Below the pieces are notes generated by a model. The model was not told the origin of the DNA, did no database searches, and worked only from the letters and a program-made list of their open reading frames with translations. The position numbers were made by a program, and so were the translations under genes. This document shows, piece by piece, positions 1 to 64,000 of a DNA stretch of 64,000 bases (position 1 is the stretch's first letter; each line of letters starts with the position of its first letter). Source of the DNA: Azolla caroliniana (lineage: Eukaryota; Plantae; Polypodiophyta); contig JBHGNT010000007.1 in NCBI GenBank assembly GCA_043228905.1, forward strand, positions 11,594,001 to 11,658,000, given 5' to 3'.

Positions 1-818
1 TGATAAGCCGAAGAGATTTTGCAGGAGATTTTGAGGCTTGCCAATAGGTGCTTCCAAAAGTGAGAGATAAATTGAGGACCATGATCAGTAATTATATCGT
101 TTGGAAGACCATGATGGAAAAATACTTCACGCATAATGATATCTGCGGTTTCCTAACTATTGATACTCTTTACACATGGTAAAAAATGTGCCATCTTGGT
201 AAACGGATCCCCTACTATTAAAATGGTATCAAATCCTTTTGAAGGTGGCAGATCCGTAATGAAATACATAGAAATAGACTACCATGGCTTGGTTGGAGGC
301 GGTAATGGTTGTAACAAGCCATAAGGATGATGCCTGGGTATTTTGGCTCGACAACAGGTGTCACATGTATGAACGTAATCTTCGACAAATTTTTTCAAAT
401 GAGGCCACCAAAACGAACGCTTCACCAACTCCAAGGTCTTGGCAATACCAAAATGTCCAGCCATAGGGGCATCATGACAATGCTGTAATATTTGAAGGCG
501 GGGTGATCCATCAGGGACGTAAAGGAGATTCTTGTAAAAGAGTAAGCCATCTTGCCACTTGAATTCTTGATAATGTTGAGATGAATCTTGCAATGTGGAG
601 CAAGATGCATGGCTTGGACTAATGTGGGATGAGACATCCTTAGCGAAATCATCAGACTGAAGTTGTTGCCGAATAGTATCAACAAGGCGTGAATCAAGCG
701 GCATCACATAAACTTTTGTTTCTTGTAGCTTTGATGGTCCTAGTAGAATTTGCTTTTGGTTGTTGGAGGCTGGATCTCTAGGTCAAGGTGCGAGATATGA
801 ATGTCGAGATAGAGCATC
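1..818 (-). pseudogene. Chromovirus A (Tcn1-like Ty3/gypsy) pol, integrase region; continues beyond window start
   Basis: ORF 279-707 has the integrase zinc-binding motif (HCHDAPMAGHFG...CDTC). The frame rejoins 31904 across element T to give [13 protein letters not shown]. Confidence 0.9.
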
Positions 819-1320
819 TGGGAACCGTTTCTGGGAAAACACCTTCGATGAGCCCACAGGCTATCGGTATCAAGGGATCATGTTACGTGGAAGCTTCTTC
901 TCCATTGAGAAGATGATAGGAGAACGAGGAGCGTACACGGGCTACAACCTGTTAGGCATAAACGTAGCTCGATTTACGAGTACGGGGAGAATACACAATT
1001 AACAGAATAGTAAGAGCGAAACTTATATTAAATGATAAAGCTCACAGTGATTATAGTACACGGCTCTCGGCCAGACACAATTCGTGCAAAGCTCGGTGCT
1101 ACGATATTAATCTCGCTAAAAATGATCTAGATATCTCCTCCCTTTGAGGTATGCCGATCTCGGTTTATATAGTTTTCCTCTTTAGACAGAGCAGAGCCAT
1201 GGACTAATTGTGAGGGCTAAAAAAACTTGACTATTTCTAGTTCTACCTATTTCCTCACCTACTATTCTACCTACCGACGATTTTACATAATGTATTTATA
1301 TTTCTGGCCTATGGACAACA
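819..1320 (-). repeat. 3' LTR of element T
   Basis: Colinear with 31402-31903 with scattered substitutions; ends ...TATGGACAACA on +; TATATAA on minus near 1165-1171. Confidence 0.9.
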
Positions 1321-2940
1321 CTTGGGACGCCCGTGGGACAGGACTTTGTCTGTCGGACCCACGGTTCACAATGTGGAGGGATAACCACGGGTTTGGCAAA
1401 AACAAAACAAATTACAAAAGTTGCCCGTTTATACAAGGGCTTATGGGTTTGTTTTACTCCACTTCTAATATGTTGAGGATATCCTCGGGGGTGTGGGGTT
1501 GGTCGGGCTACTCGGAAGGTGGGGTTGGTGATGGAGGTTTTGTTGCCGAGTCGGGGATGGCTATGTCGTCGCGTGCGCCGCCCTCTGTTGGTACTGATTC
1601 AGGCGGGATCGGGGTTGTAGTTTGTGGCTTGGTTGGGATGTGGGGATCTGTAGGGGCAGGTTCCTTCGGTTTGGTTGCCGTGGTGGGTGGCTCGGGTTCT
1701 TGCTCGTTGGTCATGGGAGCTCTATTAGTCCTGGTAGCTAGGCGTTCCTCCTTGTAAGCTTCGGCTTCTAAACGAAACACCATTAGATTGTCATTGAATT
1801 CCTCTAGAAGTTGCTCGATGGCCGCGGTGTGGGATGCTTCTAAGCTATGATATTCCTCAGTCAAGTCTTCACGAAGGGTTTGGATGTTGGTGTCATCCGT
1901 TTTGTAAAACCCTCGGCCTTCCTTCCGTCAGTTCTCGACATCCGTGCACAGTATGTGTAGTTCCATGACTTGGGCTAACCACTCCTGCCAGACACAGTCA
2001 AGCGTTTCCTCGATCTTCTTGGTGAATTGCTGGCGATACTTGTTGATCAGGATCTTGATTTTAGTATCGTCCATACCGATGCTAGCTTGGTGCACTTCCA
2101 CTTCCTCCCTTGTGGCCTTGGCGTCTTCTTGGCTTTTGCGGACGAGGAGCGCTAATGTAGCTTGATTATCTTTTGCTTTTTCGGTGATGAGCGCGATTGT
2201 CTGCTCATAACGTTTGGTGAGCTGTGCTACAGTTTCGTCCATGTCCTTTCTCCAAGCGTCCCGATGATGTTCTCTGGCGGCGATGTGCTCTGTTTGCAAT
2301 TGGTGGTACGCATCGGAAATTTTCGCCCTTTGCTCTTCCGAGATCCTCCACTTCTGCATGTGTTCGTTTGCCAATTCTTGTAATGCCCTTTGATGACGTC
2401 GTAATTCCTGGTTGTCTGCGAATAACTCGTGTTCCCGTTGGCTATTCCGCTCTACTTCTTTGATGAAACGTTCTTTGGCCTCGGTGATAGAGACCTGAAG
2501 GGTCATCACCTCTCTTTCTTGTTCTTTGAGTGCGACCGAGCTTTCAGCAAGCAGTCGCTTGAGGTCAGCTTCACGGCCCGCGGCTTGTTCCCATAGTTGG
2601 CCAAGAATGTTGTTGTGGTTCTGTTTTGCTAAATCGGGCATAGCGATCTGGGCCTTAAGCTCCTCTTGGTAGTCCTGGAGGGGAGGCCCTGTCTGGGTTG
2701 CCGCTTGCTGGATTCGGGGACGGGGTTCCCTGTCTGTCTGTGTAGATTGTTCCATGACGACAGGTGGTGGTAGCGTTTGCGTGGAGGCGTGGTTGGTTTG
2801 GGGGTGCGGGCTTATATCTACCCGTGACGATGGCTCGCTTGTCTGTACCAATTCCGTCATTGTGCTGGCATTGACCGTGGCTACCCCGGGGTGAGCTGTG
2901 TTGTCTTTGTGTGCACTCAGGCTCGGGTTTGGAAGAGTGG

Positions 2941-3257
2941 TGTTAGGAAACAGGTCCCTCCGGATGGTGAAGACCTGGTGAGAACCGGATGAAGAGTATC
3001 CGGCTACGGAGAGCCGGATGGTGCAGACCCGGTGAGAACCGGATAACGAGTACCCGGCAAGCGCCGGATGATGCAGGCCCGGTGAGGAGTGCTCACCGGA
3101 TGAAGAGACATATTCGTAAATATGTTTCTGAGAGTCCATCGTAGCTATATTTGTAAATAGCTGAAAAGTCATATTAGTATAAATATGACTTAGGGCAAAC
3201 AGAGAATAATGATGTTGTCATTCTTGTTGGTAAAAGACTAGAGAGCGCATAATAGTG

Positions 3258-3311
<54 letters not shown>

Positions 3312-3583
3312 GAGGTCGTTGCCTCTGTTGTAACCGCCGCTTGTGGCGAAGATCGTGAGCACGAGGTCGTTGCCTCTATGAGCTCACTATTGTAATCATT
3401 GTGATATAGTGATAGTTTGGAGTCTGTGGACTCCTGTGGTTTTTCCCTCTCAGGGTTTTCCACGTTAAACATCTTGTGTACTCTTCTTTTCTTTTGTGTC
3501 GTGTGTTCATTCCCCATTTTCTGTGTTTGATTCTAAGCTCGGTTGTGGCCGAGCGTTACACAGAGAGCGTGTAGTTCCTGTCA
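2941..3583 (+). mobile_element. Solo LTR, Ty1/copia, related to C2 LTRs
   Basis: TG...CA ends with 5-bp TSD AGTGG (2936-2940, 3584-3588). Shares GGTCCCTCCGGATGG, GGGTTTTCCACGTTAA and CTCGGTTGTGGCCGAGCG with the C2 LTR. Confidence 0.92.
3261..3308 (+). repeat. (AG)n microsatellite within solo LTR
   Basis: Direct reading of the sequence. Confidence 0.95.
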
Positions 3584-5185
3584 AGTGGCTGGTGAGACAT
3601 CGTCACTCGGCACAGGGAGGCTATTCTGGATGTTGCTGCTTCAATGACGCCAGTTTGTCCTTGGCGGCTTGCCATAGCTCGGTAGCCCGTTTGGCTTGCT
3701 GATGCACCGTTTTGATATGTCGGGCCATGTCCTTGGCTGCCCGAGTAGTGTGGTGCAGATTTCGATATGCCTTGACTAAGGCCGTGTTCAGATCTGGTAG
3801 CTTCATGAAGAGAGAAGCATTATGTGCTTGCTTCTTCCACCCTATCTTCTATAAGGCTCGATCCTCGTGAGGTTCGATTTCTCCCATTAGAGCGCGTTGG
3901 ATCATCTTTGTTTCCCCATCTCCTCGGTCATATGAGCGGCAACAACTACTTGGGCGCGCGCGAGGAAATCCATTAACTCATATGTTGTGCCCAGTCGAAG
4001 TAGTGCACTGAACTCGTATGCCTCCGCGGGGAGATCTTTGTAACTGAGGACTTCGACTGGGCACAACATATGAACTCGTATGCCTCTGATATCTACGTGG
4101 TTTGTCCATGCTCGATCCTATCGACTTGGAGCCATGACTCCGCTGGTACCATGGCCGTGGAGGTCGGGCTGGCCTCTTTGGATTTCTGATGATGGTTGCC
4201 CTCGGTTTTTGTGGTTGACTCTCGAATGATGCGACGTCTTTTTCACGGCTGATCCTGTGCGTCCGGGGCTAGTGGTGTTAGCTCCTTGACCTGTTTCCTC
4301 TTTTGTTGCCGTATGGCCGAGGGCTACTGGCGTCTGGGCTGTGGGCTTGGTTGTGGAGAGGGCATCGATGTCCTTGGTGTTTTTTGGCGTATGGTGACAT
4401 CCTCAATGATGGGCTCCCTGGCCTCATCCCATTCGACATGGGTTGCTGTTAACGCCTGTTGTTTCTGTGTTTTTGGTGGGGGTGGTGCCGAGGCGGAAGT
4501 CGGGTTCCGAACGGCCGAGGGAGGTGGAGAAGGCAAGGGGTCTTCCCATTCTTCCTGGGTTAACGCCAAAATCTTCTCTTGTTGTTTCCGTGGTGGTGGT
4601 GGGGAGGTAAGGATGTGACGAGGGGAAACCGAAGGAGGTGGGTAGAGGACTGTGAGGAAGTGATTAATCACAGGCAACAAGCGCTTACCGGTTTGAAAAG
4701 ATTCGAGTGCCGAACGGACTCCTTCGCCGGTGATGATTCCCCAATCGATTTTGTCGCCTTCATACGCCCGGATGATGATGGCAACTTTATTCTGTGGCAT
4801 ACTCGTGGGATTTGTATGCACAAAGGCATATTCCATCAAAATCCAAGCAATCTCCCCAAAAGCTTTGTTTGGCCCTCCGTAAGTGCGGTAAGCTTTACCT
4901 GACATCGAATACATCCTAAAATATTCCTTGAAGATCAAGTGGGGAGGGATTTCAACCTCATGGTCTCCGTCTCGCGCAAGGTCCAGAGCAACGCGAATCA
5001 TGTTGTTGGTTATTGTGTCAGGGTGGATTCTGCGTGCTAGTGTTGGGGCGTCGATGACCTGTAAGTACCCACCCAGTCCTCGTTGTTGTAGCCAAGAACG
5101 GGTTTCCAGCGATGCTGCGAGAGGCATGGTGGACACGAAGGTTTGCTGACAGGAGGCGTGGGGGGAAGCGATGAGACGAGGGCGA

Positions 5186-5631
5186 TGTCAGGAGTAGTAC
5201 TAAAACAGAGAGAGAATTAGTACTAGAGAAGGGAAGTACTATTAGTACTAAGAGGACGGGACTACGTAAGACTCCCGAGAGAGAGAAAAGAGAAGAGAAG
5301 AGAGAGAAAGAGAGATAGTGAGGACGAGAGAGAGATGATGATAACATATGATATATTATAGAAAGAGTAAGTACAAGATGGCTATGAGGCTTAAGACTGG
5401 CGTTGAACCAATTTGGTTCAAAACAATGCCTTGTGCCTCCTTTTATAGTGCTCTCAGGAGTAGACTTGAAGCTTCTAGAATGTTCCAGAGATATCTGGAA
5501 TATATATTAATTTCTTATAATAAAGTATAAATGAAAATAATATCCTACAAATTACAATAGATGGTGTGATGGTTAAGAGCTCGACCCATATACCATAAGG
5601 TCATGGGTTCGAGTCTTGCCATATCATGACA
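5186..5631 (-). repeat. G1 3' LTR
   Basis: TGTCA...TGACA, pairs with 10526-10973. Confidence 0.95.
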
Positions 5632-7376
5632 CTATCCTCCCCTTAAGACGACGAGTGGAACGAGTCGACATTGATTGAGGACCAGGTTTGTTGGGATACT
5701 ATCGGTGAAAATCAGCAAGAAGATCTTGAGCATTGGCGACGGGCTCCCAAGTACGTTCGCTCGGACTATAACCGAGCCAATCGACCAAATAATAAAGTTT
5801 GTTGCGAACAAATTTGGAGTCAAGGATGGCAACAACTTCATACTCCGGGCCAACGTCTAACTCAAGTGGGGGCGGCGGTGGTGTAACACGATTGGGAATA
5901 GTGTTTGCTTTATAAGGTTCAAGAAGAGAACTATGGAAGACCGGATCTTCATACTCCGGGCCAACGTCTAACTCAAGTGGGGGCGGCGGTGGTGTAACAC
6001 GATTGGGAATAGTGTTTGCTTTATAAGGTTCAAGAAGAGAACTATGGAAGACCGGATGTATTCGAAGATGCGGAGGAAGATCAAGGCGGAACGTGACATT
6101 ATTAACCTTACCGGTAATACGGAAAGGACCGAGTTGTCGATAATACAACTTGTCGCACGGTCGAGTAGTCTTGATGTGACGATGTAAAAGCCATACTCAA
6201 TCTCCGATGGCAAAAGCCGATGACGATCCACGTAAGTCTTCTGTGTTTGTTGAGCATGACAAAGATGAGTGGAGAGATCCATCTGGATCTTGCATAGTCT
6301 CTCCAAATGATCCTCGACATGAGGATTGGTAGGTAGGTCCGGGGTGTCGATCACCGACCAACGAGGATGAGAACCGGTATAAGCATAGAATGGGGAGACT
6401 CAAGTCGAGGAGTGAACAACATTATTATACGCAAACTCCGCAAAGTGGAGAATCTCGGCCCAATCGTCCTGTTGATAACTTAGGAAACACCGGAGGTATT
6501 GCTCCAGTGTTTGGTTTGTTCGTTCTGCCTGCCCATCGGTCTGAGGATGGTAGCCGGAGGAGAGGTTGCAAGAGACCTTGAGCATCTTGAAGAGATGCTA
6601 CCAAAATTTGGAGACGAATTGCGGTCCTCGGTTACTTATGATACTGTCTGGGAGGCCATGATGCCAAAATACCTCACACATGACAAGGGCGGCGGTTTCC
6701 TCGCTAGTGATGGCCTTAGTACACGACACAAAATGTGCCATCTTCGTATATCGATCGACGACGGTTAAGATAGCATCGAACCCCTTCGAGATCGGCAGAT
6801 CTGTGATAAAGTCAAGACAAATAGACCGCCACGGCTTACTTGGAATCGGTAAGGGTTCCAACAAGCCATATGGATGGTGCGTGGCATCTTTGCTCGGCAG
6901 CAAGCATCACAGGTCCAAACGTAGTCGTCGACAAAATGTCGCATATGGGGCCACCAAAAGGATCGTTGAACTAGATCCAACGTCTTAGTGCTACCGAAAT
7001 GTCCCGCCATATGGGTGTCGTGACAACTTTGGATGATTTGAAGGCAACAAGAGCAATCGGGGACATATACAAGTTTTTTAAAGAATAACAAACCATCATG
7101 ATATTCGAATTGTTGGTAGTCCATACTTGGTTGTTGAGACTAGGAACAGGATGCCCGAGAGGTATTAATGTGCACCATAATGTCTTGAGCAAAATTGTTC
7201 GTCTTCAAGTTCGCACGTATGGTGTCGGTAATTTGGGAATCCATTGGGGTGTGAAAAATCTGCGTTGTGTGCAATCGTGTTGGTCCCAAGATGACTTGCT
7301 TTTGATTATCGAACGCTGGATCACCAGGACGAGGTGCAAGATATGAACGCCATGATAGTGCATCTGCCTTTCCTTG

Positions 7377-8777
7377 CTACTTCCCCGGTCGATATGCGAT
7401 TTTGAAATCAAAATGTGTGAGGAATTGAGCCCACCTAGCTTGCTGTCGATTTAGCACACGAGCATTTTGGAAAAAAGAAAGATTCTTGTGATCACTGAAG
7501 ACGATGACCTGATGTGGAGAGCCCTCTAAAAAATGCCGCCATTGCACAAATGAATCCACGATGGCTAATAACTCCTTGTCATGTATTTCGTAGTTGATTT
7601 CCGCAACATCGAATTTGCGCGAATGGAAAGCCACAGGATGTAACTCTTCTTTATCTCCTTGTTGAGAAAGGATGCTACCGAGGGCGAAATCTGATGCGTC
7701 GGCTTCCATGATGAATGGTTTGCTTGTATCCACATGAGCTAGAATAGGTGCTGATGTAAAGACTTTCTTAAGATGGCGAAAAGCCATGTCCGCTTTATTG
7801 GACCAAAGAAATGCTTGTCCCTTCTTCGTAAGTTGTGTGAGAGGTAAAATAATCTTCGAGTAATCCTGTATAAACTTGCGGTAGAAGTTAGCAAAACCTA
7901 GAAAACATTGTACATCTCGTACTGACCGTGGAATTTGCCACTCTAGCACAGTTTGGACTTTAGCTGGATCCATGGAGATGCCCTTTGAGGAGATAACGTA
8001 GCCTAGAAATTCCACTTGCTTGCAGTCAAAGCTACATTTTTCTAGCTTGGCATAAAGACCATTCTTGCGGAGTCGGTTTAGTACTAATAGTACATGAGAA
8101 TCATGCTCTTCTTGGGTCTTCAAATAAATCAATAGATCATCCAGATAGATGATCAAACAAATATCCAAGAGGTCTCTGAATATATCATTTGCCATGTGTT
8201 GGAAGACTCCGGGCGCATTGGTTAGACTGAATGGCATAACAGTATATTCGAAATGCCCATACCGCGTGCCAAAGGCGGTCTTCCATTCATCTCCCGGTCG
8301 GATCCGCACGAGGTTATACGCTCCTCGTAGATCAATTTTTGTAAAAAACTTGGCACCATTAACTCGCTCTAAAAGACTTGATATAAGAGGAAGTGCATAC
8401 CTATCCCGAATGGTGACCTTATTTAAGCCGCAGTAATCAACGACGAGACGAAGTGAGCCATCTTTCTTCTTGACAAAGAAGATGGGTGCTCCGGCCGGAG
8501 ATTTCGAATGACGAATAAACCTGCTTGCCAAGTTCTCCTCTATGTAGGCTCGAAGGACTTCTAACTCGGTGGGTGACAAGTTGTAGATTGGTCCCCATGG
8601 TGGCTTTGCTCCTGGTTGTAAATCGATGGGACAATCGTAGGGACGATGATGAGGAAGAGTACCGGCGTTTACCTTGTCAAATACGTCGGCATAAGGATGA
8701 TATTTCGCCGGAAGTTGCACTAAGGATTCCTCCTTAATATTGTTGGAAGGATGTACTGATATGACAAATGGGAACAT
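7377..8777 (-). pseudogene. G1 pol fragment: reverse transcriptase and RNase H
   Basis: [24 protein letters not shown]; flanked by frameshifts and stops. Confidence 0.92.
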
Positions 8778-10525
8778 TGCCTCCTTGTGTCCTTCTTCGC
8801 GTAGTTGACGTAGTGAAATGGTCGAAACTCGATGAGTAGATTCTTGGGGTTGACGATATCAGACTTCTCTTGTTCTCCAATCTATGTCTGGATTATGTAG
8901 TTCAAACCAAGGTAATCCTAGGACAATGGGATGCTCTAGACTACTAATTATATTAAATGATACTACACACACAAAACTACCTAGGACAACCTGAATGGGT
9001 TCTAACTCTTCTACAATATTCCCGGAAGCAATGGGACAACCATCAATGACTACTGCAGATGCGGGGCAAGGAAGTTTTCTTAAGGATATCTGAGAAGCTT
9101 AGGCAAAATTTCGATCCATGAAACAGGAATTGGCTCCAGAATCTAAAAGTGCTAGGACTTGTAATGGGGGAGTACTTTTAGTACTAACCATGACTTGGGC
9201 TAGGAACACATTGCTAACTTGCTTGGAGGGAATGGAACCACAAATGGGCTATATAGATCTATGGTTGTCCAACCAAACGACTCCTATTTTGGCTGGACTC
9301 AATCGTTTAACTCTTCATCTAATTGACTAAGGATTTCAAATTTGTTTGAGATACTTGGGCTATTAGTACTATTAATACTATTAGACACTCTATTAGTACT
9401 ATTAATACTATCAGACACTCCTAAGGGAAGAATTGACTCGGGTTTAGTACATGCTACGATTTGATTTACCTGTCTTCTTGGCCTATGGGGACAATTGATT
9501 GCAATATGCCCTGGTCCACCGCAATAAAGACATAATCGGTTTGCACGTCGTCGTTGCTTTTCTTCTTCTAATAATGGGCCACGTCGACGCATGGTGTTGA
9601 TCTCCATCGGTGTCAGAGTATTTACTTGAGGTATGTCTTGTGCAAATGGTTTAGCCGCGATTGAGGTGTAAGTGGGCTCCGGCCTAGAGCATGGTATTTG
9701 TAATTGACGTTTCGAACGCCGTTCAGAAAGGCGGTTGTCAATCCGGACCGCTCGACTGATTGCCTCCGTAAGAGACTTTGGTTCTTCGGGGAAGGTTAGA
9801 AGTAGATCTTTGACATCGTTTCACAGGCCGTAGCAAAATTGTTCCATTAGTGCCTAATCATCCCAGGGGATATCTGAACCGAGTAGACGGAAATCCGCTG
9901 CGTAGGCAGAGGCTAGACGATCACCTTGACGCAATCGTCGGAGTTTGTTGATCGCCGTCCGGATGCTGTCTGTATCTCCAAAGCAAGCTTTAAACTCACT
10001 AATAAAGTCTTCAAAGTTATTAAGTAAGGGCGATTGTTTTTCCAGAAGCAGAGCAAACGGTGCCAAGGCTGAGCCGCTAAGCAATGTGCCTATGAGGCCG
10101 ACTCGGGATGCATCAGTGGGGTATCAAGAAGGATGCATTTGAATGACCAAGCGTACCTGATTGAGGAATCCCCTAAATTGCGATCGTGTTCCATCAAATT
10201 TCACAGGAAGTTCAATCTTGGGCTCTTTATGAAATCCTTGGGGACTTGATCCTTGCTGTTGCAACACTGCTTGGAGTTGTTGCACACGTAACGCTAACTC
10301 CCCATGTTGTTGCTACGTTTGCTGTTTTTCTAGGGCGATTTGTTGAAGATCCCCTAACAACCGTTGGTTTTCTTGTTCCAAGGCAACAAAATTTTCTTTT
10401 AGACACTGTAGCTCGGAGAAAACGAATTGGTATTCTTGGGTGTTAACAGAAGCCATTGTATAGAAAAAAGGATAAGAGGATGAGGGAAACCAAAAGAAAG
10501 ACTAGAGAGGAAAATTGGTTCAAAC

Positions 10526-10973
10526 TGTTAGGAATAGTACTAAAATAGAGAGAGAATTAGTACTAGAGAAGGGAAGTACTATTAGTACTAAGAGGACAGG
10601 ACTGCGTAAGACTCTTGAGAGAGAGAAAAGAGAAGAGAAGAGAGAGAAAGAGAGATAGTGAGGACAAGAGAGAGAGATGATGATAACAAATGATATATTA
10701 TAGAAAGAGTAAGTACAAGATGGCTATGAGGCTTAAGACTGGCATTGAACCAATTTGGTTCAAAACAATGCCTTGTGCCTCCTTTTATAGTGCTCTCAGG
10801 AGTAGTCCTGAAGTTTCTAGAATGTTCTAGAGAAATCTGGAATATACATTAATTTCTTATAATAAAGCATAAATGAAAATAATATCCTACAAATTACAAT
10901 AGATGGTGTGATGGTTAAGAGCTCGACCCATATACCATAAGATCATGGGTTCGAGTCTTGCCATATCATGACA
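10526..10973 (-). repeat. G1 5' LTR
   Basis: Pairs with 5186-5631 with several substitutions. Confidence 0.95.
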
Positions 10974-11403
10974 GGCGAGACACAAAGCTGGAAGAAGATG
11001 GTTAGGGAGGACACTGTTGTTCTGTGTAGGGGCTACGAGGGTGAGAGGGGGCTGGTTTGTAGGGCGATGAGAACGAGAGAGAGCTTGAAGGCGGGGAAGG
11101 CAAGAATGCGTTGTGTGTGGGGTAGTTTCTTTTATGTGACTGCCTAGGGTTTTGTGTAGGGAGAAGATCCTTGAGATTCTTGGTCATGGCTTCCATAATA
11201 AGGTATTATGGCCACGTGTCCCAGGAGTGCTATGTCTGGTGTGCATGCTCCTTAAATATTCTATTTTAAAGTGAATGTGACTAGTTGGTGCGCCTAAGAA
11301 AATCTCGTGATTTGGGGTGATTAGTTAGGTAGTTTTTGGTAAGGCTAATTTAACTGTTAAAAAACCATTCCTACTATATACATTTGGTGGGTAGGTCATT
11401 ATT

Positions 11404-12510
11404 TTACCGATGGGGACACGTGGCCTCCTTCGAGGCGTCGTCCGGGAACTGGTCCGTGCCGTGGGTCTCGGTGAAAGGATTCACTGGGGTCTTCCCGTGG
11501 TAAGGTCGAATTCGGAAGCCATTTACCCAGCTTTTGATGATGTCTCCGGCAAGTGTGCTGAGTTGGAATGTGCCGTTAAACTCGTCAATTATCCAGAAGG
11601 GGCATGTCCATCGGAATCGTAATTTCCCCGGCATAGCACCGAGTCGTGTTTGGAAGACTAGCACTGGTTTGCCGATGGTAAGTGATTTCTCCGTACCCTT
11701 CCGGTGTCGATCGACGAAGACTTTGCATTGTCGTTGGTGTTGTTCCAAGTGAGCCATGCTGGCCACTCGTTGTTCGCCGAGTTCGAGGAGTTGTCCGAGA
11801 CGATATTGCTCTGATTGGGCCTTGGGTAGCCTTTCCTTAACCTGAACTCGGAGACTCGGAACTTGGAACTCGATCGGCATGACTGCTTCCAAACCAAAGG
11901 CCATCCGAAAGGGTGTAGACTGAATGCTAGTTTTGAATGTGGTGCGATACGCCCATAATGCACTCTAGAGCTTGTCATCCCAATCAGTGCGGTTCTCATT
12001 GACGATCTTTTTCAGGATTGTTTGCAAACTTTTATTAGTAGACTCCGCCAATCCGTTTGCCTGTGGATAGTACAACGTACTTTTCTTACCTACGACTGCG
12101 TAGTGTGTAGTGAGCTCGCGAATTATGTTGTTTATAAAATGCCCGCCTTGGTCACTGATGAGCTCAATTGGGCATTCATATCGGCACCATAGATGTTCGT
12201 ATACGAATTTTGCCTTGGATGCAGCTGTGTTGTCCCGCAATGCCTTAGCCTCGACCCATTTTGTGCAATAGTCTGTGGCCATGATGATGTATTTGTTACC
12301 GGTGCGGGCCGCGGCTGGTTTGAAAGGTCCTACAAAATCTAACCCCCACTTTTAAAATGGCTCTAACGGAAGAATGGGTTGGTGCGACATCCGAGCTTGC
12401 TCGGTCGGTTGTCCCATGCGTTGACATAGATCGCATTGTCGATAGAATTCATGAGCATCTTTTTTTGTTGTGGCCCACCATAAGCTATTTTTCTTGCCGT
12501 GGCCTCACCA
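11404..12510 (-). pseudogene. Element T integrase (fragmented)
   Basis: DYCTKWVEA, ISDQGGHF, YYPQANGLAE, GKLRFRW; no chromodomain seen. Confidence 0.9.
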
Positions 12511-12514
12511 ATTG

Positions 12515-15500
12515 TGTCGTGCCTTACAACTCCGGATCGTTGTGTGAGTCGGGTGGGAACCGCTGGGGTTATGGACTAGGAGGAAAGAAAATTCTAAGGC
12601 AATTAAGAATATGAAATATATTGTAAGAAAGAAAGATATGAAAAACTCATGAATCCCACGAGTATAGTGTATTAGCGAGTAATCAAATTAAGAGAGAAAA
12701 TAGTTAGCAAATTCGTGAATCCCACGATTATATTATATTAATCAACCCTTGTAAAATAATCAACAACCTCTATACATCTTTCTCTCTTCCTTATATAGTG
12801 TTGGAAGAGTCTAAGTTTATCACATGCAGCCATCATGCTTTTCCTATCTTTAGTTTTCATGCACACTACATGTGCATGATTAGCTTTCTATCTCATCTTT
12901 TCTTTTAACTCGAGTGTCTATGCATGAATAACTTTTGTACCATGCATGTTTAGAAATTTTACATGGGATAAAGTTTAGTATAACTTTAAAATTCATAATA
13001 CGCTACTATAACAATAAGGCTTAACATTATTAACATGGAGGTGCAAGGTTCGAATCTTGCCCTATGCATGTAATATATATATATTTTTTATACTTCCTTC
13101 TATTTACAAATATGTCTCTTCATCCGGTGAGAGACTCTCTCCGGCCTTCTTCATCCAGCTCTTTCCGGTTCTGCTTCATCCGGTGCTTGATAGTTTTCTT
13201 TGTCCGGTTCTTACCGGGACCTCCTTACCGATCTCTTTGTCCGTTTCTCATCGGGTACTCCATGTCCTATCCGGAGTGTAATTTTTCACGTAGTGTGCGA
13301 ATTACACTACGACACTCGCCCCCTCCTAACCCGCACATCCTCCGGTATGTGCCGAAGTCCCCGATGCTTGCTATTCACCTTCATCCGAAGCTTCCTCCGA
13401 TTCCCCCCTTAAATTGACTATGAGTTCTAATCCACTTTCTTCGCTTTCCGCATCACCGCGATCTTCGTCCGATTGCTCCTTCTGGTCGGTCTTGTCTAGG
13501 ATCACACAGGGTTCTTTATCAGTCTGCTTCTTGAAAATCTTCACCCGTTTCCCGGCTATAGGCACTCGTAGCATTGTTCCATCCAACTCACATAGTCGGT
13601 AAGTTCCGTTTTCGAAAACTTTCTGAACCTCGTATGGCCCGAACCACCTTTTCGCGAACTTCCGCATCGTTGTATGTTGATGATCCAAACTACTGTTGTA
13701 GACAATCACCCAATCTCCTTCTTCAATCTTCTGTGGTCGTAGTCGGTGCTTGGTGTCGAACCGGCTTTTGTTCCGGAATCACACTTCTTGTTGTCGGCGT
13801 ATTGCTTCCGCTATGTCTTCTGGTCTTCCCTCTAGTTGTCATATCCGGACCGCTAGTAGTTCTTCCCGGCTCATCTCTTCCTTCCATGGTAGCATTGTCC
13901 ATGTCGCGATTGCGGTTTCCGTCGGCATTACCGGTGCTTGTCCGGTCATAAGTTCTGCCGGCATGTAACTGGTTACGGAGCTATGCGTCGTCCGATCCGC
14001 CCATAGTGCATACGAAAACATCTGCGGCCAATCCTTCACCCTTCCATCGCATGCCTTCGCAAGTGCTTTGACAATCGGACTATGTCCTCGTTCGATCTTC
14101 CCATTGGCTTCCGGATTGTATGCCGTTGTCAGTGTTAACCGAACTCTATGCTTAGTGAAGAATTCCTTAGCTTTATCAGAGTCGAGTTCTCCCCAATCCG
14201 CAATCACTTGTCCTACACACCCGTACCTGCAAAACACTTCTTCCAAAAGGAATTGGCATACTGTAGAACACGTTTTCCTCCGTAGCGCCTGACCTTCTCC
14301 TTGATTTGTGAGATCTTCCCGAGCTAACACCAAGTACTTCTTTTGTCCGATCCCGGTTGGCATGGCTACAATGTCGACCATCCATTTGAAGTTGATTGTC
14401 GGTGAGAATGTCGGATGTAACTCATCTCGGTGTCGAACTCCGGAGTAGATTTGAAACTTCTCGCAGCTTTCCGTGAACTCCGCGACATCTTTGTACATAT
14501 TCTTCCACCAATATCTTTGCTTGATCTTTCCAAATGTTGCCCATGTTCCCCGATGTCCAGCCCAATCAGATTCGTGAAATTCAGACATTACCTGGTTTCG
14601 TTGCTATTTTGTCCTGACTACTCGAAGTGGTATGCCACCCGGTCTTTTCGGCTCCCTCCATAAAAATCCATTTTTCAAGAAGAACTTTCGGACTTGCCGT
14701 TTCTTACTTCGGATCTCGGCTCTCTTCTCTTTATTGTCCGATGATTGCTCGATTTCTCGTAGCATTTTCCCGATCAACAAGCTTTCTCCCTCGTATTCTT
14801 CTTCTCGGAATTCTTGGATTACGTCCACCTGGCATATGTGCTCCGAAGCAAAGTAGTCTTCGGAAACTTCTTCATTATCGGATTCAGTTATGTCATCTTC
14901 GAACCGCGCCCTTGATAGCATATCCGCTACAACGTTGTCTTTTCCGGAGATGTGTCTTACCTCCGGATTAAGTGACTTAACATATGCAATCCATCTTAGC
15001 ATAGCCACATCCAGTATCGTGCAACACCGCATCATCCCGAGTATCGGAAGACAATCCGTTTCAATCACTACTTCGGCTCCGATCAAATAATCTTGATCCG
15101 ATTTGATTGCCGACACGACTCCCCATAATTCTCTTTTGACTTGTGCATATCCGTGTTGCCTTTCGTTGAGTACCTTTGCTCCGAATCAGATCGGATATCG
15201 CGAACCTTCTGGATCGGCTTGATTGATGACCCATCCGATTCCGGTTGGACTTGTGTCAACCGTTACTATGATCGGTTGGTCATAGTTCGACTTCTTTAGT
15301 GCTTCTGCCCTCCGTAGTGATTTCTTGAGCTTCTTCACGGCTTTGGTATGCTCCGGTTTCCATTCAAACTTCTTACCCTTCCGCAACAAGTGATAGAGTG
15401 GGTCCGCTATATGTGCATAGTGTGGAATCCATATGTGGTAGAATGCACATGCTCCAAGAAACCTTCGAACTTTGGATTGTGACTCGTATACTTCTTTCAT

Positions 15501-18099
15501 AGCTTGAATCGTGTCGATCTTGGTTGGTGACGGTCTTCGGCCGTAGGGCCCACATAGATGTCCGACTACCAATATTTCTTCTTGTCCGAATGCCGATTTC
15601 TCTCCGGAAAGTGTTAGGTGCACATCTTCTAACTTTCGAAGCACTTTCTCACAATCGCAAATATGGTCGACTATGAACTTTCAGCATCCCCGATCATCCA
15701 TAGTTTCATCTTTTTCTTCTACCGCGCATCCTTTCATTGGAATGTTATCTAGGAACGGCATCGTTATCTCCGGAATGCAGTCTCGAAGCACCTTGTTCAT
15801 CGCATTCATCATATGTGCGACCGAGTTCGTCGCGCCTTGTGGTAGCGTACACATCCGGACTAATCCTATCGGTGTCCGCATGGTAGTGATGTCTCGACTC
15901 TTCACAGCCAGTTGGAATTGGTCATATCCGGAGTATAGGTCTCCGATGGAGTGTATTGCGCGACCGGCAAATGCTTCTGCAAATTCGTCTACTATTGGAC
16001 CGACTCCGGAGTTCCGGATCGTGACCTTGTTCACCGGTTGCAAATCTTGAATAAATCGGAGTGACCCATTCTTCTTCGGAACCGTAAACCATCGATTTGA
16101 GTACGGAGCATTTGATGGCTCTAGAATCCCCATCGCCACCTTCTCCTTGAGCAAGTCGATGATTTTCGGAATATGCGCCCGTGGCACTGGAATCGGCTTC
16201 AGGTTCCACGACACATGGTCAATCGTGAAGATCACCATCGGCTCCACTATGTTCGGGTCAACGCATCCTATTTCTTTCGATGTAAATGCAAATGCTCTCC
16301 CATGTCGCTCTAGCATCCCACAGAATCGTTCTTCTTCATTCTTTAATAGGAACCCACTTCCACCGATCCGAAGTTTCTTCCGGGTCTCATCCGTGAAGGC
16401 ATGTCCAATATCCATGGACTTTCGAAGTGTCGGATCCCCCGAGACTTCTTTCCTCTTTTGTTCGCTATTTGCAGGTAACGGTCCCGCGGCCGGTTTCACT
16501 TTTTCTCCACGGTCTTGTATTTCATACTTACCCTTGCTTCTTCTTTGCGGAGCGCATCCGGCCCCATTTTCACAATGATCTCGTACATCTCGACCGATAA
16601 CTTATCCTCCACTTTTCGGTATTCTTTCTTCATTCCTCCGGTTACGGCTGTGTACGTGGATGCCCCATTCGGACCGATTCGTACTTGTTTTGAATTGAGA
16701 GGTTTCATCCTGTGTGGGGTATCAGGGCTTCTCGGACTATCACTTCCCCACTTCACAACAGTCTGCTCTAAAAATCCATTCTTGTTTGGGACAAGAGCTC
16801 TCTCTTGTTCCTTTCATGATTTTCCGGCACCGTTAGGAATTGGATGGATTTCCCTCTGTTTTGGCTCCGACAGTTGAGAAAAATGATGCTCGAAGTCTAC
16901 GAATGCTTGTGTCGCGCCTTGGTGGGTCTTCGCTGATGTCACCCATTGGTCGAAGTTGCGTCGATCTCGTCCCTTCAGTCTCTCATAGCCATATTCCTCC
17001 AATAGAGCCTTCTCGAAAATCGCCCACAAATCATGAGCTTCTAGAAGCTCTTTTACATCTTTGAAGATTGGTTGAGACACCACCCGACAAAAGTACTCCA
17101 ACCTCATAGCTTCATCCACACCTCTTGAATCCATCTCTACATTATAGACTTTTAGGAAACTTTGGACTTCGGCACTGTTGAAATAGCTCACTTGCTCGAC
17201 TACCTTCTCGACGGCTTGTTGGGCTTCATTTCGTCTTTTCCCTTCTCTTAGAAACTCCATCATCCTTTTTGACATTGCCTCCATGAGATATTCGCCATCC
17301 ATCTTCGTCCTCCCCTATTGCTCTTCACGTCGGGTTCACCAATTACGTCGTGCCTTACAGCTCCGGATTGTTGCGTGAGTCGGGTGGGAACCGCTGGGGT
17401 TATGGACTAGGAGGAAAGAAAATTCTAAGCCAATTAAGAATATGAAATATATTGTAAGAAAGAAAGATATGAAAAACTCGTGAATCCCACGAGTATAGTG
17501 TATTAGCGAGTAATCAAATTAAGAGAGAAAATAGTTAGCAAATTCGTGAATCCCACTATTATATTATATTAATCAACCCTTGTAAAATAATCAACAACCT
17601 CTATACATCTTTCTCTCTTCCTTATATAGTGTTGGAAGAGTCTAAGTTTATCACATGCAAGCATCATGCTTTTCCTATCTTTAGTTTTCATGCACACTAC
17701 ATGTGCATGATTAGCTTTCTATCTCATCTTTTCTTTTAACTCGAGTGTCTATGCATGAATAACTTTTGTACCATGCATGTCTAGAAATTTTACATGGGAT
17801 AAAGTTTAGTATAACTTTAAAATTCATAATACCCTACTATAACGATAAGGCTTAACATTATTAACATGGAGGTGCAAGGTTCGAATCTTGCCCTATGCAT
17901 GTAATATATATATATTTTTTATACTTCCTTCTATTTACAAATATGTCTCTTCATCCGATGCTTGATAGTTTTCTTTGTCCGGTTCTTACCGGGACCTCCT
18001 TACCGATCTCTTTGTCCATTTCTCATCGGGTACTCCATGTCCTATCCGGAGAGACCAAAAATGTAATTTTTCACATAGTGTGCGAATTACACTACGACA
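12515..18099 (-). mobile_element. N2: tRNA-Trp-primed Ty3/gypsy, internally deleted and degenerate
   Basis: LTRs 12515-13314 and 17346-18099; PBS 17324-17341; PPT 13315-13326. gag N-terminus 16814-17302, RT 15681-16499, RH 14604-15644, IN 13371-14588; no protease recognisable. Confidence 0.92.
17324..17341 (-). promoter_or_regulatory. N2 primer-binding site, tRNA-Trp
   Basis: TGGTGAACCCGACGTGAA, complementary to the 3' end of plant cytosolic tRNA-Trp as I recall it; 4 nt from the LTR. Confidence 0.85.
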
Positions 18100-18388
18100 G
18101 CGTAATGTCACCCCGCGATTCCGTGATGTGCCTCCTGGAGGATTGCGGGTTTCTCAAGTTGACGGATTGCATGACTCCAGATGCCATCCGAGCCTTTGTG
18201 ATAGAGGGTGTCGGAGACGAGGCAAAAGTTTCGGCTCTTGATAGCTAGTCGTTTCCGAGCGTCGAGGGTCAAGTGGTCAGGAGGGAGGCCAATGCTGAGA
18301 AAATGGTTCATCTCTGCGATCCATTCATCCTCATTTTTGTCTGCCACCGTTGCGAGACTAAAAAGGGTGTCATCAGGTAGATCGTCGT
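18100..18388 (-). pseudogene. Element T pol fragment between RNase H and integrase
   Basis: ILQEAHHGIAG zinc-finger start; rejoins 12510 and 21747. Confidence 0.85.
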
Positions 18389-18504
18389 ACGTTGTCGTAG
18401 TGTATTTCGTACACTACGTGAAAAAGTAAAAATAATATAACCGATTTAATTACATATAAATAAATAAAATAATATATCAAGATATTTATCACGTGCATAG
18501 GGCA

Positions 18505-18558
18505 GGATTCGAACTCTGCACCTCCACGTTGACAAACCCCAACCTTACCATTATGCTA
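18505..18558 (-). promoter_or_regulatory. tRNA-like Pol III type-2 promoter (A and B box) in N1 5' LTR; duplicate at 21135-21188
   Basis: A box TAGCATAATGG, 32-nt gap, B box AGTTCGAATCC within a T-arm-like stem. Confidence 0.75.
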
Positions 18559-19129
18559 CCTTATCTTTAGTGTTCTATAAATAGATTTAATAACTATAAG
18601 TGATTTATTTGCGCCTACCTTTATTAAAAGGTAAATCATGTATTTTTAGAGTGCGTGAATATTTTATAGAAAAACGCAAGCGACTAAAAAGTGACTCATG
18701 CACATCTAGCGTGCATGAGCACTATATTTAGCAAATAAAAGCAAGGATTAGAAAAGCATCACATGCACATTTAGTGTGCATGAACATATGAGAAAAAGCA
18801 TGTAGCTATGCTTAGTCTCTCCCATCACTATATAAGGATGGGGAGCACATTGTAGTTTTTGTTGATTATTTTTCTATAATGATCAATCAATCTAAAATAT
18901 TCGTGGGATTCACGAATTTGCTAAAATAATTCTCTCTTACTACCTAAATATTGACTAAATATACTAAACTCGTGGGATTCACGAGATTCTTATCTTATAA
19001 CTCTTTATACCTATTCTTTACTAGCCTTATTTGTATTTTTCTTCCTCCTAGTCCAAAACCTCGGCGGTTCCCACCCGACTCACGCAACGATCCGGAGCCG
19101 AAAGGCACGACACAGTTGGTGAACCCGAC

Positions 19130-21070
19130 GTGAAGACGGGTGGCAAGGAGATGGAGAATCAACAAGAGGCAATGAGCATAACGATGATGATGATGTTCGA
19201 GCGGATGCTACAAGAACAACGAGTGATGTCGGAGATCACGGGGGCAGTAAAGCGGCTCGTACAACGAAACGGACAATTCAACGGAAACGATGTGTCACGC
19301 TATCTACGTGACTACAAGGCGGAGATGATACGATGTGGGATACCGGAAGGATTGCAAGTGACATCCTTCAATCGGGTGGCCACGGATGAGCTACAAGAGA
19401 GAATCCACAAGATACGGCAACAAAACTCGACATGGGGGTCATTCGAAGAAGCTTTATGAGAGGCATATGATTACAAGAGATCAAAGGGACAAGATCGGCG
19501 AAAATTCGACGAATGGGTGGCATCGGAGAAGACCCACCAAAGTGCAACACAAGCATTGCTAGAGTTCGAGCATCGTTTTGCTCGACTCTCGGAGCGGGAA
19601 CAACGATTGGTGGGGGAGGATAAAGTCCTAATGTTCATAAAATCGATCGATCGAAAAGAAAGGATGGACATCGGGATTGAACTCGAAGATGATGACGGTG
19701 CGAACGGTCTTACTAAGGATTGGGCCAAAGTCGAAAGGGTATGCCGGAGACATGATGAGAGGAAGATGAGAATCTTGTCAACGACATGGCCGATGAAGGA
19801 TGGTCGATTGAAGACAAACGATGGAGCCGATATGAAGGCCGAAATACAACATGATGGTGCGACGGAAGAGGGTGTAAAACAAGCTACCCTCTTGTCTTGC
19901 GAAAGAACGAGGGTGAAGGATAAGGCCGATAACCCAAGTGTAGAAGAAGATTTCGGAATACAAGTGTCCGAAACATCGGGTGAAAAAGGGGTAAGCATAA
20001 TTGATGTTTGCATAATTGATGCAGTGAAAGAGAGCAAGGAGGACTTGATTGAGGAGGTCGCCATGAAAGATGACATCGAATCGAAGGTGGCTATGGACGA
20101 ATCAACGACGGATGGCCATATCGAGACTTCCCCACCACTGATTCCAGAGACTCCGGCGGTTGCGTTCGAAAGGCAACGTGAGACCGAAGAGACGGAAGGT
20201 GGCGGAGAGAAAACAAAGGTCGAAGTCGATGCATACGACGGAGAGATAGCCGAGAATATGGCTATGGGTGAAACAACGGAGGATGATAATACCGAGGATT
20301 CCTACCCACTAATTCTAGAGACTTCGGCAGTTGTGTCCGAGAACCAACGTGAGACCGGAGAGACGGGAGGTGGCGGCAAGAAAGGTAAAGTCGGAAGCCA
20401 GTTAGGATGGAAGGTGATCCGGACGGGATTCCGATCCGAAAGAAAGCCGAACCGGGTAAAAGAGGATTCGACCGAAAGTCGACCCGAAAGAAAGCCGAAC
20501 CGAAAGGAAGAGAATTCGGCCGAAAGACGACACAAACGAGACCGATCCGGAAAGAAGCTAATCCGACTCAACTGGAGGTTGGACCGGTCGAGGCTGGTGA
20601 AAACGAGGAAAAGAAAGCCAACCAAAACCGAAACCGATAGATCGAAACCGGGCCGGAAGGAGACCGACTCAATCGAAACCGAACAACCGATTCCGATTTG
20701 GCCGAATACGAATCCGATCAGAAGCCGATCAAACCGAAAGTTGATCGGACGAGAGCGATCCGGAAAAAAGTCAAGGTTGATGAAGACAAGAAAGAGGCTA
20801 GTAAAAGACACTACCACGAATGACAAGGGCCAAGAATATGATGAGAGAGAACAAAGAATATGGTGGATCGGATGGCGACAATGGTTCGCGTGGAAAGAAT
20901 GGGTCTACTCAAAATGGAGAGACAAAGTTGACATAGCGGGACAAACGGAGGATGAAGGGGAGACAACGAGCATCGGCAACTTCGGCACATACCGGAGGAT
21001 GTGCGGGTTCGGAGGGGGCGAGTGTCGTAGTGTATTTCGTACACTACGTGAAAAAGTAAAAATAATATAA
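19130..21070 (+). pseudogene. N1 Gag-like ORF with long acidic then basic low-complexity tail; one in-frame TGA at 19457-19459
   Basis: ORFs 19130-19459 and 19517-21070 share a frame. The N-terminal part aligns with N2 gag (KGQDRRKFDEWVASEKTHQSATQA vs KGRDRRNFDQWVTSAKTHQGATQA). Confidence 0.8.
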
Positions 21071-21746
21071 CCGATTTAATTACATATAAATAAATAAAAT
21101 AATATATCAAGATATTTATCACGTGCATAGGGCAGGATTCGAACTCTGCACCTCCACGTTGACAAACCCCAACCTTACCATTATGCTACCTTATCTTTAG
21201 TGTTCTATAAATAGATTTAATAACTATAAGTGATTTATTTGCGCCTACCTTTATTAAAAGGTAAATCATGTATTTTTAGAGTGCGTGAATATTTTATAGA
21301 AAAACGCAAGCGACTAAAAAGTGACTCATGCACATCTAGCGTGCATGAGCACTATATTTAGCAAATAAAAGCAAGGATTAGAAAAGCATCACATGCACAT
21401 TTAGTGTGCATGAACATATGAGAAAAAGCATGTAGCTATGCTTAGTCTCTCCCATCACTATATAAGGATGGGGAGCACATTGTAGTTTTTGTTGATTATT
21501 TTTCTATAATGATCAATCAATCTAAAATATTCGTGGGATTCACGAATTTGCTAAAATAATTCTCTCTTACTACCTAAATATTGACTAAATATACTAAACT
21601 CGTGGGATTCACGAGATTCTTATCTTATAACTCTTTATACCTATTCTTTACTAGCCTTATTTGTATTTTTCTTCCTCCTAGTCCAAAACCTCGGCGGTTC
21701 CCACCCGACTCACGCAACGATCCGGAGCCGAAAGGCACGACAACGT

Positions 21747-23810
21747 GGACTCGGCTGGTTCGCCTGACTCGAGGAAGCTCAGGTTGTCGTCGTCAGCTAC
21801 GATGTGTTGGACGCCAGGCCGGTGCTGGATCTGAAAATCAAACTCCTGTAACAGGAGCATCCATCGGGCCAGGCGACCTGTGAGGGCCTGCTTATTAACC
21901 AAGTAGAGGAGGGACGAGTGGTCGACGTGGAATGTGAAGTTCCGGCCCAAGAGGTAATGCCGGAATTTGTTGATGTTGTAGAACATACCGAGGGCCTCGC
22001 GTTCCGTTGTTGAGTAGTTCTTTTCCACTACCGAGAGTCGTCGACTAGCGTAATACATTGGCCGATACCAATTTGGTGGTGTGGGCTGCATGAGCGCACT
22101 GCCGATGGCTATATCTGATGTGTCGACGAAGACGTGAAAAGGTTCCGACCAGACTGGTGGCTGTACCATAGGGGCATGGGAGAGCATTAACTTCAAGGCT
22201 TGGTATGCTTCGTCTTCTATTGAGGACCACTGAAATGGGAGTCTATGCACCGTCGCGTGCAAAGGAGTTGCGAAATCGGCCAAGTGTCATAACATCCGGC
22301 TATGCCATCTAATTTGGCCCAAGAATCTGTTGAGAGCCTTCATGGTAGAGGGCGTAGGAGCATTCAGAATGGCCTGCACTTTATCCGGGTCCATGGCGAT
22401 ATCTTCTTGGCTGACTATGGGCCCGAGCAGGTTGCCTCTTGTCACCAAGAAAGCGCATTTTGCCAGATTTAATCTCAACCGAGCGTGTCGGCATCACTCG
22501 AGACATAGGCGTAGCTGGGTCATATGCTCCAGCCGCTGGCCATACACAACAAAGTCATCGAGGAACACTTGCATGAACGTTGGGATATACTCATTGAAAA
22601 TCTTTGTGATGATGTGCTGGAATGTGGCCGGTGCCATTTTTAATCCGAACATCATTACCTCGGCCACGAAGACACCACATTCCGTGACAAACGCCGTTTT
22701 CTCCTGATCGTCTGGGTGCATTATGATTTGATTATAGCCACTGAACCCATCAAGGAAACTGTAGCATTCATGACCAGCCATCGTGTCGAGGACACTATCC
22801 GTGAATGGAAGAGGAAACCCATCCGTGATGGTCGTGGCATTGAGTTTGCGATAATCAACACAAACGCGGATTTTCCCATTTTTCTTGGGGACGACGACGA
22901 TTGGGCTTAACCATGTGGCTCTTTTTACTGGGCGTATAAAGCCTACTCGAAGGAGTTTGTCGATTTCCTCTTTGACGTTAGCCGCGTAGTTGGGGTTCAT
23001 CCGGTACCGTCGTTGGATCGGCCGAGTGTCCGGCAGGAGGTGTACTTGGTGTTGGTAAAATTGGGGATCCAATCCCTTCATATCAGTGTAAGACCATGCG
23101 AATACATCATGATACTCCGTGAGCAGGCGTATCAGGGCTGACCGTTCGTCGGCTGGTAAGTTATTAGCGATTTGTAGTGTACGCGGGTTCTCGTCGGAGC
23201 CGAGGTTCAGTGACTCGAGTGTTGATGCTTTGACTCGCTGGGAGATGGCGAGTTCTGGTTCGAACGCGTCCCGAGCTTGTCGTAATTCAGTGATAGTTGT
23301 GGAATCGGCTTCGTCTTGGGGAAGTAAGTCTGTCGTGACATCCTTGTCCGGTGATGTGCCGAATCCCGAAATTGCATTTATTTCGAAGAGGGGTATGATA
23401 GTGGGATGATCTTCCAGGAAGTCATCCACCTCTTCGTCGGCTAAGCCGTCGAGCATGTGTACCCCTTCCGTGTATAAGGGTGTAGTGTTGTGGGGCGTGG
23501 TGAGACGTTCTTCTGTTATTACCCGTACCTTGGTCTTCCCTCGGCGGAAAGAGATCATATTCCGCTGCCAATGTTGTTTAATATTTGCGTTGCGCAGCCA
23601 GGGTCGGCCAAGCAGCATTGGGTAAGCGCCCGAAGCTTCGAGGCATAACACGACTGCTGAGATAGTGAACATGTGGCCGCCTAACGTGAATTCAAGGTGG
23701 CGGATTAACCCGATGGGGCGAACCGAGCACGTATTGGCCATCTGAAGCCAAAAGGGGCAAGGTTCCCATTGGTTTAGGCCGAGTGTGTGACATGTGGCCT
23801 CACTTATGAC
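21747..23810 (-). pseudogene. Element T protease C-terminus, RT and RNase H
   Basis: LLGRPWL, LDGFSGYNQI, VFLDDF, FVDTSDIAIG, YSTTERE. Confidence 0.92.
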
Positions 23811-23815
23811 ATTCA

Positions 23816-26800
23816 TGTCGAATACAAGTGTATAATGGACGTATTCACACTATCCCTTTGTATAGATCAAGTTTGGGCCATTTGTGTAATTAGCATAAAT
23901 GGTAGTTGCCCTAAGTCGGTCACTATATATAGTGACCTTGTAACCTTTTTGTAAGGTTGGGTTGTATTATTGTTTCTATTGAATAGAAAGACTCTTTTGT
24001 GCCTCCTCTCTCTCTCTCTCTCTCTCTATCTCTGTGCACGATCTTGGAAACTGTCATACGCAGGTACTCAACCCCAATCGAATGCTACTTGATCTTCCGC
24101 ATTGACGGCCTTGTCTCCAACATTTGGTATCAGAGCCTGCACAGTATTCGGTCCTTCAACCCGCTGTCGGCCGTCGTCTCAGCCTGCACAACATTCGGTT
24201 TCTTGCGTCATTCGAAGAAGAGAGAAGAAGAAGAAAAACGAGGCTTGCATCTCATCGCGTTAGATCATCTTCGCTTGGAGTAAGCCAGCCGGTTGTACTC
24301 TGTTCCTTGTGATCGTAACCGCTCGAGGTGAAATCCCCTTGTGCAACATTGACACGATCGTGCTCCACTCGGTTAAACGGCATCCGAAGAGGTCATCAAA
24401 CGCTGCTCGCCGCTCATTGTAACCACTCGGTGCAGATCGGTCTCAAGACAACAACCCAAATTCGTGCTTCATCCGGCTGATCGACATTCGGGAGGATCAG
24501 TTGGATCCGGCTCTCTCGTCGCTGCAGTCACCCGAAGCAGAATCGGTCCAGACAATCGGTTTCAATAATCGGTATTTGGCATATATATTCGGAAGCGAAC
24601 CGGGCTCACTCCGACTCGGCAACATTCGGGAAGACCAGTCGGTTCTGTCCCTCAAGTTACCGGAGTCAATTCGAGCAAGTTCAACAATACATATATCCGA
24701 AGCCGAACCGACTCGGGTTCAAATCCGACTAGAACGATATCGGGTGAGCCAACCGGCTGCACTCCAACAAGGTTCGTAGTCAACTCCGAACCGAGCTTCG
24801 TCAACCGAAACCAAATTTGATGGCATCAACATCCGGCTCGTCAGAAATGAGTCTACGAAAGTTCGATGGATCGAACTTCAACTTCTGGAAGGAGCAAATG
24901 CAGGACTATCTCATAGTCAAGGGGCAAATCGATCCCATCGAAAATGAAGAACCTCCAGAAGGATACAAACCAATTGAGTGGCAGAAGCTGAACAGAATCG
25001 TCCGCGCCACGATTCGGATGCACCTATCGGAATCGGTATACTTTACGGTGCAATCGTGTACGACAACATTCGAACTGTGGAAAACACTGTCGGACACCTA
25101 CGAAAAGAAGTTCGCTGCAACAAAGATGTTTCTGATCCGGCGCCTCTACAACTTGCGGATGAAAGAATCAGACTCGGTTCAAGCACATCTCAATGAGTAC
25201 GAAAGCATAAGCTCCCAAATCTCATCTCAGGGGACGGCAATCGAGGATGAACTCAGAGCAATGATACTCATGAGCAGCCTTCCCTCATCATGGGAAACTT
25301 TCGTCACAACCGTGTGCAACGCGTCAACCACGGTTGTTAAATACTCCGAAGTCACGAGCGCAATCCTGACCGAAGCAGCTCGGAGAAAGTCTTTCGCCAA
25401 AGACTCAACAGACGACGCTTATGTAGTACAAGGTTCGACAGACCGATCGAACATACGAGGAAGAGATTCCTCACGGCAGCCGAACAATCAGCGAAGACGG
25501 AGCCAGTCACGGGATAATCGAATCTGCAACTATTGCAAGAAACCCGGACACATCAAAGCCGACTGCCGCGCACTCAAGAACAAGAACGACAAGTCTCAGA
25601 AATCAGACAAGAAGAGTGGCCGGCATGAGGAGATCAATTACGTCAGCTTCTCAGCTGATGTGCTACCAAACGACCCGAATATACTATCAATCGAAAATCC
25701 AGTCGGATCAGAAGTTCTGCTCACGACTGAAGAATCGAGCACATGGCTCTTAGATTCGGGCGCGTCATTTCACGTGACTCCTCATCGATCCCAATTTCGG
25801 CAATATACGATCCGTCACTCCGACTCAGTTCGAGTCGGCAACTCGCAACACTGTGACATCATTGGAATCGGCACAGTAGAGCTCAACCTTGCAGGTGGCT
25901 CTACACTTGTACTTCACAATGTCCGACATGTACCCGAGCTCTCAAGGCCATTGATCTCAGTCGGACAACTAGATGAAGACGGCATTCGTGCCGGTTTTTC
26001 TTCGGGAGGGTGGACACTCCACAGGGGGAACCTCCTGCTTGCTAGAGGACCCAAGATACACTCACTGTATCCGTTACATGTTACGCTCAGAGAGGGTAAC
26101 CTGTTTTTGGTGGATATTCCTGTGTCATCACTATGGCACAGAAGATTAGGACACCTCAGCAAGGCCGGCATTACGCACCTATCTAGAGCCGGATACATCC
26201 CTAAACTCTCCTTCTCGGACCATCAATTCTGCGAACATTGCCAGTATGGCAAACAAGCAGCCGCATCACACCCGACATCAGCACCAAGAGAAACGAGACC
26301 TCTCGATTTAGTCCACTCGTACGTCTGTGGCCCAATGCCGCATCAGTCTCTCGGCGGTGCCTCTTACTTCGTCAGTTTTATTGACGATTCGACTCGAAAG
26401 GTGTGGGCTTATCCAATTCGCACCAAAGATCATGTCTTCTCGATCTTCTCCGATTGGCTCGCTATGGTAGAAAATCAAACTGACCGAAAACTGAAATGCT
26501 TTCGGACCGACAATGGGGGAGAGTTCAAATCAGAAGAATTCGTCAAATTCTGCCGACAACGCGGCATCCGACGTGAATTTACGGCACCACACAGTCCGGA
26601 GCAAAACGGGATTGCAGAACGCATGAATCGGACAATCCAAGAACGGATAGTTTCCATGCTCCAACACTCCGGACTGTTGGATGGCTTCTGGGCAGAGGCT
26701 CTACTCACGGCAGTACACATAATCAATATGTCGCCAAGCAGACCTCTAGGACTTCAAATTCCTCAGGAACTATGGATCGGCAGTAAGCCGAATTACGACA

Positions 26801-29351
26801 AGCTGAGGATCTTCGGATGCGAGGCATACGCCCTTATTCCGAAAGATGATCGCCGAAAACTTGCACCTCGGTCCAGGAAATGCATTTTCCTTGGATATGG
26901 ATCAGACGGCGAAATGGGATACCGACTCTGGGACCCCGAACGCAGACAAATCGTTCGAAGTTCGGACGTTGTGTTCAACGAGTCAGCTATGAATCCATCA
27001 GTCGAAACACCGATCGAAGTCCGAAGGGTAACATTTTCCAATGTGCCGACCCTTCAAGAAGGCCCCGCTCTTAACACACGGTCAGCTTCACGGGTAGCTG
27101 AACCTTACACCACCGACTCGGACAACTCTGACTCGGCACAGCAGAATAATTCGCTTTCGGACCATCCGACCTCGATACCCGATGCGACCAGTCCAATCAT
27201 ACCTCGACGATCCGAGAGACTGTCGCAACCTCCGGAGAGGTATTCTCCTGGAATTTTCTTCACCGACGCCGGCGAACCGACGTCTTACGAAGAAGCATCG
27301 ACATCTGTCGATTCAGCCACCTGGCATCTGGCGATGGAGTCGGAAATGCACTCCATTCGGGCAAACAAGACTTGGGATCTGGTCGAATTACCTAAGAATC
27401 GACCTGCTCTTCCTTGCAAGTGGGTTTATCGACTAAAAGAGACGTCTGATTCGACCACCCCAAAGTACAAGGCCAGATTAGTTGCGAAGGGCTTCCGACA
27501 AGAATATGGCGTCGACTTCGACGAGATTTTTTCACCAGTGGTGAAAATGACAACCCTTCGTTTTCTACTCGGCGTAGTGGTAGCCGACAACTTGGAGCTG
27601 ATTCAGCTAGATGTCAAAACAGCCTTCCTCCATGGTGATCTTGAAGAGGAAATTTATATGGAGCAGCCAAAAGGCTTCGTGGCAACTGGTCAAGAACATC
27701 TAGTCTGCCGACTCAGGAAGAGTCTATACGGCCTCAAACAGGCACCGCGACAATGGTACAAGAAGTTCGACGACTTCATCCAATCGATCGGCTTCTCCAA
27801 AAGCGATGAGGACCATTGTCTTTTTACCAACACAGCTCAAGATGGATCACCCATCTTCCTCATCATTTACGTGGACGACATGCTAATTTCTGGACGCCAC
27901 GCGGGCGAACTTGCCGATCTCATTCGGCAATTGCGGTTGAAGTTTGCCATGAAGGACCTCGGTCCGGCACGACACATACTTGGCATGAAGATTAGTCGGC
28001 ATCGCGACAAACGACATCTTTTTTTGTCTCAGACCGACTATATCGGACGTGTCTTGGAACGCTTCAACATGCAATCAGCCAAATCTGCTTCAACCCCGCT
28101 CCCCATGAATCTTCGGCTCTCTCAGCGAGACTGCCCGACATCCGGTCCGGAGGGGGAAGATATGAAGTCGGTACCGTATGCACCGGCAGTCGGCTCCCTT
28201 ATGTACCTGATGGTCGCGACACGGCCTGATATTTCTCATGCCGTAGGAGTCGTTAGCAGATTTATGCACAATCCTGGCCGATCGCATTGGAACGCAGTCA
28301 AGCATGTGTTCAAATATCTGGCTGGCACAAAAGACCACGGCATTCTTTTCGGTCCGAACTCAACCTCAGGCGTAGTCGGTTACACCGACTCGGACTTCGC
28401 CGGCTGTATAGACAGTCGGAAATCAACAACTGGATACTGCTTCAAATTCGGCAATGGAGCAATTTCGTGGAAGTCGAAACTTCAGGAGTGCACAGCGACC
28501 TCAACGACCGAAGCAGAATATGTAGCTGCGTCCGACGCTGCAAAAGAAGCTTTGTGGCTCGGCCGGCTGGCGCACACGTTTCGACAAGTCGACCATGACT
28601 CGGCCCCAGTTGTCTATAGCGACAGTCAAGGTGCTGTTGCCTTGTCGAGAAATCCGGTTCACCACAACGCCTCCAAACATATCGACGTTCGATATCACTT
28701 CGTTCGGGACTGCGTCATTTCAGGGAAAATCGGTCTAGAGAAAATATCCACAACCGACAATGTCGCAGATGGAATGACCAAGTGTCTTTCGGTAGACCGC
28801 TTTCGGTCCCTTCGGCATCAGATGGGCGTAACGACAAACCAGTCCGGTTAGAGCCGGACACAGCGCAGGATGGTTTCAGACAACCGACATCAGTTCCCTA
28901 ATGATCGGCTTCAACTCTTCCGACCCGACCAGTCCGGTCTTCTGCCTTCGGACCCTGCCGACTCGAACAAAACTGATATGTCCGAGAACCTAGGTTTATA
29001 CCTGTAATCTTAGATAACCCATGTATACGCCCATTACGGGGGAGTGTCGAATACAAGTGTATAATGGACGTATTCACACTATCCCTTTGTATAGATCAAG
29101 TTTGGGCCATTTGTGTAATTAGCATAAATGGTAGTTGCCCTAAGTCGGTCACTATATATATTGACCTTGTAACCTTTTTGTAAGGTTGGGTTGTATTATT
29201 GTTTCTATTGAATAGAAAGACTCTTTTGTGCCTCCTCTCTCTCTCTCTCTCTCTCTATCTCTGTGCACGATCTTGGAAACTGTCATACGCAGGTACTCAA
29301 CCCCAATCGAATGCTACTTGATCTTCCGCATTGACGGCCTTGTCTCCAACA
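23816..29351 (+). mobile_element. C1: full-length Ty1/copia, very recent
   Basis: 307-bp LTRs 23816-24122 and 29045-29351 (one mismatch seen); TSD ATTCA; Met PBS TGGTATCAGAGCC 24125-24137; PPT about 29038-29044. Confidence 0.97.
24820..28851 (+). CDS. C1 Gag-Pol polyprotein (Gag-PR-IN-RT-RH)
   Basis: Uninterrupted ORF of about 1343 aa: CNYCKKPGHIKADC, LLDSGAS, HHCC, RTDNGGEF, YVDD, YTDSDFAG. Confidence 0.96.
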   Translation: MASTSGSSEMSLRKFDGSNFNFWKEQMQDYLIVKGQIDPIENEEPPEGYKPIEWQKLNRIVRATIRMHLSESVYFTVQSCTTTFELWKTLSDTYEKKFAATKMFLIRRLYNLRMKESDSVQAHLNEYESISSQISSQGTAIEDELRAMILMSSLPSSWETFVTTVCNASTTVVKYSEVTSAILTEAARRKSFAKDSTDDAYVVQGSTDRSNIRGRDSSRQPNNQRRRSQSRDNRICNYCKKPGHIKADCRALKNKNDKSQKSDKKSGRHEEINYVSFSADVLPNDPNILSIENPVGSEVLLTTEESSTWLLDSGASFHVTPHRSQFRQYTIRHSDSVRVGNSQHCDIIGIGTVELNLAGGSTLVLHNVRHVPELSRPLISVGQLDEDGIRAGFSSGGWTLHRGNLLLARGPKIHSLYPLHVTLREGNLFLVDIPVSSLWHRRLGHLSKAGITHLSRAGYIPKLSFSDHQFCEHCQYGKQAAASHPTSAPRETRPLDLVHSYVCGPMPHQSLGGASYFVSFIDDSTRKVWAYPIRTKDHVFSIFSDWLAMVENQTDRKLKCFRTDNGGEFKSEEFVKFCRQRGIRREFTAPHSPEQNGIAERMNRTIQERIVSMLQHSGLLDGFWAEALLTAVHIINMSPSRPLGLQIPQELWIGSKPNYDKLRIFGCEAYALIPKDDRRKLAPRSRKCIFLGYGSDGEMGYRLWDPERRQIVRSSDVVFNESAMNPSVETPIEVRRVTFSNVPTLQEGPALNTRSASRVAEPYTTDSDNSDSAQQNNSLSDHPTSIPDATSPIIPRRSERLSQPPERYSPGIFFTDAGEPTSYEEASTSVDSATWHLAMESEMHSIRANKTWDLVELPKNRPALPCKWVYRLKETSDSTTPKYKARLVAKGFRQEYGVDFDEIFSPVVKMTTLRFLLGVVVADNLELIQLDVKTAFLHGDLEEEIYMEQPKGFVATGQEHLVCRLRKSLYGLKQAPRQWYKKFDDFIQSIGFSKSDEDHCLFTNTAQDGSPIFLIIYVDDMLISGRHAGELADLIRQLRLKFAMKDLGPARHILGMKISRHRDKRHLFLSQTDYIGRVLERFNMQSAKSASTPLPMNLRLSQRDCPTSGPEGEDMKSVPYAPAVGSLMYLMVATRPDISHAVGVVSRFMHNPGRSHWNAVKHVFKYLAGTKDHGILFGPNSTSGVVGYTDSDFAGCIDSRKSTTGYCFKFGNGAISWKSKLQECTATSTTEAEYVAASDAAKEALWLGRLAHTFRQVDHDSAPVVYSDSQGAVALSRNPVHHNASKHIDVRYHFVRDCVISGKIGLEKISTTDNVADGMTKCLSVDRFRSLRHQMGVTTNQSG

Positions 29352-29356
29352 ATTCA

Positions 29357-31258
29357 CGCCGGAGCCACCGTGGATGATGCATCCATGAAGGGTGCGTCCT
29401 TTAATCATGATTTTCACGACTGGATTCTGGGAATCCATGATAGGTGGGCATGTCCCTAGCTTCGTCAAGTTAACAGGGGGTGCGACCGATTTGTCGTTAG
29501 TCGTGAGTGTGGCCAAGGTATCCCGAAAGCGCGGCATGAGCAGTAAAAGCTTATGTAATGGTAGCGAGATCCTAGCATTGGTTAGGGCTTCCCACAGATG
29601 GTCATCTTCTACCGTGGTGGATGGTCCTATGGCCGGTGGTGCGCCGATGGTCACGTCCTGCATCTCTGTGTGCATCCGTTCCACGTTGCTTTTATTGGCG
29701 GTCTCAATCCATTCCTTGGCTGCTTGTTGGATGTCATCTTGTTCTTGCCATTGGCCGGCTTGGGTCTTGCTACATGTAGTGATGTGTTGAATGTCGGCCA
29801 TAATAGTATTCACGGCTGGGACCTTGCTGCGGTCCGTGGTTGGGCATTGGGTAGCGTAGTGGCCGGGTTGGTTACACTTAAAGCAGGTAACGGATGCCGA
29901 GTTGCTGGTGTCACGGTGCTCAGTGTGTGGAAAAGGTTGTGGGTAGTTCCCGACCGCTTGTGTAGGCGTGTTGTCCCATGGCGCGTTGTGCGGGACGTTT
30001 GGAGGTGGGTCTTGACGACGATTGTCGTTCTGCCGTCGATTGTTCCGCAAACCTCTGTAAGAGTTTCTTCTATCGCCTCGTGAATCCCGTGGATCGTACC
30101 GGACATCCCGGTCATCGTCATACTGATCATACTCATTGTTTGCTCTATATTGGTTGTCGTGGTACTAGTCACGGCGGTCGTTTGATCTCCTACGATTGTT
30201 GTGGCGGTAACGGTCGTCATTACGTCGGTGGTCGTCGTCGCGGTGGTAGTCGTCATCGCGGCGCTGGCGATCCGGAGATCATGGTCGCTCGTTTGCCTGA
30301 TGTCGGTATGACTAACGTTCATCCTGCCGGTAGTATGTATTGCGAAGCTCGATTTGGCGAACCAGAGCCGTCGTTGTGCGGTTGAGCATGTTGTACTCAC
30401 ATTGTTCGATCGTGTGAGCTCAGGACTGACATATGGGGCAGTGTGGCCGGTGAGGGCACTTGAGAGCCAGATGGCTTGAGCCTGAGCAAGCCATGCATTG
30501 GAGGGCTTGTCGGAAACGATTGTCCTCCTGAGGAAGGAGCTTTGCAAAGAGTCCATGGAGAAAGCCGTGTTATGTTGTGTCCTATCGATGGCAAGGACGT
30601 GTGCGATGACTTGCTAGATTATCTGGTTAGAGAAATTGGTAAGTGCGAGAGTCGTCCGTAGAGGCTCCCGTAGGCTGGATAGGAAGGTATCCAGAATGTG
30701 ATGGGCGGAGACATCGTCGGCCAGTTGTCGGTAGAGATCTTAAAACCGGATCGTGAACTGGGTGACCGTCTCGTGAGATTCTTCGCTCATGGAAAAGAAC
30801 TGCCAGAGTAGTTCGTGCTTCGGAACCTGGCGGTGAAATAATTCTAGAAACTTTGTGTGGACATCGTGGAACGTTGTGACCTCCCCTATGTTGAGGCGGG
30901 AGTACCATCGAGCAGCCGGGCCATCGAGGGATAAAGTGAACTCTGCGATTTTGGAGGACTCGATTTTGGCAGCCGCTAACCGCTGCGTTGAGTGGTTGGC
31001 CTTCCATGTGGACACGAAAGCACGGGTGTGGGATTCCACGTCGGGGCCGTTGGTATATCGTGGGTAAGGGTAAGGCATGGTAACGAGATCCGGGTCTTTA
31101 GGGAAAGCCGAAAAAGGGTTAGGGTCAGGTTGGGTGACCTCTGGAGGGCTTGGTGGGGAGGTCGGTGTGGAATCAACTCGTGACTGGGTATCGGGTGGCG
31201 AGGATTGCAACCGGTGAGCCTCCAATCGTTCCTGGAAAGATTTGTCAGTGACCGCCAA
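29357..31258 (-). pseudogene. Element T gag and protease N-terminus
   Basis: Retrotransposon-gag-like 30740-31258; zinc knuckle CFKCNQPGHYATQC; decayed protease motif IIHGGSGVN cut by C1. Confidence 0.88.
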
Positions 31259-31383
31259 ATTGGAAGTTCCTTCGTCTGGCTCCGGGCGTCAGACAGGTGG
31301 CCGAGACCGCATGATGCGATTGGGTGCCATAATGGTAGCTGGAGTTTGCCTCCTACGTAGTTCACAGTGACCTTACAACTGTA

Positions 31384-31396
31384 ACCGGGCGTGCCA
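31384..31396 (-). promoter_or_regulatory. Element T primer-binding site, probably tRNA-Arg
   Basis: TGGCACGCCCGGT just inside the 5' LTR; resembles the Arg PBS of Tat-type elements. Confidence 0.7.
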
Positions 31397-31401
31397 AATT
31401 G

Positions 31402-31903
31402 TGTTAACCATTTCTGGGAAAACACCTTCGATGAGCCCACAGGCTATCGGTATCAAGGGATCATGTTACGTGGAAGCTTCTTCTCCACTGAGAAGACGAT
31501 AGGAGAATGAGGAGCGTACACGGGCTACAACCCGTTAGGCATAAACGTAGCTCGATTTACAAGTATGGGGAGAATGCACAGTTAACAGAATAGTAAGAGC
31601 GAAACTTATATTAAATGATAAAGCTCACAGTGATTACAGTACACGGCTTGCGGCCGGACACAGTTCGTGCAAAGCTCGGTGCTACGATATTAATCTGGCT
31701 AAAAATGATCTAGATATCTCCTCCCTTTGAGGTATGCCAATCTCGGTTTATATAGTTTTCCTCTTTAGATAGAGCCGAGCCATCGGCTGATTGTGAGGGC
31801 TAAAAAAACTCGACTATTTCTAGTTCTACCTATTTCCTCACCTACTATTCTACCTACTGGCGATTTTAAATAATGTATTTATATTTCTGGCCTATGGACA
31901 ACA
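31402..31903 (-). repeat. 5' LTR of element T
   Basis: TGTT...AACA, pairs with 819-1320. Confidence 0.9.
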
Positions 31904-33143
31904 CTGGCTTCCCTTGTTGCTTCCCGGGGCGGAAAATGATCTTGAAATTAAAACGAGTTAGAAACTGTGCCCACCGAGCTTGTCTCCTATTTAACACTTG
32001 AGCCATTTGAAAATACTTAAGATTTTTGTGATCACTATAAATGATTATTTGATGAGGTGATCCTTCCAAGAAATATTGCCATTGCTTGAAAGAGTCAACC
32101 ACATCTAGTAACTCCTTGTCATGCACCTCATAGTTTATCTCCGTAGTAGTAAATTTTCTCGAGTGAAATGCAACTGGATAAGACTGCCCGTCCTTGCCTA
32201 GTTGGGATAGGATACTCCCTAATGCAAATTCTGACGCATCCGATTCAATGGTAAATGGCTTTTCGAGATCAATATGTGCTAATATAAGAGTTGATGTGAA
32301 TGCCTCTTTGAGCTGAGTAAAGGTTGTGTCCGCTTCAATAGTCCAAACAAACGCTTGATTCTTCTTGGTGAGTTGGGTGAGAGGCAACATGATCTTTGAA
32401 TAATTTTGTATGAATTTGCGATAGAAGTTAGCAAATCCGAGGAAACATTGGACGTCTCGAACAGAACGTGGGGATTGCCATTCCAATATTGTTTTGACTT
32501 TTGCTAGATCCATGAAGATACCCTTCGATGAAATAGTATAATCCAAGAATTCGACTTGTTCGCTATCAAAACTGCACTTCTCAAGTTTGGCATACAGACC
32601 ATACTTTCTTAAGCGTTCAAGTACTTTCCGGACATGTATATCATGCTCCTCCTGTGTTTTAGAGTAAATCAACAGGTCATCTAAATAGATTATGAGAAAG
32701 ATATCCAGAAAATCCCGAAAAATGTCATTTGCCATATGTTGGAAAACTACGGGTGCATTTGTGAGCCCAAAAGGCATGACTGTATACTCGAAATGACCAT
32801 ACCGAGTTCGAAATGCCGTTTTCCACTCATCTCTTGGTCGAATGCAAACAAGATTATATGCACCCCTTAAATAAATCTTTGTAAAATGTTTTGCCTTACC
32901 AATGCGCTCTAAAAGACTGGAGATTAAAGGAAAAGCATACCTATTTCTTATCATGACTTTATTTAATCCCCGATAGTCCACAACCAAATGAAGCGATCCG
33001 TCCTTTTTCTTCACAAAAAATATAGGAGCACCGGCTGGAGATTTTGAATGTCGAATAAAGCCATGTGCAAGATTCTCCTCAATGTATTCTCGAAGAACCT
33101 CAAGCTTAGTTGGTGATAGATTGTAGATCGGACCCCACGGTGG
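31904..33143 (-). pseudogene. Chromovirus A pol, RT and RNase H
   Basis: [23 protein letters not shown]; bounded by the T and C2 insertions. Confidence 0.93.
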
Positions 33144-33912
33144 TGTTGGGATTTCGGTCCCTCCGGATGGGATGTCCGGAGATGAATGACGACAAGCCCG
33201 GTTGCGGTTACGGAGCCGGATGATGAAGACCCCGGCTACGGAGCCGGATGACGAAGACCCCGGTTACGGAGCCGGATGACGAATGTACCCGGAGAGAGAT
33301 CCGGATGCGGAGACATATTCGTGAATATGTTTGCCAAGAGCCCTTGAGGCTATATTTGTAAATAGCCCGAAAGTCATATGTGTATAAATATGACTTAGGG
33401 CAAACAGTTTTGCTGTTGCTACTCATTTTTCTGTTTTTCCACTCAAGAGGAGTGAAGAGAGAGCAGCCGTGTGTCAGGAATAGTACTAAAACAGAGATGG
33501 AATTAGTACTAAGAAGAGTACTAAGAGTAGTACTATTAGTACTAAGAGGACGGGACTGCGTAAGATTCCCGAGAGAGAGGAAGTGAGAAGAGGAGAGAGA
33601 GGGAAATAGAATGATGACAGCAGCTCTTATATTATATGAAAGATAAGTACAAATCGACTAAGAGGCTTAAGACTGGTGTTGAACCAATTTGGTTCAAAAC
33701 AATGCCTTGTGCCTCCTTTTATAGTGTTTTTAGGAATAATCCTGAAGCTTCTAGAATGTTCCAGAGAGATCTGGAATATACATCAATTTTCTATGATAAA
33801 GTATAAATGAAAATAATATCCTACAAAATACAATTCATAATCTAATGGTAAGAGCTCGACCCATGTAGCATAAAGTCATGGGTTCGAGTCTTGCCATGAC
33901 ACTATCTCCCCC

Positions 33913-36900
33913 TTAAAGTCGACGAGTGGAACGAGTCGGCGCTAATTGCGGACCGGGTTTGTCCGGATACTTTCGGTGGAAATCAGCAAGAAGATCTTGT
34001 GCATTGGCAACATTCTCGACGGGTTCCCAAGTACGTTCGCTCGGACTATAACCGAGCCAATCGACCAAGTAATAAAGTTTGTTGCGAACAAGTTTGGAAT
34101 CGAGGATGGCAGCAACTTCATACTCCGGGCCGGCGTCCAACTCCAACGGGGGCGGCGGTGGTGTCACACGATCGGGAATGGTGTTTGCTTTATAAGGTTC
34201 AAGAAGAGAACAATGGAAAACCGGATGTATCTGAAGCTGCGGAGGGAGATCCAGACGGAAGGTGACATCATTAATCTTCCCCGTAATACGGAAAGGACCG
34301 AGTCGTCGATAATCCAACTTGTCGCACGGTCGAGTAGTCTTGATGTGACGACGTAAGAGCCATACTCGATCTCCGATGGCAAAAGAGGAGGGAATCCGAT
34401 GACGATCCGCATAAGTCTTCTGTGTGTGTTGAGCATGACGAAGGTGAGTAGAGAGATCCATCTGGATCTTGCGTAGCCTCTCCAAATGGTCCTCGGCACG
34501 AGGGTTGGTAGGTAGCTCCGGAGTGTCGATCACCGACCAGCGAGGATGGAAACCGGTATAAGCGAGAAATGGGGAGACCCGAGTCGAGGAGTGAATAGCA
34601 TTATTATACGCAAACTCCGCAAAGTGGAGAATCTCGGCCCAATCGTCCTGTTGATAACTCAGGAAACACCGGAGATATTGCTCCAACGTTTGGTTTGTTC
34701 GTTCCGCCTGTCCGTCAGTTTGAGGATGGTAGCCGGAGGAGAGGTTGCAGGAGACCTTGAGCATCCTGAAGAGATGCTGCCAAAATTTGGAGACAAATTG
34801 CGGGCCTCGGTCACTGATAATACTGTCTGGTAGGCCATGATGCCGAAATACCTCACGCATAACAAGAGCGGCGGTTTCCTCGCTAGTGATGGCTTTAGTA
34901 CATGGCACAAAATGTGCCATCTTCGTATATCGATCGACGACGGTTAGGATAGCATCGAACCCCTTCGAGACTGGCAGATCTGTAATAAAATCAAGACAAA
35001 TAGACTGCCATGGCTTACTTGGAATTGGTAAAGGTTCCAACAAGCCATATGGATGGTGTCGTGGCATCTTTGCTCGGCAGCAAGCATCACAGGTCCGAAC
35101 GTAGTCGTCGACAAAACGGCGCATGTGGGGCCACCAAAAAGATCGTTGCACTAACTCCAACGTCTTGGTACTACCGAAATGTCCCGCCGTATGGGTGTCG
35201 TGACAATGTTGGACTATTTGAAGGCGACAGGAGCAATCGGGGACATATACGCGCTTTTTAAAGAATAACAAACCATCATGATATTCGAATTGTCGGTAGT
35301 CAATACCTGGTTGTTGAGACTGAGAACAGGATGCCCGAGAAGTATCAATGTGCGCCAGGATGTCTTGAGCAAAACTATCCGTCTTCAAAGTTGCACGTAT
35401 GTCATCGGTAATCCGTGAATCCATCGGGGTGTGAAAAATCCGCGTCGTGTGCAATCGTGTTGGTCCCAAGATTACTTGCTTCTGATTATCAAATGTTGCG
35501 TCACCAGGACGAGGTGCAAGATATGAACGCCGTGATAGTGCATCTGCTTTTCCTTGCTGCTTCCCCGGTCGATATGTGATTTCGAAGTTGAAACGCGTGA
35601 GGAATTGCGCCCACCGAGCTTGCCGTCGATTTAGTACGCGAGCGTTCTGAAAATAAGCAAGATTTTTATGATCGCTAAAGACAATGACCTGATGTGGAGA
35701 GCCCTCTAAGAAATGCCGCCATTGTACAAATGAATCCACGATGGCTAATAACTCCTTGTCATGTATTTCGTAGTTGATTTCTGCGACATTGAATTTGCGC
35801 GAATGGAAAGCCACCGGATGCAACTCTTCTTTATCGCCTTGTTGAGAAAGGATGCTACCGAGGGCGAAATCTGATGCGTCGGCCTCCATGATGAATGGTT
35901 TGCTTGTATCCACATGAGCTAGAATCGGTGCTGATGTAAAGGCTTTCTTAAGATGCCGAAAAGCCATATCTGCTTCGATGGACCAAAGAAATGCTTGGCC
36001 CTTCTTCGTAAGTTGTGTGAGAGGTAAAATAATCTTCGAGTAATCCTGTATAAACTTACGGTAGAAGTTAGCAAAGCCTAGAAAACATTGTACATCTCGT
36101 ACCGACCGTGGAATTTGCCACTCTAGTACAGTTTGGATTTTAGCTGGATCCATGGCGATGCCCTTTGAGGAGATGACGTAGCCTAGAAATTCCACTTGCT
36201 TGCAGTCAAAGCTACATTTCTCTAGCTTGGCATAAAGACCATTTTCGCGGAGTCGCTTTAGTACTAATAGTACATGAGAATCGTGCTCTTCCTGGGTCTT
36301 CGAATAAATCAACAGATCATCCAGATAAATGATCAAACAGATATCCAAGAGGTCTCTGAATATATCATTTGCCATGTGTTGGAAGACTGCGGGTGCATTG
36401 GTTAGGCCAAACGGCATAACAGTATACTCGAAATGCCCATACCGCGTGCGAAAAGCGGTCTTCCACTCATCTCCCGGTCGGATCCGCACGAGATTATACG
36501 CTCCTCGTAGGTCGATTTTAGTAAAAAACTTGGCACCATTAACTCGCTCTAAAAGACTTGATATAAGAGGAAGTGCATACCTATTCCGGATGGTGACTTT
36601 ATTCAATCCGCGGTAATCAACGACAAGACGAAGTGAGTCATCTTTCTTCTTGACAAAGAAGATGGGTGCACCGGCCGGAGATTTCGAATGACGGATGAAC
36701 CCGCTTGCCAAGTTCTCCTCTATGTAGGCTCGAAGGACTTCTAACTCGGTGGGTGACAAGTTGTAAATTGGTCCCCATGGTGGCTCGGTTCCTGGTTGTA
36801 AATCGATGGGACAGTCATAGGGACGGTGATGAGGAAGGGTACCGGCTTTTACCTTGTCAAATACATCGGCATAAGGATGATATTTTGCCGGAAGTTGTAT

Positions 36901-37485
36901 TGAGGAGTCCTTCTTAATAGTGCTAGAAGGATGTACTGATATGGCAAATAGGAACATTGCCTCTTTGGGTCCTTCTTCGCGTAGTTGATGGAGTGAAATG
37001 GTCGAAACTCGGTGAGTTGATTCTTGGGGTGGTCGATATCGGACTTCTCTTGTTCTCCAATCTATGGCTGGATTATGTAATTCAAGCCAAGGTAATCCTA
37101 GGACAATGGGATGCTCTGGACTACTAATTATATTAAATGATATTATACACACAAAACTACCTAGGACAACTTGAATGGGTTCTGATTCTTCTACAATATT
37201 CCCGGAAGCAATGGGACGACCATCAATGACCACTACAGATGCGGGACAAGGAAGTTTTCTTAAGGATATCTGAGAAGCTTGGGCAAAATTTCGATCCATG
37301 AAACAGGAATTAGCTCCGGAATCTAAAAGTGCTAGGACAGGTACTGGGGGAGTACTTTTAGTACTAACAATGACTTGGGCTAGGAACACATTGCTAACTT
37401 GCTTGGAAGGAATGGAACCACTAATGGGCTGTACAGATCTAGGGCTGCTGTCCAACCAAATGGCTCCTATTTTGGCTGGACTCAA
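33913..37485 (-). CDS. G3 Pol (PR-RT-RH-IN-chromodomain), in the -1 frame relative to gag
   Basis: Open 1190-aa frame: [30 protein letters not shown]-terminal chromodomain. No ATG at its start. Confidence 0.95.
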
Positions 37486-38639
37486 TCGTTTAACTCTTCA
37501 TCTAATTGACTAAGGATTTCAAATTTATTTGAGATACTTGGGCTATTAGTACTATGAATACTATCTGACACTCTATTAGTACTATTAATACTATCAGACA
37601 CTCCAAAGGGAAGAATTGACTCGGGTTTAGTACAGGCGACGATTTGATTTACCTGTCTTCTTGGCCTATGGGGACAATTGATGGCGATATGTCCTGGTCC
37701 ACCGCAATAAAGACATAATCGATTGGCACGTCGTCGTTGCTTTTCTTCTTCCGATAACGGGCCGCGTCGACGCATGGTATCGATCTCCATCGGTGTCGAA
37801 GTATTTGCTTGAGGTGTGTCTCATGCAAACGGTTTAGCCGCGACTGCGGCGTAAGTGGGCTCTGGCCTAGAGCGTGGTATCTGTAATTGACGTTCTGAAC
37901 GCCGTTCAAAAAGGCGGTTGTCACATCGAACTGCTTGACTGATTGCCTCCGTAAGAGACTTTGGTTCTTCGGGGAAAGTTAGAAGTAGATCTTTGACATC
38001 GTTTCGCAAGCCATAGCGAAACTGCTCCATTAGTGCTTGATCATCCCAGGGTATATCTGAAGCAAGTAGGCGGAAATCCGCCGCGTAGGCAGAGGCTGGA
38101 CGATCGCCTTGACGCAATCGCCGGATCTTGTTGATCGCCGTCCTGATGCTGTCGGTGTCTCCAAAGCAGGCTTTAAACTCACCAATAAAATCTTCAAAGT
38201 TATTAAGTAAGGGTGATTGTTTTTCTAGAAGCGGAGCAAACCATGCCAAGGCTGAGCCGCTAAGTAGCGTGCCTATTAGGCCGACTCGAGATGCATCAGT
38301 GGGATATCGGGAAGGATGCATCTGGATGACTAAGCGTACCTGATTAAGGAATCCCCGGAATTGCGAACGCGTTCCATCAAATTTCACAGGAAGTCCAATC
38401 TTGGGCTCTTTATGAAATCCTTGGGGACTGGATCCTTGTTGTTGCAACGCTGCTTCGAGTTGTTGTACCCGTAACGCTAACTCCCCATGTTGTTGTTGCG
38501 TTTGTTGTTTTTCTAGAGCGATTTGTTGCAGATCCCCTATCAGCCGTTGGTTTTCTTGTTCCAGGGCAACAAATTTTTCTTTTAGGCACTGTAGCTCGGA
38601 GAAAACGGATTGGTATTCTTGGGCGCTAACAGTAGCCAT
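37482..38639 (-). pseudogene. G3 gag with one premature TGA (37821-37823)
   Basis: ORFs 37821-38639 and 37482-37790 are in frame; [14 protein letters not shown] knuckle lies after the stop. Confidence 0.9.
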
Positions 38640-39466
38640 AGTATAGGGAAAAGGGTAGGAGGATGAGGGAGAGTGACAAGTAGGCTAGAGGAAAAAATTG
38701 GTTCAAACTGTCAGGAATAGTACTAAAACAGAGATGGAATTAGTACTAAGAAGAGTACTAAGAGTAGTACTATTAGTACTAAGAGGACGGGACTGCGTAA
38801 GATTCCCGAGAGAGAGGAAGTGAGAAGAGGAGAGAGAGGGAAATAGAATGATGACAGCAGCTCTTATATTATATGAAAGATAAGTACAAATCGACTAAGA
38901 GGCTTAAGACTGGTGTTGAACCAATTTGGTTCAAAACAATGCCTTGTGCCTCCTTTTATAGTGTTTTTAGGAATAATCCTGAAGCTTCTAGAATGTTCCA
39001 GAGAGATCTGGAATATACATCAATTTTCTATGATAAAGTATAAATGAAAATAATATCCTACAAAATACAATTCATAATCTAATGGTAAGAGCTCGACCCA
39101 TGTAGCATAAAGTCATGGGTTCGAGTCTTGCCATGACACCGTGTGAGAGATAGAGTGTGAGAGAGGAAGAGGTCGACGCCTCTGTGTATTTCCGCCGCCT
39201 GTGGCGAGGACAACGAGCTCAAGGTCGTCGCCTTGCAGCTCGCCATTTGTATACTTCTCTGTGCATAGTTCGTTTGGAGTCTTGGACTCTCGTGGTTTTT
39301 CCCGTCTAGGGTTTTCCACGTTAATCTCTGTGTAATCGTGTCCTTTCTCTGTGGTTCCTATTTTCTGCTATATTGATTCGCGCTTACTCGGTTGTGGCCG
39401 AGCGGTGAAGGTTAATCGGAGCATCGATTGCTCAACAAACTGGTATCAGAGCGACTGTTGCAGAAA

Positions 39467-42400
39467 ATGGAAGGCGGCGGCAGCGGGCAGCCGGGGATGA
39501 TGGTGCTGAATGCACAGAATTACGCCTACTGGAAGATCAAGATGGAGGATCTTCTGATTGTTCGGGACCTGTACGAACCGATCGACAGGTCGGAAATACC
39601 GAAGGGGGTACTTGAGTCGGAATGGAGGCTTCTGAACCGGAAAGCCGTTGCAACCATTCGGCAATACGTCGACGTGAGCGTTCTACAACATGTGGCGAAC
39701 GACACCAACGCATATGAGATGTGGCGGAAGCTGTCGGGCCTCTACGAGAGGAAGAATGCGTTGAACCGGACCTCCCTGATGAGGAAGATAGTGAACCTCA
39801 AGTACCGGGACGGCGAGAGTATGGTGGAACACGTAAGCACGTTCATGGGATTCGTGAACCAGCTTGCGGCGATCAAGTTCCCGCTGGAGGACGCAATGCA
39901 AGCCATCATTCTGATGTGTACATTGCCGGAAAGCTGGGAGAACTTGGTGGTGACTCTCAGCACCTCCTGCACCGAAGATAACTTGTCCCTACAAACGGTA
40001 AAGACAAGTATTTTGAACGAAGAAGCGCGTCGGAGAGATAAAGAACCGGTCTCCGACTCGAAGGCGCTGCTTACCGAATCGGAACGGGGAAGACAATGGA
40101 ACCGGAGTCCGCAAAGACGGGAGAAGTCGGGGACCCGGTCGCAGTCAAGAGGAAGGCCAACATGCTTCCACTGTGGGAAGCCGGGGCACTTCCGAAAGAA
40201 TTGTCGGCATTACCGAAAAGACAACGGAGCCGACGACACCGATTCGAAGAAGTCACCGGAGAGAAACGGTGCATACCGGGGAGCCACGGACCGGAGAGGT
40301 CCGGATCGGCGAGGGCAGGACCGGAAAGGAACGACGGCACTCGCGGCAAGTGAAGAAGAGATAATGCTTATTACCGAAGAGAGGGAGCTGAACCTTGCCG
40401 GTGTAGAGATGACCTGGGTGGTCGATTCCGGAGCGTTGTTCCACCTGACCCCGGAGAAGAAATACTTCTCATCCTACACAGCCGGTGAGCACGGCTGTGT
40501 CCGGATGGGAAATGAAGGCACATGCCGGATTGCCGGCATAGGAGACGTGTGGCTGTTGACATCAACCGGATGCAAGATGCTGTTGAAGGATGTGCGACAC
40601 GTTCCGGAGGTCCGATTGAACCTGATCTCGGCCGGGAGGCTAGATGATGAAGGCTACACGGGTAGCATCCGGAACGGTGTCATGAAGTTCAGCAAGGGGA
40701 GCCTGATAGTGGCTCGGGCCCGGAAGGTCAACACCCTGTACCTGATGAATTCCCGGCTATGTTCGGAGGAGCTGAACGTGGCAGCCGACACTGCCGGTGA
40801 GCTGTGGCACAAGAGACTGTGCCACATGAGCGAGAAGGGGATGAAGAGGCTTGCAGAAGACAACCTCATTCCAGTGAAGCATGTGCATCTGGAGAAGTGC
40901 ACCGATTGCCTGGCCGGTAAGCAGAACCGAACCTCCTTCCACTCAAGGCCACCGACGAGACGTAGCGCACCATTGGAGTTGGTGCACACTGATGTGTGTC
41001 AGGTAGAAACGAAGTCACATGGCGGAGCCCAGTACTTCGTGACTTTCATTGATGATCACAGCCGGAAGCTGTGGACGGCGCCGTTGAAGACAAAGGACCA
41101 AGTGTTGTCCGTCTTCAAAGAACCCCACGCGAGAGTGGAAAGGGAATCCGGCAAGAAGCTGAAAGCGATACGAGCGGATAACGGAGGGGAATACCGGGGG
41201 CAGTTCCAGGAGTACTGTCGCTCGAAGGGAATCCGGCTCGAGTTTACTGTGCCGAAGACGCCGGAACTGAACGGGCTGGCCGAGAGGATGAACCGGACCA
41301 TAATGGAGAGGGTCCGGAGTATGCTAGCGCATGCGAAATTACCCAAGGGGTTTTGGGCTGAGGCGATGTCGACGGCGACATACGTGATAAATAGATCACC
41401 CTCAGTACCTCTGGACGGAGACACGCCGCAGAAAGTGTGGACCGGTAAGGAAGTGTCCTACCGGCATCTGAAGGTGTTCGGGTGTCTCGCATACGTGCAT
41501 GTGGCAAAGGACCGGAGAGGAAAGCTAGATCCAAAGACCCGGCCATGCATATTCCTCGGTTACGGCGACGACGAGTTCGGCTACCGAGTATGGGACCCGG
41601 TCGACAAGAAGATATTCAGGAGTCGAGACATCATCTTCATGGAGGACAAGACACTCGCCGACTGGGAGTCGGAGAAGAAGATGAAGAGCTCCAAGTCGAC
41701 CGGTGAGGATCAACTCTACGAGGAGCAGTCCCGACCGGCAAGGGACCGGTTAACACTCGAGGATCCGGCCGAAGACTATGAAGAAACAGAACCGGCCGAA
41801 GAAGATGAAAATGATACCGGAACCGGCCCCGATCCCGAAATGGATTCGGATGAAGAAGAATCGGAAGAACCGGTTACCGAAGCTCCGGAACGGAGATATC
41901 CTCTAAGAGAGAGAAGGGCCCCCCGGAGATTTCCGGAACCAGAGCACGTGCTGCTAACCGACGAAGGGGAGCCGGAGAGCTTTGAAGAAGCAAAGTATGA
42001 CACCCAGAGCCGCAGGTGGTTGAGTGCCATGTAGGACGAGATGGATTCCCTGCATGAGAACCACACATATGAACTTGTGGAGTTGCCGAAAGGAAAGCGG
42101 GCACTTCGAAACAAGTGGGTGTTCAAGCTGAAACCGGGAGACGCCGGAAACCCCCCGAGATACAAAGCCAGGATCGTGGTGAAGGGGTTTCAGCAGAAGA
42201 AGGGCGTCGACTTCGACGAGATATTCGCCCTGGTAGTGAAGATGACCTCCATCCGGACGGTGCTGAGCATAGCGGCAAGCATGGACCTCGAGGTAGAACA
42301 GATGGACGTGAAGACGGCATTCCTTCACGGTGACCTCGAAGAAGAGATCTACATGCAGCAACCGGAAGGATTCGAGAAGAAAGGGAAGGAGCACCTAGTA

Positions 42401-43540
42401 TGCCGGTTGAAGAAGAGCCTTTACGGACTGAAGCAGGCTCCCCGGCAATGGTACCGGAAGTTCGACTCCTTCATGACCGACGAAGGGTACCACAAAACGC
42501 AGTCTGATCACTGCGTGTTTGTGAAGAAGTTCGAAGGAGGAGACTCTCTAATACTCCTCCTGTACGTGGATGACATGTTGATCGTCGGACGGGACCAGGT
42601 CAAGATACGGACGTTGAAGAAAGCGCTTCACCGAACCTTCTCAATGAAGGACCTGGGTCCGGCGAGGCAAATACTAGGGATGCACATCATCCGGGACCGG
42701 AAGAAGAAGCAGTTGTGGCTGTCACAGGAGAAGTACGTGACAAAGGTGCTTCACCGGTTCAACATGTCGGAAGCAAGACCGGTCGGGTCAACCCTCCCGG
42801 CAAACTGCAAGTTGTCCAGCAAGCAAAGCCCCAAGACAAAGGCTGAGAAGGAGGACATGATGAAAGTACCATATGCCTCTGCCGTCGGAAGCCTAATGTA
42901 CGCAATGGTGTGTACAAGACCGGACATAGGATATGCAGTTGGAGTGGTGAGCCGGTACATGAGCAATCCCGGCAAAGAGCACTGGAACGCGGTCAAGTGG
43001 ATACTCCGATACCTGAAGGGCACGGCAAACGTGTGCCTCCGATTCGGCTCCGGTAAGCCCGAACTCGACGGCTTTACCGATTCGGATATGTCGGCTGATG
43101 CAGATACCAGCCGGTCCACATCAGGGTATGTGATGACGTATGCAGGGGGAGCTGTTTCGTGGCAGTCGAGGCTGCAGAAGACGGTTGCGTTGTCAACCAC
43201 GGAGGCGGAGTACATGGCGGCTGTTGAAGCCGGCAAGGAAATAATATGGATGAAGGACTTCATTAGAGAGCTCGGTATCCAGCAGGAGGAGTACCGACTC
43301 TACTGCGACAGTCAGAGTGCCATCCACCTTGCGAAGAACGCGGCTTATCACTCCCGGACGAAGCACATCCAGCGAAGATATCACTGGATCCGGGAAAGGA
43401 TAGAAGACAAGGAGTTCGAGCTGACGAAGGTCCACACGGACGAGAACGGGTCGGATATGCTGACCAAGGTGCTCACACCCGACAAGCTGGAAGCATGCCA
43501 GAAGAGGATCGGACTGGAGAGACATCCCATGCCGAAGTGA
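39467..43540 (+). pseudogene. C2 Gag-Pol with a single in-frame TAG (42032-42034)
   Basis: CFHCGKPGHFRKNC, VVDSGA, HTDVC, DNGGEY, then RT YVDD and RH in the same frame after the stop. Confidence 0.93.
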
Positions 43541-44116
43541 AGGGGGAGTTTGTTGGGATTTCGGTCCCTCCGGATGGGATGTCCGGAGATGAATGACGAC
43601 AAGCCCGGTTGCGGTTACGGAGCCGGATGACGAATGTACCCGGAGAGAGATCCGGATGCGGAGACATATTCGTGAATATGTTTGCCAAGAGCCCTTGAGG
43701 CTATATTTGTAAATAGCCCGAAAGTCATATGTGTATAAATATGACTTAGGGCAAACAGTTTTGCTGTTGCTACTCATTTTTCTGTTTTTCCACTCAAGAG
43801 GAGTGAAGAGAGAGCAGCCGTGTGAGAGATAGAGTGTGAGAGAGGAAGAGGTCGACGCCTCTGTGTATTTCCGCCGCCTGTGGCGAGGACAACGAGCTCA
43901 AGGTCGTCGCCTTGCAGCTCGCCATTTGTATACTTCTCTGTGCATAGTTCGTTTGGAGTCTTGGACTCCCGTGGTTTTTCCCGTCTAGGGTTTTCCACGT
44001 TAATCTCTGTGTAATCGTGTCCTTTCTCTGTGGCTCCTATTTTCTGCTATATTGATTCGCGCTTACTCGGTTGTGGTTGAGCGGTGAAGGTTAATCGGAG
44101 CATCGATTGCTCAACA

Positions 44117-45984
44117 GGTGGCTCTTTTCCTCGTTGGAGGTCAATGGGACAATCGTATGGCCGATGCTTTGGAAGTACACTAGCTTTGACTTTGTCGAAA
44201 ACATCAACATATTCTTGATATTTTTCGGGAATTTGGATGTTTGAATTCCCTTGAGTCGCACTAGAAGGTGTCACTGATATTCCAAATAAAAAAAGTTCCT
44301 CCTTTCCTCCCACTTGGAACAATTGCTGCAATGTGATGGTTGAGATTTGGTGAAAAGGAGATGGTGCAGTGGTAGAACTATATTCTTTAAGGGAATACTC
44401 TCGAGTTCGATCCTTAGCAATGATGTTTTTTGCAGAAGGGCACCAAATTTCTCGCCTCCTCCAATCTGTTCGTGGGTTATGTAGCTCGAACCATGGCAAA
44501 CCAAGGACAATTGGATGCTCGGCGCTACGGATTATATTAAAGGAAACTACACATCCTAAATCACCTAAGAGTATGTGTATTGGCTCTGCCTCTTCGAATA
44601 TCTTCCCGGAAGCTATGGAACGACCATCAATCACTACTACGGAAACTGGGCAAGGAAGTGTGTGCAAGGATATTTGATGTTTTTGGACAAAATCTCTATC
44701 CATGAAACAAGAATTGGCTCCGGTATCTAAGAGGGCTTGGATGTGAAGTTGGCACCTTGGTGTCCTAACTTGTACTTGGGCTGAGAAGACTCTACTAACA
44801 TGCTTCGATGAAATGGAACCTACACTAGGTTGTACAGAGCTAGGTTTGTCCAACCAAATGGCTCCTATTTTGGCCAGACTTATTCGTTTGACTTCTTTTC
44901 TCATTGTCTTAGGACTTCAAACTTATTGGACAAGGATGGGTTATTCATAATATTAGAATCACTAAGTGTTTCTAAAATGTTGGACTCATTTTTATTGTCA
45001 TAGTGAATTTGATTTACCTGACGTCTCGGCCTACGGGAGCAATGAATGGCTATATGTCTTGGACCTCCGCAATATAAGCACAGACGGTTTGCTCAACACC
45101 GTTGCTTCTCTTCGTCCAACAATGGTCCTCGACGTTGGGTCATATCAATCTCCATGGGTGTCAGCCTATCCATTGGGGTTGGGCTACGTGTTTGCCTTGT
45201 GGTTGGAGCAGGGCTATATGTTTGCCTTGGAGACGATTGCGCCATTACTGATGCATAAGTTGGTGTGTATCTTGATCTTGTTATTCGTTGTTGTCGCTCA
45301 CATCGACGCTCAAAAACATGATTATCACACCGTATTGCTCGACTAATAGCTTCTGCAAGTGATCTTGGATCCTCGAGGAAGGTAAGAAGTAAGTTCTTCA
45401 CATCACTACGAAGCCTGGAACGAAATTGCTCCATTAGAGCTTGTTCATCCCAAGGAATATCACTTGCGATGAGACAAAAATTAGCGTCATATGTTGAGGC
45501 TGGTTGATCTCTTTGACGTAGTGTATGAATCTTGTTGATTGCCATTCTTGCCCCATCTGTATCTCCGAAGCAAGCCTTAAATTCTTTGACAAACTCCTCG
45601 AAATTATGCAGTAGAGGAGAATTTGTCTCTAGTAATGGAGCAAACCATGACAACGCTATGCTAGTCAATAAGGTGCCCACTAACCCGACTCGTGATGCAT
45701 CTATTGAATAACGCGTGTGATGCATTTGGATTACCAACCACACTTGATTCAAGAAACCTTGAACCATCGAATTTAGCTAGGAGACTGATTTTGGGCTCCT
45801 TAATACTTCCTTGACCTTCAACCCTTTGTTGTTGTAAAATTACAATTGTCGATTCTAATTGTTGCACCCATCGTGTAAAATCTTCTTGTTGTAGTTGCTT
45901 CTCAACAGTAACCTTTTGTAGATCCCCAAGAAGATGTTGATTCTCTAATTCAAGAGATGCGAACTTGGATTTAATATTCTCCAT
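44117..45984 (-). pseudogene. Chromovirus A gag and protease (degenerate)
   Basis: LLDTGANS protease; gag pieces homologous to G3 gag. Confidence 0.9.
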
Positions 45985-46062
45985 TTCTGCAACAAGGGTG
46001 AGATATTCTTCCGAGTTGATGGCAACTGTGTTTCGTGATGTATATAGAGGAGGATAAGGGAG

Positions 46063-46154
46063 AGATAGATAGATAGATAGATAGATAGATTATATTATCG
46101 TCTTTGGAGGTCAAATATGACCTATGAGACCAAGAGAGAGAGAGAGAGAGAGAG
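46063..46154 (+). repeat. (GATA)n and (GA)n microsatellites in the 5' leader of element A
   Basis: Direct reading of the sequence. Confidence 0.9.
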
Positions 46155-46170
46155 GGAATTCGAATCAAAC

Positions 46171-46611
46171 TGTCAGAACCAAGAGAAAAGATAGAGTGGT
46201 AGAAGAAAGATGTAAAGAGATCACAAGAAGAGAGGAATGAAGTGATAAGAGAAGAATGAATGTATTAGTAAGATAGACTGAAGATGGATACAACAAAGGT
46301 GACGAAAGCTTAAGATTGGTGTTGATTCGAATTGGTTTGAGAAGAATCATATGTCCATATTTATAGGTTCCTGTAGAATAGCCTAGTGATTTCTATAATG
46401 TTCTAGATCTAGAATATTCTAAGATGTTCTAGGATATTCTAGAATGTTCTAGAATGTTCCATAACTTTTACAATAATCAATCTATTACAAGAAGTAGCTT
46501 TTATTATTTTATATAATCACATGCTATCGTAATGGTTAGGATTTTGATTATGTATTACAAGGTGTTGGGTTCAAGCTCAAGTGAAGCCATGATGCTTATG
46601 TATTCATGACA
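46171..46611 (-). repeat. 5' LTR of chromovirus A
   Basis: TGTCA...TGACA with the same layout as the G1/G3 LTRs; the partner LTR lies outside the window. Confidence 0.85.
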
Positions 46612-47399
46612 TTGAGCACCTTGTCTTTTGACCAAATCGAATAGGCCCAAACTTTCCAAGTACAATCATCCACAAATGGGATGAAGTACTAGGAGCCTCC
46701 TAGTGACCTTTCAAGCATTGGTCCACAAACATCGGTGTGGATCAGTTCTAAGTGTTGTCATAGTGTCTCGTAGTGGAGGGAATGTGGACTTCGGGTCTGT
46801 TTCCCGTAGTGACAATGCTCGTAGAAATCCATCTTCGTTTGGAGTTTAGGGATGTAGCTGATTGTCATTAAGTGGTCCAGTCCGACTTAGGAAAAATGAC
46901 CGAGTTGGCCATGCCATAAGTTTGATTATGATGAAATGGGTATGTTCATGGCCCCTTTTGGACGGATCACCATCAATGGGTACAAGTTGTTGTACTTGTA
47001 ACCGCAACCGATTTTCATATTCCCTCAGTTGATCGACCATGATGACTCACTTAGAGTCGTCTGATACCCAACTTCGGCTAACATGTCGATGGAAACCAGA
47101 CTCCTCTTCAGCTTGGGTACATGCCAGACGTGGTGCAGGGTGATTGAATTGTTGTTTGACAATTGAATAGGAACTTCTTTGGTCCCTTTGATTTGGCACT
47201 CCTGCTGATTGCCAAGTCGGACTGTGCTGCCGGCGTCGATTGAAAAGTTCAAGAACCATTCGATATTGGGGGTTATGTGAAAAGTGGCGCCAGAGTCCAA
47301 TAACCATGTTCCTGCGTCATGCACACTATATAGGACTTCTCCGATCATTTAGTCCTCCAGAGACATGATTTCTTATGATTGGGAGTCGACAACATTGAT
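46612..47399 (-). pseudogene. C3: degenerate copia protease and integrase start (host of A)
   Basis: WLLDSGATFH, HVPKLKRSLVS, and LIHTDVCGP at the DNA level near 46730. Confidence 0.8.
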
Positions 47400-48362
47400 T
47401 TGGTTGCAAGCTCGGCCACCACGGAGAAGAGTGCCGAAAGAAGATGCGTGAATCGGCTTCCACAAGCCGACAACTCACGAATTACGCACACAACTCCGAC
47501 TACGAAGATCGTGGCGGAATGTATGCACACAACTCCGACCGCGGTGAAATGTACAGGCACAACTCCGACTACGAAGATCGTAGTGGAATGTATGCGCACA
47601 CCTCCGACCGTGGCGGAATGTTCATGATGAAACATAGAGCAAACTCTATGTCGGCCGCTACTTCAACTAGTGCCTCCGGTCCGGAAGACGTATGGTTCGT
47701 CGATTCCGATGCCTCGAACCATATGACATCGCATCAAGAATGGTTCCGAGAACTTCGAGAGCCGGACCGACCCGGCTATGTCGAAACCGGAGATGACACT
47801 ACGCACCCGATTCCGCACATTGGCAATGTTCTGTTTGGAAAAGAAGGTAAGCAAAATTACATTAAAAATGTCTTGCATGTACCGACCATTATGAAGAATT
47901 TGGTCTCCGTCGGCCAAATTGTAGAGCAAGGGATGCAAGTTCTATTTAATCAAGGTGGTTGCTTCATCGAAAAAGAGGGCCGACTCATCGCACGTGGAAG
48001 AAGAGAGGGCCGGATGTTCATTCTCGATTCATGCGAGATGAAATCCGCCATGTTCGCGAAAAACACGAAAGCCGACTCCGACATAGAGCTATGGCACAAG
48101 CAAATCGGCCAGATCAATCTCAACAAACTCAAAGCAATGAAATCGAAAGGAGTCGTCATCGGACTCCCAACATTCAAAGAGAAGGAGATTGAAGGTGTAT
48201 GCGAAGCGTGCCAATTCGGCAAGCAATACCGACACCCATTCCCGAAAGAGCGGAACATGAGCAAAGGTCTACTCAACGCAGTCCATTCTGACGTATGGGA
48301 ACCAGCGCAGACAACTACATTTGGTGGATGCCGATATTACGTGCTCTTCATCGACGACTTCT
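47400..48362 (+). pseudogene. C4: copia fragment (knuckle end, protease, pre-integrase)
   Basis: KLGHHGEEC, WFVDSDASNHM, CEACQFGK, HSDVW, FIDDFS; truncated at both ends. Confidence 0.85.
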
Positions 48363-48449
48363 CTTGGCTCTATTCAGCATGTCCTAAGAGCTGATCAGGT
48401 CGTCAACTTTTCTCCTTTTTCTTCTCTTAGGAATGGGCCGATCATAACC

Positions 48450-49762
48450 AGTTATCACATATACGTATGCGGGGTGCAAAGATCACAATCGATAGAAAAC
48501 CGAAAAACAAAAAGACACAAGATATTTAACGTGGAAAATCCGAAAGGGAAAAACCACTGGGGTCCATAAACCCCAGGAACTAAATCACTATAAAGGTAAG
48601 GTATACAATAAGGATCTCAGAGGCAATAACCTTCGAGTCCTTGTTCGTCTAACAGATGGCGGTAGAGTTACTATCTCTGTCTATGTCTGACTCTTACACA
48701 CAGTTACATTGGCCACGACCTCGTTAGTAACTATTCAACTATATTGATCAACTCCACAAATATCTAACCATAATGATTGCCCTAGGTGTATTTATTTTGA
48801 TACAACATTCAAGGCTATTTACAAATGTGGCCCACTAAGGGTATATTTAGACTATTTACAAATATTGTCTCCTGAATCGGCTTCGACCAATTTGGCTAAC
48901 AAACTTCCCCTTCACTCCGGCATGGGGTACTTTGTCAATCCGGCTCTTTATCGGCAGGCATTCAGCTTCTCTGCTGATAGCATCTTCGTCAGTATATCTG
49001 ATCCATTGTCGTTTGTGTGGATCTTCACTAGAGTAAACTCCTTTTCTTCTACTCGCTCTCGGAGCCAATGGTATCTTCTTTGGATTAGCTTGGTCTTTGA
49101 GTGGTAGGTGACATTCTTCGCAAGGTGGATGGCACTCTAGTTATCACAATGGAGTCGGAATTCCTCTTGCCGAATCCCCAACTCTCCGATGAACTCCTTC
49201 ATCCATATTATCTCCTTGCCGGCTTCCACTGTAGCCATATACTCAGCTTCCGTGGTCGACAACGCCACGACCTTCTGCAGCCTCGACTGCCACGAAACAA
49301 CTCCCCCTGCATAAGTCATCATGTATCCAAATGTGAATCAGCTGGTATAACCTTTCGGTGTGGGGTTACTTGAGCCAAATAGAAGACACACGCTTGAGGT
49401 GCCTCTCAGGTACTGAAGTATCCATTTGACTGCCGTCGAATGTTCGTTGCCGGGATTGCTCATAAATTGGCTGACAACTCTAACTGCATAACCAATGTCT
49501 GTCCTAGTGCAAACCATTGCATACCTTTGGCTTCCTCCTACTGAGGCATAGGGGACATTCATCATCTCAGCTTTCTCCAGTTTAATTTTCGGACATTGGT
49601 TTTTTATTAGCTAGTAGTTTGTCAGCAATGTCGAGCCGACTGGTTTCGAATTCTACATGTTGAACCTCTAGAGAACCTTTCTCACGTATTTCTCCCATCA
49701 CAACCACAACAATCTCGTTGTTCGATCTCGAACAATGTGCATACCCAGAATCTGCTTTGCCT
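48450..49762 (-). mobile_element. C5: truncated copia 3' end (RT/RH remnant, PPT, 3' LTR starting at 48901)
   Basis: VPYAS, SWQSRLQKVVALSTTEAEY; on minus AGGGGAAGTT then TGTTAGCC; conserved GGATTTTCCACGTTAA LTR motif. Left boundary uncertain. Confidence 0.78.
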
Positions 49763-49878
49763 CCCTTTGTGAACAGAGCAGTGCCAATGTAATTGGTGTC
49801 GAGGATAAACATCCTCCTGTCCCGACGCTCTTACGTGATTATCTAGCCTTCTTCCTTGATGAAGCACTTGAGGTGCGT

Positions 49879-50991
49879 TGTCGTGAAGATCTGTCACTAC
49901 ACGCGGATCGTGAGGCGGAACCGCCGGGGTTCTGGACCAGAAGGATTTAGAGTCGATACAAGCTTTGGCGAGAAAGTACTTAAGATAGATTGGGAAAGAG
50001 AGAAGTTGAGATTCAACGATTGAGAAAGATCGATTGAACTTTTTATCTTTGGATTTAAGAAACAAGTTACACCATCAATTTGATAACAAATTTCTTCTTC
50101 TTAATTTCATAATAAAAAAAAACCGTGTTTTTTCTCCTCCCCCTTCCCTCTTTTATAAATGCTCTCATGCATATGATGCATGTGAGGGTACAAGACATGC
50201 ATAAATTGCATGTTTGCCATTTGGCGCTTATGTATTACATGTGGTGCATGATAACCATGTCACTCATTTTAGCTCTCATGTATGAGAATTTACATGTAAA
50301 AGTACAATGATAGAAATATAATTTCAACTAAATAGCATGGCTTAATGGTAAGCCAATTGACTCCTAACTTGGAGGTGCAAGGTTCGAATCCTTACTTGCC
50401 CTCCTTGTATATGTAAATATGTATATATATTTATATATTTATTTATCTAGTCGCCGGACGCCGGTTCGCCGGATACTGTCGTCGGTTGCCGTCGGTTACC
50501 GGTGCCTCGCCAGATGCCGTCGGTTACCGGTGCCTCGCCGGATGCCGTCGATTACCGGTGCCTCGCTGGATGCTATCGCCAGATCACCGGCTCCATCGCC
50601 GGTCCGGTTTTGGTTGGCCAAAACCCTTTACGAGTAGCTAGCCCACCTCCACTCTTAGTTCAAGTTACCTTGAACTCTCTATGCTCCACACATAGACACA
50701 AAGATAATATCGTTTGGTCCACCTTATATATGATGAGAGCTGTATTTGTCGTGCTTACGTGGGATATCTCACAATTTTCTCTTTTCCTTTCACAAACTTT
50801 ATACCCTCATATCTTGACATTTAGTTGTCCATTTCTCGTGTAATAAAGTGCATTCGAAACCTCCATCATTTTGTACTTAGATATTAAATCTATTTAAAAT
50901 GTTATCTTCACAATTATTGTACTATGTGATTCATACTCGATTTCGTACGTTTTATGGGATTTTCACACTATTGCCGAAAATCTTCACGACA
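49879..50991 (-). mobile_element. Solo LTR of the N lineage (1113 bp)
   Basis: TGTCGTGAAGAT...ATCTTCACGACA; 4-bp TSD GCGT; ends homologous to the N3 LTR in reverse orientation. Confidence 0.88.
50338..50391 (+). promoter_or_regulatory. tRNA-like Pol III A and B box in solo LTR
   Basis: TGGCTTAATGG, 32-nt gap, GGTTCGAATCC. Confidence 0.78.
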
Positions 50992-51660
50992 GCGTAAACC
51001 GTACTTGCATCCCCTGGTCGATGATATGTTTGACCGACACCAGGTTCTTGGTTATTTTCGGAACATGCAACATGTTCATGAGCTTCCCTCTCGGTCCGAC
51101 ATGGCTGAGGGGAACTTCTCTAACATGTTCAATCGGGTGAGGAGTGTCGTCTCCGGTTTCGACAACTCCCGGTTGCTCCGGCTTTTCCATAAACGAGAAC
51201 CACTCTTTGTGGCTCATCATGTGGTTAGACACTCTGTAATCAACATATCACACTTCCTCCGATCTGGAAGTAGTGGTCTTCTTCATCGAATTCGCCTTGT
51301 GTTTCATCACAAAGGTTGACCCTTTTTCGGTCCCGGATCCTTTTGATACTTCAGCATAGTGTGAGCTTTGCCCGCTCCCTTGTCCAATCTTGCCGGATCC
51401 GGATTTATCCGAATCGGCCCAGGCTACTTCGAGGATGTGACGATTTTTGCGCTCGGCTACTCCGTTTTGTTGCGGAGTGTGTCGGCAAGTGAATTCTCGC
51501 CGAATTCCTTCCTTTCGGAGATACGCCATGAAATCGTCTGAGAAGTACTCCTTGCCGCCATCCGATCGAAGGCATCGTACGTGTCGGCCCGTGGCTTTCT
51601 CGACTTCATTCTTGAAATTTTGGAAGTGTCCGAACACTTCGCTCTTTTGCCGCATCGGGT

Positions 51661-54393
51661 AGAATGATAGACGAGAACTGGGTACTCTCCTCGAAGATGA
51701 TACCCAAGCAAACGGGCTTGTGGTGGACTGAGTTGCGGTGAAGCGAGCATGCAAAAAGATCGACATGCGTCATCAATGGCTTGATGACAGTGACTTGGTA
51801 ACGCCAAGCGTAGAAACATCAAGACCACCTAAAGAAGTCGAGTTGCCTAAACAAAGCAACCTACATGAAAAGAAGATTGATGATGACTCGAGGACGGAGA
51901 AGGCCACTTCGAGGGAGGATGAATCTTTCGGAACGCGCATCGTATTCGAAACATCAGATGATGAAGGAGCACGCCTAATCGAAGCTTGCATCAATGGAGA
52001 TAAAGAGTGCGAGGCTAGTGTAATTGAGGATCTAGCCCCTAAAGACGACGTCGAGGAGGTGACTATGAACAAGACAACAAGCGTCGACAATGACCATGGC
52101 CGGATGTTCTCCACACATGCTCCAGAGACTTGGGCAGTTGCGTCCAATGACAATGTGAGACCCAAGAGATAGAAGGTGTCGGCGAGGAGCCGAAGGTCGA
52201 AACGAATACATGTGACGAAGAGAGAAACATAATCGAAGCTTGCTCGATCAAGAAGGTCAATGGGTATGAGGCCCATGAGATTGAAGAGATAGCCATAAGA
52301 AATGACATCAAGTCAAGGGTGACTATGAAAGAATTAATGACAGATGGCCACATCGAGGATTCCTTCACACAAGTTCCAGAGACTTGGGCAATTGCAGAAA
52401 GCCAATGTGAGACCCAAGAGATGGAAGGTGGTAGTAAGGGGAAGGACCAAGACGGTGTGCACAACATCGAGGCGAAGATGACTATGAACGAGTCAATGGA
52501 GAATGGTCGTGTCAAGACTTTCCCACCACTAATTCTAGAGACTTCGGCGGTTGCGTTCAAAAGGCAACGTGAGACCGAAGAGACGGAAGGTGGCGGAGAG
52601 AAAACAGAGGTCAAAGTCGATGCATACGAGGAAGAGATAGTCGAGAAGGTGGCTATGGGCGAAACGACGGAGGACGGTAATACCAATGATTCTTGCCCAC
52701 TAATTCTAGAGACTTCAGCGGTTGTGTCCGAGAACCAACGTGAGACCGGAGAGACGGGAGGTGGCAGCAAGGAACGTAAATCCAGAAGTGAGTTCGGACG
52801 GAAGATGATCTAGCCGGAATTCCGGCCTACACAAAAGCCAAACGAAGTGGAAGTGGATTCGAGCCTGACCCGGATGGAAATCGTTTCAGTTGGAATCCGA
52901 TTAGACGAGACCGATTCGGAAAGAAGCTAATCCGACTCAACCGGAGGTCGAACCGGTCGAGGCCAGTGAACACGAGGAAATGGAAGCCAACCCGGACCAA
53001 AACCGATTGGTCGAACCCGACCCGAAAGGGGGCCGACTCGGTCGAAACCAATCAACCGAGTCTGATTCAGCCGAATACAAATCCGAACGGAAGCCGATCC
53101 AACCAAAAGCCGATCGGCTGAGACCGATCTGGAAAGAAGTCAAGGTTGATGAAGACAAGGAAGAGGCCAACCAAGCACACTACCATGGACGACAAGGCCC
53201 AAATGAGCCAAGCAAATGAGCCAAGCAAATTTGAAGGGTGTTACCGAGGATGAGATCTCTACTAAGGAGGGCTCTAACGTGAAGATCATCAACTCTAACA
53301 CGAGATTGTACGACGAAGGTGGACAAAGTGCGGAGTGCCTTGACCAAGGAGATGGTTGGAACAAAGGTGGAACATGCATAAAGCCTAACCGGTTATGCTC
53401 GGAAGGAGAACAAGGGGCCATGACAACTGCTCATGGTAAAGCAAAGAATGAGCGAATGATATGGTGGATTGGGTGGCAACAATGGTTCGAGCCAAGGGAA
53501 TGGACATGCTTGAAATGGAGGAATCGTAATAATCACTGTAGCCGAAATCTCACACTCTCTCTTCTTGGCACGTACCAGAGGACGTGCGGTTTGGTGGGGG
53601 TGGATGTCGTGAAGATTTCCGGCAACGTTGTGAAAATTGTGTGCAACGAACGAAATCATGAAGATGCAATGTGCACATGTGAAAGGGGTGAAGGCCACAC
53701 ACATATGCTAGCATGTTGTAAATAGGACTGAAATGAGAATCCTAAAAGAAAAGCTAGATGCAAAGTTAAACATGTGCACGTGTGATGTGTGCTCAATTGT
53801 AAATATAAAAATAAGACTAAAGACTAGTAACATTTAAGAGCATATATAGGGTTGGAAGCAAGGCCTGAACCTTGCACCTCCAAGATAGGAGACAAATTAA
53901 CTTACCACTAAAGCCACTACTAAGTGCTGTAGAATTTGTATATTTTCTTTTCATATTCAGTATTTTGTAGGAAGCAAATATATAGAAACCGTGGGCACAA
54001 AACCATGGTTTCAGCTCATGGTTTTAGCCCATGGTTTTAGCCCATGGTTTCAACCCACGGTTTTGGCCCGTGGTTTTAGCCCATGGTTTTTGCATGGAGA
54101 GACCTATAAAAGCCTATAGTGGGGCTTGTGTAAGGAGGCAAGTGATGTAAGTAAAAAAGAAACTTTTAATCAAAGTTCTGAGTTATCCTAATGGTGATGT
54201 ATCTCGTCTCGTAAAACTAAAGTCAAGTGTTCAATCTCTAACTCAATCTCTCTCTCTCTCTCTCTCTCTCTCTTCATCCATCTATCTATCTTCAATACTT
54301 TCTTGCTTACGTTGCTAAAAAATTTGAATCCTTTTGGTCTAGGACCCCGGTGGTCCCGCTTCATTTCGCGAACACGCGAGGATTTCCTCGACA
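51661..54393 (+). mobile_element. N3: 5'-truncated relative of N1 (low-complexity ORF remnants, PPT, 3' LTR 53605-54393)
   Basis: About 52500-52800 closely matches N1 about 20100-20400; Trp-rich motif; PPT-like GGTGGGGGTGGA; LTR TGTCG...CGACA. Confidence 0.85.
54003..54090 (+). repeat. 13-bp tandem repeat CCATGGTTTTAGC in the N3 LTR
   Basis: About seven degenerate copies just upstream of TATAAAA. Confidence 0.85.
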
Positions 54394-57147
54394 CCGTGAT
54401 AAAACTTGCCAAATTTGAGAAATGTAACTCCAAATTCCCATTGGACATTGATAAATCGATGAGTACTATCTTCCATTTGAACAGTGCAAAAAAAGCAATT
54501 AGCCATAGCTAGTCCATGACACTTTAGAGCTAATCCCAAAGGCAATCCTCCAATCAAAACTCTCCAAATGAAGAACTTTGCTACAAGTGGCAATTTAGAA
54601 TGCCAACTACGTTGTAAGATTTACCACCACCTTTTTGTGTAATCTCCATTCTTCTTCAGCCTTAGATGATAACCATCCTTCAGACTCAACAGAGCAATGA
54701 TACAAAAGATTAGTAGTCACTTGTAACAATGACGTTTGACCCTTTAAACACCAACCAATCCACGAATGTTCTCCTGTTTGTAGAGGTAAGGGATCTTGCA
54801 TCAATGGAATATTTTGTAGTTGTTGCCAAACAAATTCATAATTAGGTGGAATGTGTAATAATTGTCGCGCTTCAACAAACTCCAAAATTCTTTGAGATGG
54901 ATCCTCAACTATATCTCCCACCTCTTTGAGAGTGCAAGCTCTCCTTTCTTGACCAACATAATAACCGAGAAGCCACAAGTAACTCTTTTTGCAAAGAATT
55001 ACAATGCTCTCTACTAGATGATGGTTTCCATACACATAACAAGAGTGGTTCTTGCCATGAGGTAACCAAGTGTTGAACACATGTAGAGCCTAGAATCCTA
55101 TGTGAAATACATCCATTCAGTAATTGCCACCATGAAGCCATAATTGTTGTCCTCCCATGTGTTAAACCCTTGTTTTCAATGAAATATTGAACAATGGATA
55201 TCCATGGTTGCAAGTTTGAACACATCATATGCTTAGATAAGTTCAATATTCTAGCTCCCCCCAAGCACTTAGGAGTTGCGAGATGATTCCATGCAACCCA
55301 AGTGATTCCCATCTTATCCCTCTTCTTTCACAACTTATATCGAAGAGGTTGCAAAATAGAATGCAAAACCTTCTTTGTCCATGGCAGTAATGGCAAGTAA
55401 TATAGTATCATAGGTTCCATAATACATTGTACAACCTTCAAACGTACATGAAATGGCCAAGATTGTGATTTCCAATACATGAACTTATCCCTCAACTTAT
55501 TAGACATCCATTCAATCAATTGACCATTTGTAACATTCATTCCTAATGGATAGCCCAAGTGTAAAAAAATAGAGCCTTTCTTCACCACGGATCCTTGCCA
55601 TCCTAAACATTCCAAATCCCTTTCAGTACATGATATGAGACTAGACTTCCTCCAATTAATTTGTAATTCGGAAGCCAATGTAAATTGGTTCCATACAAGC
55701 GTGCCCTTCTCAAGATTCTCTTGTGAGGCTTGTAGAAACATGAAAGAATCAGCAGCCAAAGCTCCAACCGCAAGGTGTAGACCCACAATATCACCATTTG
55801 TTGCAAGCCTGGATAACATCACTAACAAGGGATGAGTAACAATAGCAAACAACAACGGGCTAATGGGGCATCCTTGACGAACGGATATTGTAAGGGCAAT
55901 ATCTGATGTAACCCCCTCATTAAGCATGACTCGAGACACCGCATCTTGCCCTAATAAAAATATGAGGCGAGACATACGAGGTCCAAAGCCCATTGTATGC
56001 ATTAACCCAGAAACAAAGGACCAATTAACATGATCATAAGCTTTCTCCAAATCTAATTGCACCATAATCAATTCTTGATGAGTGTTTTGAGCATAATCCA
56101 TGGCCATTTGAACATTCAACACATTATGCAATATATTGCTACCTGCAATAAAACCATATTGGGGGGGATGTATCAACTTTGGCAAATACTTTTGTAATAT
56201 ATTTGCCAAGACCATTGTAAATATCTTATACAATCCCCCCATCAAAGAAATAGGTCTCCATTCATGAAATGACTCTAGAGATCACGCCTTTGGAACTAAT
56301 TTAATTAGACCAACCTTCCAAGCTTGAGGCATATGACTAGAATCCCAAGAATGTTGAAACATCAAAGTTAAGGGCCCCTTTAAAATGTTGGAATATCGCT
56401 TAAAAACTTCATTTATCAAACCATCCCAACCAGGGCTCTTACCACTACGAAGATGCCTTAAAATTGTGTCCACCCCATCCTCAGTGAAATCTGCATCCAA
56501 TTCATGACTAATGAGGTCATGCACAATACATCCAGCCACATCATAAAACTCATGACGTGCTCTACTCACCTCATTTGTCATTAACAATTGTGGGCCAATC
56601 AAGTCCTTAAAGTAATGAACACATATGTCAATTTTTGTAGTAGGATCCACTATCCACTCATCCCCTTGCTTCACATGTACCACATTAGATCGAATATAAG
56701 TAGGATACAATGCTTGGAAAAACAAATGAGATTGACATTGATTATCTATGATCCCATCCCTCAATTGTCGCATCTTCGCATAACGATAGCTTTGGCATTG
56801 CAACTTAGAAATAATAATATGCAACTGACTTTGGATATCCAAAACCTCCTCATCTAATGGTGCATGTATCAATAATGCATTACACCTAGAGAGAACTTGT
56901 GAGAATGGTAGAAGAAGACCTCTTCTTCGTTGAGCATTAGTTGCTCCATACATACCATCAATGATCTTAATATTTTGTAACGTGATATCCCATGCTTTAA
57001 CTCCTTTAAGATTCACTTCTTTTGAAAAATTTACCAAAATTTTCTCCATGAGAGAATCAAAGTGAGATTGAAGCAAAAGAGAAGAGTTAAAGTGTAATGG
57101 AGGCTTTCCATGTAAGGATTTATACATGTCAATTGCATGACCACAAA
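54394..57147 (-). mobile_element. Degenerate LINE (L1-like) ORF2: RT and zf-RVT
   Basis: KSPGWDG, QYGFIAG, LDLEKAYDHV, VRQGCPISP, FFIWRVL..CFFC..EDSTH. Confidence 0.9.
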
Positions 57148-59404
57148 TGTTAGAGACATGAACTAATGTAAGCATTTGATAAGGATAGAATATAGATCTA
57201 GATAGAAAGGAGAGAGAGAAAGAAGGGTGCCGATCCACCCGACCACCCCCGAGCGAAGGGATTGAGACAGACTCGAGCCTCGATCGGCGTTCCATACCAC
57301 CGCCATGGCATCGAGTCGTACCTGGTGCTGGCGCACTCGCTACAAGAGTTGACCCACCACAAGACAGAGTCTCAACGTAGTCGACCAGATGATGAAATGA
57401 GGTAGCTAGGCCTCTTATTTATAGCGATACCCAAGGCCCCTAGCCATGTTCACACTTGGCCTAATGGGTTGTCTTAATCCCGAGGATTATAAGTAATCCT
57501 CCCCTTCTTTACACGCTTGTTTAACCCTCACACTTATCCACGTGTATAGAATACTATGGTAAATTCTCACCATTTGATATTATATGGTCATGCTCGTAAC
57601 ATAATCCCCCTCTTTAAAACATTGCACTCTTGCAATGGAAAGTTAGGGAAGTTAGTTCTGAGAGTATTTTCGCGTTCTCCTGTGGCATCTTTTATTGATT
57701 TATCCATCCATTTTATTTTAAATTCTCGGATTTCTTTAGTATGTAATTTTTTTGTTTTAACATCGAGAATTCTTTCTGGTACATGTGGTTTAGAAGATAA
57801 TTCTTCAGAAGTAACCAGAGTTTCTGTTGTAACTGTATTGTCGCCAGAACCTAGAAGTTCTTTTAGACGACTCACATGAAAAACTGGATGAATATCAACA
57901 ATATCAGGAAGAATGAGACGATAGGTTGATAACCCAATGCGTTTGAGGACTGTAAAAGGTCCACAAAACCATGGGGCTAACTTAGCGCACTTACCCTTAG
58001 ACAATGTCTTAGAATTGTGAGGTACACGTAAAAATACCTTCTGTCCAGGGTTGAATACACGAGGTTGCCTATGATGATCGAGATAAAAACACGCTCTATC
58101 TTGAGCTGTTTTTATATTATCTTGTGCAATATGCAACATATCTTGCATATCCCGAAGAAAGTTTTGCGTACTTCACAACTCATCATGATGTATATTAACA
58201 TCAATCGGGGCTCATGGCTGAAAACCATACATCAACATAAAAGGACTATATCCCGTCAACGTATGCTTGGAGCTGTTATAAGCAAACTCCAGAATTGGGA
58301 GATAACGTTCCCATTTTGTTGTTTTTGTACCAATGTATGCTCAAAGCATGTCCTCAATAATTTGATTTACTCGTTCTGTCTTTCCATCGGATTGAGGATA
58401 ATCTGTGGAACTCATGCTCAACGTAGTTTCTAACTTCTTAAAGACATGCGTCCAGAAGTCACTAGTAAACTTTGGATCTTGATCACTCACGATATCCATC
58501 AGTAACCTATAAAAACAAAATAACTCGTCAACGAATTGGTAAGCAAATTCAGGAGTTGTTACCGTGGTTTTGGTAGCAATAAATTTGGCCATTTTAGTTA
58601 GTCTATCAACCACAACCCAGATGGCATCATGACCTTTTTGGGTGCGAGGAAGGCTAACAATAAAATCCATGGATATACTTTCCCACTTATTATTGGGAAT
58701 GTCCAAGGGATGTAAAAGTCCTGCGGCTTTAAGTCACTGAGCTTTGTTAACCTGACATTGGTGACATTTAGTCACATAGCTATGTATGTCAGGATGCATC
58801 TTAGGCCAATAAAATTGAGTGGAGATGAGAACAAGTGTACGATGTATTCCAGGGTGCCTTGCTGAGGGTGCATCATGGCATTCAAAAAGAATCCTCCTTT
58901 TGACCTCGGGTAAATCTGGAACACAAACCTTCCCATTATGGTAGAGCAGACTGTTAGCAATGTGGAAGTATTCCTTTGAGGATGTGGTGGTGTCTATTCC
59001 AGACTCAACTCTTGCCCAGTATTTTGCAAAATAACTATCATCAGGATACTTTCCTCGAAGGTGATCATAAAGATCTGATGATATTTCAGTGAAGCTAAGC
59101 ATGTTAACTTCACGGATGCGACTTAATGCATCAGCGATAGTGTTCATGGAACCTTTACGATATCGTATGGAAAAATCAAAGTCTTGGATGAGATCAACCC
59201 ATCGTGCCTTATGACCTTTCAGGTCTTGTCGGTCACAAAAATATTTCAAGGACTTGTGGTCCGTAGTTACCACAAAGCGATTTCCATAAAGATAATGGCG
59301 CCATGTTTTGAGCGCATATATAACTGCAAATAATTCCTTTTCTTGAACGGTATACCGACATTGAGCAAAATCAAGTTTCTTACTCTCGAATGCTATTGGT
59401 TTAC
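57148..59404 (-). mobile_element. G5: chromovirus 3' part (3' LTR 57148-57601, PPT, IN and chromodomain, RH), cut by G4
   Basis: SMDFI, SDQDPKF, GPF, PERILDVK..FKIKW; PPT GAGGGGGGATTA on minus; LTR homologous to the G4 LTR. Confidence 0.9.
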
Positions 59405-62400
59405 TGTTACGGGCATGACCATATAATATCCCGTGGTAAGAATTTACCGTAGTATTCTATACACGTGGATAAGTGTGAGGGTTAAAGGAGAGTGTAAAGA
59501 AGGGGAGGATTACTTTTAATCCTCGGGATTGAGACAACCCATTAGGTCAAGTGTGAACTTGCCTGGGGGCCTTGGGTTTCGCTATAAATAAGAGGCCTAG
59601 CTACCCTCATTTGATGATCTTTTGACTACATCGAGACTCTGCTCGTGTGGTGGGTCAACTCTTGTAGCGAGCGCGCCAGCACCAGGTACGACTCGACGCC
59701 ACGGCGGTGGTATGGGACGCCGATCGAGGCTCGAGTCCGTCTCGATCCCTTCGCTCGGGGGTGGTCGGGTGGATCGGCACCCTTCTTTCTCTTTCTCCTT
59801 TCTATCTTTCATTTCTTTATCCTTATCTTAAGCTTACATTAGTACTATGATCTATAATATTTGGTATCAGATTTTTTTACTAATGTTTCTTTGTTTTTCA
59901 TTTGTCTTTTGATTGATGCTGATCGATCATTGTGCGGTTGGCCTTGATCCAGACAACGATCAACAAAGAACTTCGGTAACTCTTTCCATATTTTTTTTTC
60001 TATTCTCTCTTCTCCCATCTAATCATGTGTTTAGTTTATATGTAATTTTTTTCATTAAATCAATGATGTTGTAGTGGTCTTTAATTGATTATCTAAAACG
60101 TTTACATATGTGCACGGGGTCAATACCTCGTTTGACATGTTAATAATATGTGATGAGTGTCGTATGCGTACGAGGTTAATACCTCAATTACGTATTACGT
60201 TCACGAACATATGTTACGTTTGCGTATGAGTTTAATACCTTGATTTGTTGTAAACGATATGCGTTTGGTCTCGTATGCGTAAGAGGTCAATACCTCCATT
60301 GCGTATTACGATGATCTCTTATTTGTGGATGTTTCGTGTGCGTAGAGGTATATACCTCGATTACGTATCTCGATCACATCATTTGTGGCTATTTACTATA
60401 ACGATATGTTGAATATAGGCATATGTGGTCACATATATACGTATTTGATCGTATATATGTGATAAGTAACCATATGTGTATATTCGTTATTATGTGATTA
60501 TATCGAAAGTTGTCATGATCGGGAAAAGGATGTTGGTGGCCGTCCTCACATTTTTGTGAGAATGGCGTTGTCACCATCCCTTTTTCAACATTTTTTTATT
60601 GTTGATAACCCCGTTGACGACCTCGATTTCGTTACGTAAAGAAACGCCAATAGCCAAAATGATGTTGAGTACGTAGGGCTTGACCCACTTCAAGTGAGGT
60701 CGCTCCAATGACGCACGTATCCAACATCCTTCCCTCGTTACATGGATACGATGCCACCATGAGCTCGTTCTTACGAGAGGCATTCGTAATGACGTGACCA
60801 TGTGATGGCCCACGTGAGCCTACTACGAAACGAGGGCTCATTTGGCTTGACCATTAGGTTGCCCTTTGACATATGCCATCGTAATTACGAGACTTGAGGT
60901 TAGGTAACGTACCAACATAGTGTTGGTAAATGAGGGCGAAATAAGGACCCTTGACATATATGTTCTTTTAAAAAAACGTATATGATCAATTGCCTCGCAT
61001 ATCTCTTATACGCATCAAACATTAAGCATTCGAGAAGAGCAACTTACTTGGTTGGCTCAAGTGTTTAATGTATTTGTTCTCGAGGTCTCGAGTTCAAATA
61101 TGACCAAGACCATACAACATCCTTGATACATATGACTATAACACATGTTTAGACTTAAGGTCTAAGTGCACCTCGGGGTCCTCGTAATAGGACTTAAAGA
61201 GCCGAAACCACTTATGTGGGCACCGAAACATAGTTTATTGTTAACATTTTTTTTCGTGTATAAACTATTCATGACGCGAACATACATGGTTGAGCCTCGG
61301 GGAGCCACCATGAAAAAATCGATATAGAGATCAGGGAAAGACATTTATTTGTCACCCCCATGGTTTTTAAAACACCTTTGTGTTACCATAGTAACCTGAT
61401 CTTGAACCTCATCTCATACGTCTAGAGGGGTATTGACGTGAGATAATGATATCGATTAATGCTCGCCCATGATATGTTTACATCACGACAAGATGTTATG
61501 ACTATATCTCTGACCTTATCCTATTTCTTTTCCAGAAATAATCTTAAATGGCTCAAATTAACGACCCGATGTCATCCGCTCAAGCGGAAGGAACTCAAGG
61601 GAATCCTCCTGGACAAATGTCCACTGAGATGTATTTGGCACAAATAACCCAATTCCTTAGTTTCACCGCTCAACAGATGACCGAACTTCGGCAATCTCAG
61701 AGTGCTCTTGAGGCACGTGTCATTAGTCTACAACGTGAGACTAATAGACCTGATGAGCGACAAGGTGAACCATCATTTGTCGTTAAGCCATTTACGGGAG
61801 ACAAAAAGGAAAGAACCGAAGAAGCAATCTGCACATGGCTGGGACGATGGGAGTCTCATTTTGAGCTCTATCCCACGCCAGATAGTACGAAGATTGCATA
61901 TGTCGGCCGAGAACTCGGGGGTAAGGCCGCCGCCTGGTGGCGTGGCCTCCGTACTATGGGGAAATTGCCCGATACCTGGACAGATTTTGTCACGGTTTTT
62001 AAGGGCCAATTTCTGCAACCTCCCTCTCGAACCGAGGCAGCACAAGCTTTAATGAACCTCTCTAGCAGGAAATTTTCCTCGCTAGAAGACTATGTTCACC
62101 ATGCTAGAACCCAAATCCAAAAATCGGGTCTAGAAGGGGACAATTGGTTGATAGCTTGTTTTGTCAATGGCATCCCCAATTCGGACTATCACTGGATAGT
62201 GCACGATAAGGATCCAAAATCCTTCGAAGAGGCCGTTGAAATAGTTCTTCGCTATCAACGCACTTCGAAGAAGGACCATAACAAACCCAACGAAGCGCCC
62301 GGGACTAAGCAGTCGCAATTTGTTGGGAAACGCAAGACACCCAACGAATTCCTGGATCGCGATTGTAAGCGACAACATCCTTTTTGTGTATTCTGCAAAA

Positions 62401-64000
62401 AGAAGGGTCATACAAAAGATCAATGTCGAAAGCTCCAACGGAAAGAGCACGACAACAAAGCTAAAGCTGCAGACCATAAAGGTCAGATTCCTAATGTCCT
62501 TCAGGTCTATACACATCATTTAAGTAATTGTCAATGTTCTTTCCCTCACTATGTATTGGGTCCCAATGATTTACTACGTGCAAACGGGTATATCAATGGA
62601 TCTCCCGTACAATTTTTATTTGATTCGGGAAGCTCACACAATTTTGTGAATGATCGTTTGGTTCAGATATGGGGAATCCAACCCACCGTAAGTGATCACA
62701 CCTACACGGTGCACTTGGCTGATGGAAGAGTACAATACATCAACGGGGCGATTCATTCATTAGGAATTTCTATTGATACTTATATAGAGGAAGTAGACTT
62801 CCATGTAATGAATCTTTGTACCACCGATGTAATACTGGGTTATCCCTGGTTTTATAATAAAAACTCTTCTTTATTTATTGATTGGGTTCGTCATTCCATT
62901 TCTTTTGTACTGAACGATTGTACGCATTTTATTCAATGTGTAAAAAAACAATCCCTCTCGATTGTTTCCTCGTGTCCATCAATATCCGAGTTGTCTTGTT
63001 CTACGTTATTTTATTGTGTACTTGATCCGGACATTCACGTTTACAATATCGATAATGTCCCGATTCAATTAACATATTTTGAACAACAACAACTTGATGA
63101 AATCTTAAATGATTTTCATGATGTTTTTCCAAGTGAACTACCTGATGGGTTACCTCCTAAACGTAATATAGACCATCGTATAGATATTGTACCTGGTGTT
63201 GCACCAATAAGTATACCTCCGTATCGCTTAAGTCGATCCGAAGAAGATGAGGTATCTAAGCAACTCAAGGACTATTTACGAATGGGTTATATACGTTATA
63301 GTAAATCTCCATGGGGTGCACCAGTTCTCTTGGTTAAAAAGAAAGAGGGCACATGGCGTATGTGTATTAATTACCGATGCTTGAATAAAGTGACGATCAA
63401 GAATTCGTATCCATTGCCCCGGGCTGACGATCTAATTGACCGTCTCCAGGGAGCTCGGTATTTTACGAAACTTGATCTCCGTACTGGCTACCATCAAATA
63501 GGAATAAGTGAGGACGATGTTCCTAAAACGGCATTTCGTACGCGCTATGGCCATTACGAGTTTTTGGTTATGCCTTTTGGTTTGACCAATGCTCCGGCTA
63601 CTTTTCAACAAGAAATGAATGACATTTTCCGAGAACAACTTGGAAAATTTGTCGTTATTTTCTTGGATGATATTTTAGTTTATAGCCGTACATTACAAGA
63701 ACATGCTAGACATGTCCGCTTTGTTTTACAAACATTGCGTGACAAACAGTTTTATGCGAAGATCTCAAAATGTGAGTTCTTCAAGAAATCAATTACTTAT
63801 CTAGGACATCTCATAACCGAAAGAGGAGTTGAAATTGATCCTTCTCGCATTGAGAAAATCATGCTTTGGCCCACTCTTCGGAATATTCGAGAAGTTCGAT
63901 CATTCCTTGGTTTTGTGGGGTTTTTGCGAAAGTCTCTTCGTAATTACTCCCAATTGACGACGCCATTTACTGATCTTTTAAAAGGTCAAACGCGTAAGTC
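59405..64000 (+). mobile_element. G4: Met-primed gypsy (G5 family), 5' LTR 59405-59859, long leader, degenerate gag-PR-RT; runs off window
   Basis: PBS TGGTATCAGA 59862-59871; gag from about 61548 with [14 protein letters not shown]; FDSGSSHNF; PFGLTNAP; FLDD. Confidence 0.9.
60108..60372 (+). repeat. Array of five palindromic repeats (period 55-62 bp) in the G4 leader
   Basis: GAGGT-NNNN-ACCTC cores at 60116, 60172, 60228, 60283 and 60345. Confidence 0.8.

Follow-up and report, generated by a model that had tools for sequence, protein, structure and literature searches.

tRNA-derived sequence in LTRs is already known from Helenus elements, which are grouped with the 5S-derived Cassandra/Ajax TRIMs as 'TRIMp3'; the tRNA-like part of TRIMp3 elements is thought to drive transcription of the element (Kojima 2024, PMC10886601). 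Helenus, which was absent from the preliminary description of this locus, and Cassandra are the closest precedent for the module that we describe here (PMC10886601). As in Helenus, the LTRs contain a tRNA-derived sequence in which the boxes are conserved, the rest has diverged and no functional tRNA is left, and fungal and plant Helenus make target-site duplications (TSDs) of 5 bp, as do the elements G1 and G3 below. However, TRIMp3 elements are non-autonomous and 0.3-1.3 kb long, whereas the carriers here are autonomous 5.7-kb chromoviruses and a tRNA-primed gypsy family with non-autonomous derivatives. Moreover, the Helenus module lies on the element strand (sense) in the LTR sequences of the supplement, whereas ours is antisense in 7/7 elements and in all of their module-bearing relatives. 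According to Kojima, Pol II promoters are what autonomous partners 'must use', and an antisense arrangement is not described (PMC10886601).

Isolated or clustered B boxes outside tRNA genes are also found at extra-TFIIIC (ETC) sites and at B-box boundaries, such as IR-L/IR-R and the centromeric tDNA barriers of fission yeast (PMC7474672, PMC4502379, PMC2040200); the cited work on TFIIIC barrier activity documents fission yeast, not plants (PMC2040200, PMC7474672). Our module is similar in that B-box halves occur in tandem in two relatives (L090 and L086) and in that it edges a unit needing expression beside or within silent chromatin. ETC and boundary sites are, however, host loci with demonstrated TFIIIC binding and barrier function, whereas the module is described here from its sequence, on mobile elements and in what is most likely a plant, probably a non-seed one, a host assignment that the preliminary description did not make. 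As for the carriers, G1 and G3 resemble SM-Tcn1 and other Tcn1-like elements in their length (~5.7 kb), ~440-bp TG..CA LTRs, 5-bp TSD, gag and chromodomain pol, and in having no tRNA-type primer-binding site (PBS); they differ in the module, since no tRNA-like LTR part is reported in the available portion of Novikova 2010 (PMC2864245).

In the window (the whole stretch of 64,000 nucleotides that was analysed), the elements were mapped by their LTR pairs, by the polypurine tract (PPT) of G1, G3, N1 and N2, by the PBS of G1, G3, A, N1 and N2, and by the TSDs of G1, G3 and N1. G1 (5186-10973, minus strand) is a full Tcn1-like chromovirus with a broken pol, LTRs at 5186-5631 and 10526-10973 (95.8% identical) and the TSD TCGCC. 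G3 (33472-39138, minus strand, 5.67 kb) is intact, with identical LTRs at 33472-33901 and 38709-39138, the TSD CACGG, and both gag (37821-38639) and pol (33913-37485; PR-RT-RNase H-IN-chromodomain). Element A (44117-46611, minus strand) is the 5′ part of a G-clade element (gag and the start of pol, 5′ LTR 46172-46611), truncated by a copia insertion. By their sequence, G1, G3 and A are one lineage of chromoviruses, classed as Tcn1-like by the described architecture. N2 (12505-18099, minus strand, 5.6 kb) is a degenerate gypsy element with pol remnants, LTRs at 12505-13314 and 17336-18099 and the PBS TGGTGAACCCGACGTG, and N1 (18393-21742, plus strand, 3.35 kb) is a non-autonomous N-type element with identical 720-bp LTRs and the same type of PBS and PPT; its single 517-aa ORF has no match in Pfam. 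Judged likewise by sequence, N1, N2, N3 and a solo LTR form a second, very distant, tRNA-primed gypsy lineage (23% identity between N2 and G3 pol). The G elements have their own heat-shock-element/TATA Pol II promoter and the N elements their own TATA.

The A-box/B-box pairs listed in the preliminary description were all present at their positions when the whole window was checked. In G1, the 3′ LTR module lies at 5562-5616 (A box 5562-5572, B box 5606-5616), with its tRNA sense on the plus strand and the element on the minus strand, and the 5′ LTR copy is at 10904-10958 (plus strand, boxes at 10904/10948). The corresponding modules of G3 are at 33838-33891 (plus strand, boxes 33838/33881), starting 11 nt from the LTR tip (33901), and at 39075-39128 (plus strand, boxes at 39075/39118), and that of the 5′ LTR of A is at 46525-46578 (plus strand, boxes 46525/46568). 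N1, on the plus strand, carries minus-strand modules in its 5′ LTR (18505-18558) and 3′ LTR (21135-21188, boxes within 21188-21135). In N2, both modules are on the plus strand and have a decayed A box; the one in the 3′ LTR (13004-13057) has an intact B box (13047) and a T6 run 36 nt after the B-box GTTC, and the one in the 5′ LTR (17835-17888) has its B box at 17878. The N-type LTR on the minus strand, either solo or a 3′ LTR, has its module at 50338-50391 (plus strand, boxes 50338/50381), with the best fit to both box consensuses (A 9/9, B 10/10). Finally, the 3′ LTR module of N3 (53862-53916, minus strand, element on plus) retains three cloverleaf-like hairpins, the acceptor stem being absent. 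The gap between the boxes is 32-33 nt in every window copy with an intact A box. The module occupies the first ~70 nt of the LTR in the G elements, and lies 113-166 nt into the LTR in N1 and about 258-310 nt in N2.

In 7/7 window elements, the mapped LTRs, PPTs, PBSs and TSDs confirmed a U3 position of the module and its antisense orientation. Such motifs are far commoner than chance predicts: GGTTCRANYC occurs 9 times in the window against 2.5 expected (9 was reached in 0/100 shuffles), and composites with at least 7/9 A-box and 9/10 B-box positions at tRNA spacing occur 8 times against 0.585 expected (maximum 3 in 200 simulated sequences). As the module is present in both LTRs of G1, G3, N1 and N2, it is part of the LTR. 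It resembles the head of a tRNA-derived SINE, a decayed tRNA-like region with A and B boxes at tRNA spacing and the cloverleaf lost. However, it has no LINE-type tail and no TSD of its own inside the LTR, and a profile search of the window placed it only within G and N LTRs, with no free-standing copies, so that it moves only within the LTR. A free-standing tRNA-derived SINE was thus rejected, and the module is inherited as a part of the LTR and not as a one-off SINE insertion. Inheritance also limits the count of seven elements from two lineages: the two lineages stand, but one element's two LTRs count as a single case, as do G1, G3 and A, leaving at most two independent events by descent.

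A type-2 B box should be near GGTTCGANTCC, with G53, T54, T55, C56, A58 and C61, and the window copies match it at 8-10 of 10 positions. A type-2 A box should resemble TRGCNNAGTGG and precede the B box by 31-93 bp, and the match is 8-9 of 9 in G1, G3, A, N1 and the solo LTR, at a spacing of 32-33 bp, the A box of N2 being decayed. ARAGORN found no tRNA genes in the window or in 15 loci, and the Rfam tRNA model, the kind of covariance scan proposed earlier, gave no match, even with a 141-nt slice at E up to 10. The idea that the T-arm stem is retained by compensatory changes was not borne out: D- and T-stem pairing occurs in 55.8% of cells versus 53.2% in shuffles (110/500 shuffles were as high), with no excess covariation. 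A tRNA gene or pseudogene was therefore rejected. Since no tRNA model recognises the module, the label 'tRNA-derived' refers to its box and loop signatures.

We found the module in G-clade relatives from other assemblies that share 53-94% pol identity and whose LTRs are otherwise unalignable. All still have the extended B box near the beginning of U3, in antisense (L003, 94% pol identity; L004, 73%; L085, 71%; L001/L002/L005, one family, 68%; L090, 64%; L086, 61%; L092/L093, 54%; L006, 53%). The B box lies 12-42 nt from the LTR tip, a variation that argues against an integrase or PPT role, and the A box is usually 32-33 nt away, though it is weak in L006 and L092. Tandem B-box halves with no matching A boxes number at least three in L090 and two in L086, so that the B-box half behaves as a repeatable unit of its own. 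A quick tree placed six module-bearing elements in one clade with 100% support, and about 80 further loci gave no strong module match (E below 0.01). Identity between diverged families is 0.78 in the B-box core, 0.81 at positions 44-48, 0.64 in the 3′ part of the D loop and 0.52 in the A box, versus 0.28 in the inter-box segment and 0.29 in the 5′ strand of the T stem, although anchoring the alignments on the boxes inflates their apparent conservation. This bears out the expectation that the boxes are more conserved than their flanks. The 13 aligned modules are invariant at G53, T54, T55 and C56 and almost so at A58 and C61, and nothing is conserved downstream of the B box. In the Tcn1-like lineage, the module is thus still there at ~53% pol identity, although the remainder of the LTR can no longer be aligned.

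By sequence, these constant positions are the ones by which TFIIIC reads tRNA genes. TFIIIC binds the B box with nanomolar and the A box with micromolar affinity, contacts bases lying upstream of the B box and does not need the inter-box segment; the commonest distance between the boxes is 32 bp, and A-box recognition matters for bringing in TFIIIB and Pol III, not for TFIIIC residence (PMC11724288). The conservation profile of the module (B box and positions 44-48 above the A box, the A box above the inter-box background) agrees with these contacts. As the boxes were conserved while their surroundings diverged, the module probably recruits TFIIIC. On balance, we favour the reading that it is a tRNA-derived candidate TFIIIC/Pol III module, inherited in the LTRs of two unrelated Ty3/gypsy lineages and maintained in U3 by selection. 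It would be a 55-65 bp remnant of the internal control region of a tRNA gene, in which a 32-33 bp spacer separates the A box from an extended B box covering tRNA positions of about 44-62, facing away from the Pol II promoter of the element and representing neither a tRNA gene nor a conserved RNA fold. It would act at the DNA level by recruiting TFIIIC, and TFIIIB and Pol III where the A box is intact, to the outer edge of the LTR, which lies upstream of the heat-shock-element/TATA Pol II promoter.

Alternatively, the module could be a neutral relic of a tRNA pseudogene, a tRNA-derived SINE or a Helenus-type LTR that landed in the ancestral U3 of each lineage, only antisense insertions surviving as sense ones would damage the genomic RNA. 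The blank tRNA scans, the decayed A box of N2 and an inconsistent terminator are in line with this, as is the remark that 'not a few' Repbase LTRs have tRNA-like pieces, for which SINE insertion was proposed (PMC10886601). Moreover, the module is absent from the three outside relatives of the N lineage that were compared, L087 (Riccia sorocarpa), L088 and L089. Three G-side relatives (L084, L007 and L011) lack it too; elements can therefore do without it, and two gains or several losses may lie behind its distribution, which counts against the reading that we favour. The earlier proposal that two lineages kept the module is thus borne out for the G clade only. However, neutrality fits poorly with G-clade boxes that remain 78-81% identical, down to 53% pol identity, while LTR sequence between and around the boxes has fallen to background (28-40%), with the multiplication of the B-box half in L090 and L086, and with the lack of a SINE tail or TSD flanking the module in the LTR. 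We regard such a relic as unlikely.

A selected Pol III transcript, either a small RNA or an antisense RNA covering the PPT and the 3′ end of pol, through which the element is regulated, appears quite improbable to us. It would account for the A box at canonical spacing in most families, the A box serving TFIIIB and Pol III recruitment (PMC11724288), for the AT-rich, TATA-like sequence 15-30 nt upstream of the A box, and for the T4-T6 runs 36-82 nt after the B box in N1, N2 and N3. However, in the G elements no T run that could serve as a terminator comes before the LTR edge (from the 3′ LTR, the first T4 is ~1.4 kb into pol), the position of the first T run differs widely between relatives, conservation stops at the B box, the B-box arrays of L090 and L086 have no A boxes, and RNA antisense to the genome of the element would invite silencing. 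The tRNA-derived Pol III/TFIIIC interpretation proposed earlier fits this footprint and the canonical 32-33 nt spacing, and an oligo-T terminator shortly downstream is seen with the N modules but not with the G modules. Under the TFIIIC-recruitment reading that we favour, any Pol III RNA, whether it left the element at the 5′ LTR or ran from the 3′ LTR antisense into the terminal part of pol, would more probably be a by-product than the selected function.

The most likely benefit of TFIIIC recruitment would be an open or insulated promoter region in heterochromatin, to which the chromodomain integrase is expected to target the element. The backward orientation may be forced, as a sense copy would give the genomic RNA a tRNA-like RNase P/Z substrate at its 3′ end and also point Pol III at the Pol II start site. 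A more specific version, which we put forward tentatively and consider doubtful, is that autonomous chromodomain retrotransposons carry their own TFIIIC-dependent barrier, making the LTR promoter usable in heterochromatin, and that an unrelated gypsy lineage in the same genome acquired the device independently. If true, the module at the outer LTR edge would keep a heat-shock-responsive LTR promoter usable in the heterochromatin that the element targets.

A coincidental resemblance to A and B boxes, the module being instead the site of another factor or an RNA or DNA structural element, seems very improbable. The G1, G3 and L003 modules do form a strong imperfect palindrome (z -4.1 and -6.7), but this hairpin is restricted to that subfamily, with z near 0 in the other families and no RNA structure conserved across the module families, and in two unrelated lineages both the conserved positions and the spacing follow tRNA genes.

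Self-priming of the G lineage was absent from the preliminary description, and the available portion of Novikova 2010 found neither tRNA priming nor self-priming for Tcn1-like elements of non-seed plants (PMC2864245). In Tf1/sushi-type priming, the PBS pairs with the start of the transcript (R) instead of with a tRNA. On the sequence side the G lineage conforms to this, its PBS being the reverse complement of an LTR stretch ~30 nt downstream of the TATA box (10-12 nt complementarity), and PBS and complement change together in four families (G1/G3, L003, L002 and A). A second PBS, in which U3 RNA pairs with the primer tRNA at its T and D arms and links the two genomic RNA ends, as in the Ty3 bipartite PBS and the gypsy 3′ PBS (tRNA-antisense sequence in U3, just downstream of the PPT; PMC5371799, PMC1635307), would suit the G module directly after the PPT and the tRNA-primed N lineage, but was rejected as extremely improbable, since those sites complement their own primer tRNA whereas G uses no tRNA, the T stem implied by the N PBS (ACGTG/CACGT) mismatches that of the module (GCAAG/CTTGC), the 16 nt after the module T loop are unlike the N PBS complement, and the conserved positions are universal tRNA ones and not those of one specific tRNA. 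The G lineage (G1, G3 and A) is instead predicted to be self-primed like Tf1. In G3, the predicted self-primer AATTGGTTCAA (33679-33689, minus strand) lies about 30 nt downstream of TATAAAAGG and matches the PBS core TTGAACCAATT (about 38696-38706) in reverse complement, and the PBS of element A (about 46158-46171, minus strand) is likewise complementary to its own LTR.

The window (64 kb, 45.7% G+C) holds nested LTR retrotransposons, and self-comparison together with domain scans placed the module, a tRNA-type A box paired with a B box in the U3 of the LTR, in two gypsy lineages: the Tcn1-like chromoviruses G1, G3 and A (the G lineage), and the tRNA-primed elements N1, N2 and N3 with a related solo LTR (the N lineage). 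Two copia families in the window are without the module, and pieces of further gypsy elements are also present. G1 and G3 agree with what has been published on SM-Tcn1, which is a Tcn1-like Selaginella chromovirus (PMC2864245). The host is very probably a land plant and likely a non-seed one; plants alone supply the best named relatives of the copia polyprotein. For the N-lineage reverse transcriptase (RT), the best named relative is a Riccia sorocarpa (liverwort) protein.

All of the A-box/B-box pairs proposed in the preliminary description were found at the coordinates claimed, and second LTR copies of the module were located at 10904, 39075, 17835 and 21188. The motif GGTTCRANYC occurs nine times in the window (2.5 expected), and the strict composite of both boxes at tRNA spacing occurs eight times, compared to 0.585 expected and a maximum of three in 200 simulations. 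Placement was judged after mapping the LTR ends, the polypurine tract (PPT), the primer-binding site (PBS) and the target-site duplications. As had been proposed, the module is always within U3, always on the strand opposite to the element, and upstream of the Pol II TATA box wherever the latter was located (G elements, N1, N3 and the solo LTR). The initial ~70 nt of the LTR, right behind the PPT, are taken up by the module in G1 and G3, and in A it starts ~25 nt further in; it lies 113-166 nt into the LTR of N1 and ~258-310 nt into that of N2, behind an extra insertion of ~160 nt. The TATA box follows the module at a distance of ~140 nt in the G elements and ~280 nt in N1, with ~180-200 nt separating the two in N3 and the solo LTR. 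Two weak matches to the module profile fall outside mapped LTR starts, at 61079-61099 in the window (E 2.3) and at 1006-1065 in the related locus L004 (E 0.036), and are probably due to chance; the former is upstream of a plus-strand gypsy element.

The preliminary description counted seven elements, and this number stands for elements but not for independent cases, which LTR and pol identities reduce to the two lineages. Within the G lineage, the LTRs of G1 and G3 are 83% identical to each other and 62-67% identical to that of A, and the module region of N1, N2, N3 and the solo LTR aligns at 68-78%. With pol sequences of N2 and G3 only 23% identical, the distance between the lineages is close to the greatest that gypsy elements show, and similarity across them is confined to the box regions. 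An antisense orientation shared by all copies means little statistically when just two lineages are involved.

Inheritance of the module was seen among relatives outside the window, comprising 80 related chromovirus loci taken from metagenome contigs and chosen without reference to the module, and further relatives added by exact protein look-up. An antisense B box near the LTR tip was found in L003 (94% pol identity), L004 (73%), L085 (71%), the single family of L001, L002 and L005 (68%), L090 (64%), L086 (61%), L092 and L093 (54%) and L006 (53%), and an A box usually accompanies it in those G relatives whose contig extends far enough. The module is missing from L084, L007 and L011 (54-57% identity) and from all the more distant loci fetched. 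In a quick IQ-TREE run without G1, L007, L011 and L031 (ORFs < 700 aa), six module-bearing elements form one clade with 100% support and L006 branches beside it; L019 is labelled as lacking the module on this tree, but its contig ends before the LTR. On the N side, the three outside relatives reached (L087, L088 and L089; 54-65% RT identity) have ordinary LTRs with no module, and evidence for retention comes from this genome alone. The B-box half (positions 44-62) forms at least three tandem repeats in L090 (1-140 and 5343-5424) and two in L086 (4658-4764), with units of the GGAGGTCnnnGGTTCGAWACC type and no matching A boxes in either; such an arrangement is that of TFIIIC-only sites.

The preliminary description had asked how the boxes compare with their flanks, and identity computed by region between seven diverged families is uneven. 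It is highest at tRNA positions 44-48 (AGGTC, 0.81) and in the B-box core (0.78), followed by the 3′ part of the D loop (0.64) and the A box (0.52), compared to 0.35-0.40 in the flanks, 0.29 in the 5′ strand of the T stem and 0.28 between the boxes. The bases G53, T54, T55 and C56 do not vary across the aligned modules. Part of the contrast between boxes and flanks is built in, since alignment is possible on the boxes alone; this anchoring does not explain why the motif is present in every clade member and absent elsewhere. On a tRNA gene, TFIIIC binds the B box with nanomolar affinity and base specificity, makes additional base contacts just upstream of it and touches the A box weakly and largely through the backbone, while the inter-box segment is non-essential and the commonest A/B distance is 32 bp (PMC11724288). 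The footprint of the module mirrors this published behaviour.

The best-supported reading of the sequence is that the module is a borrowed tRNA-gene control region, which would bring TFIIIC to the LTR at its upstream edge; copies with an intact A box would recruit TFIIIB and Pol III in addition. The interpretation given in the preliminary description is supported in part: the Pol III/TFIIIC nature is plausible and has comparative evidence behind it, and the function is a proposed one. Binding of these factors would be expected from the boxes; tentatively, the benefit might be a promoter kept open or insulated within heterochromatin, where a chromodomain integrase is expected to direct insertion. 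Beyond the module, the G LTR has perfect heat-shock elements in arrays, then a TATA box and finally the start of the self-primer, so that module and Pol II promoter stand back to back. The antisense orientation might be favored because U3 is part of the 3′ end of the genomic RNA, where tRNA-processing enzymes could cleave a sense tRNA-like piece; in that orientation, the module would also point Pol III at the Pol II start site. The heat-shock-element arrays of the G-clade U3 consist of alternating GAA/TTC (e.g. GGAACATTCTAGAAGCTTC) upstream of the TATA box, at ~33740-33775 in the G3 LTR, ~5440-5480 in G1 and 46395-46462 in A, as well as in L004 and L006, and suggest a heat-inducible transcription.

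An antisense Pol III RNA as the selected product is less likely, since no terminator lies between the G modules and the LTR edge, the position of the first T-run differs widely among relatives and nothing is conserved downstream of the B box. With T-runs so inconsistently placed, a Pol III terminator logic was rejected. AAAA is absent from the sense strand of G1 (5632-7080) and G3 (33903-35260) over the 1.35-1.44 kb leading up to the 3′ LTR, against ~7 expected; relatives of G1 and G3 do not have this gap, so it was dropped as terminator evidence, and it may be due to chance or be specific to the subfamily.

In Ty3, part of the PBS is kept in U3 and is complementary to the T and D arms of the primer tRNA, and gypsy has a 3′ PBS too (PMC5371799, PMC1635307). 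An antisense tRNA-like stretch directly after the PPT resembles such a site, and this was the main alternative considered, with the module as a sequence for pairing with the primer tRNA. It fails as a general explanation, since the G lineage looks self-primed and would use no tRNA, and in the N lineage the tRNA implied by the PBS has a T stem and a 3′ end unlike the module. The N-lineage PBS appears to resemble the 3′ end of plant tRNA-Trp, and an anticodon-loop remnant in the solo LTR (CTCCTAA) would presumably fit a CCN anticodon. In the G lineage, the 5′ LTR is followed by 10-12 nt that match, in reverse complement, an LTR sequence ~30 nt downstream of the TATA box, and the two sides covary in four families (G1/G3, L003, L002 and A). 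The pairs lie at 38696-38706 and 33679-33689 in G3, ~46158-46171 and ~46320-46331 in A, 4305 and 4454 in L002, and 140 and 5200 in L003, and the site in G1 is at 10511-10525. This arrangement points to self-priming of the Tf1 type; the SM-Tcn1 paper reports that neither a tRNA PBS nor self-priming was found (PMC2864245).

A role of the LTR tip in integrase recognition or PPT processing is unlikely, since the distance from the B box to the tip varies from 12 to 42 nt. A tRNA gene or pseudogene was rejected, as ARAGORN found none in the window and 15 related loci and the Rfam tRNA model had no match, even when run on 141 nt surrounding the best copy; the only Rfam matches were chance ones of microRNA or leader type, in repeats. 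An acceptor stem is lacking from the modules, and in most cases an anticodon stem is lacking too. Across 13 modules, pairing in the D and T stems (55.8%) is at the level of shuffled controls (53.2%), with no excess of covariation, and the compensatory T-arm changes read into the module previously are hence not supported. A conserved RNA fold was also discarded, being strong only in the G1/G3 subfamily (z −4.1 and −6.7) with z near 0 in the other families. In G1 (5569-5621), G3 (33845-33897) and L003, the module is a long imperfect palindrome in which the A-box/D part pairs with the B-box/T part, a property found in no other family. Origin from the LTR of Selaginella Helenus-1_SMo was rejected by eye, as nothing is alike beyond the tRNA consensus and the orientation is opposite, and a cursory look for a beacon for Pol III-targeted integration found no recurrent spacing between module and neighboring insertions.

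Helenus, Cassandra and Ajax are miniature non-autonomous LTR elements (TRIMs) with tRNA- or 5S-derived Pol III promoters in their LTRs; their autonomous partners have been argued to need Pol II promoters, and "not a few" Repbase LTRs are said in passing to hold tRNA-like parts (PMC10886601). Helenus, taken together with the other two, is the closest family known, and the Helenus LTRs given in the supplement to that paper have their module in the sense orientation. The present carriers are autonomous, unlike Helenus, Cassandra and Ajax, and their module, in contrast to that of Helenus, is antisense and coexists with a normal Pol II LTR promoter; because of these three differences it was not classed as Helenus. 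From its sequence alone, the module would be closest in its working to extra-TFIIIC sites or B-box boundary elements. Pol III-type sites elsewhere serve as chromatin boundaries and as anchors of genome organization. Should TFIIIC bind the module, the spread of such sites through a genome would be open to full-length, self-sufficient LTR retrotransposons and not just to SINEs and tiny TRIMs, part of the tRNA-like sequence in LTR libraries would be explained, and a single mutable B box would allow one to ask how elements in silent chromatin stay expressible. Strand orientation divides two uses of one borrowed promoter: in sense, it drives a miniature element (Helenus, Cassandra), and in antisense, it adjoins a normal Pol II LTR promoter.

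Several other features of the elements and their neighborhood were recorded. G3 (33472-39138) interrupts a copia LTR a few bases in from the 5′ edge, and the left flank of G3 (33261-33473) matches, at 100% identity, the final part of the copia internal region (43612-43824) that precedes the LTR at 43818; hence, the copia seems to form a tandem array (internal-LTR-internal-LTR) with the LTR at 39139-39437 in common. The non-autonomous N1 (19517-21070) and N3 (~52279-53202) have a common internal region with an ORF of 517 aa that extends into the 3′ LTR, matches nothing in Pfam and may encode a divergent gag. The N-type LTRs contain family-specific tandem repeats, which in N3 (53982-54090) are CCATGGTTTTAGC-type units between the module and the TATA box that caused a spurious mir-218 match, and in the solo LTR (50470-50580) are CCGGC-rich units of ~27 nt upstream of the module. 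Finally, an inverted repeat of ~465 bp with 89% identity (57144-57607 and 59398-59863) lies on either side of a gypsy pol fragment (57861-59420) that is 33% identical to the pol of G3.
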